In this document: positions 1 through 64,000 of the stretch, piece after piece
Position numbering within the stretch: the first letter of the stretch is position 1
Layout of the letters: the number at the start of each line of letters is the position of its first letter
IMG/VR virus record: IMGVR_UViG_3300030107_006644
Coordinates: 1 to 64,000 of that record
Reading direction: 5' to 3' (one strand)
Length of the DNA: 64,000 nt
Made by a program: the position numbers and the translations under genes
The notes under the pieces: generated by a model
Databases searched by the model: none
What the model was told of the DNA's origin: nothing
The model's input: the letters and a program-made list of their open reading frames with translations, nothing else

Positions 1-69
1 GATCGTGGCAATTTGAAGGCAACAAGCCCCGCACTTTATCAAAAAATACAACAACTAATGGACATTTAA
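1..69 (+). CDS. 3' end of an upstream hypothetical gene (partial)
   Basis: Frame 1 is open from the window edge (DRGNLKATSPALYQKIQQLMDI*) and stops 16 nt before the next ATG, matching local gene packing. Confidence 0.4.
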   Translation, partial: DRGNLKATSPALYQKIQQLMDI

Positions 70-85
70 CAATAATAGGTGAAAA

Positions 86-859
86 ATGACACATATTTCA
101 TTTTCTGAGCTAAAAAATTGGAATTTTTGCCCATTTTACCATAAATTGGTGAATTTGGACAAGATTTCCGGGTTTAAAGGCAACGAATACACGGCTTTTG
201 GTACCGCAATCCACGATGTTTGCGAAAAAGTGGCGTTAAAAGAGGAAATTGACCCCGAATCGCACTTTATTGAGCGATTCGAAGCAGAATTGGCCGATTT
301 GGACGAAGATGTTGAAATTCGACCACAATTGGTCGAATCTATGCGTTTTCAAGGCCGTCAACTGGCTCCTGAAGCGGTTCCGGCCCTTTTTGAGACCTTT
401 GGGTCGTGGGAGTTAGTAGAAGCCGAGGAAAAGCTGTATGAAGACATCAAAGATCACGACGATTACATGTTTAAGGGGTTCATTGACTTAGTAATCAAGT
501 CAGAGGATGGAAAATACCATATTATCGATTGGAAAACGTGTTCTTGGGGCTGGGACCACCGGCGCAAGGCCGATCCGATGACTACTTATCAGCTAACACT
601 GTATAAGCATTTCTGGTGCGCCAAACACGGCGTAGATCCCGAATTAGTTGAAACTCACTTTGCTTTGCTAAAGAGAACTGCAAAAAACAATCGAGTCGAG
701 ATTTTTAGAGTTACAAGCGGTGCTAAAAAAACAAATAATGCTCTTAACTTGCTAAACAAAGCGCTGCATAATATTAAAAGCAAAACTTGCATCAAAAATA
801 GATTATCATGCACATCTGGTTATGGTTGCGAGTTTTACAAGACAGAGCATTGCCCATAA
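86..859 (+). CDS. PD-(D/E)XK nuclease, Cas4/AddB/RecB-like exonuclease with probable Fe-S cluster
   Basis: N-terminal ISFSEL..W.FCP, GTAIH, GFIDLV..IIDWKT catalytic motifs, YQLTLY, C-terminal Cys cluster SCTSGYGCEFYKTEHCP; TAGGTG RBS. Confidence 0.85.
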   Translation: MTHISFSELKNWNFCPFYHKLVNLDKISGFKGNEYTAFGTAIHDVCEKVALKEEIDPESHFIERFEAELADLDEDVEIRPQLVESMRFQGRQLAPEAVPALFETFGSWELVEAEEKLYEDIKDHDDYMFKGFIDLVIKSEDGKYHIIDWKTCSWGWDHRRKADPMTTYQLTLYKHFWCAKHGVDPELVETHFALLKRTAKNNRVEIFRVTSGAKKTNNALNLLNKALHNIKSKTCIKNRLSCTSGYGCEFYKTEHCP

Positions 860-868
860 GGATTATAA

Positions 869-2146
869 ATGACAACAGAGAAAAAAATTAAGATATTAAC
901 AATATCTGACCACCCATTATCTTCTTCTGGCGTGGGGATTCAAACGAACAACATGATTTCCGGTCTTTTGGAAACCGGAAAGTATCAAATTATAAGCGTC
1001 GGCGGAGCTATAAAGCATGAAAATTATGAGCCGCAAAAGACTGATAAATATGGAGATGACTGGATTATATACCCAGTTGATGGATACGGTACCCAAGATA
1101 TGATTCGTTCTATCGTTCAAAACGAAAAGCCGGATATTTTGTGGTTTATGACAGACCCGCGCTTTTTTGAGTGGTTGTGGATGATTGATAATGAAATAAG
1201 ACAACATGTTCCGATGGTTTATTATCATGTGTGGGACAATTACCCATATCCACACTTTAATAAAAAGTTCTACGATTCTAATGATGTTATCGTCACAATC
1301 TCGAAGGTTACAGATGATATCGTTCGGAACGTTTCACCAGATGTTGAGTGTATTAGATTACCCCATTCGGTAGATACTGAACACTATAAACTTATAGATG
1401 AAGCCGAGGTAGATAAGTTTGTTAAAACAAATCCAGCCCTCTCACTGCATCGTGAAAAGGATAAGGTGTTGTTTTTCTGGAATAATAGAAATGCGCGCCG
1501 AAAGCAGAGTGGAAGCTTGTTATGGTGGTTCAAGGAATTTTTAGATGAAGTAGGCGAAGATAACGCGGCGCTTTTGATGCATACAGATCCCAAGGATCCA
1601 AATGGGCAAGACTTGGAGGCGATTCTGCAAGAGCTAGACGCACTGAACGGTCAAATAATGTTGTCGCCGGCTAAGATAGGCAGCGACGATTTAGCGCGAA
1701 TCTATAATGCTGTAGATTGCACAATTAATATCTCCGATGCAGAAGGATTTGGTTTGTCTACTTTTGAGTCACTGATGTGTGGCACTCCAATTATAGCAAA
1801 CATGACCGGAGGTCTACAAGAACAGGTAACCGATGGTAAAGAGTTTTTTGGAGTCGGTATCGAGCCTAGCTCCAAAGCTGTTATAGGTTCTCAGCAGGTA
1901 CCTTATATCTACGAAGATCGAATTAGCAAGGAAGATTTTATAAGCGCCTTGAAGAAGGTCTATAATATGACCAAGGAAGAGCGAAAAGCTCTCGGCGCCA
2001 AGGGCCGTGATTATCTCATGAAAAACTATGGGTTTAAGCAGTATCAGGAAAAGTGGGATGAAGTTCTAACAGATGTGCACAACAAGCATGGTTCTTGGGA
2101 TACTCGAAAAAATTATACAAATTGGACACTTACGGAGGTTGTATGA
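869..2146 (+). CDS. Glycosyltransferase, GT-B fold (GT4-like)
   Basis: N-terminal KILTISDHP..SSGVG, NRNARRK acceptor/donor loop, EGFGLSTFE (ExFGLxxxE) motif, GTPII. Confidence 0.9.
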   Translation: MTTEKKIKILTISDHPLSSSGVGIQTNNMISGLLETGKYQIISVGGAIKHENYEPQKTDKYGDDWIIYPVDGYGTQDMIRSIVQNEKPDILWFMTDPRFFEWLWMIDNEIRQHVPMVYYHVWDNYPYPHFNKKFYDSNDVIVTISKVTDDIVRNVSPDVECIRLPHSVDTEHYKLIDEAEVDKFVKTNPALSLHREKDKVLFFWNNRNARRKQSGSLLWWFKEFLDEVGEDNAALLMHTDPKDPNGQDLEAILQELDALNGQIMLSPAKIGSDDLARIYNAVDCTINISDAEGFGLSTFESLMCGTPIIANMTGGLQEQVTDGKEFFGVGIEPSSKAVIGSQQVPYIYEDRISKEDFISALKKVYNMTKEERKALGAKGRDYLMKNYGFKQYQEKWDEVLTDVHNKHGSWDTRKNYTNWTLTEVV

Positions 2147-4101
2147 GTAAGAAAATTTTAGTAAGAGGCCCCGCAATGTCTCTTTCCGGCTACGGAGAAC
2201 AGTGCAGGTTTGCGCTCAGATCTCTAAGGGCTCATGAGGAACATTTTGATATTTACTTAGCTAACACTGGCTGGGGCAATACAGGGTTTATTATCGAAAA
2301 CGATGAAGAACGACAGTGGATTGATGAAATTTTAAAGAAGACAATTGAATACACTCATGCCGGCGGAACCTTTGACATGTCGCTACAGGTAACGATTCCG
2401 AATGAATGGGAACAGATAGCTCCAATTAATGTTGGTTATACAGCCGGTATTGAAACTACAAAAGTGGCGCCCCAGTGGATAGAGAAGGCTGCAATAATGG
2501 ATCGGATTATTGTTGTGTCGAACCATGCGAAAGAGGTATATGAAAATACCACATATCAAGCTCAGCATCCGCAAACCGGAGAGTCAGTTGAGGTTGGCTG
2601 CACTGCGCCAATTCATGTCGTGAATTATCCTGTGATGCCGCACACTCCAACTGAAATGCCGCTAGAGCTAGAGCATGATTTTAACTTTCTAACGATAGCT
2701 CAATGGGGCCCCCGAAAGAATTTGGACAACACCATTCGCTGGTTTGTAGAAGAATTTATCGATCAGCCTGTGGGGTTGGTGGTTAAAACCTTTTTGCAGG
2801 CCAACTCGACCATTGATCAACACTATACAGAGGCAAGATTGGCGGCCTTATTGAAAGAATACCCAGATAGAAAATGTAAGGTGTATTTGTTGCACGGCTC
2901 GCTGACAAACGAACAGATGTCCGGTCTTTATCAGAATGAAAAGATTAAGGCGTTGGTAAATCTTTCTCACGGAGAGGGATTCGGCCTATCTATGTTTGAA
3001 GCTGCTACTTATGGAAAGCCTGTGGTGTCGCCGAACTGGAGTGGTCAAAATGACTACTTATATGCGCCTGTTACAAATCGAAAAACGAAAAAGTCAAAAA
3101 TTCGACCTTTATTCGCTAAGGTTGATTTCACGATGGGCCGTGTTTTCCCACAAGCAGTTTGGGAAGGGGTAATCCAGCCAGATTCTCAGTGGTGCTATCC
3201 CGACCCGGGAAGCTATAAGATGACTTTGCGAAAAGTATACAAACAGTACAACAAGTATGTGGGAATGGCAAACAAGCTGAAGAAGCATGTACATGAAACA
3301 TTCTCCAAAGAGTCTCAATATAAGCTGTTTGCAGAGGCAACTTTAGGAACAGAGATCCAAACTGTCGACAGAGAAGATCTGCCGAAAATATCCGTAATTA
3401 CTTCTGTTTATAATGGAGATGACTACATTAAGCCGTTTTTAGAAGATATGGTTAACCAAACGATCTTTGATAAGTGCGAACTTATCCTTGTTAACGCTAA
3501 TTCGCCGGGTTCGGAAGAAGAGGTTATTCGTGAATATATGGACAAGCATGACAACATTATCTATAAAAAGCTCGACGAAGACCCGGGAATTTATGGAACT
3601 TGGAACGAGGCGATTAAGCTTTGTACTGGTGAATATATTACTAATGCTAACTTAGACGACCGTAAAGCACCAGATTCTGTTGAGCGCCACGCTAAAGAGC
3701 TTTATTTGAACCCTGATGTCGACTTGGTATATTCTGATTCCTTTATCACGGATCAGCCAAACGAGACATTCAACTCTAACTCGGCTGCCGGCAGAAGATA
3801 TAACTTTTTGCCGTTTAGTTTTGAAAATCTAAAAACAGTAAATATGCCGCACAATAATCCAATGTGGCGCGCCGATATTCATGAAAAGTGCGGAGAGTTT
3901 GATGATAAGTATCGCTCGGCAGGTGACTGGGAGTTTTGGCTCCGTGCAGCATCGCAAGGAAGCAAATTTAAAAAGATTAATGATATCTTAGGGCTGTACT
4001 ACTTTAATCCTGAAGGCGTTTCCACAAACCCTGATAATTTTGAGTGGAAGATGCAGGAGGAACAAGAAGTATACAACAAATATAAGGATCTAACACTGTG
4101 A
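2143..4101 (+). CDS. Bifunctional glycosyltransferase: N-terminal GT4-like plus C-terminal GT2-like domain
   Basis: GYG N-terminal loop, RKN and EGFGLSMFE (GT4), then KISVITSVYN, NLDD, GDWEFWLR (GT2). Start moved from 2095 to ATG 2143 (GGAGG RBS, ATGA overlap). Confidence 0.88.
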   Translation: MSKKILVRGPAMSLSGYGEQCRFALRSLRAHEEHFDIYLANTGWGNTGFIIENDEERQWIDEILKKTIEYTHAGGTFDMSLQVTIPNEWEQIAPINVGYTAGIETTKVAPQWIEKAAIMDRIIVVSNHAKEVYENTTYQAQHPQTGESVEVGCTAPIHVVNYPVMPHTPTEMPLELEHDFNFLTIAQWGPRKNLDNTIRWFVEEFIDQPVGLVVKTFLQANSTIDQHYTEARLAALLKEYPDRKCKVYLLHGSLTNEQMSGLYQNEKIKALVNLSHGEGFGLSMFEAATYGKPVVSPNWSGQNDYLYAPVTNRKTKKSKIRPLFAKVDFTMGRVFPQAVWEGVIQPDSQWCYPDPGSYKMTLRKVYKQYNKYVGMANKLKKHVHETFSKESQYKLFAEATLGTEIQTVDREDLPKISVITSVYNGDDYIKPFLEDMVNQTIFDKCELILVNANSPGSEEEVIREYMDKHDNIIYKKLDEDPGIYGTWNEAIKLCTGEYITNANLDDRKAPDSVERHAKELYLNPDVDLVYSDSFITDQPNETFNSNSAAGRRYNFLPFSFENLKTVNMPHNNPMWRADIHEKCGEFDDKYRSAGDWEFWLRAASQGSKFKKINDILGLYYFNPEGVSTNPDNFEWKMQEEQEVYNKYKDLTL

Positions 4102-4733
4102 AGGTTTATACGTTCTACACGGAATCGCATAAGCGATTTTTAGATGATTATTTTTTGCCTTCATTTGAATCGGTAGGAGAGTATGAATTAGAGCTTCAAG
4201 AGTTTGAGCAAGAATGTCAATCTGGAGAGTTCATGCAGGAAGGCTGGAATAGAACGATGAGGCGTAAAGTTGAATATATAATCCGGGCATGCGAAGAGAC
4301 CATGGGAGGATACTTTATCCACGCAGACATCGACATTCAATTTTTAAGGCCCAGTAAAAACTTGTTACTAAAAGAACTTATGGGCTATGAGATGGTTTTT
4401 CAGAACGATCTAAACATGATGTGTGCGGGGTTTTTTGCTTGCAAATCTAGCAATAAAACACTAGATTTCTTTAATGGCGTTCTTGATGACTTACCAAATC
4501 ATGGAAACGATCAAATAGCTATCAACAACCATCTTCTTCGAGGCGATATTAGTTTTAAGCCGCTACCAAATCAGTTTTATACTGTGGCAATGTCCTTGCA
4601 AGGTCGAGAGTGGGATGGCGATGAATCGTTCGATGTACCCGATGATATTGTATTACATCACGCAAATTACACAAGAGGTATAGACAACAAGTTTAAGCTT
4701 TTAGATTTAGTCAAACAGCAAACGGGGCTATAG
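4098..4733 (+). CDS. Nucleotide-diphospho-sugar transferase (GT-A, GT77-like)
   Basis: RRKVEYI, DxD motif HADIDI, CAGFF, NDQ and HHAN motifs typical of this GT-A family. Confidence 0.7.
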   Translation: MKVYTFYTESHKRFLDDYFLPSFESVGEYELELQEFEQECQSGEFMQEGWNRTMRRKVEYIIRACEETMGGYFIHADIDIQFLRPSKNLLLKELMGYEMVFQNDLNMMCAGFFACKSSNKTLDFFNGVLDDLPNHGNDQIAINNHLLRGDISFKPLPNQFYTVAMSLQGREWDGDESFDVPDDIVLHHANYTRGIDNKFKLLDLVKQQTGL

Positions 4734-5581
4734 TGAGCTACCAAGAAGAAATATATGAAAGGTTTTCAGACTTCCGAAAGCCGGCAGAATTTCCAGTATA
4801 TCCTCCCTATCATGAGGGCCCGTATTTAGAAGAGTATTTTAGCAACAGATTTTTGGAGGACTCTCCTGAAACTGATAAGATCTTTATTCCCGTATATTGG
4901 ACTCATTGCTATAATGATGGATATGACTCAAAGGAACTAAAACAGGCTATAAGCGAGTTAGACTCTTCCCGTTCATATTTCGCCGTCATGACTCACGATG
5001 ACGCACCAAAAGAGCTATTACCCAAAGGTACCACATGCTTTTCGGCCGGCGGCTTAAATGGAGACGTGCCAATTCCGTTGGTGTGTTCGGGATTTAAGGA
5101 TGTAAAGTCGCGACAAAGGGATATTTTTTGCTCTTTTGTTGGCTCTATAACTCATCCGATTCGCTCTATGATGTGCCATTCCTTGCCACTAGACTCTCCC
5201 AAGTATCACATATATATTAAAGGCTGGACGCCCAATATCACGAAAGAGGCGGAAACTGGTTTTAGACAAGTAATGGAAGAATCTGTTTTCTCTTTGTGTC
5301 CTAGGGGGTATGGGCCTACGAGCTTTAGGCTATACGAGGCGATGCAACTTGGATCGATTCCGGTGTATATTTACGACAGAATGTGGCTTCCATGGCAAGA
5401 TGATTTAAACTGGGCAGAGATATCCATCCCAGTGCACCTAAGCAGGTTGCCTGAATTAGATTTAATCCTTTCTTCGATTTCGCAAGAGAGGATTGAGACA
5501 ATGCAGCAAAGTATAGCATCCGTGTATGACGACAATTTTACGTTTGATGCCACATATAGGAAAATATTGGAAAGACTGTGA
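4733..5581 (+). CDS. Exostosin-family (GT47-like) glycosyltransferase
   Basis: SVFSLCPRGYGPTSFRLYEAMQLGSIPVYI...WLPW signature; RDIFCSFVGS. Confidence 0.8.
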   Translation: MSYQEEIYERFSDFRKPAEFPVYPPYHEGPYLEEYFSNRFLEDSPETDKIFIPVYWTHCYNDGYDSKELKQAISELDSSRSYFAVMTHDDAPKELLPKGTTCFSAGGLNGDVPIPLVCSGFKDVKSRQRDIFCSFVGSITHPIRSMMCHSLPLDSPKYHIYIKGWTPNITKEAETGFRQVMEESVFSLCPRGYGPTSFRLYEAMQLGSIPVYIYDRMWLPWQDDLNWAEISIPVHLSRLPELDLILSSISQERIETMQQSIASVYDDNFTFDATYRKILERL

Positions 5582-5919
5582 ATTATAAAGAAGAGCGCCC
5601 ATGGGGAACATTCGAAAATCTATTAGAAGAGAAATATTGCAAGGTAAAACAGATAGTTGTAAAGCCCGGTCATAGACTTAGCTATCAATACCACCATAGG
5701 CGTTCTGAACACTGGGTAATTGTGTGCGGTCAAGCAGTAGTGACTTTAAATGGTGAACAATCTTATCTTACCCCGGGCGAGCATATACATATACCCGTTA
5801 CAAGCAAACATCGAATTCACAACATAGGTAAAAGTGATTTGGTTTTTGTAGAGGTGCAGTGTGGTGATAACTTTGATGAGGAAGATATAGTGAGATTAGA
5901 AGATGATTATTCGCGGTAG
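5578..5919 (+). CDS. Stand-alone type II mannose-6-phosphate isomerase (cupin, ManC C-terminal-like)
   Basis: RPWG, LSYQYHHRRSEHWV, HRI.N, VEVQ.G, EEDIVRLEDDY motifs. Confidence 0.88.
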   Translation: MNYKEERPWGTFENLLEEKYCKVKQIVVKPGHRLSYQYHHRRSEHWVIVCGQAVVTLNGEQSYLTPGEHIHIPVTSKHRIHNIGKSDLVFVEVQCGDNFDEEDIVRLEDDYSR

Positions 5920-5925
5920 GCAGAA

Positions 5926-7818
5926 ATGAATATTATAATTCCTCTAAACGGCTCAGGCCAACGCTTTATAGATGAAGGCTATCAAGAACCAAAGCCGCTG
6001 ATTAAGATACAGGGCAGGCCTATGATTTACTGGGTCGTGGAGAGCCTAGACTTGGATGCTGACGATCAGGTTGTCATCGTTTATAATAGCATGCTGGATT
6101 CCTATGATTTCTGCTCTGCTATTCAAAATCAATTCAGAGAGCTGAACTTTAAGTTTATCCCACTTAAGTATCAGACAAGAGGGGCCGCAGAGACAATATT
6201 GTGCGGCTTAAATAACCTACCATCGGATGATCTGAAGATGTCGTGTATGTTGGTTGATTGCGATACAATATACATGGACAATATAGTGGCAAAGTATAGA
6301 CAAAAGAAGGGAAATGCAATATTTTATTTTGAAGATACAGAGGATAAGCCAATATACTCATATATTGCCATGAATCAAGATAATGAGATATCAGATATCA
6401 AGGAAAAAGAAAAGATATCAAACAATGCAAATACCGGCGCTTATTGTTTTAGCAGTGGGGAACTGTTGAAGCAGTATTGTCAAAAGTTATTGAATTCCGG
6501 AGATAGAAGTAAGAACGAATTCTATATTTCTGGGGTTTATAAAAAGATGATAGAAGACGGTTTAAAGATTACCGGACATCTGGTTGACAGCTTTTATTGT
6601 GTTGGGACGCCGATACAGCTTCAGTGGTTTGCTTCTGCGATAGAGCATGGAGGCAAACAAAGAATTTGTTTTGATATTGACAACACTCTGTTAACTTATC
6701 CCAAAGTTGAAGGTGATTATTCGACATGTGAACCAATACCGGAGCCAATACGTTTTCTTAAATTTCTCAAAAACATGGGACATGAAATAATTTTATACAC
6801 TGCTCGACGTATGAGGACTCACAACGGAAACGTGGGAAAAGTTGTATCTGATATTGGAGACGTAACGATTGCATCTTTGAAGAAGCATGGAATTCCGTAT
6901 GATGAAATATATTTTGGCAAACCTTATGCTAGCTGCTATATTGACGATTTGGCGATAAATCCAAAATTATCTCTGGAAAAGCAGTTGGGGTTCTACAAAA
7001 CTGAGATTAAGCCCCGCGAATTTCACAACATAGAACAAACAAGAGACATGGTTACCAAGCGTGGTGATCTTGCAGGAGAAGCTTACTGGTATAAACACTT
7101 GCCATCAGAATTAGCCGGTTTGGTGCCAAAGATGTATAGCGTGGAAAAAGAGCAACTAATTATGGAGCGGATAAATGGAATATCACTTTCTTATCTGTAT
7201 ATTAACAACTCGTTAACAATTCACAATTTAGAAAACCTTCTTACGGCTCTCGACACGCTTCATGGGTTTGATACAGAGCCGGCGGCAGCTTTTAAGGCGC
7301 GCCAAGGTTTATACGACAATTACGACTTAAAACTATCAAAAAGGTATTGCGAATATGACTACAGTAAGTTTTCAGATTCATATCAAACATACAAAAAGAT
7401 ACACACGAAGTTGTCAGAGTATCGACGACGAGATCTTGCTATTCCGGGCATAATACATGGTGATCCGGTTTTTACAAATGCGCTTCTTGATACGACAAAC
7501 AGTATAAAATTGATAGATCCGCGAGGAAAGCTTGGGGATAAAGAAACCATATATGGAGATATATTTTACGATTATGCAAAGATATACCAGTCCTTGATAG
7601 GTTACGATTTTATATTGCTGGAAAAAGATTTTAATGAACGATATATGTGTGAAATGGTAAAATATTTTGAAGAACACGTAAAAGACAAGTATGGAGTTAA
7701 ACGTTTGGCAGCTGTAAAATTAATAACAGCTAGCATGCTGTTTTCACTAATCCCACTGCATGACAATGATAAGTGTGACAAGTACTACAACTTGATTAGC
7801 GAAAGAGAGCTTCTATGA
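5926..7818 (+). CDS. Three-domain fusion: sugar-phosphate nucleotidyltransferase + HAD phosphatase (capsule BcbF/EcbF-like) + APH/choline-kinase-like kinase
   Basis: IIIPLNGSGQRF..PKPLI (NTP transferase); ICFDIDNTL, YTARRM, GKP..YIDD (HAD); IIHGDPVFTN, LIDPRG, YDYAK (kinase). Confidence 0.8.
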   Translation: MNIIIPLNGSGQRFIDEGYQEPKPLIKIQGRPMIYWVVESLDLDADDQVVIVYNSMLDSYDFCSAIQNQFRELNFKFIPLKYQTRGAAETILCGLNNLPSDDLKMSCMLVDCDTIYMDNIVAKYRQKKGNAIFYFEDTEDKPIYSYIAMNQDNEISDIKEKEKISNNANTGAYCFSSGELLKQYCQKLLNSGDRSKNEFYISGVYKKMIEDGLKITGHLVDSFYCVGTPIQLQWFASAIEHGGKQRICFDIDNTLLTYPKVEGDYSTCEPIPEPIRFLKFLKNMGHEIILYTARRMRTHNGNVGKVVSDIGDVTIASLKKHGIPYDEIYFGKPYASCYIDDLAINPKLSLEKQLGFYKTEIKPREFHNIEQTRDMVTKRGDLAGEAYWYKHLPSELAGLVPKMYSVEKEQLIMERINGISLSYLYINNSLTIHNLENLLTALDTLHGFDTEPAAAFKARQGLYDNYDLKLSKRYCEYDYSKFSDSYQTYKKIHTKLSEYRRRDLAIPGIIHGDPVFTNALLDTTNSIKLIDPRGKLGDKETIYGDIFYDYAKIYQSLIGYDFILLEKDFNERYMCEMVKYFEEHVKDKYGVKRLAAVKLITASMLFSLIPLHDNDKCDKYYNLISERELL

Positions 7819-8507
7819 AAATCGCCCTATGTGTTTCCGGCAAGCCTACGGGCTACGATATAACATTTCCCTTTCTACGTGAAAACATCATAAAAGATCG
7901 AGATGTTGATATCTTTTTGCATTGCTGGGATGAAGGAGGGGCAGAGAAGAAAAAGATACTCTCCCTTTACAGGCCGGTAGCTTATGAATTTGAAAATATA
8001 GCGGTTCAAGATGCATGGCCAACTCAGCATAATTTATCTTCATACACCAATCAACTTCCGGGCGTTAATCCAATAAATGTATTTGGACAAATGTATACGA
8101 TTTATAAGGCTAATGAGTTAAAGCGAAAGCATGAAAAGCACAACAAGGTAAAATACGATGCAGTTATCAAGTATAGATTTGATTTAGCGATAGAACAAAG
8201 GTTGCCAATAGAAGAAATGGATCTTGAGTATTGCTGGTTTAGTCCTCATGGCCCGCGCGGCATGCCAAGAGACTTCTTTTGTATAGCGTCTTCGGAGAAT
8301 ATGGATAAATACGCTTCAACGTTTACACATTTAAAAGATTATTATTTCGCACACAATGTACCTATTTGTGGTGAAGAAATGATATTTCACAACGCGAGGC
8401 AAAAGGGTTTAATACCTAGAACCGTGCTGATTCGTAATGGCCTATACCGACCCCCGGGCCATCATCAAGGCGATGGGGTTATCGTACACTTTCCGCCAAT
8501 ACTGTGA
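7815..8507 (+). CDS. Hypothetical protein, probable glycan-modifying enzyme
   Basis: MKIALCVSG...DIFLHCW...YDAVIKYRFD pattern seen in polysaccharide-locus proteins; coupled to neighbours within the glycan cluster. Confidence 0.5.
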   Translation: MKIALCVSGKPTGYDITFPFLRENIIKDRDVDIFLHCWDEGGAEKKKILSLYRPVAYEFENIAVQDAWPTQHNLSSYTNQLPGVNPINVFGQMYTIYKANELKRKHEKHNKVKYDAVIKYRFDLAIEQRLPIEEMDLEYCWFSPHGPRGMPRDFFCIASSENMDKYASTFTHLKDYYFAHNVPICGEEMIFHNARQKGLIPRTVLIRNGLYRPPGHHQGDGVIVHFPPIL

Positions 8508-8513
8508 GTAATT

Positions 8514-9518
8514 ATGATTTTATATATTGATACATTCGTGACCAACATGCCGCTTTCTGCACATCATGATGGTCGTTCGCCATGGGGATTGCTTAGGCAC
8601 TCCGATTGTTCTTATCGTTGGCGTCCTCGTTTAGAGATTTTCAAGTATACGCTAACCAGCTACGCGGAATATAACTGGTCCAATGTTTATGTTAGGTATC
8701 AACTAGAAGATCCAAACCTGTATGAAGAGGTCAATAAATTTATTAAAGATCTATTTCCAGACGCTTTGATTGAGAATGAACGCAGTGATCGTCAGCCCCA
8801 CTTCATCAAAGCGTATCGAACGCTTCAATCGATGGGTGATAGGTGGATTTTCTATGCGCCAAACAACGATCATCCCATTGTTGCATCGGAATTAAGTATG
8901 CTGGATAAGCTTGTAGATAAGGGCAACGAATTGGAGGGTCGAAATCGCAATTTGATTGGAATGTTTTATTCTCATTTTGATGAGTTCGTACACCTACCTT
9001 ATCCCGGGAACTGGTTCAGCAACATGTACAACAGCGCGGAACAACCCAGAACTATAATTGACGAGGATGACGATACAGTAACAATCTGTAGTAAGTTTGG
9101 CGACAACACAGGCATTCAAATTGTACACATTGATCTGTTTCGCCACTGGTTTATGTCATGGAATTTGGGAGAACACAGGATTATAAGACCTGAGTGTTTA
9201 CGAAATCACTTTTTAACACATGACCAAATAAGCGTGATGCCAAAGAGGGAGATTTGCGCACATTACGATGGTCAGCCATCGTTGAGACCTGAAACGCACC
9301 CGCCCTTGTTTGTACCAGAAGGCTTCTTTGATAACAATGTAAAGGTGAGGTATGGATTTGATGATTACGTTTCAGGCTATGTAAACGTTAATCCAGATGC
9401 AAAAAAATATAGCTTTGAAGATAATAATACCGGTACCGATATTAAAAAGCAAATAGAAGAACTGCCGCTTTTTTGGCAGGATCGAATTAGTGAGGTGAAG
9501 AAAAATGAATCAAAATGA
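8514..9518 (+). CDS. Hypothetical protein in glycan cluster (possible divergent GT-A)
   Basis: 334-aa ORF between glycan genes; WIFYAPNNDHP and CAHYDG resemble GT-A metal-binding elements. Confidence 0.45.
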   Translation: MILYIDTFVTNMPLSAHHDGRSPWGLLRHSDCSYRWRPRLEIFKYTLTSYAEYNWSNVYVRYQLEDPNLYEEVNKFIKDLFPDALIENERSDRQPHFIKAYRTLQSMGDRWIFYAPNNDHPIVASELSMLDKLVDKGNELEGRNRNLIGMFYSHFDEFVHLPYPGNWFSNMYNSAEQPRTIIDEDDDTVTICSKFGDNTGIQIVHIDLFRHWFMSWNLGEHRIIRPECLRNHFLTHDQISVMPKREICAHYDGQPSLRPETHPPLFVPEGFFDNNVKVRYGFDDYVSGYVNVNPDAKKYSFEDNNTGTDIKKQIEELPLFWQDRISEVKKNESK

Positions 9519-10452
9519 AATTTTAGTTACTGGCGGAAGCGGGATGGTTGGCCATGCCTTAAAGCGGGTCATTCCGGAAGCAATATTTGTCTCTTCTAAG
9601 GATTATGACCTTAGAAGCCATTTTGAGGCCGAGATAATGTTTGCCACTCACGCGCCAAAATATGTTATTCACTTGGCTGCTAAAGTTGGCGGAATTAAGG
9701 CTAATATGGAAAAGCTAGGTGACTTTTATAGAGACAATGCATTAATAAATACGAATGTTCTTGAAAGCGCCCGAAGGTTTCGGGTAAGAAAGGTGGTCTC
9801 TTTGCTGAGTACATGCATCTATCCTAATGAGGTTATTTATCCTTTGACAGAGGACCAAATTCATAATGGCCCACCTCATCAATCAAATTATGCTTATGCA
9901 TATGCGAAACGAATGCTGGATATCCAGTCACGCGCGTACAGAGAACAATATGGGTGTAATTTTGTTACAGCCGTGCCAAACAACTTGTTTGGGGAAAATG
10001 ACAATTATGATTTAAACGATTCTCACGTAATACCAGCGATAATGCATAAGATGTATTTGGCTAAACAAAATGGTCAACGCGTGGTATTATGGGGTGATGG
10101 AAGTCCGTTGAGGGAGTTTACCTATTCATTGGATCTCGCAAACATCTTATTATTTCTTATGGAACACTACGACAAGCCAGAACCAATTAATATTGGAAAC
10201 ACCGGAGAATATGCTATTCTTGATATCGCACAGCTGATTGCCTCAAGACTTGGTTATAACGGAGAAATTGTTTGGGATACGACAAAGCCCGCAGGACAAC
10301 TTAGAAAGCCGTCTGATAATTCAAGACTTCACAGCTTGGGATGGAGACCGGAAATGTATACTGATTTTAAGGGCTCTTTGTCATCTGCATGCGATTGGTT
10401 TGTGGAAAACTATGGCACAGCAAGGGGGACCGAAAATGCGAACACGGAATAA
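9505..10452 (+). CDS. fcl: GDP-L-fucose synthase (GDP-4-keto-6-deoxymannose epimerase/reductase)
   Basis: [47 protein letters not shown]. Confidence 0.93.
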
Positions 10453-11464
10453 TAAGACAGCTTTAATTACTGGCGTTACGGGCCAAGATGGTTCTTATCT
10501 AGCAGAACTGTTATTAAACAAGGGTTATCGAGTAATCGGGCTGAAGCGAAGAACTTCTTTAATTTCCACAGATCGAATAAACCACATTTATAATCATCCG
10601 GGATTTGAACTACATTACTCTAGCATGCTCGACGCCGGCTCGATGTATCGCGTTATAATGCAGGAGGAGCCAGATGAAATTTACAACCTTGCCGCACAGT
10701 CTCATGTGCGAGTGTCATTCGAAACGCCGGAAGAAACGGCACAAATTGTAGGCATGGGCACATTGCGTATATTGGAGGCAATTTTAAATATAAACCCTGA
10801 TATTAAACTTTACCAAGCTTCGTCATCAGAGATGTTCGGAGATAATCCCGCTGCTCCGCAAAGCGAAGATACGCAATTTATGCCAGCTTCTCCCTATGCG
10901 TGCTCTAAGGTTTTCGCCCACAACTTAGTACGAAACTATAGGAAGAGCTATGGTATTCATGCATCATGTGGAATTTTATTTAATCATGAGTCTCCCAGAC
11001 GAGGGGAAACCTTTGTGACGCGTAAAATTACAATGGCAGCCGCTAGAATTAAGCTGGGCCTTCAGGACAAGTTGTATTTGGGCAATCTAGATGCTAAACG
11101 CGACTGGGGCTTCGCCGGAGATTACGTGGAAGCTATGTGGAGAATGGTGCAGCAAGATACTCCTGATGACTATGTAATCGCTACAGGCGAAACACGCACG
11201 GTTAGAGAGTTTCTAGAAGCAGTGTTCAACCATGCGGACTTACAGGTCCACAAATATGTTGATATAGATAAGCGTCTTTTCCGCCCCCATGAGGTACCTC
11301 TCTTGTTGGGAGATCCCAGCAAAGCGGAAAGACAACTAAACTGGAGGCCTACAGTTACATTTAATAAATTGGCCAAAATGATGTATGAGGCAGATTTACA
11401 GCTTGTAAAAGAGCAAATTAATGGAAAGAAAGGAGTAAAAAATGACAACATACAAATTAAGTGA
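10436..11464 (+). CDS. gmd: GDP-mannose 4,6-dehydratase
   Basis: [64 protein letters not shown]. Start moved from 10238 to ATG 10436. Confidence 0.96.
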
Positions 11465-11642
11465 TCAAGCACTTGGAGCCGTAATGATGGCACTTCAAAA
11501 GTCTCTATTAGAGCAATCAGATATCGTGCCTGTCTTGAAAGGCTTTGAGCTTACGCCAACAGACGGAAAGGAGACCGAACTATTAGTTACGAACCCTCCA
11601 ACGTTTGAAGTAGACGTTCAGGAAGCTACAGCTGATGCCTAA
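11442..11642 (+). CDS. Small hypothetical protein
   Basis: 66-aa ORF with AAGGAG RBS, overlapping both neighbours. Confidence 0.65.
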
Positions 11643-11913
11643 ATATCGTTATCGATGTCAGTCTTGCAATTATATGTTTGAGATTGTTCATTCGATAACG
11701 GAGCGTTTGGCTGACTGCGATACGTGCGAGGTAAGCGGTTCTCTGCAAAGGGAGCAGTTTACCCCCACTGTAAATATCGGCAGAAGCACTGGCAAGCCAG
11801 ATGGTAGCACTGTACGCGAAAGAGTAGAGGGCTTTATAGAGCAGAGTAGGGATGACTTGAGAGAACAGAAAAGAGAAGTAGAGAAAGAACTTTACAAAGA
11901 GGATAAAAAGTGA
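11635..11913 (+). CDS. FmdB-family zinc-ribbon protein
   Basis: [13 protein letters not shown]...CDTC pattern. Confidence 0.75.
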   Translation: MPKYRYRCQSCNYMFEIVHSITERLADCDTCEVSGSLQREQFTPTVNIGRSTGKPDGSTVRERVEGFIEQSRDDLREQKREVEKELYKEDKK

Positions 11914-12266
11914 AATTAATTGTAGTATTAAGTATTATAAGTATATTGACAACTCTTACGACCGGCTTGTTAGTGTGGTATCTGAGGGGCGTGTTAAGTA
12001 AGTTATTATACGTGTCAGAAAGCATGGGAGATTTCCTAGTTGTAATAGACAACTATGCGTCACATTTAAATAGTGTGTATGAAATGGAGATGTTTTATGG
12101 TGATGAAACGCTGGAAAGTTTAATGAAGCACACTCAGGCTGTAGTAGATGAGGTGGAACAGTTTAGCAGCATTTATTCTCTAACTACTGATTTATCAGAA
12201 CAAGAAGAAGGAGATGAACTTGACGAAGACACCGAAGAGTACGAAGAAGAACTCGCCGCCAACTAA
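11910..12266 (+). CDS. Small membrane-anchored protein
   Basis: N-terminal hydrophobic helix (LIVVLSIISILTTLTTGLLVWYL), acidic C-terminus, GTG start overlapping upstream stop. Confidence 0.65.
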   Translation: MKLIVVLSIISILTTLTTGLLVWYLRGVLSKLLYVSESMGDFLVVIDNYASHLNSVYEMEMFYGDETLESLMKHTQAVVDEVEQFSSIYSLTTDLSEQEEGDELDEDTEEYEEELAAN

Positions 12267-12984
12267 GCCGGCGCCAAAAAAAAGACGCCGCCGTGGTCGC
12301 AAGCAGGGTAGGCACTACTTTACGAAAGACCACGAAAATGCAATTATTAGATATTGCAAAACGAACAGTATGCAGGAGAGAGAAGACCTATATAGAGAAT
12401 TTATAGGGCCCGCATTTAATGAAATGGTTGACAAGATCGTGTTTACATACAAATTCACGACATTGCCGAATATCGATGATTTGAGAGCTGAATGCAAAGT
12501 GTGGTTAACCACTATTCTTGATAAATATGATCCGAATAAGGGCTCTAAGGCTTTTTCATATTTTTCTGTTATTACTAAAAACTGGTTTATCCACAAGGTT
12601 AAGAAGTCTTCCAAGAGGTTGGCGACCGAAATCAATATAGATGATGTTATTTATAGTGAGGCCTATCTTGATGCAAACGAAACTTTGGTAACGCAGCATG
12701 AATATTATCAGCAAAGAAGAGAGAAGGAATTTTGGGAACACTTGTGGAGCGAGATAGATTCGTGGGATACCGGCAATCTGAAAGAAAATGAAAAAAAGGT
12801 TTTGGAGGCCATAAAAATACTGCTGTCTAGCTCTGATGATATAGAAATTTTTAACAAGAAGGCTATTTATTTATACTTGCGAGAAATTACTGGATTGAAC
12901 ACTAAACAAGTGGTCAATAACCTAAATAAGCTAAGAACAAAATATAAGATTTTTAAAACTAAGTGGAACAAAGGTGAAATATGA
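12214..12984 (+). CDS. Phage sigma factor, T4 gp55-like (late transcription)
   Basis: HYFTK..ENAI, region-2-like KYDPNKGSKAFSYFSVITKNW (cf. gp55 FDP.K...FAYFT), C-terminal HTH-like YLREITGLNTKQV; sits directly before the virion genes. Confidence 0.65.
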   Translation: MNLTKTPKSTKKNSPPTKPAPKKRRRRGRKQGRHYFTKDHENAIIRYCKTNSMQEREDLYREFIGPAFNEMVDKIVFTYKFTTLPNIDDLRAECKVWLTTILDKYDPNKGSKAFSYFSVITKNWFIHKVKKSSKRLATEINIDDVIYSEAYLDANETLVTQHEYYQQRREKEFWEHLWSEIDSWDTGNLKENEKKVLEAIKILLSSSDDIEIFNKKAIYLYLREITGLNTKQVVNNLNKLRTKYKIFKTKWNKGEI

Positions 12985-13274
12985 AGAGCTTGGAAGAACT
13001 GCTAAAGGAAGCAGTCGACAACATCCAGCAAGATAGAAGCGTTACTAAAGAGCTGTTAGATGATGTAATAACATATTTGAGTAAAAACGAAGCAAACCAC
13101 CGAGAGGTAGGCCCAGTTGCTGCGAAATATGTGGAAACCCTACAAAGATCTAACGAGCAGCTGGTAAAAATATCTGCGCTTCTACAAAAAAGAGAAACAC
13201 AAGAGGGAAGCTTTAAAATAGATAACGAACAAATGTTTGATTTGATACAGCAGGACGATAAGGAGAAAGAGTAG
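12981..13274 (+). CDS. Hypothetical helical/coiled-coil protein
   Basis: 97-aa ORF, AAGGTG RBS, ATGA overlap with the sigma gene. Confidence 0.65.
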   Translation: MKSLEELLKEAVDNIQQDRSVTKELLDDVITYLSKNEANHREVGPVAAKYVETLQRSNEQLVKISALLQKRETQEGSFKIDNEQMFDLIQQDDKEKE

Positions 13275-14035
13275 TGTCAGACGATTATAACGATATTCCG
13301 ACTAATACAGATTCGCTTTATCCACCCGGTACGCTAAATCCAGATTTGTGGAATAAGGGAGAGGGGGCAATCCAATCCCCGGGATTGGTGCGCCGCGCCG
13401 AGGGAATCCTCTCCGGAGGCCGCTACGGCGCTCTAGAAGCTCGATTAGAGCAGGTAATTGACTTTATCGAGGGAATGGGTTGGAATCCGTCTCGCGAGGG
13501 CCCGTTTAACGCACAAGTGCTAGCGCCTTATGTGTCGTCTAATGGCGTGCCCGGATACATTACGATAGAGGAGTTACGAAATATGGGATGTGTGCCACTT
13601 ACCAATTGGTTATCAAGACTTACTAGTCAGGCACAGGTTCCAGATCTCTTACCGGCAGTTTGGGCTATCATACCAGAATTAGATGTTGGAAGGCCAACTC
13701 CTCAAGCATATAATGGGGGCCCCGCATTGGGTGTCGACGGTGACGCCTTATCTATTGAGACATATCGAATATATGTTGGCAACTACGAGGATCCGCCCTC
13801 GTTGCCGGCAGTTGGCTCTGTTATAAAGGTAGACTTTTTTGATAAGAACCCAAATCTAAGATTTGGAATTTATGAATCAATTGTGGTAGAGCACGATTGG
13901 CATGAGGCATACGATTACAACAATGGCACCTCCGAAGATTCAGCACAGGCTGCTTTCGGCGGAAGTGGTTTGGGAGCAGACGGCCAACCCACAACTACAT
14001 TAGGTGAAATGCCCGAAGGAGACGAAACAGCATGA
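13274..14035 (+). CDS. Putative baseplate hub/spike N-terminal (OB-fold-like) protein
   Basis: LPAVGSVIKVDF resembles the P.vG..V.V.F motif of gp5/gpV/VgrG OB folds; position upstream of baseplate genes. Confidence 0.4.
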   Translation: MSDDYNDIPTNTDSLYPPGTLNPDLWNKGEGAIQSPGLVRRAEGILSGGRYGALEARLEQVIDFIEGMGWNPSREGPFNAQVLAPYVSSNGVPGYITIEELRNMGCVPLTNWLSRLTSQAQVPDLLPAVWAIIPELDVGRPTPQAYNGGPALGVDGDALSIETYRIYVGNYEDPPSLPAVGSVIKVDFFDKNPNLRFGIYESIVVEHDWHEAYDYNNGTSEDSAQAAFGGSGLGADGQPTTTLGEMPEGDETA

Positions 14036-15084
14036 GCAGTGGTACCGACGATACTGGAGCGCAAGGTCAAGCGCCTGAAACGGGGTTTGAAGATATCGAT
14101 ATAAACTCGGAAGAAGTCAGCCAACCAGAGACGAAAGGTCGAGGTAGAGGCAGGGGCTATAGACCTCAAGCTGTGCCTCCGTATCCCGTAAAGGATCATC
14201 AAAAGATCCTCTTTAAAAGACATGCTCAAAGACACAACTGTTGGATTGTTTTGGGCCGCGACACTGCTGGTCCTGACGGAGGCAAAGGTGATTTAGGGCA
14301 GACAAATTGCGGCGCCATTGATATAGTTGTCGGACGCGGCTCTTTTCTGAAAGAGAAAAAAGCTACGACATTAACACACCCTATGTTTGCTGGCGGAGAT
14401 GCTGCAAGAATCTATATTAGCGAACGCGCCGATGTGGATCGATATTTTAAACTGAGAGAGCCCGACCACGCCAAGGGGTGGCCGCTAAATTTAGCCATGC
14501 CCGCAGCGAATGTCGGAATCCCCACAGGTCCAAATTGGCGCGACCTACAGGTGTTAAATACCATGGGAGTGATTAGATCGGTCGACCGTTCTTGTGTCGG
14601 CATTTCTGCGGATGCAGTGAGGATCATTGGCCAAGAAGGCGTAAAGATAGTGACAAAAGCTGGAACGCAGAACAATTCTCATGGTGAAGAGATCGAGGGT
14701 ATACCGGGGATACATCTTATAGCGGGAGATGCCCCAGATTCACTACAACCCATGCTGTTGGGCAAAAACACTGTTGATTTACTTCATGAACTTATCTTTT
14801 TGCAGTCGCATACAATAAAGGCTGTCCGCGCTCTCCAAACTGTGGTTAGAAACACCAACTCAAGCGTCATGCAACACACGCATGCAACCGTTGGCCTTGG
14901 AGGAGGTACCGCACTGGCTCCAAATAGTGGTACCGGCAGACAATTAAAAAATATATTGGATGGATTTCAAAAAACCTGTCTAGAGGCCAACAACGTTATG
15001 ACGCGCTTGAATAATTTGCCGGCCGTGTATCTTCAACTAGCTGGTGAAAGGCACATTATGAGTCAATATTGTAAGGTAAACTAA
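14032..15084 (+). CDS. Putative baseplate central spike protein
   Basis: Short beta-strand repeats (CVGISADAVRIIGQEGVKIVT), QPMLLG, C-terminal HTH (His-x-His) apex-type motif. Confidence 0.45.
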   Translation: MSSGTDDTGAQGQAPETGFEDIDINSEEVSQPETKGRGRGRGYRPQAVPPYPVKDHQKILFKRHAQRHNCWIVLGRDTAGPDGGKGDLGQTNCGAIDIVVGRGSFLKEKKATTLTHPMFAGGDAARIYISERADVDRYFKLREPDHAKGWPLNLAMPAANVGIPTGPNWRDLQVLNTMGVIRSVDRSCVGISADAVRIIGQEGVKIVTKAGTQNNSHGEEIEGIPGIHLIAGDAPDSLQPMLLGKNTVDLLHELIFLQSHTIKAVRALQTVVRNTNSSVMQHTHATVGLGGGTALAPNSGTGRQLKNILDGFQKTCLEANNVMTRLNNLPAVYLQLAGERHIMSQYCKVN

Positions 15085-15086
15085 AT

Positions 15087-18000
15087 ATGTCCGGACCAAA
15101 GGGAAACAAACTTAGAGAATTAATTGAAGAAACCATGACGGAGGAGTACGTTGCGGAAGAAGAAGCTGAAGAAACTGACACTGGTCTCGAACCTCAAGAA
15201 GGAACACTTGGTGAAGATGGAGAGGCTGAAGAGGAAGAAGAACTCACCGCTGCAGATATATTCGCTCCGATTTCCTGTACGGTAGAAGAAGAAGGGTGTA
15301 AGGAAGTAGACCTCACGGGCCTTTGTTCGGAGACGTGCACTCCGGATCCGTGCGCACATGTACCTGATTGGAAGTATGCTAGAGATCCTTACTTAAATAA
15401 GCAAAACTGTCACTATTGCGTAACCGTATTTACCGATGCATCAGACACTCAGGGTTCTGAAGAGGTTTTGCAGGAGATAAAGCTTGAGGCGATACGTAAA
15501 GGTGTTGCAAAGTTGCTCCATAAATATAATAAAAGTTTAACCTTTACTGGGTTTTGGGATCCTGAAGCCTGTGAAGATTCTGTCGAACAGCCGAGAATGG
15601 GCGGCTGCGCATGGTCTTCCGATGATCGCGTTGAGGATGTTGCATCTGAAGCCTCAGATGGTAGTTCTGCTGAGTCTGCGGGCGAAAGCACTATGCCTGA
15701 TGAAGCCTCTGAGGGGGTAGACTCTGACGACCCTGCTGAAGCGGGAGAGAGTGACTACTATGAAGATACTGCAGCCGACGATACAGATTCAGAATCCACC
15801 TCTTCGGAAGAAGGAGTTCCAGAACCCTCAGAAGAAGAGAGTGAACCAGTCCCCGTTGAAGGCGAGAGCAAGACGGCGGACGGAGAGACAGTTTATTGGT
15901 CCGAAGTTGAAGGCGAATGGATTGCAGAAGATAACTATTTTTCTGGCCCTGCATGGTACCCCGGCGATGTTTATGACGTTGTATATACTAGTCCGACAGG
16001 CGAATATTATTTGTTAGCTGCAGATGGCACGTATTGCAAATACGACGAAAATATAGCATTTAGAGAAACGCATGGGATTGCTTATGGTGTCGAGGCCGGC
16101 TATATTGCTCGGGCCAACACTATGATACAGACGGCATTTCAAATTTCAATGGAAGACGGAAACCTGTTCGGGCTAGAGTTTGCACTTTTGGGTTCGGCGA
16201 GTGACGGTCGATTTGAATCGTATATTTATGATGAAGACGAAGGAGTCTGCTATCAGGTGCAGACTAGTTCTGAGGCTTCCGAGGAGGAAGTTGATCTGCT
16301 TTCGGATGAAGATGATGACGAGCCGAGGTTTTATACCCCCGGCCCCGGAGGTTATGAGGGCGAGGAAGGCTCAGATGACAATCCGTGGGAGTCCGGCTCA
16401 GGCTCAGGCACAGGCAAAACAAAGGACGACGACGGTATAGATTCTGATGAGCCCTATTTGGATGATCACGGCCACCCGGGCTCGGGAGGCTCTGGTGGCG
16501 GCACCTACGCCGACGAAGATACTAGCGATAAGGGGTTTAATCGCGACACTTCGTGGAAAACTGCTTCCTTTACTGATACGTGGAAGTATCTGTGTGGAGG
16601 TTCGATAGACTGGGACTTCGAAACAGCATCAGGCACTACTGAAGACGATGTAACCAAATATGTCGATGGTCATGCTCTCGCTGCAGATTATTTCTTGAGA
16701 GCAGATACGAGGTTGAGGGTGAATGTTTGCATCCCTGCTAATATATTTGACAACATTCCAGAAAGAACAGATACATCTGCATATAGCCCCATGGCATCTA
16801 CGTGGGCGACAGGCACTGCTGACAAGTCCGCTTGGAAAGTAACATTAACGTCTGAAGATATAGGTTCTCAAATATCTCGCGTTAGGTGGATCCTAAAGCA
16901 CTACGGCGAAAAAAGATATCCTATGTCGTTCAAGGATACAAACCTCGTTATGGGCGAGACCTACAACGGAATGACTCAAGACGAGTGGAACGCCCAACAG
17001 GAAGAGTTCTGGGGTACGGATGCTGTAAGGTTATCTCATGTGTGGACGGCAGACACTTTCCTTGAACAGAGAACCAACTTAGAAGAGTTTCAAACAAGTT
17101 TATTAAATTTTCTAGATAGAAACATGGCCCACACAGAGACTGGCACATATAGAGTTAGAAACTTTTGGAGCGAAAACATTAAAGCCGGCGGAATCGAAAA
17201 CATGTTATTGGAATTCGATTCAAATTTGCATCTTAAAGCGATAACGGTTACAAGAAGAGGCTGTCCGCCCTTTACTTTAATGTCTGCAGCCGATGCAGCT
17301 GCGATTGAAGAAGAGAAGAGTCGAGTACGTGCTCTGATGCTGGTAGAGGACGCTATAGAAGAGGGAGAAACGACAGCAGAGGAAGAGATTACCAGCGACT
17401 ACAATGTTACAGACTACTTTTATAATTTAGGTTATTCGATAGGAGGCGACGAAGTTACGGAAGGATCGCTCGATCTACAGCAAGAGTTGGACGATCTTAC
17501 TGATGACGATAGAAAGATGGCCATGGCCAACCCGTTTCAAAATCCTGAAATAATAGCCGCAAACCAATGGGAGGAATTTGCAGAATCCTACCCATGCACA
17601 GATCCCAGAACAATGGCGTATGTTGCCTCGCTGCCCTATATGGACAACAGCTTGCAGGCAGACACACCATTAGCGTGGCAAGACTTCATGATGCTATATA
17701 CGTATCCTACGATTGCGTTTGAAAACTTTGATGAAATGCGAGACAACGATCCTCCTTGCAATTCTATATCTAGCGCTGCAGAGAACATATTAGATAGCAC
17801 GTTTGATATATTTATGGAAACCTTGCTGGGGCAATATAATAAAAACCTGTGCCAAACATGGGAGGGCTTCAACGCTGACCGGGAAGATCGTTGGAGTTCT
17901 GCGATTGAGGATGGTTGGAAAGGGGGCTTGAGAGACATAGCCGGCCAAGATCCGTTTATAAAGGCGGTCATGGAACACATCGATCATGTTGGCAGTCTTG

Positions 18001-21000
18001 ATGGACTTTGGGTTAGCATGTTCAGCCGGTTAAGTAAATGTGGCTGGCTCTCTTTATTAGAATCGTGGATGAAGTGTTGGTTAGCCGGCATGACGTTCGA
18101 TCAAATTCTACAGACAGTGATCAACAGTGCTCTAGAAAATATGGATTTCGAAGGATTGGGGCAACTTCTGACGATTGGGTTGACAGAACAACAGCGAAAC
18201 GAGATTATGGATATGGTCGCCGAAGCTGCTCCGGAGCTAGCACAGTATCGCCCGTGGGAAAACACAGACATGCTGGTGGAAAGAGATAAGTATGCATTAA
18301 CCAAGGCAGAGACATACGCGGGGTTTCAGACCACCGAAGGTCAAGCTTCCCTCGCCGCCCTGAATGAAGCCAATCGAACGCAGGCTGAGGCTAACGACGA
18401 GGCCTACGAAGACATAACGGCCTCAGCAGCAGCACGAACTTATGCGGAAGCTCAAGCAACTGCAGGCTTTCCAAATCTCAGTAGCGAACAGGCTGCCATT
18501 GCCAGCCGTCGAGAGACAGAGTACATACAAGCTACAGCAGAGACTAAAACGCTGGGTGCGATATTGGTTGATTCTGGAGCAGTCGCCGCACTAAAGGATG
18601 CCTATGTGGAGGCGCTCATGGAGTTATTAACTCCAGCAGAGTTGCTGGAAATTATGCAAAATAGCTTAAACATTCCTTTGGGATGGCTCTCTGAACTTGG
18701 CGAAGTGTTTGCTTGTCCAAACTATGCTATCTTTGATCCCCCGTTTGATTCGTGGTTTAGACAGTTTATGGAGACCCTATCTCAATGGGACTGGAAATGG
18801 TGGTGCAAAGCAGGAGAAAACCTCTCTTGGCCAGAACTATGGTTTAAGTGGCCTCCCTTAACTTTTGATTGGGTTCTTGAATTTATTAAGATCCTGTTGG
18901 ATGCTTTGGAAGCTGCATTGGTTGAGGCACTCAAGACCTTGATAAAAATGCTCATCCAGATGCTTTATGACGCGCTCTGTAATCTCATGGGTTCCATTGG
19001 AGCAGCAGCGCTGACCGGCGTGGGACTAATGTCTGAAACCGAACATATGGATTGGCTGAAGGAAAATCTTTGCGGCTCTAATGCAACAGATGCAGAACTT
19101 CAATCTGCTCTTGCTGTTGCCGCCCGTGCAATGGGTATCGCCAACATGGAAATGACTGAGGTTGAGCTAGAAGAATATGGAAGATCAGCTGTAGAGGTTA
19201 TGGGTTCTGCTGCGAAGTCAATGCCGGCACACGTAACACTTAATCTTCTGACTGGTAACGCCAGTCGCGAACAAATGATTGATGCTTGCGATTATTTTGG
19301 CTCGACGGATACCGCTATTGGAGACTCGCTCTCTAATCCGCAAAACTGTGAAAAATTCTATAAGACTCTTGGCGGCGTTTTCATTGGTCAAGAGGCAATT
19401 GAAAAGGTACGCGATAATTTCATAGCAAAAATGAAGTGTGCAGATGGCTATAGCTTGTGCGGAATTGATGATCTCGAAGGACACAAACAAGATCTTGCAA
19501 AGTCCCTGTTGGCCACAAAGCAGCTGACAATGGATCAGGTTGAGAAAATTATTAATGACGAGGTGGGAAGTAGAATAGAAAACTTCTCAAAGGTAGCAGG
19601 AGCGTATACGAATGGCGGCATGCCAACACAGACAGGGTTTGGAACTTGCGCGGCAAAAGTTGACGCTTCTGGTCAACCCGTCGCCGCCACGGGCTCATGT
19701 CCGGAGACCGCAAATGCATTCCTCTTAAGGGAAAATCCAGAAACACTATCAGAAGCGCGCGGAGTAGCGGGTGCAATATTTGAAGCTTGTCAGGTTGAGT
19801 ACGAAAAAGAGTTATCAGGCATAGGCGGCCTCTTTGATCGAATATTATCGAACAAAGATGGGGAAGGCAAGCAAATGCATGACCGAAACTTGGTTGAAAA
19901 TCTAGAAAACGGAATACACAACCCCTACACGATTGGTAAGTATTTGCAAGGTGTCCTCGCCGGAGATACGAGCGAATATACATATTTTACGGGGGATAGT
20001 CGCAAAACACAATCGTTTACGTTGAGCAGGTTTAATTCAAGCGCAGGCATATCGGATCATCATGTAGCTGACGCAGAGGGAGAAATAACCTGCTTTACAA
20101 AAGCTACGCAAAGAAACATAAAACAATATATTTGGTCTTTTGACAAGGTTTGGTTAAACGATTATATCTATGGGATAGACTATCACACAGATAGCAGTTA
20201 CCGTGATTCTGATCACGAAGGTGGTTGGGATATTTGGACACACCAAGACTCATTAGACGAAAGAATTCCCGGTAACAGCAAGACGGTCAACGATCTACAC
20301 GAAGAAGGGGTTGAATCTAATTTTCAAGCCGGAGAGGAATGGAAAGTTTATTCAATTTATAGAAAATATAGATATAAAAGAAAGGGAGTTGTTGACTATC
20401 CAAATCCGACTTGTGTTATGGAGTATAATAGCACCGATCCGTTTAAGGGCGAGGAGGATGATAAAGGCCAGCCACACTATGTAATTCACTATTGGCATGA
20501 CGAGAGGGCCGTTAGAGATAAAACTACTAACTACTATTCTTCTGCCGAAGATGAGCTGATTAGGGATACTGCCAAACTGCATTTATTCTGGGTCCTACCA
20601 GAGTCCGAACAAGAAGGTGAGGGAGAATTTACAATCGACTACGCAGAGAGCCCCCTCTCGCGGGATGCGAAGGAACAGGCGGGTAACATCATGTCCTTGC
20701 ACAACGGCATGGGCGCCCGATCTCAAACTTCCCGGGCTAATGGAGCGCTAAATCCGATCATACGCGTTGTTTCGGACATACCTTCTGGCACTCTTGAACA
20801 AATACAGAACATAGATATTACCGGAATGGTTTCCGATTCTGAAGAATGGGCCAACGACGGCTCCAGATCTTACCAAAAGCCGGCAGTGTTTGCCAAGCAC
20901 ATTAGAAATATAATAGCAGAAGCATCAACTACAGAGGAAGACGCCGACGCTGATGCTAGTTTAGACAATGTACTTGAATCCATGACAGAAATACTTCGAA

Positions 21001-23465
21001 CTGATGAGTACGATCTGTTTTGCAATTCGTTTATTGAGCAATACGCTAAACAAATCGCCGATCAAGACAGTGCGTGGAAATCAGGATTGTTTAATTTCAT
21101 ACTTCAAGAAATTCCTACGGATGACGATGCGCCTGATGACTGGGAAGATGAGACGGTACAAAGTTTAGGCATTGTAGACGGCGATGGTGAGGCAATATTG
21201 AATAGTGGAAAGCACAGAGACAAGGAGGGAGATCAGTACGGTACACCGTTCGACACAGGCTGGTACCGTCCGGAAGAAGATGAAAGAATTAAAGGCCTGT
21301 CGGAAAATGTAAACCTACCAGAAGACGAGTATGGTACTGCTGCATATTATGTGCATAACCAGTATCAATATGGGTGGGCTAGACTGGCTGATGAGTGGCT
21401 ACCGGGCCCAGCAAATCCTTGCGAAGAGCAAGTCGGCGCCGACTTATTCGGATGGTCCGATCTCGAATCATACTGGTACGACAGATATCTTAATATTGCG
21501 GACGATCAGCGAGTTTCTTATAACCCATCCTGTACGTGGGATCCTCCATATGATCGTGTGAATACGCGCACCAACAAGGCTACTATGGAGGCCGTCATCA
21601 AGGCGACAATGAGGGTGACGATATTTGAGTTCGCTATTAAGGGTATGGCTGCCTTATCTAAATTTGATGCTTCTGCCGGCGTCTTTGGGGATCTTTTACC
21701 AGCATATATTTATGCCAACTTTAGGCAATTCTTGCACGAATGGTCGAAAACGTTTTGGGGAAGAATACAAAAGGGACATCAAAAATACGATCACGCCTTC
21801 TTGGAGCAGTGTGTGACCATGTACGCGCGCGGGATGGCAGATGGTCGATATCCTACGGAACAGGTAGTATTAGAGGCCATTGATCGCATTGACGAAGCAA
21901 TTAACAAATACTACCACCAACCTCAGTCGGATTGGTTTCATGCAACAAGAAATGGTACCCGTCGTAAAGTTTGGGAGAAAACAGAAACTGATGCATCCTT
22001 TATTGCGATGAAACTGTTCAAGGCAGAGTTTGAAGAAGCAATGGAAAAGATATCTAATTTTGTTTGCGGAGGCGAAGGACTGGTTGACGATTTGCAGATG
22101 CACTTTTTGAACGGCCACATGAATCTCGCCGGCGCACCAACCACAGTTTTGGGCACCAATGTGGTTAGCGATCTAGGAACACAAAGAAGGGCAGAACTCA
22201 CAGAGGTTCCAATAGAAAATCTTTCAGGTGTTGCAGTATCTGTGCTTAAAATTAAACCTGAGTATGAATATTTGAAAAGTGGAGGCTTCCTGCTTGAGCG
22301 CTACATTTATGTTGAGGACAAGGAAGAAGAGGACGAAGAGGTCAGCGACCGCGCTGATTCATTAAAGAAAGTTATCAACCTAGACGACTGGAAGTCGTAT
22401 GTTGAATCGAAGGGTTGGGATGATGAGGAATCGCAAGTTAGAGTGGGAGACCATTTTGATAATTGGAAATTTGGCTTAAGACTATCATATGTTCCAGCCA
22501 CAGAAGATCTTAGAGCGGCTGAAAATTTTGCTCATATCTCAGATGCTACAGCATTGGAGCAAAAGGCGTTCAAGATCGAAGAGCCGGATATTGTTGCAAG
22601 CATTACCCGTAGTGGCACCGGCGCCGGAGTGTGGGATTATACTATGGACGAGCTTGAGAGCGCAACAGAACTACTTGAACGTTTTGCGGGATTAGCACAA
22701 GATGCAATGAATCAAACTGCAGCTGCTGAAGCCGGCGAAGATGGAGAATACGAGGAGATAGAAATTGACGTCTCGGGAGTGTTTGATGCCATTGAAGCAA
22801 CCGATCCATTGCGGCTGATACCGCTAGTCTCTTATGAGCTTGAGATTCCGTCTGAAATGCTGATAAGAAACTTTGATGTTGTCGAAGACTACGACATTGA
22901 CTGTATGACTCAGCAATTGAGAAACGACGATACTTTTAAGGCTCTCTTTGAGTACTCCTTGCCTTTAAATAAGTTTTTGAGTCTGCCAACGATATATACA
23001 ATGCAGTCCTTCCTAGATTCTATTGGACTACAGGATGAGTGGTACCAAAAGGGCACAGAAGACGATGAGGGGGTTGACTATCCAGATCCATATCCGGGAG
23101 TATTTGGGATGTGGGCTAGAAGGCTACAGCACAGTTATGGCCCGGGCCTTATGACTGGAGACTGGTGGAAATCAGTTTTTGGATTCTTTAAGGTAAGAAA
23201 AAGTTATCGAGGCTGGGATAAGAGGTGCTTTGTAGAGACTCGCGAACTCTTGTTTGACTTGTTTGTTAATTCTTACGACTATAGCGGCAACGGAGGCTGG
23301 CGTTGGCCAAAGTTCAAGTTAAATTTCAGGTTGAACTTAAAGATTCCACCTTTTGCCTTTTTCTGGTTACCCAGATGGAGGATGAACAGGCAGCTGCCCG
23401 GACCCGACTGCGACGATGACGAAGCGGCATCAGCCGCAGAACGCGCTGCGTACAATAAGTCGTGA
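15087..23465 (+). CDS. Very large acidic, Cys-rich protein (2792 aa), probable baseplate/tail-associated
   Basis: Uninterrupted 8.4 kb ORF between spike-like and gp25-like genes; D/E-rich tracts; Trp-rich segments; no recognisable enzyme motif. Confidence 0.6.
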   Translation: MSGPKGNKLRELIEETMTEEYVAEEEAEETDTGLEPQEGTLGEDGEAEEEEELTAADIFAPISCTVEEEGCKEVDLTGLCSETCTPDPCAHVPDWKYARDPYLNKQNCHYCVTVFTDASDTQGSEEVLQEIKLEAIRKGVAKLLHKYNKSLTFTGFWDPEACEDSVEQPRMGGCAWSSDDRVEDVASEASDGSSAESAGESTMPDEASEGVDSDDPAEAGESDYYEDTAADDTDSESTSSEEGVPEPSEEESEPVPVEGESKTADGETVYWSEVEGEWIAEDNYFSGPAWYPGDVYDVVYTSPTGEYYLLAADGTYCKYDENIAFRETHGIAYGVEAGYIARANTMIQTAFQISMEDGNLFGLEFALLGSASDGRFESYIYDEDEGVCYQVQTSSEASEEEVDLLSDEDDDEPRFYTPGPGGYEGEEGSDDNPWESGSGSGTGKTKDDDGIDSDEPYLDDHGHPGSGGSGGGTYADEDTSDKGFNRDTSWKTASFTDTWKYLCGGSIDWDFETASGTTEDDVTKYVDGHALAADYFLRADTRLRVNVCIPANIFDNIPERTDTSAYSPMASTWATGTADKSAWKVTLTSEDIGSQISRVRWILKHYGEKRYPMSFKDTNLVMGETYNGMTQDEWNAQQEEFWGTDAVRLSHVWTADTFLEQRTNLEEFQTSLLNFLDRNMAHTETGTYRVRNFWSENIKAGGIENMLLEFDSNLHLKAITVTRRGCPPFTLMSAADAAAIEEEKSRVRALMLVEDAIEEGETTAEEEITSDYNVTDYFYNLGYSIGGDEVTEGSLDLQQELDDLTDDDRKMAMANPFQNPEIIAANQWEEFAESYPCTDPRTMAYVASLPYMDNSLQADTPLAWQDFMMLYTYPTIAFENFDEMRDNDPPCNSISSAAENILDSTFDIFMETLLGQYNKNLCQTWEGFNADREDRWSSAIEDGWKGGLRDIAGQDPFIKAVMEHIDHVGSLDGLWVSMFSRLSKCGWLSLLESWMKCWLAGMTFDQILQTVINSALENMDFEGLGQLLTIGLTEQQRNEIMDMVAEAAPELAQYRPWENTDMLVERDKYALTKAETYAGFQTTEGQASLAALNEANRTQAEANDEAYEDITASAAARTYAEAQATAGFPNLSSEQAAIASRRETEYIQATAETKTLGAILVDSGAVAALKDAYVEALMELLTPAELLEIMQNSLNIPLGWLSELGEVFACPNYAIFDPPFDSWFRQFMETLSQWDWKWWCKAGENLSWPELWFKWPPLTFDWVLEFIKILLDALEAALVEALKTLIKMLIQMLYDALCNLMGSIGAAALTGVGLMSETEHMDWLKENLCGSNATDAELQSALAVAARAMGIANMEMTEVELEEYGRSAVEVMGSAAKSMPAHVTLNLLTGNASREQMIDACDYFGSTDTAIGDSLSNPQNCEKFYKTLGGVFIGQEAIEKVRDNFIAKMKCADGYSLCGIDDLEGHKQDLAKSLLATKQLTMDQVEKIINDEVGSRIENFSKVAGAYTNGGMPTQTGFGTCAAKVDASGQPVAATGSCPETANAFLLRENPETLSEARGVAGAIFEACQVEYEKELSGIGGLFDRILSNKDGEGKQMHDRNLVENLENGIHNPYTIGKYLQGVLAGDTSEYTYFTGDSRKTQSFTLSRFNSSAGISDHHVADAEGEITCFTKATQRNIKQYIWSFDKVWLNDYIYGIDYHTDSSYRDSDHEGGWDIWTHQDSLDERIPGNSKTVNDLHEEGVESNFQAGEEWKVYSIYRKYRYKRKGVVDYPNPTCVMEYNSTDPFKGEEDDKGQPHYVIHYWHDERAVRDKTTNYYSSAEDELIRDTAKLHLFWVLPESEQEGEGEFTIDYAESPLSRDAKEQAGNIMSLHNGMGARSQTSRANGALNPIIRVVSDIPSGTLEQIQNIDITGMVSDSEEWANDGSRSYQKPAVFAKHIRNIIAEASTTEEDADADASLDNVLESMTEILRTDEYDLFCNSFIEQYAKQIADQDSAWKSGLFNFILQEIPTDDDAPDDWEDETVQSLGIVDGDGEAILNSGKHRDKEGDQYGTPFDTGWYRPEEDERIKGLSENVNLPEDEYGTAAYYVHNQYQYGWARLADEWLPGPANPCEEQVGADLFGWSDLESYWYDRYLNIADDQRVSYNPSCTWDPPYDRVNTRTNKATMEAVIKATMRVTIFEFAIKGMAALSKFDASAGVFGDLLPAYIYANFRQFLHEWSKTFWGRIQKGHQKYDHAFLEQCVTMYARGMADGRYPTEQVVLEAIDRIDEAINKYYHQPQSDWFHATRNGTRRKVWEKTETDASFIAMKLFKAEFEEAMEKISNFVCGGEGLVDDLQMHFLNGHMNLAGAPTTVLGTNVVSDLGTQRRAELTEVPIENLSGVAVSVLKIKPEYEYLKSGGFLLERYIYVEDKEEEDEEVSDRADSLKKVINLDDWKSYVESKGWDDEESQVRVGDHFDNWKFGLRLSYVPATEDLRAAENFAHISDATALEQKAFKIEEPDIVASITRSGTGAGVWDYTMDELESATELLERFAGLAQDAMNQTAAAEAGEDGEYEEIEIDVSGVFDAIEATDPLRLIPLVSYELEIPSEMLIRNFDVVEDYDIDCMTQQLRNDDTFKALFEYSLPLNKFLSLPTIYTMQSFLDSIGLQDEWYQKGTEDDEGVDYPDPYPGVFGMWARRLQHSYGPGLMTGDWWKSVFGFFKVRKSYRGWDKRCFVETRELLFDLFVNSYDYSGNGGWRWPKFKLNFRLNLKIPPFAFFWLPRWRMNRQLPGPDCDDDEAASAAERAAYNKS

Positions 23466-23467
23466 AA

Positions 23468-23502
23468 TATACTTATTATAAACTATTTATTGTATACTTA
23501 TT
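23468..23502 (+). promoter_or_regulatory. Tandem candidate late-promoter elements (TATACTTATT / CTATTTATT / TATACTTATT)
   Basis: Three TA(C/T)TTATT copies fill the intergenic gap before the gp25-like gene; related CTA(T/C/A)TTA motif recurs before other virion genes. Confidence 0.45.
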
Positions 23503-23520
23503 GAAGAGAGGAAACCCTCA

Positions 23521-24240
23521 ATGTCCGATACGGTAAAAATTCCAGCTACAGTTGCCGGCCGTTTGATGGCCGCCGGCGGCTACTCTCCGGATGTAATGCC
23601 ATACGTGCAGGATAACACGACAGCTTTTTCGCAAAACCTTACTGTAAGAAGTTTAGCACTGCAGAACTTCATCAATTTACTTCTGTGTGTGCCGGGTGAA
23701 AGGATAATGGATATTAATTTTGGAGTTGGTTTAAAAACATACTTGTTTCGAATGAATGATATGACAACAAGGGAAGACTTAAGGAGCAATATTTTATCAC
23801 AAACAAGCACTTATTTGCCCTATATTACAATTAACGATATGCAAATAACCACACCAGAAGGTGAGGCAAACGCGATACATCTGGAGATTGTGTTTACAAT
23901 AACAACAACTGGCGAATCTATGTATCTTATAATTAAGGATGGAGCAGCTACACTTCTCTCTTCGCAATTGCTCACAACGGACGAGGCCGGCCGAGTCTGT
24001 TCTAGCGAAAAGGTCGCAGCTTCTATTGGTGTTGATCCTGATTCGGACAAAATGTATGTTTGGGATCCCGTGGAAGCTCAAGCAATATACGAATCGTGCG
24101 AAGAAATGGGATATAGTTCTAGTGAAGGGGAGTCTGGCACCACGGGAATTCCAATATCGGACGGATACGAGGTGGTTGTTGATCTCGAAACCGTTAGAGA
24201 GCACCTCGAAGAAATTCTGGGAGAAGGAGTAGAACCATGA
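23521..24240 (+). CDS. Baseplate wedge protein gp25/GpW-like with C-terminal extension
   Basis: NFINLLLCVPGERIMDINFGVGLKTYLF...YLPYITI signature; GAGAGG RBS. Confidence 0.85.
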   Translation: MSDTVKIPATVAGRLMAAGGYSPDVMPYVQDNTTAFSQNLTVRSLALQNFINLLLCVPGERIMDINFGVGLKTYLFRMNDMTTREDLRSNILSQTSTYLPYITINDMQITTPEGEANAIHLEIVFTITTTGESMYLIIKDGAATLLSSQLLTTDEAGRVCSSEKVAASIGVDPDSDKMYVWDPVEAQAIYESCEEMGYSSSEGESGTTGIPISDGYEVVVDLETVREHLEEILGEGVEP

Positions 24241-24259
24241 AATTAAGAGGGGTATATAA

Positions 24260-26068
24260 ATGGCTAGCAAAATAATACCGATTAAGTATACGAGCAGAGA
24301 TTTTAATTCGATTAAAGCCGATTTGGTTGAATATGCAAGGCGGTACTATCCTGACACATTCAAGGATTTTAACGAAGCCAGCTTCGGCGCACTAATGCTT
24401 GATACTGTTGCCTACGTGGGCGATGTGTTGTCGTTCTATATGGACTACCAGATTAATGAGTCTTTTATTGACACTGCGGTAGAGTATAGCAATGTGTTGC
24501 GACTGGCAAGACAACAGGGTTACAAGATTCCGGGTGCAGCATCAAGCTTTGGAGAAGTCTCCTTATATATTCTGATTCCAGCAAACAGCACAGGGCTAGG
24601 CCCCGATCCAGACTTTATACCAACATTGATGGAGGGTTCTACATTTTCTGCTCAAGGTGGAACCACCTTTTCGTTACTGGAAGACATAGATTTTTCAAAT
24701 CCAGATAATGAGGTTGTGGCCGCTAAAATAAATGAAGCGACCGGCGTGCCAACACATTATGCGATTAAAGCATACGGCAAGGTGGTGTCAGGCAGGGTTA
24801 CCTATAAGGATTACACTGTGGGCACCTTTAAGAGATTTAGAAAAATAAGAATTGGCCCGCGAAGTGTGGGAGAGGTTTTATCTGTAACGGATTCAGAAGG
24901 AAATCGCTATTATGAGGTTGGCCACTTATCACAAAACATGGTTTATGCACCGGTCGCAAACGTGTCAGACGACAGAACTACTGTGCCGAATATCATAAAG
25001 CCGCTAATAGTGCCTAGGAGGTATGTTGTTGAACGCAATGGTTCTGACTGCTTCATCCAGTTTGGACACGGCTCAGAGTCTGAATTAAATAGTCCAAGTA
25101 TTGAGGATCCGCGCTCCGTAGCAATACAAGTGCATGCTAAAAAATACACTACAGATAGAGAGTTTGACCCGAATAAATTGTTGTTTACCGATACGATGGG
25201 TATTGGTCCACAAAATACAACGATAAGAGTGACGTATAGAACCAACGGCACAGGCCGCACAGGCGCCGCAGTTAACGGGATCACCCGAGTTCAGACTCCG
25301 ATTTTTAACTTCAAGACAACCAAATCAAGCGTACTGGCTGATGCTCGATTGGGCTCTGTTAAGAAGTCGCTGGAGCTAACCAACGAAAGTGTTATTCCTT
25401 CGGCCAGTGGCAGAATCTCGACAACAGAGCTTAAGAAGAGAGTTGCAGGACATTACGCTGCGCAAAATAGAGCAGTGACAAAAGAGGATTATCTAACTTT
25501 GGTGTATACAATGCCGGCCAAATTCGGCTCAGTAAAGCGGGCGAATATATTGCGAGATCCCGACTCTTTTAAGAGAAATTTGAATCTATACATTATATCA
25601 GAAACTAATAGGGGGCACCTAACCCAATCCACCACAACGTTAAAGCAGAATATAAAAACTTGGCTAAACCAACATAGAATGCTTAGCGATACTATCGACA
25701 TTTTAGATGCGAAAATAATAAACTTTGGTATTGAATTTGAAGTCAAGGCAATGCCAAATGTAGATAAGACGGCGGTATATACTTCTTGCCGGAATATGCT
25801 GCGTGATGAACTATCAGGCCCTACTCGTATCAAGGATATTGGAGAGCCACTTTCTTTGTCGCGACTTTACACAAGGCTAAATAACATCAGAGGAGTTATG
25901 GACGTAAAAACGATTAAAGTATTGCAGAGAAGCGGTACACCATATTCTCAAGTTGTGTACGACATTAAGAGCAACATGACGGCTGACGGACAATACCTAA
26001 AGGTTCCCGACAACTGCGTAATAGAATTAAAATACCCATCTAGAGATATACAAGGAACGGTTAGATAA
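24260..26068 (+). CDS. Baseplate wedge protein, T4 gp6 / baseplate J-like
   Basis: YTSRDFNSIK..L, DFNEASFG, ESFIDTA, LARQQGYK, IQFG.G, AQNRAVTKEDY motifs; follows gp25-like gene. Confidence 0.88.
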   Translation: MASKIIPIKYTSRDFNSIKADLVEYARRYYPDTFKDFNEASFGALMLDTVAYVGDVLSFYMDYQINESFIDTAVEYSNVLRLARQQGYKIPGAASSFGEVSLYILIPANSTGLGPDPDFIPTLMEGSTFSAQGGTTFSLLEDIDFSNPDNEVVAAKINEATGVPTHYAIKAYGKVVSGRVTYKDYTVGTFKRFRKIRIGPRSVGEVLSVTDSEGNRYYEVGHLSQNMVYAPVANVSDDRTTVPNIIKPLIVPRRYVVERNGSDCFIQFGHGSESELNSPSIEDPRSVAIQVHAKKYTTDREFDPNKLLFTDTMGIGPQNTTIRVTYRTNGTGRTGAAVNGITRVQTPIFNFKTTKSSVLADARLGSVKKSLELTNESVIPSASGRISTTELKKRVAGHYAAQNRAVTKEDYLTLVYTMPAKFGSVKRANILRDPDSFKRNLNLYIISETNRGHLTQSTTTLKQNIKTWLNQHRMLSDTIDILDAKIINFGIEFEVKAMPNVDKTAVYTSCRNMLRDELSGPTRIKDIGEPLSLSRLYTRLNNIRGVMDVKTIKVLQRSGTPYSQVVYDIKSNMTADGQYLKVPDNCVIELKYPSRDIQGTVR

Positions 26069-27543
26069 TGGCTATTAAGAGATACCAAGCTGATGCTGAT
26101 ACAACCATAACGAACGCCTATCAGGATAATATGGAAACTCGCGGCACGGGCTCCAACATGGGAGGCGCAGACGTTTTAGAGACGTTTGTGATTTATGCTC
26201 AACAGAGCAGAACAAGTGTTGAATTGCAAAGAATTCTTGTGAAATTTCCTGTAGCCACGATGAGCAGCGACCGATCCTCGGGAGCGATCCCGGCTTCTGG
26301 CAGTGTTAACTTCTATTTAAAAATGTACAACGCACCACACGCCAGAACACTACCAAGCCAATATGAATTGTGGGTTTCCTCGATTTCTACAGAATGGGAC
26401 GAGGGTGTTGGCTTAGATCTAGAGACATATGAAGATCGCGGGTATGCAAACTGGATAGTTGCGAGATCGGGCTCCTCGGGAACAGGTAGCTGGACTGCAG
26501 CCGGCGGAGATTATCATAATGATGCGAAGTCTTCTTTTACTGCATCTTTTGATCTTGGAAACGAGGATATAGAATTAGACATTACCACTCTTGTTGAGCA
26601 GTGGATTAATAGTGATGGAAATGTTTTAGGCTCTAAATCGAACTACGGAGTTGGAATCAAGTTTTCGCCCACATCCGAACAAGCCGTGTCTTCTTCTTAT
26701 ACAAAAAGGTTTTTTTCAAGAAGTTCGGAATTTTTCTACAAGCGCCCGGTTATCGAAGCGCGCTGGGATTCGGCAATAAAAGATGATCGAGGCGGTTTTT
26801 ACATTAGCAGTTCCCTCGCCGGCGAAGAAAATATTAATGATATCTTCTTACACAACTACATTAGAGGCAAGCTTAGGTCGATTCCCTCATCCGAGTCTTT
26901 AATAGTTAGAATCTATTCTGGTTCCTCCGGCCCATCTGGTTTGCCGCTAGATATTAAAAATGTTAACAACAACGCAGCGACCGCTGTCTCAGCGAACGAA
27001 ATAAGTACCGGAGTGTACAAAGCGCGCCTACAGGTTACTAGTTCAATTAGTTCAACCGAATCACTATATGATGTGTGGGTTCTAGGCTCAGAAGAGGTGC
27101 ATACAGGATCCGCTATCACTCCTAAAAAATTCGATAAGGGATTTGCTTATACGGCAGCACCGTCTCCACAATATGTTGTGGCGCCAATGAATTTAAAAAG
27201 TGTTTACAGTAACGAGGAAGTTGCTAGATTTAGATTTTTTGTGCGAGAGAAGAATTGGAGCCCAACTATTTACAGCAAGGCTACGGCAACTCAGCCGTCC
27301 GCTGTTTTGGATAGTGGCTCTTTTAAGATTTTTAGGATAAGAGATGGAACAGAAGCAATTCCTTACGGTACCGGCAGTACAATGCATACTCAAATGTCGC
27401 ACGATGTTTCAGGAAGCTATTTTGATTTAGACATGGCTATGATGGAGCCGGGCTATTCGTATGGAATCCAAATTGCTTACTACAATGATATGCAGTCTAG
27501 CTGGACCGAGATACCAGACATTTATAAATTTAGAGTAGAATAA
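26068..27543 (+). CDS. Virion structural protein (DNRLRE/CBM96-like beta-sandwich N-terminus)
   Basis: ADADTTI, RILVKF, WDEG.G, W...GGD, DITTLVEQW, NYGVGIK pattern; TAATG coupling with gp6-like gene. Confidence 0.55.
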   Translation: MAIKRYQADADTTITNAYQDNMETRGTGSNMGGADVLETFVIYAQQSRTSVELQRILVKFPVATMSSDRSSGAIPASGSVNFYLKMYNAPHARTLPSQYELWVSSISTEWDEGVGLDLETYEDRGYANWIVARSGSSGTGSWTAAGGDYHNDAKSSFTASFDLGNEDIELDITTLVEQWINSDGNVLGSKSNYGVGIKFSPTSEQAVSSSYTKRFFSRSSEFFYKRPVIEARWDSAIKDDRGGFYISSSLAGEENINDIFLHNYIRGKLRSIPSSESLIVRIYSGSSGPSGLPLDIKNVNNNAATAVSANEISTGVYKARLQVTSSISSTESLYDVWVLGSEEVHTGSAITPKKFDKGFAYTAAPSPQYVVAPMNLKSVYSNEEVARFRFFVREKNWSPTIYSKATATQPSAVLDSGSFKIFRIRDGTEAIPYGTGSTMHTQMSHDVSGSYFDLDMAMMEPGYSYGIQIAYYNDMQSSWTEIPDIYKFRVE

Positions 27544-27551
27544 TAAACGTT

Positions 27552-30500
27552 ATGAGCGTAAAGAAACTTTTTGATAAAGCGAAAAAAACAAGACCGGTTG
27601 TTAAGAAACCGAACAAGCGTCTGCACGTTGATGTAGAGTCGGAAGACTTTATGGAGGCTAAGGCCGCAACGCAGGAAAGATACGACCCGCATGTAATCTA
27701 TGGCACCACGCCAATAGAAATGAAGAACTTTGTAAGATACGGCTCTGCAAAGCGGTATTTTGAAGACGCGTTCTCAAGAATCTATACAACTTATCCGTAT
27801 GACGGTTCGCTAAAAGAAAAAGAGGAATGGTCACAAACCTCAACGCCTCTTGACCGCTATATCTTCGACAATGTATATCCTAGAACAAATGGCTATATAC
27901 GAATTTCTTCTGCTGGTTGGGGCGCCCTAGGCGCTAATGGAATCACTGTTGGGTACGGACACCCAAGCACTTTAGAGTATGTTACGTTTTATGGAGGTCC
28001 TACAACGGGGTCCGCCACTAACCTGATGAAACATTTCGATCTTCAAGATCGCGGTGTTGGATCCAACATTTATGAAAGCTATAGTGAACTTTCTTCGTCG
28101 ACCGGCGGAGAGGTCGGATTAGGGACAAGAGAATCCAACCTTAAGTTTGACGTGGAAGATTTTGGTGTTACTGTAGAATTTTGGCTTAAAAAGACGGCAT
28201 TCACTACGGCTAAAACAGAGAAAGAAGTTATTTTCGACCTTTGGAACGGAGAGACCCCGGCTACTGATGGCTACGGGCGCTTAAGAATTGAGATAGATGG
28301 TACGGCAACAGGATCTCCATTTTTGGTCTCCTGCCAATCAGGATCGTCAGCCGGCTTCTCCAATGAGGTTGTCGGAACGGGCCTTACCACAACAACTCTG
28401 CAAGATTGGTCTCACTATGCGGTATCGTTAAAGGCGGACACTTCCACTAATAAAATTCGTACACGTCTGTATGTCAACGGCGTTTTGAATCAGGAACAGT
28501 CTTTAGGCACAGCGATGGGCGAAGTTACTGGCTCGCTGATTGCTAATATTGGTGCTCTCCGAGGTGCCACAACGTCTGCTACTGTTGGCACGGTAGCTGA
28601 AGGGTACGGAAAGCTTTCGGGCTCTTTGGATGAGTTTAGATATTGGAAGGCCGAGCGTGGCATTAAGGAAGTTGGTCGCCACTGGTTCAAGCAGTATGCC
28701 GGAGGCACCAACACTGATTTGTCCAACACTACGCTTGGTGTATATTATAAGTTTAACGAAGGCTGCACCGGAACGGCCTCCGTAGATCAGACAGTACTCG
28801 ATTATTCAGGCCGCCTAACAAACGGACACTGGGTTGGGTATCCGGGTTGCACAGCGCGCTGTGTTGATTCCGCTATGGTCCTCGCTGGAGCCGCAGAGCG
28901 GGAATTTAAAGATCCGATTCTGTATTCTTTTCATTCTGACGTTGCGACAAAAAAAGAGACCATTTCAAAAAATGCAAAAGCGTATGATGATAACAACAGC
29001 AGTTCGATTTATTCAACGATACCGAACTGGATTTTGGAGTTTCAAGAGAACAACACAGCCAACGATCTAGAATATCTCACTCAGATAATGGCTTCCGAGT
29101 TTGACAAGCTACATCAGCAAATTTCGGCCCTCAGCCGAGTGCGAGATAGCAGCTATCTATCTTCGACGCAAACATCGATACCGTTTACAGATAAGATGCT
29201 TACAGAGCGCGGCATGCCCGCTGCAGATATTTTTGAAAATGCAGATCTGCTAGCAAAAATTATGGGTAGATCCGAAAGTCAAGAATATGAATCAGATATT
29301 GTTGATATTAAAAATAGAATCTATCACAGCATTTATAATAATCTCAGCAACATTTTTAAATCCAAAGGCACAGAAAAGGCGTTTAGAAACCTTATACGAT
29401 GCTTTGGTGTGGACGAAAAACTATTAAAGTTAAATATCTATGGCGATAATGCGACATATAAACTAACAGATAACGCTAAAATAGTTGCCAAGAAAAGAAG
29501 GTATGCAAACTTCTACTCAAGCGGATCTGATGATGCAACAGTGGTGCAGCAGACAGCTAGCTCTAATGCCAATTCGGTTTCCTACATAACGGGTTCTAAC
29601 AACAGCTTGTACGAGCCTTATTCCGGTATGACTGTTGAAGCAGAGGTCCACTTTCCCAAGAAAAAATCAGCTTCCGATGAGGGATATTTCGCAGTCACAT
29701 ATCATACCGCATCCCTTTTCGGAATGCACACGGTTGGCGACGATCCGGCAGACTTTACATTTTTAACAGATGATTATGCAAACCTCCAAGTTTATGCGCT
29801 AAGGGATGCATCAGACAACAAGTCAGCTAGATTTATGTTAACGTCTTCATCTCCTTTCCCAATTCCAGAGATAATAACTGATTTATATAAAGATGTGTAT
29901 GAAGACCAGACATGGAACCTGTCTGTACGACTACGCCCCTCGAAGTATCCGATTTCTGACATGGTTCACGGAGCAGAAGCTGTGGCGGCTACAGCGACTA
30001 TCACCACAGTTGCCGAAGCATCAATTAATGATACTAAAGATTTTACACTAACAGACGCTGCCGGCACAACAACGACATACAACTTCTCTACAGGGCTGGC
30101 AACCACCGATAATAACGTTGCTTATACTCCGGGCGGTCAAGACGGCCGTGGACCAGCGGGCACCATTACAATTGGTGTACTCGGAACTACAACGGCCGCC
30201 GATATCCGAGATGAAATTATCACAAGGATTAATGCGGGAACCTCTATAGGTTTTGCCGCATCGGCGTCTGGTGACAATGTTCTTGTTACGCAAAATACTG
30301 CTGGCACTGCCGGAAATACATCAATTACGGAGCCAGCAGGTGCTACCGGCTTAACTCTACCGTCAACTTTTACTGGTGGGTTGGGTGCAGCCCACCCCTT
30401 TAAAGTAGAATTCCATGGCCTGCGCTTAATTGCGGGAGAAGTGATCGACGAGTTTTTGTTGACATCTTCTGCAACGCACGCGAGCGGGTCCCTATTCCTC

Positions 30501-33500
30501 CAGTCGTCAAAAAGACTTTATATGGGCGCGCATTTAACAAATTACACTGGCTCGGTAATCCAACGTTCAGATACCAGATCTTCGGGTCTGCGCTATTGGC
30601 CAATCTATTTGGGCCCCGGAGAAGATCCGTCCGTACTTTCAAGAACCAAGGATGAGTTTAAAAACAGAGTTAAAGATATCGATAATTACGGCACGTCCTA
30701 TGTTTACAGGAACGCAGGATTTTTACAAGATTCTCTGAAAGATATAGAAGTTCCGTTTGTTGAAACTCTAGCTTTAAATTGGAACTTTAGTGAGCTATCG
30801 TCCTCCAACGCCGCCGGCGAATTCACAGTCGAAGACGAATCTTCGGGTTCTTCCGATCTGTTGAATCGTTACAAATGGGTGTCGAACTTGGTAGAAAGGC
30901 AGCATACCGGTCGAGGATACAAGTTTGCTGCGTCATCTACAGACGTAATAGACATCATGTACGTCAACTCATATGCGCCGCAGCTACCCGAGACAATTTC
31001 AAGCTCGGATATGGTTAATATTTTAACGCAAGATGACGACATTTTTACGAGAGAGCATCGTCCTGTAAACTATTATTTTGCTATTGAAAAGAGCATGTAC
31101 CAAACAATATCTGAAGAGATATTAAACATGTTTGCATCAATTGTTGACTTCAATAATTTAATTGGCGATCCCGTCAATCGATATAGGCAGGAATACAAAG
31201 ATTTAGGAAAGTTGAGACAGCTGTTCTTCGAAAGAATCGGCAACACACCTGAACTAGACAAATATGTTGAATTTTACAAATGGATTGATAGCGGCATTAA
31301 TGAAATGCTAGAAGCTTTAATTCCAGCTTCGGTAAACTCCAGTGATGGTGCCAGAACAATGGTTGAAAGTCACGTTTTAGAGAGAAATAAGTATTGGAAC
31401 AAGTTCCCGACAATAGAGATGGTCGGGGATCCGCCTGCAGTTGGACTTCGCGGAATAACGGAAATGCTTTATCCGTGGAAATTTGGCCACGCTAATCCGG
31501 GAGATGTTGATTCAACCGTTGCAACCATAGAAAATGAACGTTGCTTCTGGTGGCGCGAAAGAGCAGAACGCACAACGCCGGCAAACACCAGCGGAGATTC
31601 TACAATAGACACGCAGAGAGAAGGTATAAGAGATGTTGTTGGTAAACATCGGGATGAAAGCAGGACCCTATCGCACAACGCCGGCACAACATACGCCGGA
31701 CAAACATATGCACTTAATCGGTTTAGTCGACCTTACAGGTTTGATGTAGACGAGGTTAAGGAGATTCACGGAGGCGTAAATTATCGCAAGGGTAAGGATT
31801 TAGATTTCTCAAGAACAGCAACGCATCACCACGGTGAGGATAATCCCGTAGGCTTTCCTGTTAATGTAATACTTTATGAAGATTCGAACGCTAGCGTTTT
31901 AGAAAAACAGTCAAAAGATCCGTGGTTTGATATGGCCGGCAACACAGAAGGCCGTCAGGCGACCTGCACCGATCAGGAAGATGAGTGGCCAAGATCGAAG
32001 AACAAGGTTAGCTATCATGCGTTTATTTTGAAGAATCAAGAATATTCGCCACCTCCATGGCCGCCATCGATGCCAAAAGAAGATGATGGTAATACGTATT
32101 TTTCATCGCTCAAGGGTGATTGGGCCTCACCGTTCAGCCTATACGAGACTACAGAAGAAGTTGCAGCTACAGGATATCACAAGGATATCAACGACAGATT
32201 CAGGGCAAAGACAACCATTACAAACCTGCATGAAGATTCTTACGGAGATAACGAGAGACCGGTTCAGGGTCCGTTTACCGATGCTCATGTTGGTGGTCGC
32301 CAAAATCGACACATAATTTTGAACAAGGGTGAAGACACCTACGTGGATCGGCCAGAAGCGTGGAAGTTATTAATGGGCCCCGATCTTGCTTCCTGCGGAC
32401 ACCCCTTTATATCGCCCACAGACGCCTACAAGCTTGGATTGGTCGGTCCGGACTATCCGCACCCGCTTCCGTACTCCCCGGGCGTGAAGCCCTCTACATG
32501 GCGCCCTAGAGCCAACTATTTAAGAGACGGTACAGCTAAGCGCCCCGTTAACATCCAGAACATCAAGCATGATACTGGTTCGTCAATTTTAGGCAACTAT
32601 GATAAAGACTACCAAGTGGTTAGTATCCCCGGTAGACAAATAAACAATCGTGCTTTAATCAAGTCAGGAGGATTCGAACCGATAATCGAGGATTCGTTCT
32701 ATTTTGCAGAAACTTTAAGCGAATACAGAAAGCCAGAAAGATTGAGATCCGAACATGTCTTTGTAACAAGATTCAGCGCCCCGGGAGCCCCCGAGGCCGC
32801 CGGCGACCATCGTGGCGGTTTCGGATTAGATTATAATTCTGGTGAATTCTCCTCCTATAGTTCTATGAACTATCGAAATCTTATTCTCCGTGGAGGAGGC
32901 CGATGGCCCGATGGCATCCGCGAGCTATTAACAAATCACACTAGACAGTTTGGATACTTTAGCGATCAGATGAACTTATCAAACGGCGCCGCAGCAGCAG
33001 CTGTGGCAGCTACAGCGACTATCACTACAGTTGTCGAAGCGTCAATTAATGATACTAAAGATTTTACGCTAACAGACGCTGCCGGCACAACAACGACTTA
33101 CAACTTCTCTACAGGGCTGGCAACCACCGATAATAACGTTGCTTATATCCCCGGAGGTTCAGATGGTCGCGGTCCATCAGGTACTATTACGATTGGCCTG
33201 CTCGGAACTACAACGGCCGCAGATGTCCGGGATGAAATTATCACAAGGATTAACGCCGGCACTTCTATAGGTTTTACTGCGTCTGCGTCTGGAGACAATG
33301 TTCTTGTCACGCAAAATACTGTCGGCCCTGCCGGAAATACATCAATTACAGAACCAGCAGGCGCCACCGGCTTAACTCTGCCGTCAGCTTTTACTGGCGG
33401 ATGGGGGATGTCTAGAGCATCAAGCGTTAATGCTTTTGATTATAGCGGCCAACCGAATTACCACAAGACTAATAGAAATACTGGCTATAGATTGAACAAC

Positions 33501-36500
33501 ATGCTTTCGTGTTCGAACGAGACTAGAAACTGGAACAACTGGTGTCTATATTTCCACTATGACGACGAACGCAATACTGGCGATGTTGAATCAAATTATG
33601 ATCAATGGGTGACAATTCCCGGCCGCCGGGGCCTTGGCGGGTCTCAAGGGACGTTCGACAACTTGCTCAACGGAATGCAGCCATTTGCTTTTTCTACATG
33701 GCTTAAACCCCTTGGCTCTAAATACAACTACACAGTTCCCGGCTCCAGCCCGGCGGTTAACGTACCGCACAGCAACAAGAAAAGGGTGATCTTAAACTTA
33801 GGCGACGCTTCTCAAACCGCAATCGCGCGAACCGCAACTCAGGGCGACCGTACTGATTTTGTCGGTGCCACGCTTGCAACTCAGGACGCTGAACGTATAT
33901 TCAACTTTCAAATTCACCTTGAGCCTGCCGATAACAAGGTTGCGATTATTGCTCCGTTTAGTATGGGGTATGGCCACTGGACTGTTACAGGAACCTCTAC
34001 AGATCACAGAATTAAAGATAACGAGTGGACACACTTGGTGGTTGTGTACGTACCAGATTCTTCATTAGCTGATGTTGCGCTCGATCCTACCGAAGCCAAA
34101 CTTGACACTTATACGGGTACGACATCAGGGGTCACTGATAGAACACAACAGCCAGAAGACACACTTCAGATTGGCGACGATCCGATATCGTGGGGAGCAA
34201 GCTCTATCGATAAGAGCAGTGATACACCTACGGCGCATACTAACTTGATGGCCGGAACATCTGGACAAGGATCGGTAGATGCACAAGAAGAACAAGAGAT
34301 ACGTTCAATGGGCTGGAAGGGTGACACTAAGCTGTCGACCTTCTACAAAGGAATGGCGGCTATCGACGTCGCCGTAGACAAGATGCAAAAAGTTGAAAGT
34401 CGAGCACTTGAAGGGGCCACTCCGCTTATCAAAGTATACATGAACGGCGTTTTGGTAGCCAGCTTGGATCTGGCCACCGGCGTCAATACTGGATTTTTCT
34501 TAAACAGGATGCCTTATGGTACATCGATTCCGACAGTGGGATCGGCATTTTTAGGACGAGGCCCGACCGCAATCCGTGACCTTACGCCATGGCCCGAGGA
34601 CCACCCAGATTATGTTCAACTTGGTGTCCAAGGCCAAGCGGCCCCGACAGAATGGAGCTATTACGGCCTTATGGATGAAACATCTTTTTGGGTTAAAGGG
34701 AGAGCAACAGATGCATCTATTGAACCCCTTATGCAGCAAGATGTAACTCAGATTTATCAAAATGCAGACGGCAGTAGGGGCCCCAATAACCTAAATGCTT
34801 TCCGTCCGAAAAGTAGGGGCGCCCTCATATCGTGGTACCGCTTCCACGATCAGGAGCCGCCACACGTTTCTCGTTTCGATAGGATTACCGGTTATGGCCA
34901 ACTCAATCATTTGCCCAACCAAATTAATGATAATAAAGATTGGGGACTCTCTCGCTTTCACGCCTATACCTCCCCAACTTATCCTAATGCCGCCGTTCAC
35001 CGGCCAATTCGTGGAGGGTTTTCCGCTTCTACGGATCTCCCGGGAGAACAATACATCAATGAGTACTGCACACCAGTCACGTCCGCATATTACGACAATT
35101 GGTATGTAACACATGAAATACCCAGATCTACTGCACAGTATACTTGGATTTCACAATCTTGCGAGAGAGATGCATCAGGCTCCGCATTAGACGAGCTAGG
35201 AAACGCCGTTTGGCATCATCCTCCGCCGCATGGTAAGGTGCATGTGCACGACCCAACTTCAGAAGATTACCTAAAGCAATATAATGCCATATCTTTCACC
35301 ATAGAGAGTCATGTTGGATCGGCTTATTCTACCGCGACTGGCAAACGCCACTGGAACGATAGCGCAGGAAATGGCTCGCACACCCGCGAATCCGTGGCCG
35401 CCGTAGCTGCCTTGCGAGATTTTATTCCACAATCGTTCGCTCAACTCAACACAAACCTCTACGAATCGTTGAATGTTTCGACACAAGCGTTAGGTCTAAA
35501 CCAAGATGAATCTGATTTTATAAATGATGATGTCGTCAACTTTGGTGCTAATGATAGTGGCGGTTCGGCCGTTCTAAACGGGTTGGTGTTGAAGCGTCAA
35601 GGTCCGTATGGCTGGCCGTCTTGGAAACAAATTAGAGGTTCGGAACACCCAGTGGTCCGAAGACACCTTAAAAATAGCAGCGTGCTATCGATAGTGCAGC
35701 CACCAGAAGAAAAATATTTATATTCTGGTTCCGCCGTCATTGGTTCGTATTTTGGCCTTCCACGCGGCGATAACTTTGTTCAATATACGGAACCGGCAAT
35801 TGCATACAAAAAGCCAATGGTGCACGTCCTTCAAGACTCTATTGTGCTTATGCATGCTTATTCTAACGCTATCGATAAATTTTCAAATCAAAATATAAAC
35901 AATTTTCTAAATCTTAGAACCGATGAGCCATGCGCATATACAAACTTAGTCGAGGAATATACAGGCGAAGATCCAACTCTTAAGTTTAATTACTTGAGAT
36001 ATCACGAGCCGGTGTATCCAAAGCAAGTCAACCGATATAGAAATATTATTAGAAGTAGACCAAACTACGCAACCAGTTTCTATCAGTCAGGTCGTTCCAA
36101 CCGTAAGCCAATATTATGGGCACCAGAAGATCCCATGGGCCAACTTGACTGGAAGATACGGAATACAGAAACGCCTGTTTTGGTAGACACGATTATTAAT
36201 GTTACCAATTCTCAAGGGTATACAATGATTCACGCTGCTAAATGGGCTACCAATATAGGGGGAGCCGCAGCTACTGTTGGTCATATGGCTGGGTATATCA
36301 CGGGAAGCATCGGAGCCCACAGTATTTGGCCAATGGACGCGAGAGGAGACTTTCACACCATCACCAACGTGCTGGGTGAATCTTCCGTGCCTGATTTAGC
36401 TGTTCGAGAAGCCGGATATCCAATTAGGGAATATGTTGGATGCACCTCTGCCAACACCACCCCGGGGAACTACCCGCTTTGGTCTGGCTCTTGTGATTCT

Positions 36501-39500
36501 GATGCCTTTACTAAGAGCCACTATATAAGCGAACTATGCGGCGAGCTTCAGGCATACTTTGTGCAGGCTAGAGGCGCATCGACCACATATTATAATTGCG
36601 TAGATGGAGCTACACCGCCCGGCACCGATACAAATGGTGAACCGACCTTCGAGCCGCTAATTCCGCATGCACAATATCACCGTAGACACACAACAAGACT
36701 ATCTTCGTCCTTTCACTCGCTTTCGGGGTACAAGCATGGCATTTCCTCCAATCAGTGGAACTCGGGTTCGCACCCAAGAGGAATCTGGACGCGCGACTCA
36801 ATTGCTGACGCATCCGAATGGCAAACTAGATACGGGCTTGTTGCTGGCTCCTATATGAGCGGAGCCCTTCCATGGCACTTTGTTGATCGTATTGATTCAG
36901 GAATACGGGGACAGTGGCTCTACGGAGGCCAAACCATGTGGGAGGCCGATATACAATCCGGCAAACGACCCGCTTACGATAGTTATGAACAGTTTGCATA
37001 TGAGGATATTAGACTAAAAGGTCAGGAATATTCTACAGTACCAGAGTTTAAAATTAGTGATCATATCGCAAAGTATGTTAGTTTAAGAAATTCTGACTTC
37101 CTATCAGACAACGACACACTGTTTTCGCTTTCCGGCTCAAGTATTCGGGATAGCAGCGAAGACGGGTTTTATACCACCTATAGTCATAGTGATTTTATGA
37201 AGCATTTTGAGGTTATAGCTGGAGATCACGCTGATGTCACTGAAGGCCCATCTGAGTTAAAACTTCGTTGCACTGGAATAAAGAAATTTTTACCATATGA
37301 CGGAGTTTACCCAATGCAGAGAAGCTTGCAGTTGGCAACGCTGTTCTCTAGATCTTATGCAGACAATGTTTATCTCGTAGAGGGCTCGGGCTCTTCACAA
37401 ATTGATTTCGGTGCAGGCTACAGATCGAGCATACATGGTGGTGCCGGCACCGCTGCAGACTACTATGATGAGGATGCAATCAAGCAGGGAGCTTGGTCGG
37501 TATACATGAGGCCTTTCTTCGCCCCCGGTATTTTGTATAACACAGTGAAATCAGGAGTAGCAGTAGACTTTCCAGTTATGACTGGTTCGTTTCATATGAC
37601 TTCTTCTACGCCGTTAGCAATTAGTGGAAAACACGATGGAAGTTCCGGCTCGCCCTCTCACAATTGGGATAGTTACGATATTGACGAGAAAGAAATTTTT
37701 ACAGTCACAACGGATATCATAGCTGAGCCAAGATTTCATGATAGAATACCTTTTGAGGCGATTATCGAGCCCGACAAGCACGTTGTCGGTATGCCAATTG
37801 TTAATATGGAAACTCACGTCTCGGGCGCCGGAAACGTCTATGGACAAGTGAATGGTTGTGCGGAAAACATGGGATCGTATAATCGCACGCTGTCCATTAC
37901 TGCCTCGCTGGCCGCCCCCGGTGGCAATCTTTATAAAATGGCATCAAATAACTTTTTTGCAGAAAGTATCGACTTTTTCCTTCAAGATCGGCGTCTTTCA
38001 GCAATATCCTCTTTGCCTGAAAGCGATCCAAACTTTGGTGTAGTGTCTGAGGCTGATGCTGAGAAAAAGTTTATGGCCTTGGTTAAGATTCGCAAAAGCG
38101 TCGAACGCCAACAGAATTTCAACCCTCTTACTGGTGCTCTCGTCTCTACTGCAGATGGCAAGACATACCCTTATATAAATATGCCTTTGATGACGGATAC
38201 TCCAATCCCGCATCCGTGGACATTATCTAAGGAGACCATCACGATGTATAGCCGTCCTAGCGCTTTCGGCCCGCCGTCCATGGGAATGTGGAGTTCTATT
38301 AGTGGGTACAACATGCCTTATACTCCGCCATATTACGACGGTGCAGCTTGGGCAATTTTAACCTTTAGTCCGGGCGAATACTCCGGCGCTAAAAAATATA
38401 CACTGGACGAGATTCTGGCCGCCACCACAATTGAATATACTAGAACTGGAAAAGTTTATGTAGAGCATGGACCTGATGCATCCGGTAAGGCATTTGGAGC
38501 AACCACTGTTAGCAACTGGCCTTGGTCGCTTCCATGTTCGTATCCGCATGCCCGCGCAACCTTCTCTCTAAGTCACATAACTAACCTACTTGATACCAAT
38601 AGCTCTGGACGGTTTAAGGACTTTGTGGAGATGGTTGATCCTTATCCGCAAGGAAGGACTTTTATAGACGATAATGCAATGCAGATTAGCGCCTCTGTTA
38701 ATCTAATGCAAAAATCTCGCCTTAAAGCGGCAGAGTATAATGCGCTTACAGGAAGAAAGGTTCTGGTGACAGATTCGCCAAACGCAGAACTAGCTACATG
38801 GGTTATCCAAACAAAGTACGAGACTCCAATATTAAACTTTGGAGATGCGGACAAGACCGAAACAAAAACTGTAGCAGGCGATGCGACTAATCTTTGGGGT
38901 AATGAACTTTCCGCCAAGGGCATGTGGCATCAGTACGGAGTTTTACCATCAAGCGATGAGGACGGTATCTTCTTAGAAATTCAAGATGTTCCGAAAAAGT
39001 ATCTTAGAAAAGGAATGGGAATTGAGCCGAACGAGGTAAAATCTTTATGTGATTTGGTAGGATTCTCTACCGAGCCTGTAAAGATTGGTCAGCCGGCCGT
39101 AAGTAGGACCATCTCTGAAGCAGTGGTGGCCGTACCGTTCGTTGAAAAGGATGGAGAAAGGCAGTTCTTTAATGTTCCGCGAAGAACTATCGACTTGGCA
39201 GCTGGTTTGGATGATGTGACGGATGAGGATAGAGAATCCAATACGGTACCGGGAGACAGCATAGTCGACATGGTTGATAAGATGAACAAGTTTGTATTTC
39301 CTCCGACTATGAATTTCTTACTATATGACTCCATTGAGCCCTTCGCGATGTATATTTTTGAATTTACGCACGAGCTTTCCCAAATGGATCTTACCGACAT
39401 GTGGCAAAATCTCATGCCAGAAATTGGTCGTACCTTTGAAGAGCAAACTGTAGAGGTATCACATCCGTTGTTCTCTAACGAGGTTATGGGGTGTGAAGCG

Positions 39501-39830
39501 CTACTGAGCGGCCAAAAGGTTCAAAAAGAACTTCAATGGATGGTCTTCAAGGTCAAACAAAAGGCAAAGACAAACTATTACGAAAAGGTAATTGGTTCTG
39601 ATCTTGAAAAATATGACTTCCTGCAGATAAAACCGGGAGTGTTGAGTAAGCGCAACAATTCTTCATCTGGCTATAGTTATAACTGGCCGTATGACTATTT
39701 CTCACTAGTCGAGTTGGTCAAGATAGATTCGGAAGTTACGTTTGGGGCGATTCCGGAACCAGACGCGGTAAAGGAAAGTATAAAGGTGCGGGATTTAGCA
39801 GAATTGGTAAAATTAGAAGAGGATGAATAG
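27552..39830 (+). CDS. Giant (4092 aa) baseplate wedge/gp7-like protein with multiple LamG/concanavalin-A-like domains
   Basis: IFKSKGTEKAFRNLIRCFG (K.KGT wedge motif); LamG hallmarks TVEFWLK, WSHYAV, LYVNG, SGSLDEFRYW and again FSTWLKP, WTHLVVVY, VYMNG, GLMDETSFW; internal duplicated module. Confidence 0.7.
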   Translation: MSVKKLFDKAKKTRPVVKKPNKRLHVDVESEDFMEAKAATQERYDPHVIYGTTPIEMKNFVRYGSAKRYFEDAFSRIYTTYPYDGSLKEKEEWSQTSTPLDRYIFDNVYPRTNGYIRISSAGWGALGANGITVGYGHPSTLEYVTFYGGPTTGSATNLMKHFDLQDRGVGSNIYESYSELSSSTGGEVGLGTRESNLKFDVEDFGVTVEFWLKKTAFTTAKTEKEVIFDLWNGETPATDGYGRLRIEIDGTATGSPFLVSCQSGSSAGFSNEVVGTGLTTTTLQDWSHYAVSLKADTSTNKIRTRLYVNGVLNQEQSLGTAMGEVTGSLIANIGALRGATTSATVGTVAEGYGKLSGSLDEFRYWKAERGIKEVGRHWFKQYAGGTNTDLSNTTLGVYYKFNEGCTGTASVDQTVLDYSGRLTNGHWVGYPGCTARCVDSAMVLAGAAEREFKDPILYSFHSDVATKKETISKNAKAYDDNNSSSIYSTIPNWILEFQENNTANDLEYLTQIMASEFDKLHQQISALSRVRDSSYLSSTQTSIPFTDKMLTERGMPAADIFENADLLAKIMGRSESQEYESDIVDIKNRIYHSIYNNLSNIFKSKGTEKAFRNLIRCFGVDEKLLKLNIYGDNATYKLTDNAKIVAKKRRYANFYSSGSDDATVVQQTASSNANSVSYITGSNNSLYEPYSGMTVEAEVHFPKKKSASDEGYFAVTYHTASLFGMHTVGDDPADFTFLTDDYANLQVYALRDASDNKSARFMLTSSSPFPIPEIITDLYKDVYEDQTWNLSVRLRPSKYPISDMVHGAEAVAATATITTVAEASINDTKDFTLTDAAGTTTTYNFSTGLATTDNNVAYTPGGQDGRGPAGTITIGVLGTTTAADIRDEIITRINAGTSIGFAASASGDNVLVTQNTAGTAGNTSITEPAGATGLTLPSTFTGGLGAAHPFKVEFHGLRLIAGEVIDEFLLTSSATHASGSLFLQSSKRLYMGAHLTNYTGSVIQRSDTRSSGLRYWPIYLGPGEDPSVLSRTKDEFKNRVKDIDNYGTSYVYRNAGFLQDSLKDIEVPFVETLALNWNFSELSSSNAAGEFTVEDESSGSSDLLNRYKWVSNLVERQHTGRGYKFAASSTDVIDIMYVNSYAPQLPETISSSDMVNILTQDDDIFTREHRPVNYYFAIEKSMYQTISEEILNMFASIVDFNNLIGDPVNRYRQEYKDLGKLRQLFFERIGNTPELDKYVEFYKWIDSGINEMLEALIPASVNSSDGARTMVESHVLERNKYWNKFPTIEMVGDPPAVGLRGITEMLYPWKFGHANPGDVDSTVATIENERCFWWRERAERTTPANTSGDSTIDTQREGIRDVVGKHRDESRTLSHNAGTTYAGQTYALNRFSRPYRFDVDEVKEIHGGVNYRKGKDLDFSRTATHHHGEDNPVGFPVNVILYEDSNASVLEKQSKDPWFDMAGNTEGRQATCTDQEDEWPRSKNKVSYHAFILKNQEYSPPPWPPSMPKEDDGNTYFSSLKGDWASPFSLYETTEEVAATGYHKDINDRFRAKTTITNLHEDSYGDNERPVQGPFTDAHVGGRQNRHIILNKGEDTYVDRPEAWKLLMGPDLASCGHPFISPTDAYKLGLVGPDYPHPLPYSPGVKPSTWRPRANYLRDGTAKRPVNIQNIKHDTGSSILGNYDKDYQVVSIPGRQINNRALIKSGGFEPIIEDSFYFAETLSEYRKPERLRSEHVFVTRFSAPGAPEAAGDHRGGFGLDYNSGEFSSYSSMNYRNLILRGGGRWPDGIRELLTNHTRQFGYFSDQMNLSNGAAAAAVAATATITTVVEASINDTKDFTLTDAAGTTTTYNFSTGLATTDNNVAYIPGGSDGRGPSGTITIGLLGTTTAADVRDEIITRINAGTSIGFTASASGDNVLVTQNTVGPAGNTSITEPAGATGLTLPSAFTGGWGMSRASSVNAFDYSGQPNYHKTNRNTGYRLNNMLSCSNETRNWNNWCLYFHYDDERNTGDVESNYDQWVTIPGRRGLGGSQGTFDNLLNGMQPFAFSTWLKPLGSKYNYTVPGSSPAVNVPHSNKKRVILNLGDASQTAIARTATQGDRTDFVGATLATQDAERIFNFQIHLEPADNKVAIIAPFSMGYGHWTVTGTSTDHRIKDNEWTHLVVVYVPDSSLADVALDPTEAKLDTYTGTTSGVTDRTQQPEDTLQIGDDPISWGASSIDKSSDTPTAHTNLMAGTSGQGSVDAQEEQEIRSMGWKGDTKLSTFYKGMAAIDVAVDKMQKVESRALEGATPLIKVYMNGVLVASLDLATGVNTGFFLNRMPYGTSIPTVGSAFLGRGPTAIRDLTPWPEDHPDYVQLGVQGQAAPTEWSYYGLMDETSFWVKGRATDASIEPLMQQDVTQIYQNADGSRGPNNLNAFRPKSRGALISWYRFHDQEPPHVSRFDRITGYGQLNHLPNQINDNKDWGLSRFHAYTSPTYPNAAVHRPIRGGFSASTDLPGEQYINEYCTPVTSAYYDNWYVTHEIPRSTAQYTWISQSCERDASGSALDELGNAVWHHPPPHGKVHVHDPTSEDYLKQYNAISFTIESHVGSAYSTATGKRHWNDSAGNGSHTRESVAAVAALRDFIPQSFAQLNTNLYESLNVSTQALGLNQDESDFINDDVVNFGANDSGGSAVLNGLVLKRQGPYGWPSWKQIRGSEHPVVRRHLKNSSVLSIVQPPEEKYLYSGSAVIGSYFGLPRGDNFVQYTEPAIAYKKPMVHVLQDSIVLMHAYSNAIDKFSNQNINNFLNLRTDEPCAYTNLVEEYTGEDPTLKFNYLRYHEPVYPKQVNRYRNIIRSRPNYATSFYQSGRSNRKPILWAPEDPMGQLDWKIRNTETPVLVDTIINVTNSQGYTMIHAAKWATNIGGAAATVGHMAGYITGSIGAHSIWPMDARGDFHTITNVLGESSVPDLAVREAGYPIREYVGCTSANTTPGNYPLWSGSCDSDAFTKSHYISELCGELQAYFVQARGASTTYYNCVDGATPPGTDTNGEPTFEPLIPHAQYHRRHTTRLSSSFHSLSGYKHGISSNQWNSGSHPRGIWTRDSIADASEWQTRYGLVAGSYMSGALPWHFVDRIDSGIRGQWLYGGQTMWEADIQSGKRPAYDSYEQFAYEDIRLKGQEYSTVPEFKISDHIAKYVSLRNSDFLSDNDTLFSLSGSSIRDSSEDGFYTTYSHSDFMKHFEVIAGDHADVTEGPSELKLRCTGIKKFLPYDGVYPMQRSLQLATLFSRSYADNVYLVEGSGSSQIDFGAGYRSSIHGGAGTAADYYDEDAIKQGAWSVYMRPFFAPGILYNTVKSGVAVDFPVMTGSFHMTSSTPLAISGKHDGSSGSPSHNWDSYDIDEKEIFTVTTDIIAEPRFHDRIPFEAIIEPDKHVVGMPIVNMETHVSGAGNVYGQVNGCAENMGSYNRTLSITASLAAPGGNLYKMASNNFFAESIDFFLQDRRLSAISSLPESDPNFGVVSEADAEKKFMALVKIRKSVERQQNFNPLTGALVSTADGKTYPYINMPLMTDTPIPHPWTLSKETITMYSRPSAFGPPSMGMWSSISGYNMPYTPPYYDGAAWAILTFSPGEYSGAKKYTLDEILAATTIEYTRTGKVYVEHGPDASGKAFGATTVSNWPWSLPCSYPHARATFSLSHITNLLDTNSSGRFKDFVEMVDPYPQGRTFIDDNAMQISASVNLMQKSRLKAAEYNALTGRKVLVTDSPNAELATWVIQTKYETPILNFGDADKTETKTVAGDATNLWGNELSAKGMWHQYGVLPSSDEDGIFLEIQDVPKKYLRKGMGIEPNEVKSLCDLVGFSTEPVKIGQPAVSRTISEAVVAVPFVEKDGERQFFNVPRRTIDLAAGLDDVTDEDRESNTVPGDSIVDMVDKMNKFVFPPTMNFLLYDSIEPFAMYIFEFTHELSQMDLTDMWQNLMPEIGRTFEEQTVEVSHPLFSNEVMGCEALLSGQKVQKELQWMVFKVKQKAKTNYYEKVIGSDLEKYDFLQIKPGVLSKRNNSSSGYSYNWPYDYFSLVELVKIDSEVTFGAIPEPDAVKESIKVRDLAELVKLEEDE
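29979..30379 (+). repeat. Direct repeat copy 1 (~400 bp, 134-aa module AVAATATITT...FTGG)
   Basis: Aligns without gaps to 33000-33400 (offset 3021 nt, in frame); about 10 amino-acid differences, most nucleotide changes synonymous. Confidence 0.95.
33000..33400 (+). repeat. Direct repeat copy 2 of the 134-aa module
   Basis: See copy 1 at 29979-30379. Confidence 0.95.
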
Positions 39831-39832
39831 CG

Positions 39833-40855
39833 ATGACCTATTTTAATAAAAAAGAGGACGTAATACAAATTAAACTTACGCAATACGGCAAGCATCTTCT
39901 CTCTAAGGGCAAGTTCAAGCCTGTTTATTATGCCTTTTACGACGATTCGGTGCTTTATGATTCGGATTATGCCGGCTTTACAGAGGTGCAAAGTGAAATA
40001 GAGCCGAGAATTCAAGAAGATACCCCTGCTCTGAAAGTGCAGCACGTAGCTGCCGGAATTGAAACTAATTTTAAAAAACTGACAGCCCCAGAAAACTTTC
40101 TATCAAATTATGAAAAAGATTTGCCTTACCCACAGCCAGTAGATGATAAATACTATTTGTTTTCTTCACCCCCGCTTGGAACAACCTATTTGAGCGTTGA
40201 CGATGCACCGGCGTTTAAAGTCTTTGCAATAGATGGTTTAATGAAGACAACTACAAACGAGGATACAGCCTCACACAAGATTTTACACATTCCTCAGCTA
40301 CACTTCGATGTTGAATACAAAACTTCATACGGAAATGAAGATACTCACAGCACTATCGCGGAGGACTATCGAGGTTCGATAAAGCTAGGTGGCGTCTACA
40401 ATGACGGCTCCTTAATAAAGGTTGAGCAAGATCAATTGTTAATTCAGATAAGCGAAGACAATGTGCCGTTTTCTAATGAACACTTTGATGTAGAAGTATT
40501 CCTGATAGAAGAAGATGAGTCCGAATTGGTTAACAATCCCGGATTCGGGAAACCAAAGGTTAAGGAAAATTTAAAGCTTTTAAAATTTGTACGCCCTCCG
40601 GAGGTGATAAGGGATAATCTATTGTTAGATCCGCAAGAGGAGCAGCCTGTAAATGTTGAACTAGATCCTAATTATATTGGGTATTATTTTGATCTATATG
40701 TGGATCACGAAATAGATCCTGAAGTTTTTTGTAGTGTAAAGAGGGTCGATGAAATTGAAGATATATTTGACGATCCGATATTTGAGTGTCCAGATCTGGC
40801 AGACGTGTCTGCAAATTCGATTGAAAGAAATCACAGTATTGAGGAGTGCGACTAG
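39833..40855 (+). CDS. Virion structural protein (baseplate/tail-fibre attachment-like)
   Basis: N-terminus IKLTQYGKHLLSKG.F..VYYAFYDD parallels DAVLTDTGRMRLARG.F.IVKFALGDD of 47323; position in the baseplate module. Confidence 0.55.
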   Translation: MTYFNKKEDVIQIKLTQYGKHLLSKGKFKPVYYAFYDDSVLYDSDYAGFTEVQSEIEPRIQEDTPALKVQHVAAGIETNFKKLTAPENFLSNYEKDLPYPQPVDDKYYLFSSPPLGTTYLSVDDAPAFKVFAIDGLMKTTTNEDTASHKILHIPQLHFDVEYKTSYGNEDTHSTIAEDYRGSIKLGGVYNDGSLIKVEQDQLLIQISEDNVPFSNEHFDVEVFLIEEDESELVNNPGFGKPKVKENLKLLKFVRPPEVIRDNLLLDPQEEQPVNVELDPNYIGYYFDLYVDHEIDPEVFCSVKRVDEIEDIFDDPIFECPDLADVSANSIERNHSIEECD

Positions 40856-43800
40856 TGGCTAACTACAACGAAGAACAGAAGACATCAGTTGTTGAGAGCA
40901 AGCGAAAAAGAAAACCAAACGCCAATCGACAACTTAGAGATATTGAAGGCATGGTCGATTATAATGTTGATATTGCCTCCTTGTTTGCGATGGACTCGTT
41001 GCCAAACGTGGCAATTTCTAAGATTACATTAAGCGAGGGTCTTTCTGAAGATGCATTGCGAGAGATGTATGATAAGGACCCGCACATAGAGGAAGCTTCG
41101 GCGAAAGCACCAATAAAAGACAGGTACGGTAAAGAGAAGTTCCCAACTCCACGAAAAGAAGTAGATAGAAAAAACGTAGAGCAAAGTGTTTTATCCATTG
41201 ACGTCAAACTTACGATGAAAGAAATCATAGATGCTTCTGGTTATGGTGCGTGGTATGACAATCCGGATTTTCTAAAATATCTTAAAATTAGAGTTGTAAT
41301 GAGCACTAGCCGCTCTCTAACGGATCAGATTGTTAGGGGCGGAATGTTTCTGGATCCCTTGTATATCTCGAAATCTAGATATAAAAAGTATGCAAAGCAG
41401 AAAGAGTTGTCCGTAGAGGGCGAGATCAGCAAGGATATGAGTAAATACTTGTATTTTAAAACCCAAGATGGAAAGCATAAAATTTATGATATCCCCGTAC
41501 ACGTCAACTTTTTAACACAAGAGGCGAAACCAAAGCACGTTTCGGTATTTGCTGTGACTTATATAGATTCTGATCAGTTGGCAGCCGATTTCGGATGCGC
41601 AGCTGGCAACTTTTTAGCCACCGGCGCAAAAACTAAATATGGTATGATTGTTGGGGAAAACATCATAGATAAAGGGCGAACAAATAAAGTTTCTATTGCA
41701 TTTACAACCCCCGAAGGTAAAGTGTGGATGGGTCCAACATCTTATCGGCAAAACAGCAAAACGTATGCGACGAGCCGCTCTCGAAGTGCAAAAAAGCTGA
41801 AACACCAGCAATTGCCAAATGCTAAAATTGTAGACTTGAGAGATGCTTTAACTCCAGAAAAGGCACAGGCTGAGTTTACGATTATAGAGAACGAGGTGTT
41901 GAACTTGAATTTCGCATACTTGCAGCCAACAGTTATGGATCCTACAAGGATCAAAGAATACTTTACCGATCTGTTCCCGACCAAAGACAGATATGGAAAC
42001 TTTAGGGCAACATTCGGGTTTAATTACCAGAAGTTCTTAAAAGAGAACACAGAGTTTGGAAAGTTCTTTGATAATAAGAATCTCCCAATTTTACAAAATC
42101 TTTTTGAGTTGTGCGAGATAACGCAGATTCGCATCCTTCGAGAAAGAGTAAAAGATTTGCAGACGATCAATTCTTTAAATGTAGGTTTAGAAGGTCGTGT
42201 GTTATTTAGTCACCAACACCCTCACTTCATCAAGCAAGTGGTATCATACAGTGGTGATCGAAAGGGCGGAGAACTAAGCCCCGCGCGTATCATTGTCGAT
42301 GGGACCGAAAAGAGTGTTTCCGCCGGAGAACCACAATCTGAAATTGTTGGAGAGTTGGGGGTCAGAGGAAGTATTCAGCAGATTTCGGTTTTCCCTGAAA
42401 CATCAAATAAGATACGACATTTTTCGTTTGCAGATAAAGACATCTCTAAGGCTACTGATGGGCTGTATCGATATGGTGTTGAGATAGCTATATCTGATGG
42501 TACGCGAAAATATGTTGACAAGATAAAGCAAGATCTGCTAGTTGCAAAACAGCAACTTGAGGTTTATTACAATGAAGCTACAGCCAGAAAAGAAAATCAG
42601 CAAAACTATAACGACTTTAATAGAGGGTATACGAAAGAGTTCATCAGGTCCAAGTACGAACAGTATCCCCTACCCATTGATGGCGCAATAGCTTCAAATA
42701 CCTTTGTTACCGCTATGCCGTGGTCGGAGAACGCTGCTGCTCCCGTGGCACTACATGAGCATAAAATAATTATGGACTCGCAAGGAAACGGCAGAACCTC
42801 AACGAAAGATGGACATTATCACGTTATAACGGGGTTCGAGATAGGGAATGCAGTGGTGGACGGTAAGCCTGTGCCAAACTCACACACGCACCTTACAAAA
42901 ACAGTTGGAACAGTTTATGAATCACCATGGGTTCGACCCGTTCTTGCATATCTTGATTCTTTGGTTACGATTCTTGCTGGTACTCAAAAAATAAATGTAC
43001 AAAAAATATCTAAAGTCCTGTATTACATGCTAAGTCCAGAAACCGGAAATCCACATAATATCTTAAGGGTAATTAAACTGGTTGATAACCTTTACACGCA
43101 GCTGCAAAAAATAGGCTCTCCGCCAAAAAGATTAGATACTTGGGGAATTCGCAAGGTCGGCATCGATTCGGCTAGAAACTTAAGAGTGCATAAGTTTTTT
43201 GACTACATCTACGATACTAATTTTGAAAAACTGACCGGTTTTGATTATTTGAATAATATAGATTATATTGATGCTGGTCTTAAAATGATATCTGGCAAAG
43301 ATTTTATAAACCGCGCAGAAGCAGAGACCGGCAGATTTTTCTCGTCGACTTCTGCAAAAGATTTAAACATCAAGGGCAAATCAAGAACTTATGTAACGAA
43401 CGATACGTTAGTTAACACTGAGTTATCATTTTTATCGCCCGCTTCCGCTGCAATTGCTGGTTCGCAAATTTCGCTTTTAAAAGACGCTAGTTCGGTAGAG
43501 AACTCCGATTTGTTGCGTCAGGCCGAATCAAAAGTTTTGGAGCACAATTTTGCACCAGCCTTTAAGAGATCGAACGAGGGTTCAAGTAGAAACATTTCAG
43601 TATCAGATACGAGCAATAGCTTGTCAAAAGTGTTCGATAACTTAAACATAAAAGCAGAAACCCTTTTATCTAGAGCCGGCAATAATTTATTGTATTCTGG
43701 AGTTCTAAAGATGGATTGCTTAACGCCGGCCAGAAAATATTTAGGAGACTCTTCTAAGGCAATAAAGGAGGGCCTGCTTGTTGAGAGTTTGGTTGATGAT

Positions 43801-44649
43801 GAGCAACTTTTTACAGAAAGCGTTCTTGAAAACATTATGATGGCAACAAACGAGGTAATGCTGACAGTGCTAGAGCCAGTAAAAAATAGCATTGAAGATC
43901 CTTTTTCGTCGTATAATAATCCGTTTCGTTCTGCAGCTAGTTCGATGATTGACCACGCCGAAAACTTTAATCTTGAATCGCCGTTTAACTTTTTGACAGC
44001 TAAGGGGGTTTCCAACGCAGAGTTTAAAACGCTTCCTAACCAAATTAAAGCTTTGTTTACAAACGGATCCGTAAAAACGAATCTTTTGGCTCCAACCACG
44101 TCTACACTCAGCAAGCAGTCTAGACGATCATCGATGAGGTTCGGATATGACTTTATTAAAGCTGTAGAAGTTTTTGCTGGATATAAGGCATCCAAGACTG
44201 ATGCTAATCTAATCAAGGAAGCGATTTGGGAACCCCTGTCTTATGATATCTACAACAAAAGTTCCGGAAAGATTCTGTTGTGCCGTTTGCGAAGTTACGA
44301 AAATACTAAGGTTAACATTAGATACAAGCACGCATCTGCTCTTCCAACTTACGATGAGCACTTCTTTTTGAGACCGGGCGCCCCAGTCAATGTTAAGTTT
44401 ACTGTAGCAAACTCTGAAAGGTTGGTGAGTTATAGCAATAAGATATCAAAAAATGAGAAGACAGTTAGAGAAACCGTGCTTCAAAGTCTTGAATTAGCAC
44501 AAACTAAAGACACGAATATCTTGGGTTCCAATATGCCGATTACCCAGCCATCACAACGAGTGCGTTCGGGTAATTTTAAATCCAAACAAAAAGCTACTGG
44601 CGCCGCTGAATCGCGTTCTGCCGCCGCACCAACCATGGGAGATTACTGA
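40855..44649 (+). CDS. Large hypothetical virion protein with His-x-His repeat insert
   Basis: Long ORF (track start 40846; GTG 40855 preferred, TAGTG overlap and GAGGAG RBS); HEH..HYH..HTH segment. Confidence 0.55.
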   Translation: MANYNEEQKTSVVESKRKRKPNANRQLRDIEGMVDYNVDIASLFAMDSLPNVAISKITLSEGLSEDALREMYDKDPHIEEASAKAPIKDRYGKEKFPTPRKEVDRKNVEQSVLSIDVKLTMKEIIDASGYGAWYDNPDFLKYLKIRVVMSTSRSLTDQIVRGGMFLDPLYISKSRYKKYAKQKELSVEGEISKDMSKYLYFKTQDGKHKIYDIPVHVNFLTQEAKPKHVSVFAVTYIDSDQLAADFGCAAGNFLATGAKTKYGMIVGENIIDKGRTNKVSIAFTTPEGKVWMGPTSYRQNSKTYATSRSRSAKKLKHQQLPNAKIVDLRDALTPEKAQAEFTIIENEVLNLNFAYLQPTVMDPTRIKEYFTDLFPTKDRYGNFRATFGFNYQKFLKENTEFGKFFDNKNLPILQNLFELCEITQIRILRERVKDLQTINSLNVGLEGRVLFSHQHPHFIKQVVSYSGDRKGGELSPARIIVDGTEKSVSAGEPQSEIVGELGVRGSIQQISVFPETSNKIRHFSFADKDISKATDGLYRYGVEIAISDGTRKYVDKIKQDLLVAKQQLEVYYNEATARKENQQNYNDFNRGYTKEFIRSKYEQYPLPIDGAIASNTFVTAMPWSENAAAPVALHEHKIIMDSQGNGRTSTKDGHYHVITGFEIGNAVVDGKPVPNSHTHLTKTVGTVYESPWVRPVLAYLDSLVTILAGTQKINVQKISKVLYYMLSPETGNPHNILRVIKLVDNLYTQLQKIGSPPKRLDTWGIRKVGIDSARNLRVHKFFDYIYDTNFEKLTGFDYLNNIDYIDAGLKMISGKDFINRAEAETGRFFSSTSAKDLNIKGKSRTYVTNDTLVNTELSFLSPASAAIAGSQISLLKDASSVENSDLLRQAESKVLEHNFAPAFKRSNEGSSRNISVSDTSNSLSKVFDNLNIKAETLLSRAGNNLLYSGVLKMDCLTPARKYLGDSSKAIKEGLLVESLVDDEQLFTESVLENIMMATNEVMLTVLEPVKNSIEDPFSSYNNPFRSAASSMIDHAENFNLESPFNFLTAKGVSNAEFKTLPNQIKALFTNGSVKTNLLAPTTSTLSKQSRRSSMRFGYDFIKAVEVFAGYKASKTDANLIKEAIWEPLSYDIYNKSSGKILLCRLRSYENTKVNIRYKHASALPTYDEHFFLRPGAPVNVKFTVANSERLVSYSNKISKNEKTVRETVLQSLELAQTKDTNILGSNMPITQPSQRVRSGNFKSKQKATGAAESRSAAAPTMGDY

Positions 44650-47261
44650 TGTCGATATCAAAAGCAAAGACAATTGTAAATATAGAAAACTTTGAACAAT
44701 CGGCAGATTCGGCAAGACAAGTGACGAACAAGTATTGGACTACCGACAAAAATAGAGCGTTTCCGTATTTTAAAAAAGATGATCTAGATTCCGATGAGTC
44801 GGTCGAGGTGCCTGTCGAGATACAGATTGTAAAAGAACCAAAGTGGAATGCTTCTCACCCATTTTATGAAATAGAGCAGGAAATTTCATTTCGAGCTTCT
44901 TCAGCCCTTCTTGTCGATAGTGAAGATCCGGCAACCGATTGGGTCACCTTTGTAACTCAGGAGTTGTTCCCAGACTATTCAGAAACTAGCGATATCGCCT
45001 CTAAAATATATCACGATTACGTTTTCGACGTAAAAGTTCCATATGGTGAGCGAGAGATGAAGGATTTAAGTCTTGTGCAAAACGCATATTTTGCCGATGT
45101 AAAATCGGTTTACAACTTTTATGTAGAAAAATATGAAAAAGCGATGATCGAAACAGATCTGGCAGAACAACTGATGCCGAATCTTTATTCAATCAAATTA
45201 GACGCTCAAGTAAAACGAAAGAACGTAAAAGATCACAAAACCAAAGCTGTCGAGACCGATATGTCTACGCTAAACACGCTCATGGGCGAAATGCCGGAAA
45301 ACTATATAAACATCTTTCAACAAAAGAGAGACAGAACTCCGGACACCTATTTCGAACAAAAGGCCAATAATCAGAAGTACTTTGAAAATATTTTAAAATT
45401 TGCCAAAGCGGCCAAAGAAAATGATCCCGAAGGTGTAAAAAATGTGATAAGCAAGTTCTCAAAAATGGGACTAACGGCCGGGATGGTCGATCAGTTAGCT
45501 GAGTTTAACGAGCGTTCGAGCCTATACATGCTTCCAATGTATGCGTCGATTGACTTTAAAACAGATGGTTCTACGGTATTCGCCGAGGTTTTCAGAGAAA
45601 GCGACTTACAGACTTCTCTAATGAAGTATATGATGCGTTCTGACTCCGCAGGTGCAATGAAGCCTATGCAGGTTCATGAATCAGAGGAAAAGATAGTACA
45701 GCACTTAAAAACTTCGAATAAGAAATATGAAACCAAGCCTCGCCGTGCCCTTCTTCACAAAGAGCGTTCCCGACCATCAATAGATGTTTTAAGCTGGTGG
45801 GTCAGTCATCAGCAAGGCACAACATCGGCCGACTCTTTGCCGCTTAAAGAGGGGGTAATTTTGGATGAAGCAGAGCATGTTTCGACGTCCAATAATCCTT
45901 ATCGAACCAATTTGGAGAAACAAATCTCTAATATGGTTTTCCATAACAAATTTAGAAAACTTATAACCGGATACTCTAGAGATTATGAAGACCTGCTCAA
46001 CGGAGCCCGGGCATATTCTGAGACTCTTATGTATAAGATACAAAAGTTTGTTGGCAATCCTAGGGGCGCCCCAATCCAGACTTACTATTTGTGCAACTCG
46101 GAAAACACAGACATAGTAAACTTTATTGACACACAGGTCAAGTACGACAACGTGTATACTTATGTAATTAGCGCATATCAGATTGTGCTGGGCACTCAAT
46201 ACTATTATAAGAATGTAAAGTACGGTGTAACTTTGTCAAATACAGGTAGAGAAGTAGAAGAAGAGCTGTCCGACGTGGACAAATACGACTACTATGCGTC
46301 TGCAGTAGCTGTTGTGAGGCCTTCCGTTAAAATCGTAGAAGTGCCAATTTTCGCAGAAACGCAGAGAATTGTAGATACACCACCAGTCGCGCCGAATATT
46401 GATATCGTACCATACCGCGCGGTTAACGATAGGCTCTTGTTTAATCTCAACGCTGGGTTCGATGATTATAATATAATGCCACCAATCCTTAACAAACAAG
46501 ATCAAAGGATGTATGATAAGATCAGGATGAATCAAAAGCTTCATCATGATGAACCTATACGGTTTAAAAGTGATGATCCTTCATCTGCGTTCGAAGTATT
46601 CAGAATCACCAGAAAGCCAAAGTCTTATCTAGACTTTCGTGGAGCACTTCGCGCAACCGTACATACAGATGTTTCTGCCGAGACGATACAAAAGGCCTCA
46701 GCAGCATCATATATTGAGAGGCTGAAGCCTAACGTCAAGTATTATTATATGTTCCGCGCTATCGACATTCATGGCTATCTATCTAATCCTACGCCAGTAT
46801 ACGAGGTAGAATTGGTCGATAATGCCGGGAATACCTTTCCGATAGTCAAAGCAATCGAATTTGAGCCTATGATACCATACACGAATAACAAGAAAATGAA
46901 AAAATACCTACACATCATGCCGACAATATTGCAATCAGCACTGAATGAAGAGAGGACTGGCTTAATAGATGATGCGGGTGAAAGGGCGGAGACAGCACAC
47001 GTTGCAGGGAACAACATATTTATTGGAAAAGCAGAGGAAGACGTGTGGAACAAGAGATTTAAAATTCGACTTACATCTAGACAGACAGGAAGAAAAATTG
47101 ACCTTAATGTAGGCTTCAGCTATAAGCATGTTGCTGACGAAGAGCAGTACAAAAATGAGGTAGAGATAGCTCAATATTTGCAAGAGAGGCAAAAAAACTC
47201 TCAACTAGTCATAGATATATCGGAGCTAACATCAGATACTCTTGAGTTATATGATAGATAG
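44649..47261 (+). CDS. Hypothetical virion protein (870 aa) with FN3/Ig-like C-terminal region
   Basis: FIDTQVKYDNVYTYVI and LKPNVKYYYMFRAID..G..SNP resemble FN3-type strands; TGATG coupling. Confidence 0.5.
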   Translation: MSISKAKTIVNIENFEQSADSARQVTNKYWTTDKNRAFPYFKKDDLDSDESVEVPVEIQIVKEPKWNASHPFYEIEQEISFRASSALLVDSEDPATDWVTFVTQELFPDYSETSDIASKIYHDYVFDVKVPYGEREMKDLSLVQNAYFADVKSVYNFYVEKYEKAMIETDLAEQLMPNLYSIKLDAQVKRKNVKDHKTKAVETDMSTLNTLMGEMPENYINIFQQKRDRTPDTYFEQKANNQKYFENILKFAKAAKENDPEGVKNVISKFSKMGLTAGMVDQLAEFNERSSLYMLPMYASIDFKTDGSTVFAEVFRESDLQTSLMKYMMRSDSAGAMKPMQVHESEEKIVQHLKTSNKKYETKPRRALLHKERSRPSIDVLSWWVSHQQGTTSADSLPLKEGVILDEAEHVSTSNNPYRTNLEKQISNMVFHNKFRKLITGYSRDYEDLLNGARAYSETLMYKIQKFVGNPRGAPIQTYYLCNSENTDIVNFIDTQVKYDNVYTYVISAYQIVLGTQYYYKNVKYGVTLSNTGREVEEELSDVDKYDYYASAVAVVRPSVKIVEVPIFAETQRIVDTPPVAPNIDIVPYRAVNDRLLFNLNAGFDDYNIMPPILNKQDQRMYDKIRMNQKLHHDEPIRFKSDDPSSAFEVFRITRKPKSYLDFRGALRATVHTDVSAETIQKASAASYIERLKPNVKYYYMFRAIDIHGYLSNPTPVYEVELVDNAGNTFPIVKAIEFEPMIPYTNNKKMKKYLHIMPTILQSALNEERTGLIDDAGERAETAHVAGNNIFIGKAEEDVWNKRFKIRLTSRQTGRKIDLNVGFSYKHVADEEQYKNEVEIAQYLQERQKNSQLVIDISELTSDTLELYDR

Positions 47262-47294
47262 GATAAAAAAATAAGACATTTGTAGAGAGAAATA

Positions 47295-47302
47295 CTAATT
47301 AT
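47295..47302 (+). promoter_or_regulatory. Candidate late-promoter motif CTAATTAT
   Basis: Intergenic, 20 nt before the ATG of a virion gene; matches the recurrent CTA(T/C/A)TTA motif. Confidence 0.35.
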
Positions 47303-47322
47303 TTAGCAGGGAGAAACAATAG

Positions 47323-48255
47323 ATGGCATTTTTAGACAATTCAGGCGATATCATTTTGGACGCAGTTCTAACCGACACGGGAAGGATGAGATTGGCCCGT
47401 GGAGATGGTTCGTTTAAAATAGTGAAGTTCGCATTGGGAGATGACGAAATTAACTATGAAAATTACAACTCCACACACGAAAACGGTTCAGCATATTACG
47501 ATTTAGAGATTATGCAGACGCCGATTTTAGAAGCATTTACCAACAATGCATCGTCTATGAAATCTAAACTCATGTCGATTTCCAGAAACGATCTGCTTTA
47601 TATGCCGATTCTAAAGCTCAACTCGCTTGCTGCTGCAACCGCGCAAACCACTTCTGGTGGCTTTTATGTGGCTGTCGACACAGATACGGAGAATGTTTTA
47701 GTTGGCGGATCCTCACGAATTGATGGAATTCTTTCTGGCGTATCCAGAGGCGGAAACTTCGTTCACGTTGATCAGGGAATCGACGGTCAGGATGACAGCG
47801 GAAATCCAGTAATCTCACCCGCACAAGCACTAGATGCTGACTTGGTAGAGACGCAATATGCTATTGAAATTGACAACAGGCTTGGTTCTATTAAGTCTGT
47901 AAATGATAATCTAGCATCAGTTTCGTTCATTGATGATGATAACATTGCTAGCTACTACCTTGCACTGGGTTCAGATACCGAATATGTAGTCGAAAACAAG
48001 AACAGAGAGGTTTCAAACAAAGAGGTAATTGTTGGTCCGCGTGGAACAACGCTCAAGCTAGCCATTCAGGCTTCGTTAGAGTTGAACACTAGTACATACT
48101 TGTTTTCGAGATTAGGCAGCACCTTCACGATGACGGGAAATGACGGCACTACCAGTTATACTTTTTATTACATTGATTCAACTGTTCGTGTGGTGGGAGC
48201 AACAACGGGACACTCAATTGACATTCCCGTTAGATTCGTTAAGAAATATTCATAA
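47323..48255 (+). CDS. Virion structural protein (baseplate/tail-collar-like N-terminus)
   Basis: MAFLDNSGDIILDAVLTDTGR..LA.G..F.IVKFALGDDEINY resembles the LT..G...LA...FA.GD start of tail-collar/fibre attachment domains; GGGAG RBS. Confidence 0.6.
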   Translation: MAFLDNSGDIILDAVLTDTGRMRLARGDGSFKIVKFALGDDEINYENYNSTHENGSAYYDLEIMQTPILEAFTNNASSMKSKLMSISRNDLLYMPILKLNSLAAATAQTTSGGFYVAVDTDTENVLVGGSSRIDGILSGVSRGGNFVHVDQGIDGQDDSGNPVISPAQALDADLVETQYAIEIDNRLGSIKSVNDNLASVSFIDDDNIASYYLALGSDTEYVVENKNREVSNKEVIVGPRGTTLKLAIQASLELNTSTYLFSRLGSTFTMTGNDGTTSYTFYYIDSTVRVVGATTGHSIDIPVRFVKKYS

Positions 48256-48277
48256 GAGCTAAAATAGGAATTTTAAA

Positions 48278-49396
48278 ATGGCAACAGTATATAAATCACT
48301 TTTAAACAGCGACATAGTGTCAACAAGGACGTTATTGCACGAAGCAATTCCGATTACGGGCTCGATAGTATCTGGCACGTATATCGAGGGAGCCGCAGCT
48401 AGTCAGGTTGAGGTCAACGTCAAAAATTACGCACACGGCATGTTTCAGTCCGTGTATGACTATCCATATCTTAGCTCGTCCGCAAACCACATATTAGATA
48501 TTACAGCAGGGTATGCGGCCTCGTCGGGCCTGTCTTCTTCGACAAATATCCAAAATAGCAAAAAGATTAACGTTTATAGTCAGATGGCTCAAGTTCTAAT
48601 GGGTTATGACTATACCGGTTCAATTCAGCCGTTCGATGAAGATATGGACTTGGTTGCCGGCGGAACAAAGCTGAATGAGTGTTACTTCCTCAACTTCTCC
48701 AGACTATTGGTCAAAGATGAAATCAAGAAAGGGTCTTTCAAGCTGGATCTGGGGGTCACAAACGCCTACAATGCCCCATTCTCTAATGTATTGACCGTTC
48801 ATGATATATCGGCGTCCAATTCCTTTAGAACGTCTCACAACGGCGAAGTGGGAATCTTAGAGGCTATAGATAAAATTGGAACATGTCTGCAAACTCAGAA
48901 TGTAAAATGCGGACTTATCTTTTATCAGGCCGGAGTTGTGGTACTTAGCTCGTCTATCTTTCAGAGTACAACCCATGGAGGTCTTCTCGCCACTGGCGCC
49001 GGCAATACCGCTCAGTTGCGATATTGGTATGATGGATCGTCGTGGCAGCATCAGCTTCCCAAAGCCGCATTTACAGGCTCTTCAGTTTCCGGATCTGCAG
49101 ACGGAGTTCGAAACCGTATTTACAACATTCACTTTAATAACACTACTGAACTTAATTCTACAGTGTATTTCTGCCGAGTCAACCACAATGACTACAACTA
49201 TAGTTCAAATCCGACCTATCTCAAGAATAGCAAGATCCGCGTTAAGAACACTCGTTCAGATAGTCCAACCTCTTACATTACCACTGTGGGTCTATATTCG
49301 GCAGACAACGAACTGTTGGCTGTGGCCAAGCTGTCAGAGCCGCTGAAGAAGGATCCAACAACCGAGCTAACGCTACGTGTTCGTTTGGATTATTAA
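48278..49396 (+). CDS. Virion structural protein, paralogue of 49454
   Basis: IKKGSF, G.IFY..G, NYSSNPT, C-terminal YITTVGLY..DNELLAVAKLSEPLKK..T.RVRLDY. Confidence 0.65.
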   Translation: MATVYKSLLNSDIVSTRTLLHEAIPITGSIVSGTYIEGAAASQVEVNVKNYAHGMFQSVYDYPYLSSSANHILDITAGYAASSGLSSSTNIQNSKKINVYSQMAQVLMGYDYTGSIQPFDEDMDLVAGGTKLNECYFLNFSRLLVKDEIKKGSFKLDLGVTNAYNAPFSNVLTVHDISASNSFRTSHNGEVGILEAIDKIGTCLQTQNVKCGLIFYQAGVVVLSSSIFQSTTHGGLLATGAGNTAQLRYWYDGSSWQHQLPKAAFTGSSVSGSADGVRNRIYNIHFNNTTELNSTVYFCRVNHNDYNYSSNPTYLKNSKIRVKNTRSDSPTSYITTVGLYSADNELLAVAKLSEPLKKDPTTELTLRVRLDY

Positions 49397-49453
49397 AGTA
49401 GGCTTTATTACGACAGCATTTACAAAATCATAATAGAAAGCTAATTAAAGCAA

Positions 49454-50662
49454 ATGTCGTTTTACAAGTTCAAACAAAAAGATATATTAAGAAGTACGAT
49501 CAAGGCTCACCCACTATGTGAGTTTACGATCTATAGTGGAAGCATATATCACAATCGTCGGCACCAAATTTCCGGTGCCTTTGTGCCGTCAGTTCCAAAC
49601 TGCTTGCCGGGCGAGCTTAGTTTGTACGAATTAAACGTTGATAGAACAGCGGCTGAAACGGGAATGATATACCCGTTCATTACCAAAGACGGGTCGCTAA
49701 GCTCGTTTAAGACAGTTTCAGCAACAAGTTTTCATACTACGTTTGGCTATGGAGACGAAATAACTGGCAGCTATCCGATGACAGCCAGTATTTCAAGAGA
49801 ATACTTTGATGTTGATAACGTCTCGACAGCCAGAAAGCACATTCAGGCTTTAAAGAGTACGTTTGAACATTATAGACTTTTAAGCCCGCATTTTGAATAC
49901 TCTTCTAGCTTGGGCGATAAAGACACTCAAGAACTGGCGCTTATCAGTATTCCATCTATTTTTTATGGCTCTAGGATAAAGAAGGGAACAGTTAACTTAA
50001 GGTATTATATAACCGGCACTTTAGTGGCTCAGGCAAACGATGAGAAGCAAAACGGCGAACTAATTCAAGTTGGACCAGTAGGCTCAAATGGTTCTGGATC
50101 GGTCGCTGGACAAGTCTTATATAACGAGGGTTTTTTACTTATGACAGGCTCTTGGCAAGTTGAGAAAGACGCATCGATAACTAGAGACTATATTGATAAC
50201 CCTGCAGATTTGAAAAAGTCTGCTTGGGTATATTTTGGAACAGCAGCAGGAAACGACGGCTTCAGCGGCACGGGCACAAATAGCCCACTGGTTTCGGCTA
50301 GCTATTCTATAGAATTCGAGGGCACCTCTTATATTCCAACTTTGATGATGTTAGCTCATGCAGAAGAGGGAGAACTTAACTACTCCAATAACCCAACATT
50401 TGTAACTTATGGACAACTTGGATCGAAATCGGCCGCAACAGGCTCACACAGATATGTTCAGAATTCAAGTATAAAGCTGGTTAACACCCTTTCCTCTTCA
50501 TATAAGGGTTACGAAGAGGAGGAGTATGAAAGGCAGACATTTATTACAAAAATCGGCATTTATGACGAGGACAAGAATTTAATTGCCGTGGCCAATTTGG
50601 CGACTCCGGTAAAGAAACCGGAAGGACAAGGATACACATTTAAGCTAAAGCTTGATTTTTAA
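49454..50662 (+). CDS. Virion structural protein, paralogue of 48278
   Basis: IKKGTV, G.VLYNEG, NYSNNPT, C-terminal FITKIGIYDEDKNLIAVANLATPVKK..TFKLKLDF. Confidence 0.65.
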   Translation: MSFYKFKQKDILRSTIKAHPLCEFTIYSGSIYHNRRHQISGAFVPSVPNCLPGELSLYELNVDRTAAETGMIYPFITKDGSLSSFKTVSATSFHTTFGYGDEITGSYPMTASISREYFDVDNVSTARKHIQALKSTFEHYRLLSPHFEYSSSLGDKDTQELALISIPSIFYGSRIKKGTVNLRYYITGTLVAQANDEKQNGELIQVGPVGSNGSGSVAGQVLYNEGFLLMTGSWQVEKDASITRDYIDNPADLKKSAWVYFGTAAGNDGFSGTGTNSPLVSASYSIEFEGTSYIPTLMMLAHAEEGELNYSNNPTFVTYGQLGSKSAATGSHRYVQNSSIKLVNTLSSSYKGYEEEEYERQTFITKIGIYDEDKNLIAVANLATPVKKPEGQGYTFKLKLDF

Positions 50663-50663
50663 T

Positions 50664-51185
50664 ATGATACTAGGACTTGATATAAGTTCTTCAAGAGTCG
50701 GAATAGCCTTAATGGATGGTGAAAAGATAATCATCAACGAGGTTATGAAGTTTAAGAGCGGTATGTCTCTTGAGGAACGCGCCCAGAAATTCGAACAACG
50801 TATGGTTGAAATTGAAGGCCATTACGTACCGTATGAATTATACATAGAAAAGCCGGCGACAATGTTCAAGGGCGGTAAAACAACAGCGCACACAATGGCC
50901 ATACTGCAAAGGTTTAATGGCATGTGTAGTTATATCGCCTATAAAGTGTTCGATCTGGAGCCGGTAATGGTAAATCCACGCTCTGCCCGTTCCAAGCTGG
51001 GAATTAAGGTTCCACCTCGAACACCTAGCAAGGAAATGAAAAAGATGATTATCGAGCATATTTCTACGAGGTTCCCAAAACAGTTTAAATATGAGCTAAC
51101 CGTGCATGGCAATCCCCGCCCGGGTACAGATGATCGAGCCGATGCGATAGTTGTAGCTTTGGCCGGCCCACTGCTTGACAACTGA
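50664..51185 (+). CDS. RuvC-like Holliday junction resolvase
   Basis: MILGLDISSSRVG, YIE, DDRADAIVVA catalytic motifs. Start moved from 50652 to ATG 50664. Confidence 0.8.
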   Translation: MILGLDISSSRVGIALMDGEKIIINEVMKFKSGMSLEERAQKFEQRMVEIEGHYVPYELYIEKPATMFKGGKTTAHTMAILQRFNGMCSYIAYKVFDLEPVMVNPRSARSKLGIKVPPRTPSKEMKKMIIEHISTRFPKQFKYELTVHGNPRPGTDDRADAIVVALAGPLLDN

Positions 51186-51203
51186 TAAAGCCTGTGTTAT
51201 ATT
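51175..51203 (+). promoter_or_regulatory. sigma70-type promoter (TTGACA-N17-TATATT, extended TG) for primase
   Basis: Perfect -35, 17-nt spacer, TGn-TATATT; ATG begins 7 nt after the -10 with no SD. Confidence 0.75.
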
Positions 51204-51209
51204 GATAGC

Positions 51210-52142
51210 ATGATGAAAAAATTAAAAATTATTGAGCAGGTTTTAGGACAGTCAAGAAAGGTGAATGACGAGCAATTGTTCTTTTGCCCATACTGCTCTC
51301 ATCCTAAAAGAAAGCTCTCGGTAAACGTAGAGAAGAATGTTTTCAAATGTTGGGTTTGCGATTCGCATGGCCGAGACATTAGAAGGATGATTCGCAAATT
51401 TGGCACAATCAGCCAGCGAGAGGCTTGGGACGAGCTTACAAACCGCGTAGATATAACGGACTTTTCCAGCATTTTCGATGAGAAGCTTGAGGAACCCGAA
51501 GCCGTGACTGGGTTGCCGCAAGAGTTTAGATCCTTAGCAAACAAATCCACTCCGATTAGTGCGCTTCATGCAATACGGTATTTGCGGGAAAGAGATATCA
51601 CAAAAGAAGATATAGTTTTTTGGAAGATCGGTTATTGTAATAGTGGTGAGTATGGAGAGCGTATCGTAATACCCAGTTTTAATAACTCTGGCTATGTAAA
51701 CTATTTTGTAGCCAGAAGTTATACAAAGTATCAGGCAAGATACAAGAATCCGCCAGTATCAAGGGATATCTGTTTTAATGAGCTTTATATCGACTGGGAT
51801 AAAGACTTGGTTATCACGGAAGGGATCTTTGATGCGATTAAAGCTGGCCCAAACTCCGTACCGCTTTTAGGCTCAACACTTAGAGAAAATTCAAAGTTGT
51901 TCCAAAAAATTGTTACTCGCGATACTCCCGTATATATGGCTCTAGACGCAGACGCCAGCAAGAAAGAGAGTAGGATTATTAACCTTTTTCTTAAATACGA
52001 TATTGAAGTTTATAAGATAGACACATCAGGGGTCGACGATGTTGGTTCCATGACTCGCGAGCAGTTCCAGAGGAGAAAAGAAAAAGCAACCTTTATCCCT
52101 TCAGGCGACTATTTATTGAAGACGGCGTTATATAATTTATAA
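51210..52142 (+). CDS. DNA primase (zinc finger + TOPRIM)
   Basis: CPYC..H..LSVN..FKCWVC zinc finger, YL.ER, RIVIP, YKNP, ITEGIFD, LDAD, DVG. Confidence 0.9.
   Translation: MMKKLKIIEQVLGQSRKVNDEQLFFCPYCSHPKRKLSVNVEKNVFKCWVCDSHGRDIRRMIRKFGTISQREAWDELTNRVDITDFSSIFDEKLEEPEAVTGLPQEFRSLANKSTPISALHAIRYLRERDITKEDIVFWKIGYCNSGEYGERIVIPSFNNSGYVNYFVARSYTKYQARYKNPPVSRDICFNELYIDWDKDLVITEGIFDAIKAGPNSVPLLGSTLRENSKLFQKIVTRDTPVYMALDADASKKESRIINLFLKYDIEVYKIDTSGVDDVGSMTREQFQRRKEKATFIPSGDYLLKTALYNL
52109..52116 (+). promoter_or_regulatory. Candidate late-promoter motif CTATTTAT
   Basis: Near the primase 3' end, upstream of the leader-tagged gene cassette; identical octamer at 23483 and 59415. Confidence 0.35.
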
Positions 52143-52162
52143 TCGGCTACTGGAGGCTTGTT

Positions 52163-54220
52163 ATGTCAAGGTGGGGCAAACCAACCAAAAACAAAAGAAG
52201 AACTGATCCCCGATATCACTTAGAAGAAACTGTCGAAAAAGATGACAAGCGGGAGATTTTGCAAGAGCAACCCTCCGGCCTGCGAACTATGGGCAATGTA
52301 GACTCTTCTCAGTTTGTCGGTCCAACTCCGGGCGATCTGATTGATTTCGCCCAGCCACTTGCCGGCCCAGCCAATATGCAAACCGGAGAAGGCATGGCGT
52401 CTCAATACTTATACAATCCGATTTATGATATTGTGAGCAGTACGCCATTCGCCGGGCGCCAACACGCCCTCCAACGCCAAGCAGCCGCAGCGGCCGCCTT
52501 AGATCCTACAAACGTGCCCCCTATGCCAAGAAACGTGAGGACACATCCACCTCCAGCCCAAGCCCCTAACCGCTGGTATTCATCCAACAAGCTGCTCAAC
52601 CCCCGCTCAACGGGCCAAGCCATTGGCAGCCGTCTTCTGAGATGGGGAGGTCCAGCTGTTGGATACCTGCCTCAAGGCGTGATGTTGGCCGGCCAGTATC
52701 AAGGGATGGGAGCCGCAGAGGATGAAATGCATCGACTCGGCCTGCAGAGTAGTTTTATACAACACGGCGGCTATCAGCGACAAATTGATGCGAACCGTGA
52801 CGCACTCGCCGGCATGCCAACTGATACCGAAGAACAGAGGCAAGCGAGGGCAAGACAGGCCGGAATCGTCCAACAACAGCAGAATGCGCTCGACGCAAGA
52901 AATGCAGCAATTGAAGATCTGGCGTGGACCGGTGCATCTGTCGGCGCCACCGGCTACGGTATCGGCGTAGGTCAAGGCCCGCTTGCTAGGGGTGGCCAAA
53001 CAATTGCCAATCGAGGCTATTCTACAGCACTCGGCCGCGTATTTTCGGGAGGAGGAAATCCAGCCTTCAGAACCGGCGCCCAGCGCGCTCTGCCATGGCT
53101 CGGCCGCGCTGCTACCCGTGTAGCACTCCCGCTTGCTGCTGCCCAAGGCTTTGTAGATCTTGGACGAGCCGGCTACGAAGCCGGCGCCGCTTATGGAGCA
53201 CCTTGGGGAGACAGCAGCGAAGCCATCGGCTGGACAAATCCGGGGCAAATGGCCCAAGAAACAATTCTCCACAGCACCCTCGGCGGTGAGGATATATTAG
53301 ATAGAGATCCACGAGACGATAATGAAGCCCTTGCTAGAATTCGAGCCGCAGAAACAGAAGCCGGCCTTAGCACCGGCGACCACATTCGAAATTGGCGTCA
53401 ACACCAGTCAGAATATGAGCGCGATCACGGCGCCATGCCTGAGTACGAATTTGTGCCCGATCCGGAGACGCAAAGGCTTGTTCCTACTGCCGATTCCCGC
53501 AGAGCCCGCCACGATGCGCAGAGAAATGTCTATGCCAGACAGCACGGCTTTAATGATTGGGAGCAGGCAGCTGAAAGCGACACGGCGATGGGTAGACAAA
53601 TTAGGAGAACACGCGCAAGAGCTTCTCAGATGCGAGGCGAGGATCATGATTCTGGAGCACTCACGGGTGATATTGGATTTGATCGCGCCGGCGAACTCGG
53701 CTCACTAAACTTAGATGAGGGCAAAAGTAGAAAGGAGCAAAGATTGCTAATGGAAAATCAATATTCTAAAATGCAAAGATTAGCGGGGATCAAAAAGAAA
53801 AAGCCTCGCCTTAATGAGGATTTGCTAGGCCTTGTCTTATTCGCAGCTGCAAACGCTGCAGCTATCTATGCTGCGGTTGGCCGCCACAATTTGGCCATGG
53901 GCGAACTCGGTGCCGGTGAACCCCCATTGGCAAAAAAATGGGAAGAAACAAAGAGAGAAGCAGAGCAGAGTAATGCTCCTCTGCACGATATGCTTAAGGG
54001 AATCGAAGATATGGCAGAAAGTCAATCCGGACAGCTAACTCCACAACAGTATCAGCAGTTAGCTCAAGCTTTCGGAAATGATCCGGTTCTTATCGACATG
54101 CTAGATCAGTTTGATCGCGAGCAACTATATCCCGATGAAGCTAAACAATTGATTGATCAGATGGATCGTTACGTGCGATCTAAAATACAAGAATTACCCG
54201 ATGAGGGAGAAGAGGTTTAA
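52163..54220 (+). CDS. Hypothetical Gly/Ala/Gln-rich protein, candidate internal virion (ejected) protein
   Basis: GGAGG RBS; RRTDPRYHLEE and ILQE near N-terminus; internal KMQRLAGI and RLNE; hydrophobic Gly/Ala stretches. Confidence 0.6.
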   Translation: MSRWGKPTKNKRRTDPRYHLEETVEKDDKREILQEQPSGLRTMGNVDSSQFVGPTPGDLIDFAQPLAGPANMQTGEGMASQYLYNPIYDIVSSTPFAGRQHALQRQAAAAAALDPTNVPPMPRNVRTHPPPAQAPNRWYSSNKLLNPRSTGQAIGSRLLRWGGPAVGYLPQGVMLAGQYQGMGAAEDEMHRLGLQSSFIQHGGYQRQIDANRDALAGMPTDTEEQRQARARQAGIVQQQQNALDARNAAIEDLAWTGASVGATGYGIGVGQGPLARGGQTIANRGYSTALGRVFSGGGNPAFRTGAQRALPWLGRAATRVALPLAAAQGFVDLGRAGYEAGAAYGAPWGDSSEAIGWTNPGQMAQETILHSTLGGEDILDRDPRDDNEALARIRAAETEAGLSTGDHIRNWRQHQSEYERDHGAMPEYEFVPDPETQRLVPTADSRRARHDAQRNVYARQHGFNDWEQAAESDTAMGRQIRRTRARASQMRGEDHDSGALTGDIGFDRAGELGSLNLDEGKSRKEQRLLMENQYSKMQRLAGIKKKKPRLNEDLLGLVLFAAANAAAIYAAVGRHNLAMGELGAGEPPLAKKWEETKREAEQSNAPLHDMLKGIEDMAESQSGQLTPQQYQQLAQAFGNDPVLIDMLDQFDREQLYPDEAKQLIDQMDRYVRSKIQELPDEGEEV

Positions 54221-54221
54221 T

Positions 54222-55265
54222 ATGAGTGATTTTGATTTTATAGACCATTATGCGGAAGAAGAAGAAGCGGTAAATGAAAATATGCTGCCTGAAAACAGCG
54301 TTGTTTCTTCTTTGAATTGCGCAGTAATTGGTGTGGGAGGTGGAGGCGGAAAAATGGCCAAAGCCTTCCTTGAATTAGGGTTTAACAAGACCTTATTGGT
54401 GAATACTACATCCAAGGACATTCCTGAAGGAGTTGACGAACAACATGTTGTGTTGATTCCTGAAGCAGATGGTATTGGAAAGGATGTCGATCTTGGAAAA
54501 GCCGTATTTGAGGCAAATAGTGCCGTTGTCGAAGACGCCCTTAGAACGAAGCTGGGCCGCGTTGACTGGTTGTTTGTATGTGCAGGCGGAGGAGGAGGTA
54601 CAGGAAGCGCTGTGGCGTCCTTAAACGATGTTTTTGACCGCTATTTAAGCTCGGTACAAGCTGAAGGCCGCGTAATCTATGTGGTTTCTTGGCCAACGGC
54701 TCAAGAATGTCTCAACCCGACAATTAGCAAGAACGCATTATCTTTGGTGAATGATGTTTCGGAGCTTCCGCACGTTGTTTTGGATAATGAGAGGCAAGTT
54801 AAACTTCTGAGAGGAAAGGTTGGCATGCTAGGTATGTATCCTTTGGCCAATTCGTCTTTTGCAAAATTGTTAAGTCAAGTATTAAAGCTTTCATCCGAAC
54901 AATCTCCAATCCAATCGTTTGATTCAAAGGATCTGGAAAGGTGTCTCCGAACTGAAAAGAGAATGTTCGTGGGTTCGACCATGATTCAGAATCCAGCAAC
55001 ACCTAACTTGGGCTCGATGATTCTTCAGAATTGCCTGAAGCGTTCCCCGTGCCCTGCGCCACAAGGAAAACCATCGACTGGCTCGCTATTACTAGTTGTA
55101 AATTCGCAGATGGCAGGCGATCCTGAGATCAGCGCGCACCTAGACGCAGCAATTTCTTACGTCGGAGGAAGAACAGATACACTTTTTTCTGGAGTTTATA
55201 TAAATGAAAGTGTCCCCGGGCTAGTTGCGATACTACTTATGAATGGGTTGGAGAGTGGTCAATAA
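54222..55265 (+). CDS. Tubulin/FtsZ-family GTPase (PhuZ/TubZ/CetZ-like)
   Basis: VIGVGGGGGK (T1), VNT..D, GIGKD..G, AGGGGGTGS tubulin signature, LDNE, SFDSKDL (T7-like). Start moved from 54153 to ATG 54222 (GAGG RBS). Confidence 0.9.
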   Translation: MSDFDFIDHYAEEEEAVNENMLPENSVVSSLNCAVIGVGGGGGKMAKAFLELGFNKTLLVNTTSKDIPEGVDEQHVVLIPEADGIGKDVDLGKAVFEANSAVVEDALRTKLGRVDWLFVCAGGGGGTGSAVASLNDVFDRYLSSVQAEGRVIYVVSWPTAQECLNPTISKNALSLVNDVSELPHVVLDNERQVKLLRGKVGMLGMYPLANSSFAKLLSQVLKLSSEQSPIQSFDSKDLERCLRTEKRMFVGSTMIQNPATPNLGSMILQNCLKRSPCPAPQGKPSTGSLLLVVNSQMAGDPEISAHLDAAISYVGGRTDTLFSGVYINESVPGLVAILLMNGLESGQ

Positions 55266-55266
55266 A

Positions 55267-55623
55267 ATGAAAGAGAAAACGCTTGAACAAATAATCAGAG
55301 AAGAGCTTGGTAAATTCACAGAAGCAATCAGGTTTGGCTCTAGAGGAGAAGCTGAGGCTTATGGAGGCGACCAAACTGTCGTCCATGAGCCGGGAGACGA
55401 CGAGGGTGGATCCGCTGATCCGTCCGCTGGTCTAAGTGTTGATCGCAGTCCTGCAGAAGAGGCTGTCGAAGACAAGATCTATGATTTAGTTGATGCAATC
55501 AAGCAAATGGGTAAATCAAACCCAGACATGACAGACACCTATATTTACTTATTTAGAGCCCTGCAGCAAGCGGGAGTTAACGTTAGCAGTGTTGCAGTGT
55601 TAGCAGAAGGGAGAAGAAAATGA
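55267..55623 (+). CDS. Leader-tagged small protein (MKEKTLEQIIREEL)
   Basis: Shared N-terminal motif with downstream genes; start moved from 55243 to 55267. Confidence 0.7.
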   Translation: MKEKTLEQIIREELGKFTEAIRFGSRGEAEAYGGDQTVVHEPGDDEGGSADPSAGLSVDRSPAEEAVEDKIYDLVDAIKQMGKSNPDMTDTYIYLFRALQQAGVNVSSVAVLAEGRRK

Positions 55624-55724
55624 AGAAAGTATTACACAAATTAGCAAACCTATTTAATAGTGACCATTGTTGTTGCTGCTGCGGTTGTTGTAGTTGCGAC
55701 AACTGTTCGGGAGCATGTAAATGA
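55620..55724 (+). CDS. 34-aa Cys-rich micropeptide (metallothionein-like), not in ORF track
   Basis: MKKVLHKLANLFNSDHCCCCCGCCSCDNCSGACK*; ATGA overlaps at both ends fill the gap exactly; purine-rich RBS upstream. Confidence 0.75.
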   Translation: MKKVLHKLANLFNSDHCCCCCGCCSCDNCSGACK

Positions 55725-57235
55725 AATTAACCAGAAAACAACTTGAACAACAGGTTAGAGAGGCTCTTAAAAAGAGAACTCTTAATGAGAACGAACCACC
55801 CGCTGGGGAAGAGTCCGGTGCAGGATCCAGCCTCTTCGGTGATGGCAATACCTTCTTGGGCATGGAGCCCGATGAAGTGGCCACTGACATGGGCACCCCG
55901 GATGCCACCTTTAATGTTCAGGGCCTAGGGCAAGAACAGGGAGAATTCTTCACCGGCGCCACAGAGCCCAATCCCGCCGGCGGAGGATCATCGGGATTCG
56001 TCCGGACCTTCGATGATCGCGACCTAGCCGCGCAAGCACCAGCCGGTAATCTTAATCAACGCGCAAGAGCAGCCAGACGGTCTGGCGAATTGGTCAGTTA
56101 TGACGAACTGCCGATCAGCACTTCCGCGTATCGAACAGATCCGGAAACTGGCGATATTCGCGTTACGCGCGGGAAGTTCAGGGGCGCCCGTGTTGATCCT
56201 GCCACGATGCCGGGTAATGTGGCCCCGACTGTGCGAGTGACACCACAGGCGCAGGCCAGAAGAGATGCGGCTCGCCGCATTGCCCACGGTAGTTATCAGA
56301 CGCAACAAGGTTCTGGCCGCATTAATGAGGATAATGAGGATGACTACATGTCGCAAAAGACCTTTCCGGCGTTCTCGGCCCTCCCGGGAGAACAAAAACT
56401 CCCCGGCGAGAGCATTGTGGATCCACAAACAGGCGCCACATGGAGCACCGGGAATATCGGAGGAATCGAGCAGTGGATCGGCGGTGAAGGAAACACGGAC
56501 GAGGAAAAGGCTCAGTGGGAAAGGGAGAGGACATCAGATGCATCAGACGAGGCACTCTATCCGACCTCGCCCGCAAAAGTAGAAGATTCGAAACCAAGAC
56601 GCACCAGCCTCGCAGACAAGATTATGAACCCAGATCCCTTGGGCCACTTGCAAGAACGAAGAGAGGCCATGCAACGCAGACGAAGCCGCGTATCTCTTCC
56701 TCCTAAAACTCCCGCTATGCAGGCTATATACGAGAGGGCTGCAATGGGAGATCATCGCCTTAGATTCATGTTTGAGCATGCAGTCGCCGGAAACGCAAAG
56801 GCGCAGCAGTTTCTTAACGCTTTGGCTGAAACTCTTACCAAGAGTCAAATTCTAAAGGAGCAAGAAGCAGCACCTGAACCACCTCACGATTCCGGCCCTC
56901 CAAAAACCGACGAAGGTCTCAATATTGACGCGCTGGTTGAAGAATTGGAGTCGGTGGATGAGGGCATTGGCGCGTGGGCAATGAATAAAGCCGGCCTGAT
57001 TAGCGACGAGGATTACGCAAATCTTACCGCCGAATGGGGCAGACAACGCGCCGCCAAGCGAACGTTAGGAACCAGCGGGTCTGATATAAAGCTGGGCACT
57101 GGCAGAAAAAGCCAGATGGATCAAATCGACTGGAACCCGAAGCGAAAAGACGAGCTTAACGAATCCCAAGATCCCCTTAAGAGAATGCGAGATCTTGCAT
57201 TAAAATCATACGGGAGCTACAAGTATGAAGATTGA
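55721..57235 (+). CDS. Leader-tagged low-complexity protein (504 aa)
   Basis: MKLTRKQLEQQVREAL..LNE N-terminus; internal RINE, ILKE, LNE sites; C-terminal RMRDLAL. Confidence 0.7.
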   Translation: MKLTRKQLEQQVREALKKRTLNENEPPAGEESGAGSSLFGDGNTFLGMEPDEVATDMGTPDATFNVQGLGQEQGEFFTGATEPNPAGGGSSGFVRTFDDRDLAAQAPAGNLNQRARAARRSGELVSYDELPISTSAYRTDPETGDIRVTRGKFRGARVDPATMPGNVAPTVRVTPQAQARRDAARRIAHGSYQTQQGSGRINEDNEDDYMSQKTFPAFSALPGEQKLPGESIVDPQTGATWSTGNIGGIEQWIGGEGNTDEEKAQWERERTSDASDEALYPTSPAKVEDSKPRRTSLADKIMNPDPLGHLQERREAMQRRRSRVSLPPKTPAMQAIYERAAMGDHRLRFMFEHAVAGNAKAQQFLNALAETLTKSQILKEQEAAPEPPHDSGPPKTDEGLNIDALVEELESVDEGIGAWAMNKAGLISDEDYANLTAEWGRQRAAKRTLGTSGSDIKLGTGRKSQMDQIDWNPKRKDELNESQDPLKRMRDLALKSYGSYKYED

Positions 57236-57485
57236 TAGGAAGACATTGATGCGGATCCTTAGAGAAGAGCTATCTACCCACTATTCGCAAGATCTTAAAG
57301 AAGAGACGGATGCGAGCGGCATGTCAAAGAAAATGCACGATGCCTTAGAAGATGCTTCTGGTACAGCAAACATGGACACCGACATGGATACATCAGGCCT
57401 TCAATCAGACGGCGTTAGTTTGGATGAAGGACTCACAAGATTAATTCAATTAGCTGGCATAAGGAGCGCAAAAGATGAAGGTTAG
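57225..57485 (+). CDS. Leader-tagged small protein
   Basis: MKIDRKTLMRILREEL..LKEE; C-terminal LDE..RLIQLAGI; GGAG RBS. Confidence 0.7.
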   Translation: MKIDRKTLMRILREELSTHYSQDLKEETDASGMSKKMHDALEDASGTANMDTDMDTSGLQSDGVSLDEGLTRLIQLAGIRSAKDEG

Positions 57486-57879
57486 CAAAAAGCAATTTAA
57501 AGGTTTAGTTGCCGAAGCGTTAAAGACCGTTTTGGAGATTGAAGAGCCGCCATTTAGAACGGGGCTGAGCAAGGCCGACTGGGAAGGCCCGGGCGATCCC
57601 CGTGGTGCCGGCGCAGATCTTGATGTTTTCCCGGAAACTGAAGCTGAGAAGCTGGGAGATCGGATCGCCGCAGCTATGGAAGCTGGAATTAGAAATGTTT
57701 TAATGAGCCACTTGGGCGACCAAGAAGGCTTAACAGTATACGATAAGTATTTAGCCGATGTCGATGATGATATTCTGAGTATTGCTATGCACATGCGCGA
57801 TGCCGCGATGGACATGGTAGGAGAACCAGAAGGAATCACTGGCGACGAAGAAGACGAAGATTTACAGGAGGAATGGTAA
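57475..57879 (+). CDS. Leader-tagged acidic small protein
   Basis: MKVSKKQFKGLVAEAL; AAGGAG RBS. Confidence 0.7.
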   Translation: MKVSKKQFKGLVAEALKTVLEIEEPPFRTGLSKADWEGPGDPRGAGADLDVFPETEAEKLGDRIAAAMEAGIRNVLMSHLGDQEGLTVYDKYLADVDDDILSIAMHMRDAAMDMVGEPEGITGDEEDEDLQEEW

Positions 57880-58247
57880 TGCAAATAACCATCAAAAGAC
57901 TAAAAGAGATCATTAAAGAAGAGGTGGATTATTTCAACCAACTTCTCACAGAGCAGGGTCCGCCCCCCGGCGGCGGTATGCCGCCCGGAGCACCCCCTGT
58001 TGGAGGCCCTCCCCCCGGGATGGGTCCACCCCCCGGAGGCCCGCCTCCCGGCATGGGAGCCGCACCCGGAGGTCCGCCTCCCGGTGGAATGCCCCCCGGA
58101 GGCCCACCCTCCGGACCACCCGGCGGAGATCCCATTCAGGGTGCTATCGCAGCCCTTGAGGGTGGTGACGCCGCTTCAGCCCTTCAGATCCTTAAGTCGT
58201 TAGCTGGCCCACCCGCCGGCGGCGGTATGCCACCCGGCATGGGATAA
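57879..58247 (+). CDS. Leader-tagged Pro/Gly/Met-rich protein
   Basis: MQITIKRLKEIIKEEV..LLTE then GPPPGGGMPPG repeats; AGGAGG RBS, TAATG overlap (track start 57873). Confidence 0.7.
   Translation: MQITIKRLKEIIKEEVDYFNQLLTEQGPPPGGGMPPGAPPVGGPPPGMGPPPGGPPPGMGAAPGGPPPGGMPPGGPPSGPPGGDPIQGAIAALEGGDAASALQILKSLAGPPAGGGMPPGMG
57957..58244 (+). repeat. Low-complexity GC-rich coding repeat (GPPPG/MPPG units)
   Basis: About ten imperfect (G/M)PP(P)G units with varied codons. Confidence 0.8.
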
Positions 58248-58256
58248 ACATAGAGC

Positions 58257-58886
58257 ATGAAGCTCTTATTTGAAAACTGGCGTAAATTCCTAAAAGAAGA
58301 AAAATGGGAAGATTTCGACACCAATAAGGGCGAGTGGACTAATCTTTCTGCTAGCGATATTGAAGCTGCTAAAGATCCGGCAAATGTAGATATTACAGAC
58401 GAATTGCTGGCCCTAATAGACAATGCTTATAAAGATATTGGTGGAAATTTCGACTTCAGAAACCCCGGCGATATCCCCGGAGATGCTGATTTTTGGCTAG
58501 CGGTTGATTTGGACGACGATCCAGAGCCCGATGCAGTCAGGGTGGGCAAAACTAAGCCTGCAGGGCTTAAATTATCTGCTTCTGGTCATGATGGCTCTAG
58601 ACCGGCAATTGAGGCATTCAAGCAAAAGACCTCAGAATTATTAAGTACGCCCGGGCACTATGGTGAGATGTCAAAAGCCGCCGCACATGTGATGATTAAA
58701 TATTTTCAAGTGCCATTTGTCGCAGATCCAGAAATCGTGCAGAAAGTGCTGGGGCCCTCTAAACCTATTAAGTGGCTCGGACCACATCCAGAGGGTAAAT
58801 ATCCCGGATATGATGGTTGGTATACGAGAACCATTTCAGGTCACGAAGATGAAATGAAAATTATGCTGGGTACCCCCAACGCATAA
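58257..58886 (+). CDS. Leader-tagged protein (MKLLFENWRKFLKEE) with globular body
   Basis: Second leader type shared with 60194; body has LIDNAYKDIGG, SGHDG, GWYTR. Confidence 0.75.
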   Translation: MKLLFENWRKFLKEEKWEDFDTNKGEWTNLSASDIEAAKDPANVDITDELLALIDNAYKDIGGNFDFRNPGDIPGDADFWLAVDLDDDPEPDAVRVGKTKPAGLKLSASGHDGSRPAIEAFKQKTSELLSTPGHYGEMSKAAAHVMIKYFQVPFVADPEIVQKVLGPSKPIKWLGPHPEGKYPGYDGWYTRTISGHEDEMKIMLGTPNA

Positions 58887-58891
58887 TTTAC

Positions 58892-58920
58892 TTGCTTTCT
58901 CTATCCAAGTAGGTTATACT
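58892..58920 (+). promoter_or_regulatory. sigma70-type promoter (TTGCTT-N17-TATACT)
   Basis: Intergenic, 17-nt spacer, followed by AGGAG RBS and ATG 58939. Confidence 0.6.
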
Positions 58921-58938
58921 AATGGTATAGGAGTTAAC

Positions 58939-59400
58939 ATGAAAATAATGTTTTTGCACGGCTTAGAATCTAAACCCGGTGGTTCAAAGCCAACATATCT
59001 ATCATATCACGGGCACACAGTTCTAAACCCTTCACTGCCGAAAGACAGTTGGGATGACAGTGTAAAAATTGCCAGAGCCTTATTCGAACAGGAGCTACCA
59101 GATGTGGTTGTGGGCTCCTCAAGGGGAGGAGCAGTGGCAATAGCGGCTCGCTTGTCTGTGCCTAAGCTCGTGTTGGTCGCACCAGCTTGGGCCAAATATT
59201 GTCCGTGGGGAACAATTCCTTCTACGGCGACAATTTTACACTCTAAAAGCGATGATATTGTTCCGTACTCTGATAGCGAGCTTTTAGCCCACACGTTTGG
59301 CGCCGAACTAATTGAGACCGGCGCCGACCATCGCATGAATGATGAGTTCGCATTAGAAAAAATGCTTGAGGTAATAAATAGAGGTCAAAATTTGTCATAA
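58939..59400 (+). CDS. Small alpha/beta hydrolase (YqiA/UPF0227-like esterase)
   Basis: FLHGLES, nucleophile elbow GSSRGG, LVAPA, HS..DDIV, DH catalytic His. Confidence 0.85.
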   Translation: MKIMFLHGLESKPGGSKPTYLSYHGHTVLNPSLPKDSWDDSVKIARALFEQELPDVVVGSSRGGAVAIAARLSVPKLVLVAPAWAKYCPWGTIPSTATILHSKSDDIVPYSDSELLAHTFGAELIETGADHRMNDEFALEKMLEVINRGQNLS

Positions 59401-59414
59401 AGGTTTATTTCTAT

Positions 59415-59422
59415 CTATTTAT
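59415..59422 (+). promoter_or_regulatory. Candidate late-promoter motif CTATTTAT
   Basis: Intergenic, just upstream of the AAGGTGAGG RBS of 59439, where the leader-tagged cassette resumes. Confidence 0.45.
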
Positions 59423-59438
59423 AAGGTGAGGAATAAAA

Positions 59439-60197
59439 ATGCCGTTTGAATCGGAAAAGCAGCGAAGATGGATGCATGCCAATGAGCCAGAAATGGCCAA
59501 AAGGTGGGAAAAGAAGGAAGAAGCTCTCAAGCAAGAGGGGGGTGGACCAACTGCTGCCACTATTCGCATGCCGGCCGAAAAAATTACCGCTACAGGATCC
59601 GGCACTCCAGATTGGGAACAGGCATTTTTAGAGTACGAGTCTGCAGAACAGGATACGCGCCAATTTCCCGACCCCGGGCTTTTGCAACGCCTAGAAGATG
59701 TTGTTGGTGAAGACTGGCGAGAAGATTACGATGAGTGGAAAGAGCATCCTCACCGCGCTGAGCCGCTGAAACCAAGCCAGCCCGGCCCATTAATATCAGA
59801 GGAGGACAGTGGGATGAAAATTAAAGGTTTAGAACTTAAGCAAATGGTAAAAGAGGCCCTTTTGAGTGAAATGGGTTGCGGAGGCGGTCACCATGGCCAC
59901 GGCCATGAACAACCCTCTATGGGAGGAATGAATGATCTCCTTGCACTTGGCGGAGGCCAAAGTCAAACGCCTCTTATTATTATTCAGACATCTGAAGAAG
60001 AGCAGGAAGGACCAGCGGTAACTCACCCAACTCACATTAGGCACAAGCAGCAAGCACCAGAAGTAAGCGGCCTTGAACAACTTATTCCGATGCTCCTTCA
60101 GCTTGAAGGGCAGGTAGTGTCCTTTTCAAGCAGAGAGTTGGAATCGCACGTTAAGCGCAGTTTAAAAAGGATCTTAAGAGAGAGAAAACGCAGATGA
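59439..60197 (+). CDS. Hypothetical composite protein with internal leader motif and His-rich tract
   Basis: MPFESEKQRRWMHANEPE N-terminus; in-frame MKIKGLELKQMVKEALLSE at 59814 with its own AGGAGG; CGGGHHGHGHE. Confidence 0.7.
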   Translation: MPFESEKQRRWMHANEPEMAKRWEKKEEALKQEGGGPTAATIRMPAEKITATGSGTPDWEQAFLEYESAEQDTRQFPDPGLLQRLEDVVGEDWREDYDEWKEHPHRAEPLKPSQPGPLISEEDSGMKIKGLELKQMVKEALLSEMGCGGGHHGHGHEQPSMGGMNDLLALGGGQSQTPLIIIQTSEEEQEGPAVTHPTHIRHKQQAPEVSGLEQLIPMLLQLEGQVVSFSSRELESHVKRSLKRILRERKRR

Positions 60198-60835
60198 AGT
60201 TGTTGCTTGAAAAGTGGAAGCAGTACGCAGAAGCAGTGCGTGATGGGTTTACAATGGGTAGCCAAGCCGGCAGTATACCCGCTTCTACTGGAATGGGCAT
60301 CATGAAGAAGGAAGATGACGAGGATGATAAAATAGAAGAAGGCTGGGAAGATTATGTCACCGATATAGCCATGGCCGCCCCTGATATCGCAGGCTCAGTT
60401 TACGACAGTTATATTGCCAAACCAATCAATACTGCTTCCCGCCATTACACCGGTCAAAATGTCGCGCCCGTATATGCCGGCGGTGCTAGGGAACCGATAG
60501 AGGCTGCCTACGAAGGCGGACTTGACTTGGCCACTCAAGCGGCCACAGCCCCCCTGCGCGCGGCCAGTACAGTGACGGACTGGGCGAGCAATCTTGTGAA
60601 CGAACATAACGATGAAATGTACGATCTAACAAAAGGTGAACGACCTCCTCCTCATTCTACAGGCGATGTTACCAGAAAGGATCCCGATGCGGACACAGAA
60701 GCAAGCATGACTCCCAACTATGAAGTTGAGGTCGAGCAGCTTGTTTTCGATATGTTGATGTCCGGAATGTCCGAGCAAGAAATCATGAGTATGATTGAAG
60801 AATATGTGCAAGACGCCGCATCATATGCAAAATAA
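60194..60835 (+). CDS. Leader-tagged acidic protein (MKLLLEKWKQY)
   Basis: Leader resembles 58257; internal IEE and VNE sites; ATGA overlap. Confidence 0.7.
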   Translation: MKLLLEKWKQYAEAVRDGFTMGSQAGSIPASTGMGIMKKEDDEDDKIEEGWEDYVTDIAMAAPDIAGSVYDSYIAKPINTASRHYTGQNVAPVYAGGAREPIEAAYEGGLDLATQAATAPLRAASTVTDWASNLVNEHNDEMYDLTKGERPPPHSTGDVTRKDPDADTEASMTPNYEVEVEQLVFDMLMSGMSEQEIMSMIEEYVQDAASYAK

Positions 60836-60838
60836 GTC

Positions 60839-60867
60839 TTGACAACTTTACAACAGTGTGTTACATT
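60839..60867 (+). promoter_or_regulatory. sigma70-type promoter (TTGACA-N17-TACATT, extended TG)
   Basis: Shares CTTGACAACT...TGTGTTA(C/T)ATT with the primase promoter; precedes small membrane gene and sbcDC fusion. Confidence 0.7.
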
Positions 60868-60883
60868 TAGTATAAGGTGAAGT

Positions 60884-61090
60884 TTGAGTGCTATTGAAGC
60901 CATGCCTCCAAGTTTGTTATTTGCCGCAATATGCAGCTATTTAGCGGTTTATTTGTTCGGTATGTTCACCGGATTTATGATGGTTGAACGTAACAAAATG
61001 ACCAGACAAATTCGAGAGTACCAACGCGCCCGAGAGAGAGAGTTAAACCAACAGTGGTCCAATAACGATTGGGATCACCCCGTATACTAG
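60884..61090 (+). CDS. Small single-pass membrane protein
   Basis: Hydrophobic LLFAAICSYLAVYLFGMFTGFMMV followed by charged helix; start could be TTG 60884 or ATG 60902. Confidence 0.55.
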   Translation: MSAIEAMPPSLLFAAICSYLAVYLFGMFTGFMMVERNKMTRQIREYQRARERELNQQWSNNDWDHPVY

Positions 61091-61096
61091 GAATGT

Positions 61097-64000
61097 ATGA
61101 TGAAGTTTGCGCATATTGCGGATACGCATATTAAAAATTTAAAATACCACCACGAATATAAGGAAGTGTTCGCACAACTGTATGAAACACTAAGAGACGA
61201 ACAGGTTGATTGCATCGTTCATTGTGGCGATATTGCACACACAAAAACACAAATCTCACCAGAGTTTGTAGAAATGTGTTCTGACTTTTTTCGAAACTTG
61301 GCAACCATCGCGCCGACATATATTATTCTAGGCAATCACGATGGCAATCTAAAGAACAGCAGTCGACAGGATGCTCTGACTCCTATCGCAGACGCTTTGG
61401 ACTTACAAAACTTACATCTGTTGAAAGATTCAGGCGAGGCTGTTTTAAATGACAAATTCTGCTTAAATGTTTTGTCGGTTTTTGATGAGGAGAATTGGTG
61501 CGATCCCACTGATGAGGACAAGATCAACATCGCCCTCTATCATGGTTCGATCTCGGGAGTAAAAACAGACCTTGGCTGGGTTATGGAGCATGGAGAACAT
61601 GATATTAGTATTTTTGATAATTTTGACTTTGCTTTTCTTGGAGATATCCACAAGACAAATCAAAAGTTAGACACAGAAGGTCGGATCCGATATTCCGGCA
61701 GCACGATTCAGCAGAATCATGGTGAAACAAACGACAAAGGGCTGTTGCTGTGGGATATCCAAGATAAAGATAATTTTAGTTGCAAGCACATTGCATTTAA
61801 AAACCCGAAGCCATTTGTTACTATTGAATTAACACCAAAGGGTAGGATCCCGAAAGGAACAGCCGTGCCCAAGGGCGCCCGCCTGCGTTTGGTATCCAAC
61901 AATAACCTTCCTCTAACTCGCTTGAAGAGAGCTGTTGACATTGCAAAGCATAGATTTAAGCCGGAAGCAATCACTTTCTTAAATCGAGCTTTGGGACAGA
62001 GAGGAAGTGTTGATTCGTTAACAAACACGATTATTAAGGAAAATCTTAGAGACACCGCTGTGCAAGAAAGGCTTATGCGCGAGTATCTTAAGGATTACGA
62101 GATTGATGATACTATGATGGAGCGAGTGTTGACGCTGAACTCAAAGTACAACCAGATGGCCGAGCAAGAAGAGGAAGTTAGCAGAAATATCAACTGGAAG
62201 CTAAATTCGGTAAAGTTTGATAATCTGTTTAATTATGGCGAAGGCAATTCTATTGACTTTACAAACCTTGCTGGCGTAGTTGGTATTTTTGGGAAGAATT
62301 ATAGCGGTAAAAGCAGTATTATCGACTCTATTTTATACACTATGTTCAACTCAACGTCAAAGAATGAGAGAAAGAACTTAAACGTTATCAATCAAAACAA
62401 GGAGTTTTGTGCCGGCACTGTTGATATTTCGATTGGCGAGCGTTCTTACGAAATTAGCAGAACTTCAGAAAAGTACGTCAAAAGGCTGAAGGGCGAAGAG
62501 ACCTTGGAGGCAAAAACCGACCTAAACTTTGAACAAAGAGATGCGGTCACCAACACCACACGCAGTTTGAATGGTCTTACGAGAATAGAAACAGACAAGC
62601 AAATACGAAAGATGTTTGGAACACTTGACGATTTCTTGCTGACCTCTATGGCTAGCCAACTTGACTCGCTAACCTTCATCAATGAGGGCTCAACGAGGCG
62701 AAAAGAGATTTTGGCCAAGTTCTTAGATTTGGAGATATTCGAAAAGAAATACAGGCTAGCCAAGGAGGATGCTAGTGACCTTCGCGGAGCACTCAAAAGG
62801 CTCGAAAATAGAGAATTTGAGCAAGATATCGCTGCAGCAGCGCTTGAGTTGTGTGAGAGCGAAGATAAGATTGAAAAGCACAAGAGTCGGTGTGAAAAGT
62901 ATCAAGTATCGATAGACAAGATAGGCGAAAAGATACAGGATTTAGAGGAGAAAGTGGGCTCTGTGCCGGTTGAACTGATCGATGTGGCGAACACTAGAGC
63001 CGAGATCGAAAAGCTCACAGTACAAGAGCAGTCACTGCAGTCGAAACTTGAGGAAGAGAGTAAGGATTTGAAGATTCGAACGGAACTTTACGAGAAGATT
63101 ATTAACTTTCTGGACACCATGGATATCGAGGAGTTGAGAGAAAAGAAGGAAAAGGTAGAATCACTAAACTCTACAGTGCTTGAGGTTGAATCTATGCTTC
63201 AAAACATAGATCAAAAGGCAAAATTACTCGACGGAATCCCGTGTGGAGATACATATCCCACCTGTAAGTTTATCAGAGATGCCAATGTGGCAGTAGCTAA
63301 CCGCCACCACTCCGTAAAGGAGCTAAAAACAGCCCAAAGCCGACTTGAGGAGCTTGATAGTGTGACTGTTACCGATCACATAGGCAAGTATAACAGCGTA
63401 CTTCAGAGAAAAAACCAAGTTTCTACTGGAATTGCCGAACTTAACCTGTCTATTGAGCGAAATTCTAATACGCTAGAGAAAACTATAGACAAAATACAGG
63501 TTTTAAACGAAAAGGTGGAAGAATACAACAAAAACAAGGACACAATTGACAATTTGGAGGCAATGATGTCGAAATTGTCAAAGATGCGGAACAACGTTGT
63601 GTCCTATAGGGAACAGAAGGCGCAATGTGAGGAGAGTTTGACCTCGCTGTATGTTGAGCACGGCTCTTTAGAGCAAAAATTGCGCAACTTGGAGAGCCAA
63701 AAGCAAGAACTACAAGATTTGCATGAGCAATACTCGTCTTTTGACCTGTATATGCGTTGTATGCATTCTAATGGAATTGCATATGATATCATCAAGAGAA
63801 AACTTCCGATTATTAACGAAGAAATCGCCAAAACTTTGGCAAATATTGTCAACTTTAACGTTTACTTCGAGGATGATGGAAAAAGGCTCAATATCTTTAT
63901 TAAGCACCCCAAACACGATCCGCGACCTATTGGTATGGGCTCTGGTGCCGAGAAAACAATAGCAGCAATGGCTATCAGACTGGCCTTGTTGTCTATATCA
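61097..64000 (+). CDS. Fused SbcD-SbcC (Mre11-Rad50, T4 gp47-gp46-like) nuclease/ATPase, 3'-truncated by window end
   Basis: Manual translation: FAHIADTH, CGDIAH, LGNHD, LYHG, LGDIH, YSGS (phosphoesterase), then in the same frame GKNYSGKSS (Walker A), coiled coil, PCGDTYPTC, MGSGAEK signature; absent from ORF track because there is no stop in the window. Confidence 0.9.
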   Translation, partial: MMKFAHIADTHIKNLKYHHEYKEVFAQLYETLRDEQVDCIVHCGDIAHTKTQISPEFVEMCSDFFRNLATIAPTYIILGNHDGNLKNSSRQDALTPIADALDLQNLHLLKDSGEAVLNDKFCLNVLSVFDEENWCDPTDEDKINIALYHGSISGVKTDLGWVMEHGEHDISIFDNFDFAFLGDIHKTNQKLDTEGRIRYSGSTIQQNHGETNDKGLLLWDIQDKDNFSCKHIAFKNPKPFVTIELTPKGRIPKGTAVPKGARLRLVSNNNLPLTRLKRAVDIAKHRFKPEAITFLNRALGQRGSVDSLTNTIIKENLRDTAVQERLMREYLKDYEIDDTMMERVLTLNSKYNQMAEQEEEVSRNINWKLNSVKFDNLFNYGEGNSIDFTNLAGVVGIFGKNYSGKSSIIDSILYTMFNSTSKNERKNLNVINQNKEFCAGTVDISIGERSYEISRTSEKYVKRLKGEETLEAKTDLNFEQRDAVTNTTRSLNGLTRIETDKQIRKMFGTLDDFLLTSMASQLDSLTFINEGSTRRKEILAKFLDLEIFEKKYRLAKEDASDLRGALKRLENREFEQDIAAAALELCESEDKIEKHKSRCEKYQVSIDKIGEKIQDLEEKVGSVPVELIDVANTRAEIEKLTVQEQSLQSKLEEESKDLKIRTELYEKIINFLDTMDIEELREKKEKVESLNSTVLEVESMLQNIDQKAKLLDGIPCGDTYPTCKFIRDANVAVANRHHSVKELKTAQSRLEELDSVTVTDHIGKYNSVLQRKNQVSTGIAELNLSIERNSNTLEKTIDKIQVLNEKVEEYNKNKDTIDNLEAMMSKLSKMRNNVVSYREQKAQCEESLTSLYVEHGSLEQKLRNLESQKQELQDLHEQYSSFDLYMRCMHSNGIAYDIIKRKLPIINEEIAKTLANIVNFNVYFEDDGKRLNIFIKHPKHDPRPIGMGSGAEKTIAAMAIRLALLSIS

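What the first reader, a model, noticed from the sequence alone, without database searches (positions are those of the whole stretch)
1..64000. CCWGG appears to be absent from the whole window
Seen: scanning CCAG/CCTG occurrences by eye I found no CCAGG or CCTGG, whereas several tens would be expected at this roughly 40-45% GC. In the Pro/Gly gene all 10 Pro-Gly junctions use CCC-GGN although CCA/CCT are used 9 times elsewhere in that gene. Known: CCWGG is the Dcm/EcoRII site. Inference: either strong selection by a host CCWGG-targeting defence, or mutational erosion from 5mC deamination without Vsr repair, which predicts excess CTAGG/CCTAG and CTTGG/CCAAG. It may help identify the host.
Basis: partly seen in the sequence, partly recalled or inferred. 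Interest (0 to 1): 0.6.

Follow-up and report, generated by a model that had tools for sequence, protein, structure and literature searches.

The report
Marine phage purged of restriction sites
This 205-kb marine virus of bacteria has removed every copy of CCWGG and of eight other short palindromes from its DNA by silent codon changes, a known way for a virus to escape its host's DNA-cutting enzymes, seen here in extreme form.

Summary
CCWGG occurs 0 times in the window, against about 85 expected. It occurs 0 times in the whole 205,517-bp genome, against 294 expected from a null that keeps every protein and each gene's codon usage. Eight more palindromes are also absent: CGATCG, GAGCTC, GACNNNGTC, CTCGAG, CCGCGG, CCTNAGG, CGTACG and CACGTG. 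Together that is 0 observed against about 534 expected.

The genome is an uncultured marine Far-T4-like myovirus found in Tara Oceans data. It shows no match to the three DNA methyltransferase families or the tyrosine integrase family tested.

Sites are removed by synonymous codon choice: all 232 Pro-Gly pairs use CCC or CCG. The products expected from 5mC deamination are not in excess, so the erosion alternative is rejected.

Six of the nine sites are avoided across 51 related phage contigs. CCWGG, CGATCG and CCGCGG are lineage-specific. Loss of CCWGG appears in four separate places on the capsid tree. A related Flavobacterium phage shows no avoidance, and a related Microcystis phage shows its own large set.

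The best explanation is selection by Type II restriction-modification systems of an unidentified host. This is a striking new example of a known strategy.

The parts
1..64000 (.). The whole window is free of CCWGG and of CGATCG, GAGCTC, GACNNNGTC, CTCGAG, CCGCGG, CCTNAGG, CGTACG and CACGTG. The window is the first 64 kb of a 205,517-bp phage genome that has the same property throughout.
   Evidence: Expected in the window from the codon-shuffled null: 85.4, 10.5, 9.0, 7.6, 9.2, 8.2, 8.8, 7.4 and 6.8. All are observed 0 times. CCSGG is in excess (111 observed, 74 expected).
57873..58247 (+). All 10 Pro-Gly junctions are CCC-GGN.
   Evidence: Pro codons in the gene: CCC 18, CCA 5, CCT 4, CCG 4. 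Before Gly only CCC is used.
15087..23465 (+). ORF of 2792 aa, an example of a long gene with synonymous avoidance. Its 9 Pro-Gly pairs use only CCC (5) or CCG (4), although CCA (29) and CCT (25) are its common Pro codons.
24260..26068 (+). gp6-like baseplate wedge gene. It identifies the genome as a T4-superfamily myovirus and gave the first links to relatives.
   Evidence: phrog_219, phrog_6. (31% identity to Microcystis phage Mel-JY01, 30% to Flavobacterium phage immuto).

Best explanation
The window belongs to an uncultured marine Far-T4-like myovirus that escapes restriction by carrying no target sites. Selection by Type II restriction-modification enzymes in its host, or across its host population, has removed every copy of nine short palindromes, CCWGG among them. 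The removal is almost entirely by synonymous codon choice, so the proteins are unchanged. The phage shows no match to the three DNA methyltransferase families tested (Pfam C5, N6/N4 and D12), so its DNA probably enters each new cell unprotected. Each site is then an independent chance of being cut before the host methylase reaches it. Losing any one site raises the escape probability by a constant factor, which can drive counts to zero. Six of the sites form an avoidance set shared by the whole marine clade. CCWGG, CGATCG and CCGCGG were added in this lineage. Shown here: the absence, its statistical strength, the synonymous mechanism, the absence of the tested methyltransferase families, and the mosaic distribution among relatives. 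Inferred: that host restriction enzymes are the selective agent, and which enzymes they are.
For: (1) Nine palindromes have a count of 0 against a summed codon-shuffled expectation of 534. In an unbiased scan of all 3+N(0-9)+3 palindromes, eight of these are the only zero-count words with expectation above 8. All nine match recognition sites of known orthodox Type II enzymes in the REBASE list shipped with Biopython. (2) Avoidance is synonymous in all three reading frames. CCA/CCT is used 0 of 232 times before Gly, NCC 0 of 260 times before TGG/AGG, CAG 0 of 84 times in NNC-Gln-Gnn and CTG 0 of 301 times in NNC-Leu-Gnn. Relatives G001 and G003 use these codons in those contexts. (3) The 61 genes without a homologue in relatives G001-G003 (34.9 kb) also have 0 sites against 54.6 CCWGG expected. 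About 12.5 CCWGG would be expected in the 12.2 kb of non-coding DNA, which also has none. (4) No hit to Pfam C5, N6/N4 or D12 methyltransferase models and none to the tyrosine integrase model. (5) Relatives carry different sets. G001 has ACGT 0 against 353 expected but CCWGG 143 against 251. G003 adds AGGCCT, CCTAGG and ACGCGT. G004, G005 and L059 have no CCWGG and very few GGCC. Microcystis phage Mel-JY01 has GATC 0/384, CTAG 0/157, GGWCC 0/80 and CCWGG 1/100. Flavobacterium phage immuto avoids nothing. (6) The CCWGG-free state sits in 4 places on the capsid tree, at least 2 of them forced by well-supported branches. (7) The pattern matches the published picture: complete elimination of sites mostly concerns orthodox Type II sites in non-temperate dsDNA phages (PMC6286503).
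Against: The host is unknown, so no cognate enzyme has been shown. GAGCTC is missing from 49 of 51 diverse relatives (3 observed, 228 expected). R-M systems are usually patchy, so this uniformity is surprising and could point to a cause inside the phage. The methyltransferase test covers three Pfam families only. Asymmetric sites (CAGCTC, CACGAG, GGGAC) are only partly depleted and show no strand bias, which is not explained in detail.
Confidence: 0.85

Rival explanations
1. Mutational erosion. CCWGG was methylated by a Dcm-like enzyme, and 5-methylcytosine deamination without Vsr repair turned the sites into CTWGG/CCWAG over time.
For: CTTGG/CCAAG is mildly over-represented (497 observed, 435 expected, z = 3.8). 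5 of 42 orthologous positions show a deamination-type single change.
Against: The total for CTWGG/CCWAG is only 38 above expectation, where 294 sites are missing. CTAGG is below expectation. The main replacement is CCSGG (27 of 42 positions; 347 observed against 244 expected), which deamination cannot produce. Decay gives depletion, not 0 of 294. No C5 methyltransferase is present in the phage. Eight unrelated palindromes are also at zero.
Confidence: 0.03
2. Self-avoidance. The phage clade encodes its own sequence-specific nuclease or nucleases, for example to degrade host DNA, and protects itself by lacking the sites rather than by methylation. This would apply mainly to the six clade-wide sites such as GAGCTC.
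For: GAGCTC is near-universally absent across 51 non-redundant relatives with 39-48% GC (O/E 0.01). The clade lacks methyltransferases of the tested families. 18 of the 20 clade-conserved ORFs scanned against Pfam have no match, so a hidden nuclease cannot be excluded.
Against: No restriction-endonuclease family was detected in the phage (the RE_SacI control rang nowhere, so that test is weak). None of the six sites is truly universal: G002 has 19 CTCGAG, and three relatives carry 4-6 CCTNAGG. The lineage-specific and convergent sets (CCWGG, GGCC, ACGT) look like an external, changing pressure.
Confidence: 0.05
3. Avoidance of methylation rather than of cleavage. Sites are purged so that a host methylase cannot mark the progeny DNA, which would otherwise be cut by methylation-dependent (Type IV) enzymes in the next host.
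For: It would give the same sequence signature. CCWGG methylation is common in bacteria (established knowledge, not tested here).
Against: It needs two host types for each site and is less parsimonious for nine sites. There is no direct evidence either way in the sequence.
Confidence: 0.05
4. Chance, composition or an assembly artefact.
For: None.
Against: The minimum over 200 codon-preserving shuffles is 258. The Poisson probability of 0 given 294 is negligible. An identical capsid protein lies on independent Tara Oceans contigs. The reading frames are intact, and the avoidance is codon-precise.
Confidence: 0.005

Closest known systems
Restriction-site avoidance in virulent dsDNA phages (survey: Rusinov et al. 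2018, PMC6286503)
   Same: Short palindromic Type II recognition sites are eliminated in a dsDNA phage with no tyrosine integrase hit and no hit to the methyltransferase families tested. The survey reports complete or near-complete elimination in about one tenth of viral genomes.
   Different: Here the host is unknown. The number of fully purged sites is at least nine in 205 kb, with 294 expected copies of a 5-bp site reduced to zero. A core avoidance set is shared by a whole uncultured marine clade.
Microcystis phage Mel-JY01 (PP395634.1), the nearest cultured relative by baseplate protein
   Same: It is a large myovirus of the same broad Far-T4-like group (capsid about 46% identical). It shows massive multi-site avoidance that includes CCWGG (1 observed, 100 expected) and CCTNAGG (0 observed, 9 expected).
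   Different: Its main avoided sites differ: GATC, CTAG, GGWCC, GAATTC, GATATC and TTATAA. It is a freshwater phage with 34% GC, has only 32 reciprocal best hits at 33% identity, and carries no tmRNA gene.
Dcm/Vsr system and CpG-like decay by 5mC deamination
   Same: It concerns the same motif, CCWGG, and would also lower its frequency.
   Different: It predicts an excess of CTWGG/CCWAG and only partial depletion. Neither is seen. No C5 methyltransferase is present.
Uncultivated Far-T4 phages (Roux et al. 2015, PMC4360716; Rhodothermus phage RM378; Flavobacterium phage immuto)
   Same: gp23-type capsid, portal, terminase, sheath, ribonucleotide reductase and PhoH genes, with wide aquatic distribution.
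   Different: Site avoidance was not described in the paper text searched (0 occurrences of 'restriction'). The cultured Flavobacterium member shows no avoidance.

Membership tests
Phage restriction-site avoidance (anti-restriction by site elimination) | The depleted words are short palindromes of the kind recognised by orthodox Type II enzymes. | tested here: met
   All nine zero-count words are palindromes and match REBASE sites (EcoRII/MvaI, PvuI, SacI, Tth111I, XhoI, SacII, Bsu36I, BsiWI/SplI, PmlI)..
Phage restriction-site avoidance (anti-restriction by site elimination) | The depletion goes beyond base composition, oligonucleotide bias, amino-acid sequence and codon usage. | tested here: met
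   Dinucleotide shuffles, maximal-order Markov and codon-shuffled null. The null is calibrated on immuto and G003.
Phage restriction-site avoidance (anti-restriction by site elimination) | Sites are removed by synonymous substitutions, with proteins conserved. | tested here: met
   232 of 232 Pro-Gly pairs use CCC/CCG, and all three reading frames show complete exclusion.
Phage restriction-site avoidance (anti-restriction by site elimination) | The host encodes restriction enzymes with the same specificities. | not testable with these tools
   The host is unknown. The literature gives only Flavobacteriales predictions for some Far-T4 phages.
Phage restriction-site avoidance (anti-restriction by site elimination) | The phage lacks its own protective methyltransferases for these sites. 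| tested here: met
   No six-frame hit to PF00145, PF01555 or PF02086 in the 205-kb genome, with the controls positive. Other methyltransferase families were not tested.
Phage restriction-site avoidance (anti-restriction by site elimination) | Non-temperate lifestyle, where avoidance is strongest. | tested here: inconclusive
   No tyrosine integrase (PF00589) and a T4-like gene set. Serine integrases and the actual lifestyle were not tested.
Phage restriction-site avoidance (anti-restriction by site elimination) | The avoided set varies among related phages, tracking hosts rather than phage phylogeny. | tested here: met
   CCWGG loss appears in 4 places on the capsid tree. G001 lacks ACGT, and immuto avoids nothing.
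Dcm-type 5mC deamination decay | Excess of the deamination products CTWGG/CCWAG matching the missing sites. | tested here: not met
   622 observed against 584 expected (z = 1.9), where 294 sites are missing. 5 of 42 orthologous replacements are of this type.
Dcm-type 5mC deamination decay | A C5 cytosine methyltransferase acts on the genome. | tested here: not met
   No PF00145 hit in the phage. Host enzymes could not be tested.
Dcm-type 5mC deamination decay | Graded depletion with residual sites. | tested here: not met
   0 of 294 expected, including in lineage-specific genes and non-coding DNA.

The most novel reading that the evidence does not exclude
The near-universal absence of GAGCTC, and the strong depletion of CCTNAGG, CACGTG, CTCGAG, GACNNNGTC and CGTACG, across the whole marine tmRNA-bearing Far-T4-like clade may not be due to patchy host R-M systems. 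It may instead reflect a clade-conserved, phage-encoded site-specific nuclease activity against host DNA. The phages would protect themselves from it by lacking the sites instead of by methylation. This self/non-self scheme has not, to my knowledge, been described for phages. A milder novel reading is that the avoidance 'barcodes' are specific enough to assign hosts to the so far host-less Far-T4 phages.
Probability: 0.05. Interest if true: 0.8.

Novelty: new member of a known kind. Interest (0 to 1): 0.42.

Why it matters
Site avoidance is a known anti-restriction strategy, so the principle is not new. This case is unusually clean and large: nine sites with about 534 expected copies, none observed, in a 205-kb genome. 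It lies in the Far-T4 phages, an abundant aquatic group whose hosts have resisted prediction since 2015 (PMC4360716). The avoided-site sets differ sharply between close relatives and converge between distant ones. They therefore act as a record of the restriction enzymes each phage meets. Matched against R-M repertoires or methylomes of marine genomes, they give a direct, testable route to host assignment. They also give a picture of how rich the restriction arsenal of that host population is.

Tried and rejected
- Megablast of 20 kb against cultured phage genomes gave no match.
- A literature search for organisms with this combination of sites found nothing useful.
- Host search through the phage tmRNA tag: a degenerate pattern for HFDSVRLAA-stop in genome contigs gave one hit, in a Methylobacter MAG. 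It is not a tmRNA and is at the chance level. This used the only genome-contig scan.
- psbA as a cyanophage marker is absent.
- Strand bias of the partly depleted asymmetric sites, as a test of Type III-style evasion: none was found.
- RE_SacI (PF09566) in the phage: no hit, but the control rang in no genome, so the test is uninformative.
- Pfam scan of 20 clade-conserved ORFs absent from the Flavobacterium and Microcystis phages: no nuclease family. Two were a MoxR-like AAA ATPase and a DUF2201 metallopeptidase/VWA protein, and 18 had no hit.
Whole records were fetched and counted in Python instead.
- From memory only, several of these sites are specificities first found in cyanobacteria (SplI, SplII, MstII, AceIII). 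I treated this as a lead and could not test it. The phage's tRNAs for AGA, UUA and AAA and its 46% GC give no clear host signal either.
Full report
**1. The observation**

- An exact search finds no CCWGG in the 64-kb window. Dinucleotide-preserving shuffles give 81.9 ± 9.4.
- The window is the first 64 kb of a single 205,517-bp virus record (45.8% GC). CCAGG and CCTGG are also absent there, and they are the only missing 5-mers.
- Three nulls agree for the genome:
  - The maximal-order Markov model expects 218 (z = -18).
  - Permuting synonymous codons within each of 199 ORF-called genes expects 294 ± 13, with a minimum of 258 in 200 shuffles. This null keeps all proteins and per-gene codon usage.
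  - The same codon-shuffled null expects 85.4 ± 7.1 in the window alone.
- The null is not biased. It reproduces the observed counts in a related Flavobacterium phage (148 observed, 134 expected) and in relative G003 (200 observed, 219 expected).
The ORF at 57873-58247 has 10 Pro-Gly junctions, all CCC-GGN, with 9 CCA/CCT elsewhere in the gene.

**2. What else is there**

CCWGG is one of nine palindromes with zero copies in the genome. Expected counts come from the codon-shuffled null.

| Site | Observed | Expected |
|---|---|---|
| CCWGG | 0 | 294 |
| CGATCG | 0 | 40 |
| GAGCTC | 0 | 36 |
| GACNNNGTC | 0 | 32 |
| CTCGAG | 0 | 31 |
| CCGCGG | 0 | 31 |
| CCTNAGG | 0 | 29 |
| CGTACG | 0 | 22 |
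| CACGTG | 0 | 19 |

- Together that is 0 observed against 534 expected.
- In an unbiased scan of every 3+N(0-9)+3 palindrome, the eight of these sites that fit that format are the only zero-count words with expectation above 8.
- Two further candidates are CCGWCGG (0 observed, 17 expected) and RCGWCGY (12 observed, 62 expected).
- Some asymmetric words are only partly depleted and show no strand bias:
  - CAGCTC: 17 observed, 91 expected.
  - CACGAG: 14 observed, 54 expected.
  - GGGAC: 112 observed, 208 expected.
- CCSGG, CCGG and CCCGGG are over-represented. This is where the lost CCWGG sites went.

**3. How the sites are avoided**

Exclusion is complete in all three reading frames, always by a synonymous alternative:
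- CCA/CCT is never used before Gly (0 of 232), although these are 52% of Pro codons overall.
- NCC is never used before TGG or AGG (0 of 260).
- CAG is never used in NNC-Gln-Gnn (0 of 84).
- CTG is never used in NNC-Leu-Gnn (0 of 301).

Relatives G001 and G003 use these combinations freely. Two further results show that the purge is complete everywhere:
- The 61 genes with no homologue in G001-G003 (34.9 kb) are as clean as the shared genes (0 observed, 54.6 expected).
- The 12.2 kb of non-coding DNA is also free of CCWGG, where about 12.5 would be expected.

**4. The deamination alternative**

- CTWGG/CCWAG is 622 observed against 584 expected (z = 1.9). CTAGG is below expectation and CCTAGG is at expectation.
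- At 42 positions, relative G001 has CCWGG inside residues conserved in this genome. This genome has CCSGG at 27 of them and a Dcm-type single transition at 5. One caveat applies: conditioning on conserved residues limits which changes can be seen.
- The phage encodes no C5 methyltransferase.
- Total loss of a site, together with eight unrelated palindromes, is not what mutational decay produces.

**5. What the genome is**

- PHROG and Pfam hits identify a T4-superfamily myovirus. The hits include a gp6-like baseplate wedge, gp23-type capsid, portal, large terminase, tail sheath, DnaB-like helicase, ribonucleotide reductase, a large DNA polymerase, GroEL and PhoH.
- The closest cultured relatives are remote: Microcystis phage Mel-JY01, Flavobacterium phage immuto and Rhodothermus phage RM378. 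That places the genome among the 'Far-T4' phages of Roux et al. (PMC4360716).
- The identical capsid protein lies on Tara Oceans contigs (PRJEB4419), so the phage is marine.
- There is no hit to the N6/N4 or D12 methyltransferase models, to psbA or to the tyrosine integrase model.
- Published host predictions for Far-T4 phages are either called spurious by their authors (PMC4360716) or point to Flavobacteriales for some members (PMC7198788 and PMC13037479). I could not identify the host.

**6. Relatives**

- The capsid protein finds more than 598 IMG/VR contigs.
- I fetched five whole records and two cultured phage genomes. G001 is the closest complete relative, with 132 reciprocal best hits at a mean of 59% amino-acid identity.
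- Avoidance is mosaic:

| Genome | Sites absent or nearly absent (observed/expected) | Sites present (observed/expected) |
|---|---|---|
| G001 | ACGT 0/353; also GAGCTC, CTCGAG, CCTNAGG, GACNNNGTC, GGTNACC | CCWGG 143/251, CGATCG 33/30, CCGCGG 36/26 |
| G003 | GAGCTC, CTCGAG, CCTNAGG, CACGTG, AGGCCT, CCTAGG, ACGCGT | CCWGG 200/219 |
| G004, G005, L059 | CCWGG; GGCC very low | |
| Mel-JY01 | GATC 0/384, CTAG 0/157, GGWCC 0/80, CCWGG 1/100; also GAATTC, GATATC | |
| immuto | none | |

- Pooling 51 non-redundant relatives (1.1 Mb) gives six clade-wide avoided sites:
  - GAGCTC has O/E 0.01 and is absent from 49 of 51 contigs.
  - CCTNAGG has O/E 0.12.
  - CACGTG has O/E 0.17.
  - CTCGAG has O/E 0.23.
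  - GACNNNGTC has O/E 0.28.
  - CGTACG has O/E 0.28.
  - The median over all palindromes tested is 0.95.
- So six of this genome's nine sites belong to a clade-wide set, while CCWGG, CGATCG and CCGCGG are lineage-specific additions.
- On a capsid tree the CCWGG-free state needs 4 changes, at least 2 of them forced by well-supported branches.

**7. Interpretation**

The simplest account is the known anti-restriction strategy of eliminating sites under selection by orthodox Type II R-M systems.
- It matches the published survey: avoidance mostly concerns Type II sites and non-temperate dsDNA phages, and about a tenth of genomes show complete elimination (PMC6286503).
- With no methyltransferase of the tested families, each site is an independent risk of cleavage. 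Each loss therefore multiplies the escape probability by a constant factor. This step is inference.
- Complete elimination, rather than a few tolerated distant sites, suggests a single-site cutter rather than an enzyme that needs two sites, such as EcoRII. This is also inference, from established enzymology.
- The unexplained point is the near-universality of GAGCTC avoidance across a diverse clade. It suggests either a very widespread host system or a cause inside the phage.
- I looked for a phage-borne restriction-like nuclease and found none, but most of the conserved ORFs scanned have no detectable family. I keep this as a low-probability rival.

**8. Verdict**

The finding is a new and extreme member of a known kind of phenomenon. 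Its practical value is as a host-linking barcode for Far-T4 phages.

Noticed in passing
Outside the window: genome 195888-196224 (L010:5888-6224, + strand); also in relatives G001, G002 and G003: The phage encodes a full-length tmRNA (Rfam RF00023, 126.7 bits) with the tag ANNNNHFDSVRLAA. G001 has the same tag. G002 has ANDNVEVDYALAA and G003 has ANNNVAFDYALAA. Mel-JY01 and immuto have none. At least four tRNA genes (Arg-tct, Leu-taa, Lys-ttt, Gly-gcc) lie just downstream; Rfam also gives a marginal fifth tRNA hit at L010:7440-7521. A phage-borne tmRNA conserved across a marine clade is unusual, and its role is unknown.
   Followed up: partly
Relative G001 (IMGVR_UViG_3300030419_006251, 200,760 bp; loci L091-L101) and its sister L013: The 4-bp palindrome ACGT is completely absent (0 observed against 353 expected from codon shuffles). 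L013 has 0 against 38 expected. This is an even more extreme purge than CCWGG in the window's genome.
   Followed up: partly
Whole genome, including the window: GCCGGC is strongly over-represented (163 observed, 61 expected, z about +15). 128 of the 163 copies are in the frame GCC-GGC (Ala-Gly). RCCGGY, GGCGCC and CTGCAG are also in excess. GCCGGC is likewise in excess in G001-G003, so this is not a by-product of CCWGG avoidance. The cause is unknown; it may be codon-pair bias or a signal.
   Followed up: partly
window:869-11464 (+): An 11-kb block of sugar-nucleotide and glycosyltransferase genes. It contains a GT4 (with a weak match to 'GT4 in conflict systems'), a GT2, a nucleotide-diphospho-sugar transferase, a GT47/exostosin-like enzyme, an NTP-transferase fusion, an epimerase and a GDP-mannose 4,6-dehydratase (434 bits). 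Several of these genes are specific to this genome. The target of glycosylation (virion, host surface or DNA) is unknown.
   Followed up: partly
window:86-859 (+): A PD-(D/E)XK nuclease (PF12705, RecB/Cas4-like) is conserved in all relatives, including Mel-JY01 and immuto. It is probably a recombination exonuclease, not a restriction enzyme.
   Followed up: no
window:15087-23465 and 27552-39830 (+): Two giant ORFs (2792 and 4092 aa) flank the baseplate genes. They were not scanned for families or otherwise examined here. From their position they are presumably structural or fibre proteins.
   Followed up: no
Whole genome: Asymmetric words are partly depleted on both strands: CAGCTC/GAGCTG (17 observed, 91 expected), CACGAG/CTCGTG (14 observed, 54 expected), GGGAC (112 observed, 208 expected) and RGGWCCY (16 observed, 58 expected). 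The 7-bp palindromes CCGWCGG (0 observed, 17 expected) and RCGWCGY (12 observed, 62 expected) are also low. These may be further restriction specificities.
   Followed up: partly
Outside the window: genome 141275-142849 and 130180-133659: The phage encodes a GroEL-type chaperonin (phrog_5725, 483 bits) and a 1159-aa DNA polymerase (phrog_405).
   Followed up: no
Outside the window: genome 171995-173224 and 170841-171908: The ORF that PHROGs labels 'HNH endonuclease' (phrog_1314) is, by Pfam, a DUF2201 metallopeptidase plus VWA-like protein. It lies next to a MoxR-like AAA_5 ATPase. The PHROG label looks misleading.
   Followed up: partly
Outside the window: genome 136785-136794: A run of 10 N, which is a scaffold gap in the record.
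   Followed up: no

Follow-up and report, generated by a model that had tools for sequence, protein, structure and literature searches.

We found that ten consecutive, coupled genes on the plus strand of an uncultured phage genome form a glycan locus in which a conserved core, a pair of GT4 glycosyltransferases (GTs), is followed by a serotype-like cassette that is swapped among relatives. The best explanation for this locus, which we put forward tentatively, is that a virion protein may be the acceptor of the glycan; remodeling of a host envelope glycan is the main rival. The window analyzed comprises the first 64,000 nucleotides of IMG/VR record IMGVR_UViG_3300030107_006644.

RESULTS

The phage is marine, with an ~205-kb genome, and is a myovirus of a very abundant uncultured clade, with Flavobacterium phage immuto and Microcystis phage Mel-JY01 as the closest relatives in culture. 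Successive genes of the locus (869-11464) overlap by 1 to 23 nt or are separated by gaps of 6 nt, and profile and fold searches assigned all ten to GTs or sugar-nucleotide enzymes (Table 1). The at least five GT domains counted in a preliminary description made from the sequence alone are present, but the count was too low: with two GTs predicted from their folds, there are about seven (GT4, GT4+GT2, GT77-like, and GT47-like domains, plus a DUF7796 protein of GT6-like fold and one new fold that is GT-A-like).

Table 1. Features of the glycan locus and its flanks
Feature	Coordinates	Strand	Evidence
PD-(D/E)XK (Cas4/RecB-like) exonuclease, conserved left flank	86..859	+	PF12705 3e-16
GT4a, GT-B glycosyltransferase, core gene 1	869..2146	+	Glycos_transf_1 5.5e-11; phrog_2170 1.4e-27
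GT4b, GT-B domain, core gene 2, N-terminal ~400 aa of fusion	2143..3342	+	tblastn, 60/60 loci
GT2 (GT-A) domain fused to GT4b; variable part begins	3355..4101	+	Glycos_transf_2 4.6e-18
GT77-like nucleotide-diphospho-sugar transferase, variable	4098..4733	+	PF03407 5e-8, 33.6 bits (cutoff 22)
GT47/exostosin-like glycosyltransferase, variable	4733..5581	+	PF03016 Exostosin_GT47 5.8e-19; RXYLT1_C 5e-11
Stand-alone cupin mannose-6-phosphate isomerase, type II PMI C-terminal domain	5578..5919	+	PF01050 8.7e-33
Triple fusion: NTP-transferase, HAD phosphatase, APH-like kinase	5926..7818	+	Profile searches
Sugar-1-P nucleotidyltransferase domain	5926-6645	+	NTP_transferase 8.9e-10
HAD phosphatase domain	6658-6966	+	TIGR01689 capsule phosphatase 2.4e-20
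APH/choline-kinase-like sugar kinase domain	6994-7776	+	Weak APH match
DUF7796 protein, predicted GT6-like (retaining GT-A) fold	7815..8507	+	AF2 pLDDT 91.9 and Foldseek
Unnamed family, predicted divergent GT-A-like/nucleotide-diphospho-sugar transferase fold	8514..9518	+	AF2 pLDDT 92.7
Fcl/GMER, GDP-L-fucose synthase	9505..10452	+	NF047922 4e-76, full length, under equivalog cutoff
Gmd, GDP-mannose 4,6-dehydratase	10436..11464	+	TIGR01472 460 bits (cutoff 415); PF16363 6.6e-130
Right flank: 66-aa ORF, FmdB-type Zn-ribbon ORF, 118-aa ORF	11442..12266	+	Zn_ribbon_8 1.8e-7
Putative late sigma factor, gp55-like	12214..12984	+	phrog_234 4e-7 only (weak PHROG match)

The first two GT domains were conserved throughout the clade. 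Among 159 related marine phage loci, 60 were informative for the order exonuclease-GT4a-GT4b, and this order, with the exonuclease upstream of the GT4 pair, was unchanged in all 60 as well as in immuto and Mel-JY01. GT4a was 56 to 68% identical to its counterparts in the 60 loci, with a median (59%) on par with that of PhoH (64%), and residues 1 to ~400 of the GT4b fusion showed 35 to 66% identity in the same 60 by tblastn (29% to immuto gp180 and 31% to Mel-JY01). Since immuto infects Bacteroidota and Mel-JY01 infects Cyanobacteria, the pair has been kept across hosts of two phyla; this speaks for an acceptor that the phage brings along from host to host. Homologues of GT4a form more than 8000 clusters, metagenomic without exception, and the gene is a pile-up site for co-occurring relatives in metagenomes. 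The best match among solved structures for both GT4 domains was chlorovirus B736L (3oy2; 5e-7 for GT4a, at low sequence identity, and 4e-5 for GT4b).

Everything from the GT2 domain through Gmd was, by comparison, hypervariable. The interval between GT4b and the right flank ranged from 27 bp to 20.4 kb, and the 76 islands used for gene content held 264 gene families, among them DegT, NeuB, RmlC, UDP-Glc dehydrogenase, C-methyltransferase, and sulfotransferase. One relative (L134) carries the GT4 pair alone, with the cassette absent. Island gene content had Jaccard indices of only 0.36 to 0.46 where the flanks were 93 to 95% identical, so that the gene complement of the island changes more quickly than the flanks around it; this is the pattern expected of an exposed antigen. 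The right flank was kept in nearly all sigma-anchored loci, and the sigma-factor gene product was 58 to 75% identical across 305 viral contigs. The 118-aa ORF of this flank has a hydrophobic segment at its N terminus (KD 2.36).

The variable GTs differed in how widely they were shared. The GT2 domain, which lies in one gene with GT4b (2143-4101) and matched chondroitin synthase (2z86, 1.6e-13), occurred in only 15 relatives and was fused to GT4b in 6. No homologue of the GT77-like protein at 40% identity or more, and no counterpart of the GT47-like gene, was found elsewhere among the 159 loci; the latter's product matched the exostosins EXTL3/EXT1/EXT2 (1e-7). Predicted folds suggest that two other variable proteins are GT-like. 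The DUF7796 protein (family of 1806 representatives; E187 invariant) had no match to a curated family or to the GT6 Pfam and matched DUF7796 weakly, so sequence does not place it within GT6, but its model resembles BoGT6a (4ayl/4cj8; E 5e-8, TM 0.52 to 0.55) and the human ABO transferases GTA/GTB. GT6 enzymes act on fucosylated acceptors, and a GT6-like fold would thus suit a GDP-fucose cluster. The unnamed protein had no match in Pfam, NCBIfam, or PHROG; its 45 homologues, CPR bacteria among them, share invariant N117, D119, E246, and H250, and its fold matches were all of GT-A type, with TM scores of only 0.37 to 0.45.

The remaining genes could supply GDP-fucose. Both Gmd and Fcl are intact and retain their catalytic residues, and a fucose-containing product, as first proposed, is therefore likely. 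Fcl aligns with human GDP-L-fucose synthase (4e5y, 4e-91) at the S-T-C, YxxxK, and His motifs. For Gmd, a longer TTG ORF was rejected and the start placed at 10436; homologues of at least 40% identity adjoin the right flank in 30 relatives. The cupin also matched residues 361-466 of TIGR01479 GMP_PMI (1.6e-35), and the kinase/nucleotidyltransferase/phosphatase fusion of the preliminary description was recovered, in the order given in Table 1, with PDB matches to 4evw and 1xpj and with viral NTP_transferase+APH fusions as its atlas neighbors. That description spoke of most of a GDP-mannose to GDP-fucose pathway; the genes are there, but the wording understated them, for judged by gene content the cluster could in principle encode a route from fructose-6-P to GDP-fucose. 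The cupin and Gmd did not co-occur significantly among relatives, so a mannose bypass is read from the present locus alone.

We found no sign of an export pathway. The GTs of the cluster had no hydrophobic span at threshold, and the one segment picked up in any cluster protein lies in the kinase domain and, at 1.65, is borderline, in keeping with the original view that no enzyme has an obvious membrane anchor. None of the 742 ORFs of the 76 related islands had four or more hydrophobic segments, those with one being soluble enzymes, and no polytopic membrane protein was present in the inspected 81% of the genome. The reported lack of Wzx, Wzy, and an ABC exporter thus extends from the cluster to these islands and this part of the genome, where no flippase or polymerase, named beforehand as refuting along with host surface conversion, was seen; no priming transferase or ligase was detected there either.

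Proximity to virion genes carried less weight than was first thought. The gp25-like and gp6-like baseplate genes were confirmed by profile searches; the sigma-factor call is weak. The adjacency of these genes, previously used to argue for virion proteins (or DNA) as acceptor rather than a host capsule, is weak evidence because the whole genome is a single co-directional gene array and because the neighbors on the left are PhoH, AsnB, SpoU, and the PD-(D/E)XK nuclease.

DISCUSSION

Three lines of evidence suggest a phage-intrinsic acceptor: the GT4 pair is core, it persists across host phyla, and immuto DNA contains only dA, dC, dT, and fdPreQ1, with no glycosylated nucleoside by LC-MS (PMC10516641), a result that bears on the present phage by homology at 29 to 32% identity. 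The pairing of Gmd and GMER with an exostosin-like GT and with soluble GTs is that of the capsid-glycosylation toolkit of chloroviruses. PBCV-1 and NY-2A make GDP-fucose with virus-encoded GMD and GMER (PMC9614988) and have an exostosin-like GT (A075L) and soluble, cytoplasmic GT-A/GT-B enzymes but no ER or lipid-export genes. Their host, however, is eukaryotic, their glycan is N-linked to Vp54, and their GDP-mannose is host derived, whereas the present phage, known from its genes alone, adds an isomerase and the triple fusion. Mycobacteriophage GTs glycosylate capsid and tail-tube subunits intracellularly (Freeman et al. 2023, as summarized in PMC12619734). Mycobacteriophage systems have few GTs and draw on host sugar nucleotides, and a layout of conserved core and hypervariable cassette is not known from them. 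Cytoplasmic protein glycosylation is also familiar from Maf enzymes, which modify flagellin, and Maf-type (PF01973) ORFs occurred in three islands bearing NeuB.

The main rival, which we regard as unlikely, holds that the GTs, as peripheral membrane enzymes, modify lipid-linked intermediates of the host (Und-PP-sugar or lipid A-core) and that a host flippase, ligase, or exporter carries the glycan, altered and now fucosylated, to the surface of the cell; superinfection would then be blocked or adsorption of progeny to lysing cells changed. Island genes mirror O-antigen and capsule loci; like those loci, the islands have conserved flanks around a hypervariable set of sugar-nucleotide and GT genes and turn over in a serotype-like way. 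Moreover, the HAD domain falls in a "capsule biosynthesis phosphatase" family, immuto gp180 bears an RfaG-like annotation, the GT2 domain resembles, at 34% identity, the P-SSM2/P-SSM5 GTs of the "LPS cluster," and peripheral GTs in the pathways for O antigen, LOS core, and capsule normally lack TM segments too. Pelagimyophages and cyanomyophages, also marine myoviruses, carry non-syntenic "host recognition clusters" rich in GT and deoxy-sugar genes, and the authors favored host O-chain modification for the hypervariable GT islands of pelagimyophages (PMC7029224). Those islands, however, are mixed with tail-fiber genes inside the structural module, whereas the present one lies between the nuclease and the sigma-factor module and holds only sugar genes and two conserved GT4 anchors. 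Also against envelope remodeling, the priming phosphoglycosyl transferase, Wzx, Wzy, WaaL, and ABC transporter of bacterial loci were absent from the 76 islands, strictly core GT4 genes in a lytic-looking clade across host phyla would be unusual for surface-conversion morons, and L134 retains the pair without a cassette. As counterpoints to a virion acceptor, conservation across hosts would be explained as well by a host acceptor that is itself near-universal (Und-PP-GlcNAc or lipid A-core), and host WecA/Wzx/MsbA could serve phage GTs.

Transfer to some other cytoplasmic acceptor, be it a nonstructural phage or host protein, a small molecule, or a glycolipid (for instance, to form a storage or compatible-solute glycoside or to inactivate a host factor), seems improbable. 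Among GT4 relatives in the PDB, sucrose-phosphate synthase, TreT, BshA, and MshA act on small acceptors, and B736L itself has no proven acceptor; yet a small-molecule product or a single regulatory modification is hard to square with seven GT domains and a cassette that turns over in serotype-like fashion.

Least probable of all is that a fucose-containing oligosaccharide sits on a modified phage base and evades restriction, in the manner of T-even glucosyl-hmC, RB69 tri-arabinosyl-5-hydroxycytosine, and methyltransferase/TET/GT gene clusters. The nuclease gene adjoins the GT pair in every informative relative, and GT4a weakly passed the cutoff of PF20706 ("GT4-conflict"). The triple fusion matched T4-like phages of the RB69/DLP3 type by tblastn, and the closest characterized relatives of its module feed DNA arabinosylation there, where an isomerase, a kinase, a 1xpj-like HAD phosphatase, and a MurU-like nucleotidyltransferase precede GT4-fold transferases (PMC13326640); glycans on DNA reach trisaccharides (bioRxiv 2023.12.21.572611). 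In RB69/DLP3, however, the isomerase is a SIS arabinose-5-P enzyme, not a cupin PMI followed by Gmd/Fcl, and only kinase and transferase are fused, whereas one chain holds all three activities here. Moreover, 81% of the present genome revealed only Dam and dCTP deaminase/dUTPase, with no 5-hydroxy- or hydroxymethyl-pyrimidine synthase, ThyA-like hydroxylase/hydroxymethylase, C5-methyltransferase, or TET/5mYOX label; seven GT domains and the nonulosonic-acid, sulfo-, and methyl-sugar genes of relatives exceed known DNA glycans; and immuto, with the same core, has the nucleosides listed above.

We return to a virion protein as the most likely acceptor. In the scheme that we infer for donors, mutase bypass, and order of transfer, GT4a and GT4b would add the first sugars to an acceptor common to all clade members, and the 7.3-kb strain-specific cassette would extend and diversify the glycan. 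The cupin isomerase would convert fructose-6-P to mannose-6-P; the kinase and HAD phosphatase domains would shift the phosphate to C1, via mannose-1,6-bisphosphate or free mannose, bypassing phosphomannomutase; the nucleotidyltransferase domain would make GDP-mannose; and Gmd and Fcl would convert this to GDP-L-fucose. In favor of this route, the fusion follows the isomerase-kinase-HAD-nucleotidyltransferase logic by which phages are described to make NDP-arabinose (PMC13326640). The GT2, GT77-like, GT47-like, GT6-like, and new GT-A-like domains may then assemble, still in the cytoplasm, a hetero-oligosaccharide that contains fucose, with no need of a lipid carrier, flippase, or polymerase. 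The acceptor would be a phage structural protein, and particles would leave the cell bearing a variable glycan coat.

Gene content and genomic setting of the glycan locus

Ten plus-strand genes, which overlap by 1 to 23 nt or are separated by 6-nt gaps, occupy positions 869 to 11464, and family scans together with fold models bear out the preliminary description of a glycan gene cluster here (see the table). The Gmd product scored 459.8 bits against TIGR01472 (cutoff, 415), as expected of a GDP-mannose 4,6-dehydratase equivalog. Fcl aligned end to end with human GDP-L-fucose synthase (4e5y; 4e-91), including the STC, YAYAK, and SHV motifs, and has the catalytic Ser/Cys, Tyr-x3-Lys, and His of a GMER in place; its NF047922 score was 256 bits, under the 500-bit equivalog cutoff. 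The two unnamed genes were modeled from homolog alignments (pLDDT, 92 to 93). The model of the DUF7796 protein matched BoGT6a and ABO transferases (Foldseek probability, 1.00; E value, 5e-8; TM score, 0.52 to 0.55), pointing to a predicted GT6-type retaining GT-A fold; CAZy GT6 membership was not recovered from its sequence, which had no GT6 Pfam match and matched DUF7796 at 0.0056, below the cutoff. For the 334-aa protein, all fold matches were nucleotide-diphospho-sugar transferases at TM scores of only about 0.4, suggesting a divergent GT-A-like fold. Since both unnamed genes are also GT-like by predicted fold, each of the ten genes appears to encode a GT or a sugar-nucleotide enzyme. There are about seven GT domains, so that the initial count of "at least five" was an understatement. 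A hydropathy scan found no hydrophobic span in any of these GTs, as in virus-encoded soluble GTs without a signal peptide or TM segment. Among 50,697 phage records, megablast found nothing that matched the cluster. The 334-aa family also occurs in candidate-phyla-radiation bacteria (Gribaldobacteria and Levybacteria; homologs P0011 and P0017) at ~41% identity.

Genes of the glycan cluster and the basis of each assignment
Product or domain	Position	Strand	Basis
GT4 (GT4a)	869-2146	+	Family scan
GT4 (GT4b) fused to GT2	2143-4101	+	Family scan
PF03407, GT77-like	4098-4733	+	Family scan
Exostosin/GT47-like	4733-5581	+	Family scan
Cupin PMI domain of type II PMI-GMP enzymes	5578-5919	+	Family scan
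Nucleotidyltransferase-HAD phosphatase-APH-like kinase fusion	5926-7818	+	Family scan
DUF7796, 230 aa, GT6-like fold	7815-8507	+	Predicted structure
Unnamed 334-aa protein, divergent GT-A-like fold	8514-9518	+	Predicted structure
Fcl	9505-10452	+	Family scan and alignment to 4e5y
Gmd	10436-11464	+	Equivalog cutoff passed

The viral contig IMGVR_UViG_3300030107_006644, whose first 64 kb form the window, is 205,517 bp long. It is circularly closed, because its final 19 kb, running from ClpP to PhoH, p96, and an ATLF-like gene, continues into window position 1; the contig end splits the ATLF-like gene (window 1 to 89 and L182:18312-18899, L182 being a further part of this genome). The same genome was recovered in Tara Oceans assemblies of 158.5 and 205.1 kb, and since the second of these (205,080 bp) agrees, this ~205-kb genome is complete. 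It is one co-directional gene array. The 81% that we inspected (JGI 1 to 148.5 kb and 186.6 to 205.5 kb) includes head, neck, sheath, and baseplate genes and also encodes a split PolA, Pol III alpha, RecA, DnaB, RNR, GroEL, two ClpP proteins, and an amidase.

Several other features were seen in this genome. A dCTP deaminase/dUTPase gene adjoins a Dam-type N6-adenine methyltransferase gene (fetched loci L178:15416-16350, L178:19643-20278, and L005:1443-2057 contain these together with ClpP, GroEL, and polymerase genes). In the head module, a ribosomal protein S21 gene (L171:14937-15191) lies amid prohead protease (S77) and head genes, and a gp23-type capsid protein (636 aa) and a sheath protein (1164 aa) are encoded downstream in L173 and L174. 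Giant ORFs at 15087 to 23465 (2792 aa) and 27552 to 39830 (4092 aa; weak Laminin_G_3 match) flank gp25-like and gp6-like baseplate genes; their products, probably proteins of the fibers or the baseplate periphery, are candidates for accepting or binding the glycan. A 347-aa protein (54222 to 55265) with a weak Tubulin (PF00091) match in the precomputed annotations may be a PhuZ-like phage tubulin. Finally, a 34-aa ORF (55620 to 55724) inside a 97-nt gap ahead of a 504-aa gene has 10 Cys among its last 18 residues; it may encode a metal-binding or RiPP-like peptide or may have arisen by chance.

A conserved GT4 pair is joined to a hypervariable cassette

IMG/VR contained 305 relatives for the putative sigma factor downstream of the cluster and about 600 for PhoH upstream, and 80 loci were fetched per anchor. 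On the left side, the order PhoH-p96-ATLF-exo-GT4a-GT4b was the same in every locus that extended far enough (60/60), with a median identity to the relatives of 59% for GT4a and 64% for PhoH. The right side (a 66-aa ORF, a Zn-ribbon ORF, a 118-aa ORF, sigma, and further ORFs) was also kept. The stretch between GT4b and the right flank ranged from 27 bp to 20.4 kb among relatives and is 7.3 kb long in this phage. In relative L134 (14667 to 16027), 27 bp separate GT4b from the 66-aa ORF of the right flank, leaving the core pair without any cassette.

The 10 kb adjoining the right flank in 76 loci held 742 ORFs in 264 families. Those sampled included DegT aminotransferases, UDP-glucose dehydrogenase, NeuB, cytidylyltransferases, RmlC, SDRs, PfkB kinase, SIS and HAD enzymes, C-methyltransferase, radical SAM/B12 enzymes, sulfotransferase, and GT2. 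The GT2 domain that is fused to GT4b here is itself part of the variable stretch, being found in 15 loci and fused in 6. None of the 159 loci had a homolog of at least 40% identity to the GT77-like, GT47-like, fusion, GT6-like, or 334-aa genes; at the same threshold, Gmd was present in 30 and Fcl in 18, and Fcl never occurred without Gmd. Locus pairs with flanks 93 to 95% identical had 36 to 46% of island families in common, and for flanks 75 to 85% identical the median was 18%.

Metagenome contigs mapped to positions 869 to 6868 gave a similar picture: many diverged relatives stacked on GT4a, at up to 6 to 24x this phage's own depth, and the cassette part was covered only at that own depth. 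A variant ~1 to 5% diverged, with the same cassette, was present in a second metagenome sample. This mapping showed presence and relatives' pile-ups only, and no RNA run containing the locus was identified. Public data hold at least 8000 GT4a homolog clusters; the best 120 of these have 61 to 71% identity, and all those among the matches listed lie on metagenomic contigs of ~200 kb or less.

The nearest cultured relatives, Flavobacterium phage immuto and Microcystis phage Mel-JY01 (TerL identities of 45% and 41%, respectively), both have a PD-(D/E)XK nuclease gene followed by GT4a and GT4b homologs and then by a GT-A gene and other sugar genes (aminotransferases, methyltransferases, and an epimerase). 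Because both share the nuclease-GT4a-GT4b arrangement, the core pair is older than the split of phages now on different bacterial phyla. The lineage of the "moraphage" paper was set aside as different (mostly freshwater, 200 to 307 kb); that paper only lists possible GT roles. Since the GT4 pair is strictly core, we rejected a simple moron. We conclude that the locus is real and self-contained and serves to build a glycan in the cytoplasm, with two conserved GT4 genes as its core and a fucose cassette particular to the strain.

Predicted route to GDP-fucose

In the triple-domain fusion, the N-terminal domain matches sugar pyrophosphorylases, the HAD domain matches PDB 1xpj (2e-14), and the C-terminal domain clusters with APH-type kinases of viruses; in phages and giant viruses, fusions of such kinases with NTP transferases are common. 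The cluster thus encodes together the predicted activities of an isomerase/kinase/HAD/nucleotidyltransferase module (AfhE/AfhF-like; RB69 gp51-55), with a 1xpj-like HAD and an APH-like kinase fused to the nucleotidyltransferase. In the RB69/DLP3 route to NDP-arabinose (2026), an isomerase is followed by a kinase, a 1xpj-like HAD phosphatase, and a MurU-like nucleotidyltransferase (PMC13326640). This phage has the module logic in common, but with a mannose-6-P isomerase at the start and Gmd and Fcl at the end. Because the fusion matches this logic and PMI, Gmd, and Fcl are present, we infer a route from fructose-6-P through mannose-6-P, mannose-1-P, and GDP-mannose to GDP-L-fucose that would dispense with phosphomannomutase. 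Co-occurrence of the cupin and Gmd among relatives was not significant (p=0.77), so that comparison with relatives lends the mannose bypass no support; the fusion might make some other NDP-sugar, with GDP-mannose coming from the host.

The glycan acceptor

The acceptor is quite possibly a virion protein, a reading that we put forward tentatively. It fits a GT4 pair that is strictly core, a cassette that turns over in a serotype-like way, and the complete absence of lipid-pathway parts. It also fits, by analogy, the chloroviruses, whose capsid protein receives its glycan through GMD, GMER, the exostosin-like A075L, and soluble GTs. Chlorovirus B736L was the best solved-structure match for both GT4 domains. 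Maf enzymes O-glycosylate flagellin in the cytoplasm; Maf-type (PF01973, MptE-like) ORFs occur in three NeuB-bearing islands of relatives (L013:1237-2187, L017:1258-2118, and L119:17988-18905) and hint at protein-directed nonulosonic-acid transfer in some of them. The preliminary description had argued for virion glycosylation from the adjacent sigma and baseplate genes, an argument that carries little weight, since the other neighbors, upstream, are nonstructural (PhoH, AsnB, SpoU, and a nuclease). A sigma-70 promoter/terminator scan of positions 1 to 16000, whose scope did not extend to Bacteroidota-type promoters, gave counts near the shuffled expectation. The candidate late-promoter motif CTATTTAT, which precedes two structural genes, was found 5 times versus 3.4 expected and was rejected as not enriched. 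Neither the scan nor the motif count yielded a timing signal for the locus.

Remodeling of the host envelope through host machinery is a rather unlikely role for the locus. O-antigen and LOS-core GTs are likewise peripheral and TM-less, and Und-PP-GlcNAc and lipid A-core are near-universal acceptors. For similar islands, the pelagimyophage authors favored modification of the host O-chain, without experiments (PMC7029224). As for a surface polysaccharide exported by the phage's own proteins, four or more hydrophobic segments were found in none of the 742 island ORFs (76 loci) and in none of the 310 ORFs in the inspected 81% of this genome; the few single-segment island ORFs were SDRs, dehydrogenases, cupins, and small Mpo1-like proteins. 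The cluster had no Pfam match to a priming polyprenyl-phosphate sugar transferase, and relatives' hydrophobic-segment candidates were soluble enzymes. Across the islands and the 81%, we found neither the priming transferase nor the flippase, polymerase, ligase, or ABC exporter of a Wzx/Wzy- or ABC-dependent locus. Flippase or polymerase genes elsewhere in the genome, which, together with host surface conversion, the preliminary description had regarded as incompatible with virion glycosylation, are likewise missing from that 81%, because no polytopic membrane protein or exporter label occurs there. The sole membrane-like feature near the glycan locus is the clade-conserved 118-aa ORF (11910 to 12266) between the island and the sigma gene, which has a strong N-terminal hydrophobic segment (KD, 2.36).

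Some other cytoplasmic molecule as the recipient strikes us as improbable, and DNA as very doubtful. DNA keeps a low weight because GT-A or GT4-like enzymes elsewhere do build DNA glycans of one to three sugars (bioRxiv 2023.12.21.572611; PMC13326640), despite the negatives here. No base-hydroxylating enzyme (ThyA-like dCMP hydroxymethylase, 5hodCMP synthase, or C5-methyltransferase with TET/5mYOX) was among the precomputed Pfam labels of the inspected 81%, in which many genes are unlabeled. Moreover, LC-UV-MS/MS of digested virion DNA from immuto, a proxy that shares the core, revealed dA, dC, dT, and fdPreQ1 in place of dG and no glycosylated nucleoside (PMC10516641). Seroconversion of the gtrABC type was rejected because its membrane parts (GtrA flippase, GtrB, and polytopic Gtr) are absent, with no TM proteins in the hydropathy scan and only a weak phrog_841 match (3e-4) on the soluble GT2 domain.

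Implications

Precedents exist for islands of glycan genes in marine myoviruses, for glycosylated virions of mycobacteriophages and chloroviruses, and for the kinase/HAD/nucleotidyltransferase module. As far as the searched literature shows, the layout is new: a conserved core and a hypervariable cassette, clade-wide, abundant, and fully soluble, with two new GT-like families. Regardless of the acceptor, the cluster provides a compact, soluble, predicted route from fructose-6-P to GDP-fucose without phosphomannomutase, and DUF7796 and the 334-aa family are two uncharacterized GT-like families for enzymology. We consider it possible, with some doubt, that a lineage among the ocean's most abundant large phages covers its particles with a glycan of its own making, in which the two core GT4s fix the inner part and cassettes (fucose, nonulosonic acids, and amino-, methyl-, and sulfo-sugars) swapped between close relatives supply the outer part, giving "glycan serotypes" like bacterial O-antigens, wholly cytoplasmic and without lipid carriers. 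Immuto, being cultured, opens the acceptor question to experiment. Should the particle prove to be the acceptor, a globally abundant marine phage clade would have virion glycosylation as a core trait that diversifies, and the phenomenon would cease to be a peculiarity of mycobacteriophages and giant viruses. It would then matter for host recognition, for how readily particles stick to marine gels and mucus, for rates of grazing and decay, and for the reading of "auxiliary metabolic" sugar genes in viromes.

Follow-up and report, generated by a model that had tools for sequence, protein, structure and literature searches.

A serine-containing motif over-represented on phage tail and baseplate proteins as a possible sugar-attachment code

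A five-residue motif (i.e., hydrophobic, Ser/Thr, small residue, Ser, hydrophobic) is strongly and specifically over-represented on the outward-facing tail and baseplate proteins (for the tail sheath, by analogy with T4 gp18) of an abundant aquatic phage group that also carries its own pair of glycosyltransferases (GTs). The motif may therefore be a phage sugar-attachment code, although no glycan has yet been shown. We analyzed a 64,000-nucleotide stretch of DNA (hereafter, the window; positions 1 to 64,000 of IMG/VR record IMGVR_UViG_3300030107_006644) and refer to its proteins by the start coordinates of their genes. A sequence-only reading had proposed that [S/T]-[G/A/S]-S tripeptides recur in a subset of the baseplate proteins, and this observation held and proved stronger than stated. 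Its interpretation (i.e., an O-glycosylation signal repeated in unrelated folds and written by the nearby GT cluster) was partly supported.

On the basis of 1,000 composition-preserving shuffles, [ST][GAS]S was about 3 to 4 times more frequent than expected in exactly four window proteins: the 26068 protein (13 observed versus 4.0 expected; z = 4.6), the 27552 protein (40 versus 15.3; z = 6.8), the 48278 protein (8 versus 2.1; z = 4.1), and the 49454 protein (9 versus 2.2; z = 4.7), all with P < 0.001. The by-eye counts of the sequence-only reading had been 13, 30, 9, and 12, respectively, of which the 9 and 12 are closer to the counts that also allow T at the last position (10 and 13). No other open reading frame in the window was significant after correction for multiple testing. 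The enrichment survived shuffling within blocks of 10, 20, or 40 residues and thus depends on residue order. An unbiased scan of all 8,000 tripeptides in the four proteins ranked SGS (20 versus 4.1) and TGS (18 versus 3.3) first, each at P of about 1.7e-8, while the next best tripeptide was at about 4e-4. Codons at the 70 sites are diverse, indicating that the signal acts at the protein level and is not a DNA motif. The −1 and +1 flanks are hydrophobic in 57 to 59% of the sites, against a background of 31 to 33%.

The 491-aa 26068 protein (26068 to 27543, + strand) is encoded directly downstream of the gp6-like wedge gene, and 9 of its 13 sites are [ST]GS. Its AF2 model (pLDDT, 69) resembles tandem Ig-like/macroglobulin-like beta-sandwiches; the motif is 6.8-fold enriched over 62 orthologues, with conserved sites at aa 27, 77, 247, 284, 346, 416, and 435. 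The 27552 protein (27552 to 39830, + strand; 4,092 aa) is a giant distal-baseplate or fibre-like protein whose 40 sites are concentrated in aa 150 to 1150 and aa 2900 to 3450 (4.3-fold enrichment over 53 orthologues), and it shows weak orthology to the 167764 protein of Microcystis phage Mel-JY01 and the 108129 protein of LR756508. Its Laminin_G_3 (ConA-like) domain (aa 205 to 369; 28164 to 28658, + strand; Pfam PF13385, E = 1e-10) carries four of the sites (aa 253, 263, 326, and 356). The 48278 protein (48278 to 49396, + strand; 372 aa) has five paralogues in Mel-JY01, two in Flavobacterium phage immuto, and one each in Rhodothermus phage RM378 and LR756508. The 49454 protein (49454 to 50662, + strand; 402 aa) belongs to a family with more than 4,900 metagenomic homologues; all of the 120 listed homologues are enriched (mean of 10.6 versus 2.2 expected), the sites at aa 104, 110, 214, and 231 are 92 to 98% conserved, and fold matches in BFVD include ConA-like/LamG proteins. 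The 48278 and 49454 proteins are paralogues (BLASTP, 2e-14), so the four proteins represent three families rather than four unrelated folds. Moreover, all modelled or annotated parts are beta-sandwich-type (i.e., Ig-like or LamG/ConA-like), and the premise of unrelated folds is thus only partly right.

In contrast, the motif is absent or depleted in the neighbouring proteins. The gp25-like and gp6-like inner baseplate wedge proteins (23521 to 26068, + strand; identified by PHROG hits) have one site each in the window, and their families are also motif-poor (gp6, 7 versus 28.8 expected across 62 orthologues; gp25, 0 versus 3.7). The three neighbouring proteins encoded at 40846 to 48255 (+ strand; the 40846, 44649, and 47323 proteins of 1,267, 870, and 310 aa, respectively) have no sites (versus 3.6, 1.3, and 1.5 expected) despite containing 7 to 10% Ser. 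Together with the gp6-like protein, they have 1 site versus 8.1 expected, which is a depletion.

The motif follows a strict grammar, phi-[S/T]-[G>A,S]-S(not T)-phi, where phi is a hydrophobic residue. [ST]GS is 4.3- to 7.4-fold enriched, while the permutations GS[ST], G[ST]S, S[ST]G, and [ST]SG are at 0.3- to 2.4-fold, [ST]GT is at about 1- to 2-fold, AGS, NGS, DGS, and GGS are at about 1-fold, and [ST]NS, [ST]DS, and [ST]PS are depleted. At conserved sites, S and T interchange freely at position 1 and G, A, and S interchange at position 2. The turn-formers N and D are excluded at position 2, so the requirement is smallness and not a Gly backbone conformation, whereas position 3 is about 90% Ser and almost never Thr. 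Information is confined to five residues across 307 sites in four phages, and therefore there is no hidden shared domain (hhalign probability, 1%). The motif occurs in several non-homologous virion proteins of the same phages but not in others of equal Ser/Thr/Gly content, which points to a trans-acting reader or writer.

The motif is conserved in hundreds of metagenomic orthologues and also occurs in the distant cultured relatives Mel-JY01 and immuto and, more weakly, in RM378. T4, P-SSM2, Ma-LMM01, and the S-SSM4 sheath show no enrichment, although the same scan recovers the known HxH sites in T4. In 79 tail-sheath orthologues, the variable middle domain, which is outer by analogy with T4 gp18, contains 634 sites versus 246 expected for the full motif and 392 versus 81 for [ST]GS (i.e., a 4.8-fold enrichment), while the motif is depleted in the N-terminal arm (0 versus 13.3) and the conserved core (18 versus 46).

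The window also encodes a sugar cluster. A PD-(D/E)XK nuclease (86 to 859, + strand; Pfam) is the conserved left neighbour of the GT pair in all relatives, and its orthologues precede the GTs in immuto, Mel-JY01, and LR756508. GT-A (869 to 2146, + strand; Pfam Glycos_transf_1) is a clade-specific GT4 glycosyltransferase with an intact, conserved EX7E motif and is a candidate writer; among 50,697 phage records, its orthologues occur only in immuto, Mel-JY01, LR756508, and RM378, and there are 284 relatives in IMG/VR. GT-B (2095 to 4101, + strand; Pfam), a candidate co-writer that also keeps the EX7E motif, consists of a second GT4-like domain (a paralogue of GT-A, 21% identical) fused to a C-terminal GT2 domain; among cultured phages, its orthologues occur only in immuto and Mel-JY01, the copy in RM378 is degenerate, and LR756508 has none. 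The nuclease-GT-A-GT-B module is shared by all motif-bearing phages and was found only in this clade. The variable part of the cluster (4098 to 11464, + strand) holds a GT77-like Nucleotid_trans, a GT47/exostosin-like protein, a nucleotidyltransferase-phosphatase-kinase fusion, an epimerase/reductase, and a GDP-mannose 4,6-dehydratase. Its content differs between relatives (e.g., immuto has aminotransferases and Mel-JY01 has methyltransferases). According to published LC-MS nucleoside analysis, immuto DNA consists of dA, dC, dT, and formyl-preQ1 and is not glycosylated (bioRxiv 10.1101/2023.04.13.536721); therefore, its syntenic GT cluster is not a DNA glycosylation system.

Three outcomes had been named beforehand as counting against the glycosylation reading, namely, no excess over shuffled sequences, buried sites, and equal enrichment in relatives lacking GTs, and none of them refuted it: the excess is strong, the sheath sites lie mainly in the domain that is outer by analogy, and no relative was found that has the motif but lacks the GTs. 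LR756508, which is nested inside the clade by gp6 identity and lacks GT-B, has largely lost the motif (0 sites in the N-terminal and middle part of the sheath and 5 versus 1.6 expected in the baseplate orthologues), with individual sites replaced within conserved flanks. However, the link from GT to motif is correlative and rests on very few independent lineages (i.e., one clade plus one loss event). Additionally, RM378 has a degenerate GT-B yet retains a cluster of enriched proteins, so GT-B is not strictly required for the signal.

The most serious rival, which we consider only slightly less likely than glycosylation, is that the motif is a structural or physicochemical surface element independent of any posttranslational modification. 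In this view, it would be an amphipathic strand-end unit in which the −1, small middle, and +1 residues pack inward and the two hydroxyls face outward, inherited and re-used in the beta-sandwich and fibre modules of this clade (e.g., for subunit packing, hydration, or binding of host polysaccharide), while the GT cluster would serve something else, such as remodelling the host envelope; phage GT4/GT2 clusters may act on host envelope polysaccharides, and the motif and the GTs could simply both be clade markers. Most of the excess lies at position-conserved or semi-conserved sites inside conserved blocks, lineage-specific sites being only 1.5 to 2 times more frequent than control motifs. The hydrophobic flanks and the location of the sites at beta-strand termini or hairpins in both AF2 models fit a structural beta-strand cap, and all motif-bearing domains are beta-rich. 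Fibre-like proteins of immuto and Mel-JY01 carry the unit in tandem at a period of 4 to 6 residues, followed by GDGSxLTG, which looks like a structural repeat. Known bacterial and phage O-glycosylation sites are, moreover, usually in disordered Ser/Thr/Pro/Ala-rich segments. On the other hand, the same folds in outgroup phages, including sheath outer domains, giant gp7-like proteins, and fibres, lack the motif; LR756508 orthologues keep the proteins and flanking residues but drop it; and individual sites are exchanged among immuto, Mel-JY01, and the window phage, so single sites are not structurally essential. The acceptance of A and S but not N or D at position 2 and the rejection of Thr at position 3 are unusual for a beta-strand or turn propensity, and other Ser/Thr/Gly-rich fibre proteins in the same virion are not enriched.

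Recognition by something other than the phage GTs, such as another modifying enzyme (a kinase, an acyl- or phosphotransferase, or a host enzyme), an assembly chaperone, or a partner protein docking on the outer tail surface, appears unlikely. The short grammar, the occurrence in non-homologous proteins, and the surface location fit any reader of a five-residue signal, and the sugar cluster contains a kinase-like domain. However, this domain is fused to sugar-nucleotide enzymes and varies between relatives, no candidate enzyme other than the GT pair showed the same clade-restricted distribution in what was examined, and the hosts span three phyla (i.e., cyanobacteria, Flavobacterium, and Rhodothermus), which argues against a host enzyme. 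Although the four proteins are Ser-rich (9 to 14%), an artefact of composition, local low complexity, or a DNA-level signal is refuted by the shuffles, the permuted motifs of identical composition, the codon diversity, and the lack of enrichment in equally Ser/Thr/Gly-rich proteins of the window, relatives, and control phages.

Several characterized systems offer comparisons. Mycobacteriophages O-glycosylate virion proteins with phage-encoded GTs (Freeman et al. 2023, as cited in PMC12619734), which resembles the cytoplasmic decoration and surface glycan coat proposed here. However, the glycans in that system sit on the C-termini of the capsid and tail-tube subunits, whereas the candidate sites here are a defined motif dispersed over the distal baseplate, fibre-like proteins, and sheath outer domains, and the major capsid, tube, and portal proteins of relatives are not enriched. 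Chloroviruses glycosylate their major capsid protein, a folded beta-sandwich protein, independently of the host, with virus-encoded cytoplasmic GTs and short non-canonical sequons. The GT B736L of chlorovirus NY-2A (PDB 3oy2) is the closest solved structure to GT-A, but this similarity is generic to the GT4 family (E = 5e-7 over the C-terminal half), and the best-known chlorovirus glycans are N-linked on the capsid, while the candidate here is an O-link on Ser of bacteriophage tail proteins. The soluble cytoplasmic GT4 enzymes of Gram-positive adhesins (GtfA/GtfB on serine-rich repeat proteins and SdgA/SdgB on Ser-Asp repeats), sometimes paired paralogues of GT4 fold, also modify Ser in very short repeated motifs (S-x-S type). 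GT-A is not a member of these families, as the NCBIfam GtfA and SdgA models score about 15 bits against cut-offs of 575 and 800; their substrates are long tandem low-complexity repeats rather than dispersed strand-end sites of folded domains, and GtfB is non-catalytic, whereas both phage GTs keep catalytic EX7E motifs. The autotransporter heptosyltransferases (AAH/TibC) are Ser-specific and modify many sites per protein in a strand-short loop-strand context of beta-helical passenger domains, and the window encodes a possible NDP-heptose-like pathway (a tentative assignment); however, they form a different enzyme family, and no BAHT-like protein was seen in the window. Finally, the His-x-His repeats of T4 tail fibres, for which HSH was the top hit of our tripeptide scan, are a precedent for a purely structural explanation of a tripeptide over-represented specifically in tail-fibre proteins. 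These repeats coordinate ions inside trimeric fibres, whereas the present motif lies on exposed variable domains of several non-fibre proteins and is largely lost in a nested lineage.

Taken together, our analyses establish the motif, its grammar and conservation, its restriction to particular virion proteins and domains, and its co-distribution with the GT pair, while the modification of the serine, the role of the GT pair as the writer, and a purpose in shielding or host interaction are inferred. No glycan has been observed on any of these proteins, and we regard glycosylation as the most likely reading but a tentative one (probability, about 0.4). On this reading, the motif is a short linear signal that this phage clade has placed repeatedly on the solvent-exposed surface of its tail (i.e., the distal baseplate proteins, the fibre-like proteins, and the outer domains of the sheath) as an acceptor site for O-glycosylation of the invariant serine by the clade-specific cytoplasmic GT4 pair. 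The variable neighbouring genes would supply and elaborate the sugar, so that the tail surface would carry a phage-made glycan coat.

The window is positions 1 to 64000 of the 205.5-kb IMG/VR contig IMGVR_UViG_3300030107_006644. All genes of the window are on the + strand, and no phage in INPHARED matches the window at the nucleotide level. A PD-(D/E)XK nuclease gene followed by a sugar cluster occupies the left end (86 to 11464). The cluster encodes a GT4, a GT4+GT2 fusion, a GT77-like protein, a GT47-like protein, a nucleotidyltransferase-phosphatase-kinase fusion, an epimerase, and a GDP-mannose 4,6-dehydratase. Further to the right are a gp55-like late sigma factor (12214), a 2,792-aa ORF (15087 to 23465), and gp25-like and gp6-like wedge proteins (23521 and 24260), followed by the proteins designated here by their start positions (26068, 27552, 40846, 44649, 47323, 48278, and 49454) and by a RuvC-like resolvase, a primase, and a tubulin-like protein (50652, 51210, and 54153). 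The 2,792-aa ORF has no PHROG match, is not enriched in the motif (9 sites versus 5.7 expected), and may be a giant tail-internal or tape-measure-like protein. The tubulin-like protein (54153 to 55265) carries a tubulin/FtsZ-family GTPase domain just under the Pfam gathering score (E value, 1.8e-7), i.e., a PhuZ/TubZ-like protein in a phage of about 205 kb. The G+C content rises to 0.52 to 0.53 at 52000 to 58000, compared with 0.40 to 0.45 elsewhere, and this rise spans two Ala/Gly-rich ORFs of 685 aa (52163) and 504 aa (55721) without Pfam hits. A 124-aa ORF at 57873 to 58247 contains 25% glycine.

The enrichment of the [ST][GAS]S tripeptide proposed by the sequence-only reading was confirmed. 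On the basis of 1,000 shuffles, only four proteins were enriched: 26068 (13 sites versus 4.0 expected), 27552 (40 versus 15.3), 48278 (8 versus 2.1), and 49454 (9 versus 2.2). The gp6-like, 40846, 44649, and 47323 proteins together have 1 site versus 8.1 expected. Shuffling within 10-residue blocks did not remove the signal. An unbiased scan of all tripeptides in the four proteins ranked SGS and TGS first (P of about 1.7e-8 each), four orders of magnitude ahead of the next tripeptide, while the same scan on the other structural proteins found nothing comparable. The 70 sites use about 60 different codon triplets; a DNA-level motif is therefore rejected, and selection acts on the protein. A compositional or low-complexity artifact is likewise excluded by the whole-protein and block shuffles and by permuted-motif controls, although all of the expectations used here are composition based.

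The motif follows a strict grammar. In the window proteins and their families, [ST]GS was enriched 4.3- to 7.4-fold, while patterns of the same composition (i.e., GS[ST], G[ST]S, S[ST]G, and [ST]SG) reached only 0.3- to 2.4-fold. The ratios were about 1- to 2-fold for [ST]GT, about 1-fold for AGS, NGS, DGS, and GGS, and 2- to 4-fold for [ST]AS and [ST]SS, whereas [ST]NS, [ST]DS, and [ST]PS were depleted. At conserved alignment columns, S and T swap freely at position 1, and G, A, and S swap at position 2. Position 3 is Ser in about 90% of the sequences and rarely Thr, and the next residue is usually Y, F, W, V, I, or L. Over 307 sites from four phages, information content is confined to the tripeptide and the two flanking hydrophobic positions. 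The definition given by the sequence-only reading was thus accurate and can be sharpened to phi-[S/T]-[G>A,S]-S-phi. Spacing of the sites in the window proteins is irregular and no repeat unit extends beyond the five residues; the features of a structural fiber or beta-helix repeat, or of a long tandem Ser-rich repeat region, were therefore not found in these proteins. However, fiber- or spike-like proteins of two relatives, Flavobacterium phage immuto (37009 to 40819 of the immuto locus L150) and Microcystis phage Mel-JY01 (3065 to 4591 of the Mel-JY01 locus L145), carry short tandem runs of phi-[ST]GS-phi units with a period of 4 to 6 in their N termini, followed by a recurring GDGSxLTG element that no Pfam family matches. 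The motif does not conform to the general O-glycosylation sequon of Bacteroidota, D-[ST]-[AILVMT], since position -1 is hydrophobic and position +1 is G, A, or S; the hosts of motif-bearing relatives also include cyanobacteria and Rhodothermus.

The carriers share no detectable common domain. BLASTP revealed only the paralogy of 48278 and 49454, and an hhalign comparison of the 49454 and 26068 family profiles gave a probability of about 1%. Searches of both family profiles against the PDB returned nothing, and searches of the motif proteins against Pfam and PHROGs identified no family except for a LamG_3 domain in the giant 27552 protein. In AF2 models of moderate confidence (pLDDT, 69), the 26068 protein is predicted to contain tandem Ig-like beta-sandwiches (generic Ig-like tandem hits with low TM-scores), and 49454 is predicted to have a fold shared with ConA/LamG-like proteins of uncultured phages. 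A fold search of the 49454 model gave nothing significant against the PDB and only uncharacterized or LamG-like phage proteins against BFVD. In both models, the motifs sit at beta-strand termini or hairpins.

The enrichment is conserved among metagenomic homologs. The 49454 family has more than 4,900 such homologs; all 120 retrieved were enriched (mean of 10.6 versus 2.2 expected), and several sites were 92 to 98% conserved. All 37 orthologs of 26068 taken from IMG/VR were also enriched. Across all fetched loci, observed and expected [ST]GS counts were 383 versus 56.5 for the 26068 family, 570 versus 131 for the 27552 family, 7 versus 28.8 for the gp6-like family, and 0 versus 3.7 for the gp25-like family, although homologous sequences are not independent observations. 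The excess lies mainly at conserved and mid-occupancy sites, while lineage-specific sites are 1.5 to 2 times more frequent than those of control motifs. Host assignment from MAG bins was mixed, with three of eight assigned to Flavobacteriales.

Using tblastn with the gp6-like and 48278-family proteins, we identified Mel-JY01, immuto, and the 484-kb uncultured phage LR756508 as distant relatives (gp6 identity to the window protein, 29 to 31%) with the same baseplate synteny. The host of immuto is Flavobacterium sp. LMO8. In Mel-JY01 and immuto, the same orthologous families are enriched, as are further tail proteins, including fiber- or spike-like proteins, a 373-aa protein, and the tail sheath. 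The 373-aa protein, a hypothetical protein in the head/neck gene block of immuto (25075 to 26196 of the immuto locus L151), has the highest motif density seen (12 [ST]GS versus 1.3 expected) and could be a whisker or decoration protein. Capsid, portal, tube, hub, tape-measure, and replication proteins are not enriched, nor are several tail fiber proteins that are equally rich in Ser, Thr, and Gly. Rhodothermus phage RM378 shows enrichment in one gene cluster but not in its 48278-family ortholog or its sheath. No enrichment was found in the controls, i.e., T4 gp5-12, wac, and gp34-37; P-SSM2 gp6, gp7, gp8, and its giant proteins; Ma-LMM01, which infects the same host genus as Mel-JY01; and the S-SSM4 sheath. 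On T4 gp7-12 and gp34-37, the scan returned HSH as the top hit (4 versus 0.09 expected), which matches the known His-x-His metal sites of T4 fibers and validates the method. A tblastn search with a motif-rich fiber-like protein of immuto, performed to find carriers that lack the glycosyltransferases, recovered only immuto itself, and a comparison of sheath homologs revealed no cultured phage between the clade carrying the GT4 enzyme (GT-A) and the T4-like phages.

The tail sheath was used as a proxy for exposure. In the immuto and Mel-JY01 sheaths, every site lies in the N-terminal and middle part, upstream of the Pfam sheath core domains. Across 79 sheath orthologs of the clade, the conserved N-terminal arm has 0 sites versus 13.3 expected, the variable middle domain has 634 versus 246 for the full motif and 392 versus 81 for [ST]GS (4.8-fold), and the conserved C-terminal core has 18 versus 46 (0.39-fold for the full motif and 0.46-fold for [ST]GS). 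In T4 gp18, the corresponding insertion domains form the outer surface and the conserved domains form the inner layer. By this analogy, rather than from accessibility computed for the window proteins, we infer that the motif overlays the outward-facing part of the tail.

The trio of the PD-(D/E)XK nuclease, GT-A (869 to 2146), and the N-terminal half of the GT4+GT2 fusion GT-B (2095 to 4101) is orthologous and syntenic in the window phage, immuto, and Mel-JY01, while the rest of the sugar cluster differs among them. Among 50,697 phage records, GT-A occurs only in immuto, Mel-JY01, LR756508, and RM378, and GT-B occurs only in immuto and Mel-JY01, plus a degenerate copy lacking EX7E in RM378. 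GT-A has 284 relatives in IMG/VR, some on the same contigs as 26068 orthologs. In Mel-JY01, the GT-A ortholog is annotated as two adjacent CDSs (190 and 302 aa; 33441 to 34932 of the Mel-JY01 locus L146) that together align to the full-length GT-A of immuto and the window phage, i.e., either a split gene or a sequencing or annotation frameshift. GT-A and the N-terminal half of GT-B are paralogs (3e-8), and EG[FW]G...E is conserved in the GT-A and GT-B orthologs; paired paralogous GT4 proteins with EX7E are features of the GtfA/GtfB or SdgA/SdgB type of Ser O-glycosyltransferases. However, the NCBIfam models TIGR02918 and NF047880 for these enzymes scored only 15.4 and 15.9 bits (cutoffs, 574.6 and 800), and the closest solved structure, the chlorovirus GT B736L, shows similarity that is generic to GT4. 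A search for the T4-type late promoter TATAAATA as a sign of late expression of the GT genes gave matches not above chance. Published LC-MS of immuto DNA shows canonical dA, dC, and dT, with formyl-preQ1 replacing dG, which removes DNA glycosylation as the role of the syntenic cluster in that phage.

In the variable part of the cluster (5926 to 11464), a three-domain fusion (a sugar-1-phosphate nucleotidyltransferase, a HAD "capsule biosynthesis phosphatase," and an APH-like kinase) is followed by the epimerase/reductase and the GDP-mannose 4,6-dehydratase; together they look like a self-contained NDP-(deoxy)sugar pathway that is possibly heptose-like. Immuto has WecE-type aminotransferases instead. 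The listed ORF of the dehydratase (10238 to 11464) starts at a TTG that overlaps the previous gene (9505 to 10452) by 215 nt, and since its Pfam domain starts at residue 75, the true start is probably near 10460.

LR756508 provides a natural contrast. On the basis of gp6 identity, this phage groups with Mel-JY01 and immuto (38 to 44%), with the window phage outside that group (29 to 31%), and it is therefore nested within the motif-rich clade. It has the nuclease and GT-A, but no GT-B was detected anywhere in its genome at an E value of ≤1e-6 by tblastn, whose sensitivity limits such statements of absence. It has lost most of the motif: its sheath has no site in the N-terminal and middle part (10 and 11 in immuto and Mel-JY01), and its baseplate orthologs have 5 [ST]GS versus 1.6 expected. 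In the alignment of orthologs, positions that carry the motif in Mel-JY01 or immuto are replaced in LR756508, at least one of them within conserved flanks, and immuto itself lacks some of the Mel-JY01 sites. This is what relaxed selection after loss of a writer would look like, and it shows that single sites are not structurally essential. It is one event, however; RM378, which keeps enrichment in some proteins despite its degenerate GT-B, does not fit a simple GT-B rule, and the covariation rests on very few lineages.

The short, directional, Ser-specific grammar, the occurrence in nonhomologous proteins, the restriction to tail domains inferred to be exposed, the absence from the same folds in other phages, and the codistribution with a clade-specific GT4 pair whose cluster has no DNA glycosylation role in immuto favor a trans-acting reader or writer over a fold-intrinsic feature. 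We take O-glycosylation by GT-A and GT-B as the best single explanation (probability of about 0.4), and the proposal of the sequence-only reading that the motif is a glycosylation signal is in this sense partly supported. The motif, its grammar, its conservation, its distribution among virion proteins, and its co-occurrence with the GT pair are results of the analysis, while the solvent exposure of the sites, the attachment of glycans to the serines, and the activity of the GT pair as the writer are inferences; nothing biochemical is known for any of these proteins. A structural or surface motif that is independent of posttranslational modification remains a strong rival, only slightly less likely, and it is favored by the positional conservation, the hydrophobic flanks, and the tandem units followed by GDGSxLTG in fiber-like proteins. 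Another kind of reader or modification is possible but unlikely.

In its broadest form, which we consider more tentative still, this explanation would mean that an abundant clade of aquatic myoviruses (the window phage with thousands of metagenomic relatives, Mel-JY01, immuto, and RM378) encodes its own serine-specific O-glycosylation code. A conserved pair of cytoplasmic GT4 enzymes would write it onto the whole outer surface of the tail (i.e., the sheath outer domains, the distal baseplate, and the fibers), and the variable sugar-nucleotide genes next to the pair would diversify the glycan between lineages. Virion glycosylation by phage-encoded enzymes would not in itself be new, but this would be the first defined sequon for bacteriophage protein glycosylation and a glycan coat on a contractile tail. 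A literature search found no paper on this motif, on Mel-JY01, or on glycosylation of these phages.

If the motif is not modified, it is still an unexplained, strongly selected, and clade-specific signature, located on what is inferred to be the tail surface, that would mark which domains face outward and would be useful for annotating the many hypothetical baseplate proteins of uncultured phages. If the serines are glycosylated, this would give phage biology its first sequence-readable glycosylation code, and glycosylated virion surfaces could then be predicted from metagenomes. It would also explain why a widespread aquatic phage group keeps a conserved GT pair next to fast-changing sugar genes, and it would point to a glycan coat on the tail as a factor in host recognition, defense evasion, or particle stability in water.

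What the first reader, a model, noticed from the sequence alone, without database searches (positions are those of the whole stretch)
29979..33400. A 134-aa plug-in domain copied to two distant sites in one giant baseplate protein
Seen: ungapped ~400-bp repeat 3021 nt apart with sharp edges (AVAATATITT...LPSxFTGG), unrelated flanks, about 10 aa changes and mostly synonymous substitutions. Copy 1 interrupts a LamG-like domain between LSVRLRP and FKVEFHG; copy 2 follows an Ala run. Inference: a module whose termini lie close together so it can drop into surface loops, recently duplicated or homogenised by gene conversion and under purifying selection. It may be a mobile decoration or adhesion domain. 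Recombination between copies would delete 1007 codons in frame.
Basis: partly seen in the sequence, partly recalled or inferred. Interest (0 to 1): 0.6.

Follow-up and report, generated by a model that had tools for sequence, protein, structure and literature searches.

The report
Sheath-type plug-in domain duplicated in baseplate giant
A 134-residue surface domain of the kind that normally sticks out of phage tail sheaths has been copied into two loops of one 4092-residue baseplate-region protein of an uncultured marine jumbo phage. Relatives carry it at other loops, in the sheath, alone, or not at all, so it is a real movable decoration module. It is not a new kind of system.

Summary
Two ungapped copies (window 29973-30386 and 32994-33407) lie 3021 nt, or 1007 codons, apart in one ORF (27552-39830, 4092 aa). 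They are 87-88% identical in DNA and about 91-92% in protein, with dN/dS 0.12-0.17 and dS 0.33-0.44.

The module is a discrete domain family with no Pfam, PHROG or NCBIfam model. A profile search found 73 cluster representatives in 1.84 billion proteins. A third, diverged copy sits in this phage's own tail sheath gene, outside the window.

The predicted fold (pLDDT 91.8) and weak sequence matches tie it to the external D3/InD/SED domain of about-500-aa tail sheaths, a known insertion domain.

In the homologues fetched, site 1 is empty in 51 of the 54 metagenome loci that cover it, and site 2 is empty in all nine aligned. Modules occupy at least six mapped loops. Copies resemble their genome-mates, not their site-mates (AU test p about 1e-68). 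The same loops carry LamG or beta-propeller inserts in other phages.

The function (decoration, adhesion or fibre docking) is inferred. The "LamG-like host domain" was not confirmed. Reads could not be examined. This is a new variant of a known kind, of moderate interest.

The parts
27552..39830 (+). Giant ORF (4092 aa, P0001), the host of both module copies. It is a conserved scaffold shared with more than 70 metagenomic phage loci. The conserved blocks are residues 1-807, 950-1805, about 2500-2950 and about 3120-4065. Residues 1806-2500 are lineage-specific.
29973..30386 (+). Module copy 1 (residues 808-945, 134-aa core 810-943), inserted at 'site 1' in a loop between two predicted strands.
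32994..33407 (+). Module copy 2 (residues 1815-1952), inserted at 'site 2' just after the last widely conserved N-terminal block. This site is occupied only in this genome among the homologues fetched.
28164..28658 (+). Laminin_G_3 domain (residues 205-369), the only Pfam match in the giant protein. It is not the domain that copy 1 interrupts.
31491..31523 (+). 'Site 3' loop (residues about 1314-1324), empty here. It holds a module in L026, L019/L020, L016, L060, L069, L073 and L091, and a LamG domain in L023.
23521..24240 (+). gp25-like baseplate wedge / sheath initiator gene.
   Evidence: PF04965 E 7.5e-8; phrog_261 E 7.4e-13
24260..26068 (+). gp6-like (J-like) baseplate wedge gene.
   Evidence: (phrog_219 E 7.5e-25)
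26068..27543 (+). 491-aa ORF between the gp6-like gene and the giant gene. It has no family match and is part of the same co-directional tail gene block.

Best explanation
The repeat is two copies of an autonomously folding, surface-exposed alpha/beta domain. This domain is the same kind as the external 'D3' domain of contractile tail sheaths, also called the insertion domain (InD) or sheath extension domain (SED).

In this lineage of uncultured marine jumbo myoviruses the domain behaves as a cassette. It sits in permissive surface loops of a giant protein encoded in the baseplate gene block, in the tail sheath, in tandem arrays, and in small stand-alone proteins.

In the window's phage one cassette was most likely copied from one loop of the giant protein into a second loop 1007 codons away, after the split from its nearest sampled relative, which has neither copy. 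Both copies have since been kept under purifying selection, with at least one partial gene-conversion patch.

Because the domain enters and leaves through neighbouring ends, as it does in sheaths, it can be spliced into a loop without disturbing the host fold.

The likely role is to display an extra interaction surface on the outside of the tail. Candidates are docking of fibres, as described for some sheath D3 domains, or weak binding to the host surface.

Shown: the repeat, the domain family, the fold, the empty sites, the multiple sites, and selection. Inferred: the copy-paste direction and mechanism, adjacency of the termini, surface exposure, and function.
For: - Repeat and selection.
- Domain family: a 3-copy profile finds 73 cluster representatives (13 at E<=1e-10) in hosts of 74-3470 aa, matched over the whole module length, single or in tandem. 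No Pfam, PHROG or NCBIfam model covers it.
- Third copy: it lies in this phage's 1164-aa tail sheath at G000:95207-95542. That sheath segment hits the module of another phage's giant protein at 48% identity, E 2e-12.
- Fold: the model has pLDDT 91.8 and pTM 0.88. The best solved matches are the outer domains of the A-1(L), Mu, XM1, PhiTE and E217 sheaths (Z 7.3-8.3). They span the module end to end and map to sheath residues about 85-218. FliD D2/D3 follows at Z 6-7.
- Sequence link: the 57-sequence profile hits Milano gp20 residues 90-174 (E 5e-4) and the 7-7-1 sheath (E 3e-3). One family member hits phrog_165 'tail sheath' at positions 99-206.
- Literature: Milano SED is residues 91-203, inserted in the body domain (PMC10811340). 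XM1 InD resembles FliD D3 (PMC10457771). D3 is non-conserved, external, and docks fibres in some phages (PMC11972413).
- Empty sites: site 1 flanks are contiguous (gap -1 to 15 aa) in 51 of 54 metagenome loci and in most IMG/VR homologues. Site 2 is contiguous in all nine homologues aligned.
- Other sites: modules occupy at least four further mapped loops in relatives.
- Copies track genomes, not sites: WIN s1-s2 are 92% identical and L026 s1-s3 75%, but WIN s1 and L026 s1 only 41%. The tree places them in different strongly supported clades, and the AU test rejects a same-site clade (delta lnL 150, p about 1e-68).
- Backbone tree: the sister of the window protein, L007, has no module in its giant protein. 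Its genome encodes a 206-aa stand-alone module protein.
- Other cargo in the same loops: a DUF5050/YWTD-type insert at site 1 in L085 and Laminin_G_3 at site 3 in L023.
- BFVD: 18 viral proteins match at E<=1e-3, including J-like baseplate proteins, sheaths and small proteins.
Against: - The function is untested. The family's near-invariant residues (G-x-x-G-N, F-x-G-G, an N-terminal Ala) look structural, so no binding site is evident.
- Structural Z scores of 7-8 are in the range the tool warns can reflect a common arrangement, and the sequence links to sheaths are weak (E 5e-4 to 8e-5).
- The N-to-C distance and surface exposure were not measured.
- The baseplate location of the giant protein rests only on gene order. 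The backbone has no match in PDB, Pfam or PHROGs.
- No relative closer than about 52% identity was found, so the timing and direction of the duplication cannot be resolved.
- Reads could not be inspected.
- The AU group was named after the tree had been seen.
Confidence: 0.72

Rival explanations
1. Ancient occupancy with concerted evolution. The modules were present at several loops in the ancestor of the giant-protein family. Most lineages lost them precisely. Within each genome the remaining copies were homogenised by gene conversion, so the 92% identity reflects conversion rather than a new insertion.
For: Site 1 is occupied at the same loop position in three distant members: the window, L026 and L091. 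Differences between the two window copies are significantly patchy: 4.7% over the first 150 nt and 30% over the next 60 nt, including synonymous sites (p 0.003). Patches like this are what conversion tracts produce. In L026 the two copies are also each other's closest relatives.
Against: It needs many independent, clean, in-frame losses. Site 1 is empty in 51 of 54 loci, and the sister L007 is empty at every site. Site 2 is occupied in no other homologue. Site 3 holds modules of different subfamilies in different phages, and the loops also hold unrelated cargo. Both facts fit repeated gain better.
Confidence: 0.2
2. Two independent horizontal acquisitions. Each window copy was imported separately from other phages, for example from a donor with the L005/P0002-type module, rather than one being copied from the other.
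For: The nearest non-self modules (P0002 at 82%, L005 site 4 at 74%) sit at yet another loop in a different clade of the backbone tree. Modules therefore do cross between backbones or sites.
Against: The two window copies are closer to each other (92% aa, path 0.15) than either is to any of the 73 database representatives or the copies in other loci. Their DNA similarity ends exactly at the module edges at both sites.
Confidence: 0.05
3. Assembly artefact. The metagenomic assembler joined or duplicated a repeat wrongly, and the real genome has one copy.
For: The record is a metagenome-assembled viral contig, and read-level checks could not be run.
Against: The copies differ at 54 of 417 positions in a codon-aware pattern. 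Both are in frame in one uninterrupted 4092-codon ORF. The 2.6 kb between them is collinear with the contiguous homologous region of more than 20 independent contigs. Independent assemblies, L026 and L091, also carry two or three modules in one gene.
Confidence: 0.03

Closest known systems
External domain of contractile tail sheath proteins: D3 (phiTE), insertion domain InD (XM1 gp6), sheath extension domain SED (Milano gp20 residues 91-203)
   Same: The alpha/beta fold is the same (Z 7.3-8.3, with the module aligned end to end to sheath residues about 85-218). Weak but significant sequence matches include the G-x-x-G-N motif. Like the sheath domain, it is an insert within another domain, external, non-conserved and present or absent between relatives (PMC11972413). 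One copy in this genome is in the sheath.
   Different: The two window copies are not in a sheath. They are in a 4092-aa protein of the baseplate gene block, twice, at loops unrelated to the sheath body domain. The family also occurs alone and in tandem arrays. Even the sheath copy sits inside a large multi-domain extension of an 1164-aa sheath, not at the canonical position of a roughly 500-aa sheath.
FliD (flagellar cap) D2/D3 and flagellin outer domains
   Same: Similar fold (Z 6-7). These are also outward-facing, variable insert domains on a helical assembly. The XM1 authors noted the same resemblance for the sheath InD (PMC10457771).
   Different: No sequence similarity was detected. They belong to bacterial flagellar proteins, not phage tail proteins. 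No evidence here bears on common descent.
Promiscuous decoration domains of phage virions (Ig-like, BACON, fibronectin-type domains on tail, head and fibre proteins). This comparison rests on my own knowledge of the literature and was not checked with the tools.
   Same: The evolutionary behaviour is the same: small, autonomous domains scattered sporadically over different structural proteins, gained and lost between close relatives, and thought to mediate weak surface binding.
   Different: The fold is alpha/beta, not an Ig-like beta sandwich. The insertion is internal, into loops, rather than mostly terminal. No frameshift-dependent addition is seen.

Membership tests
Tail sheath external domain (D3 / InD / SED) | Alpha/beta fold superposable on the external domain of solved sheaths | tested here: met
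   Model pLDDT 91.8. VIA-align gives Z 8.3 (A-1(L)), 8.0 (Mu), 7.9 (XM1), 7.6 (PhiTE) and 7.3 (E217), all mapping to sheath residues about 85-218. Foldseek gives probability 1.0 for the Milano sheath, but E 7.7e-3 and TM 0.5. The strength is moderate.
Tail sheath external domain (D3 / InD / SED) | Detectable sequence homology to sheath external domains | tested here: met
   The 57-sequence profile hits Milano gp20 residues 90-174 at E 5.3e-4 and the 7-7-1 sheath at E 3e-3. Family member P0013 hits phrog_165 'tail sheath' at positions 99-206 of 493, E 7.9e-5. The match is weak, but it falls in the right place.
Tail sheath external domain (D3 / InD / SED) | Located in a sheath protein, inserted into the sheath body / N-terminal domain | tested here: not met
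   Both window copies are in the giant ORF 27552-39830, which has no sheath domains. Only the third, diverged copy, outside the window, is in the sheath. The window copies work like D3 and are probably homologous to it, but they are not sheath domains.
Tail sheath external domain (D3 / InD / SED) | N and C termini adjacent, so the domain is a loop insert | not testable with these tools
   The tools return no model coordinates. The feature is inferred from end-to-end alignment to sheath inserts, from Milano SED 91-203 lying between body-domain segments 24-90 and 204-380 (PMC10811340), and from clean empty-site alignments.
   Pfam LamG covers only residues 205-369. None of 16 empty-site homologues of the host region hits LamG at E<=1. 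hhalign of host versus LamG profiles gives probability 2.9%, although the aligned stretch looks like the LamG C-terminal motif. The host-domain model is too poor to search, with host-region pLDDT mostly below 60 and under 50 over long stretches.
Intein or other self-splicing / selfish in-frame element | Splicing residues at both junctions (Cys/Ser/Thr first residue, His-Asn end, nucleophile at +1) and a Hint fold | tested here: not met
   The module starts A-V-A-A-T and ends F-T-G-G, followed by L or W. The fold is sheath-D3-like, not Hint. No Pfam intein match was found.
T4-type baseplate wedge module (gp25-gp6-gp7 ...) as the context of the giant protein | The giant protein is itself homologous to a known baseplate protein | tested here: not met
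   The upstream genes match gp25 and gp6, but the giant protein has no PHROG, Pfam (other than LamG) or PDB sequence match. The 'baseplate' label rests on gene order only.

The most novel reading that the evidence does not exclude
The giant protein family may be a display scaffold with a set of defined 'cargo slots' (at least six mapped loops). Interchangeable surface domains would be repeatedly written into these slots in frame: the sheath-D3-like cassette in three subfamilies, LamG, and beta-propeller. The D3-like cassette would be a so far unnamed, widely mobile phage domain that moves between sheath, baseplate and free-standing genes. This would give marine jumbo phages a modular way to re-tool the outside of the tail. 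A regular insertion mechanism, for example microhomology at G/A-rich linkers, would make this more than ordinary domain shuffling.
Probability: 0.2. Interest if true: 0.65.

Novelty: new variant of a known kind. Interest (0 to 1): 0.45.

Why it matters
The external D3 domain of tail sheaths has so far been described, in the papers read here, as a non-conserved accessory of sheaths with scattered roles: disulfide locking in Milano and fibre docking in phiTE and A-1(L).

This locus shows the same kind of domain acting as a portable cassette. It is written into several loops of a giant baseplate-region protein, into the sheath, and into small free proteins. Clean empty sites and genome-specific copies give a natural experiment on where a tail protein tolerates inserts.

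The family has no database model, so a profile built from the alignment made here would annotate many 'hypothetical' phage structural proteins. The permissive loops and the compact, well-folding module are also practical leads for displaying foreign domains on phage tails.

It does not reveal a new type of biological system.

Tried and rejected
- **Reads.** Neither the assembly nor deletion-junction reads could be checked. I did not try to reach reads by another route.
- **Cultured relatives.** blastn and tblastn of the giant gene, its N-terminus and the module against 50,697 GenBank phage records found nothing.
- **Families for the module.** Pfam, PHROGs and NCBIfam gave no match. The PDB sequence search with the 3-copy profile found nothing. 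Only the deeper 57-sequence profile reached sheaths.
- **ESM Atlas by features.** The nearest clusters were unnamed hypothetical proteins, which was uninformative.
- **Host domain of copy 1.** The AlphaFold model of residues 590-1115 was poor outside the module (mean pLDDT 58.7), so it was not fold-searched. hhalign against the LamG region, Pfam on 16 homologues and a PDB profile search gave no support.
- **Closer relatives.** The metagenome scan found none above 52% identity, so no species-level empty-site alleles are available.
- **Target-site duplication.** GG(A/T)GCA flanks the module at site 1, but nothing comparable is present at site 2. I do not treat it as evidence.
- **Intein or selfish element.** Rejected on junction residues and fold.
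- **My first reading of site 2.** I initially took the L005 and L006 copies near site 2 to be orthologous to window copy 2. The alignment showed they lie at a different loop, upstream of the R-F-S-A-P-G-G motif.
Full report
**Context.** The window is the first 64 kb of a 205,517-bp IMG/VR virus record rated 100% complete. Genes run co-directionally. A gp25-like gene (23521-24240) and a gp6-like gene (24260-26068) are followed by a 491-aa ORF and then a 4092-aa ORF, 27552-39830. The only Pfam match in the giant protein is Laminin_G_3 at residues 205-369. Its 'baseplate' label therefore rests on gene order alone. No cultured phage in GenBank resembles it.

**Observation.** The repeat is real.
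- It covers 29973-30386 and 32994-33407, offset by 3021 nt (1007 codons), without gaps and with sharp edges.
- Of 139 codons compared, 33 differ only synonymously and 13 change the residue. dN/dS is 0.12-0.17 and dS is 0.33-0.44.
- Both copies are therefore under purifying selection, and the duplication is not very young.
- Differences are unevenly spread: 7 in the first 150 nt and 18 in the next 60 nt, many of them synonymous (codon-shuffle p 0.003). This fits a later partial gene-conversion patch.

**A third copy.** A search of the whole genome found a diverged copy at G000:95207-95542 (33% identity, full length).
- It lies in an 1164-aa ORF with Phage_sheath_1 and Phage_sheath_1C domains, followed by a tube-like gene. 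This is the tail sheath.
- The sheath segment matches the module of another phage's giant protein at 48% identity, E 2e-12, which is independent support.
- A profile scan of all six frames found no fourth copy.

**A domain family.** A profile of the three copies, run against 1.84 billion representatives, gave 73 hits at E<=1e-3.
- Nearly all cover the whole module. The hosts range from 74 to 3470 aa, with the module at any position, single or in tandem runs of up to five.
- Hosts with other domains include LamG (7) and sheaths (2).
- Sources are mostly marine metagenomes, and no source gives a functional name.
- Some short hosts may be gene fragments. Complete stand-alone genes do exist, however: L032 (206 aa), P0013 (259 aa) and P0018 (407 aa, four modules).
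- No Pfam, PHROG or NCBIfam model covers the module.

**Fold and kinship.** With a 57-sequence alignment the module folds confidently (pLDDT 91.8, pTM 0.88).
- The best solved matches are the outer domains of roughly 500-aa tail sheaths: A-1(L) Z 8.3, Mu 8.0, XM1 7.9, PhiTE 7.6 and E217 7.3.
- Each match spans the module end to end and maps to sheath residues about 85-218. FliD D2/D3 and flagellin outer domains follow.
- The tool warns that Z of 7-8 can be a common arrangement, but sequence agrees. The profile hits Milano gp20 residues 90-174 (E 5e-4) and the 7-7-1 sheath (E 3e-3), sharing the G-x-x-G-N motif. One member hits phrog_165 'tail sheath' at positions 99-206.
- Papers call this sheath domain SED (Milano residues 91-203, inserted in the body domain; PMC10811340), InD (XM1, noted as FliD-D3-like; PMC10457771) or D3 (phiTE; PMC11972413).
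- The phiTE paper describes D3 as non-conserved and external, sometimes docking tail fibres and sometimes locking the sheath.
- BFVD adds 18 viral proteins at E<=1e-3, including J-like baseplate proteins, sheaths and small proteins.

**Empty sites and many sites.** I fetched 24 IMG/VR loci and 57 metagenome loci that encode homologues of the giant protein.
- Site 1: the flanks are contiguous in nearly all homologues, with a gap of -1 to 15 aa in 51 of 54 metagenome loci, against 140 aa here. Only the window, L026 and L091 hold a module there. L085 holds a 296-aa DUF5050/YWTD-type insert instead.
- Site 2: all nine homologues aligned run straight through, including the sister L007.
- Other loops in relatives:
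  - about residue 740 of the window protein (L022, L005);
  - about residue 1318 (L026, L019/L020, L016 and others, with L023 carrying a LamG domain there);
  - about residue 1375 (L005/P0002);
  - just upstream of residue 1735 (L005, L006).
- Three relatives' sheaths lack the module.

**History.**
- Copies resemble their genome-mates, not their site-mates. The window's two copies are 92% identical and L026's two copies 75%, but the window and L026 copies at site 1 are only 41% identical.
- A maximum-likelihood tree puts them in different strongly supported clades. An AU test rejects a same-site clade (delta lnL 150, p about 1e-68). The caveat is that the group was named after the tree had been seen.
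- Site 3 holds modules of different subfamilies in different phages.
- On the backbone tree the window's sister is L007 (support 100). L007 has no module in its giant protein but has a stand-alone module gene elsewhere in its genome.
- The simplest reading is repeated gain into permissive loops. In the window's lineage this means an intragenic copy-paste after the split from L007, followed by some conversion.
- Old inserts with many clean losses plus homogenisation remains possible.

**Function.** Nothing here tests function. The near-invariant residues look structural. I infer an outward-facing interaction or decoration surface from three things: the homology to external sheath domains, the company it keeps in the same slots (LamG and beta-propeller), and purifying selection. 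Recombination between the two copies would remove the conserved block 950-1805, so such a deletion would probably be selected against.

**Limits.**
- No model coordinates are returned, so the N-to-C distance is inferred.
- The host-domain model was poor, and the LamG-like host claim is unconfirmed.
- No relative closer than 52% identity was found.
No human-like, toxin or animal-virus sequence and no alternative genetic code was involved.

Noticed in passing
window 869-11464: A run of sugar-metabolism genes lies just upstream of the tail genes: two glycosyltransferases (phrog_2170), a phosphoheptose-isomerase-containing protein and a nucleotide-sugar epimerase (phrog_540). The module is 23% Thr. 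Virion glycosylation is conceivable but untested.
   Followed up: no
L085:3074-4030 and L023:11120-11860: The loops that hold the module elsewhere carry unrelated cargo in these phages. L085 has a roughly 296-aa insert at site 1 with DUF5050 / LDL-receptor class B hits. L023 has a Laminin_G_3 domain at site 3 (E 3.7e-21).
   Followed up: partly
L032:1378-2259 and L037:8001-9485: In two unrelated contigs a stand-alone module gene (206 aa, and 407 aa with four modules) is followed immediately by an 85-aa coiled-coil ORF. This may be a conserved gene pair.
   Followed up: no
window 15087-23465: A second giant ORF (2792 aa) lies directly upstream of the gp25-like gene. It has no Pfam or PHROG match and no module copy.
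   Followed up: no
G000:C1:93527-97021 (outside the window; L004:5528-9022): The tail sheath is unusually long, 1164 aa against 951-1038 aa in relatives. Its extension holds the third module copy at residues about 556-683, and three relatives lack this copy.
   Followed up: partly
window 34908-34941: A 34-nt stretch inside the giant ORF is 83% identical to the start of the module (E 8.6e-4). It is probably a chance match of Ala/Thr-rich coding sequence.
   Followed up: no
window 29970-29975 and 30381-30389: A GG(A/T)GCA hexamer occurs at both edges of copy 1. Nothing comparable is present at copy 2. It is too weak to call a target-site duplication.
   Followed up: partly
window 32970-34800 (giant protein residues about 1806-2500): The roughly 700-residue stretch that begins at site 2 has almost no counterpart in any fetched homologue. 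It is a lineage-specific segment between conserved blocks.
   Followed up: no
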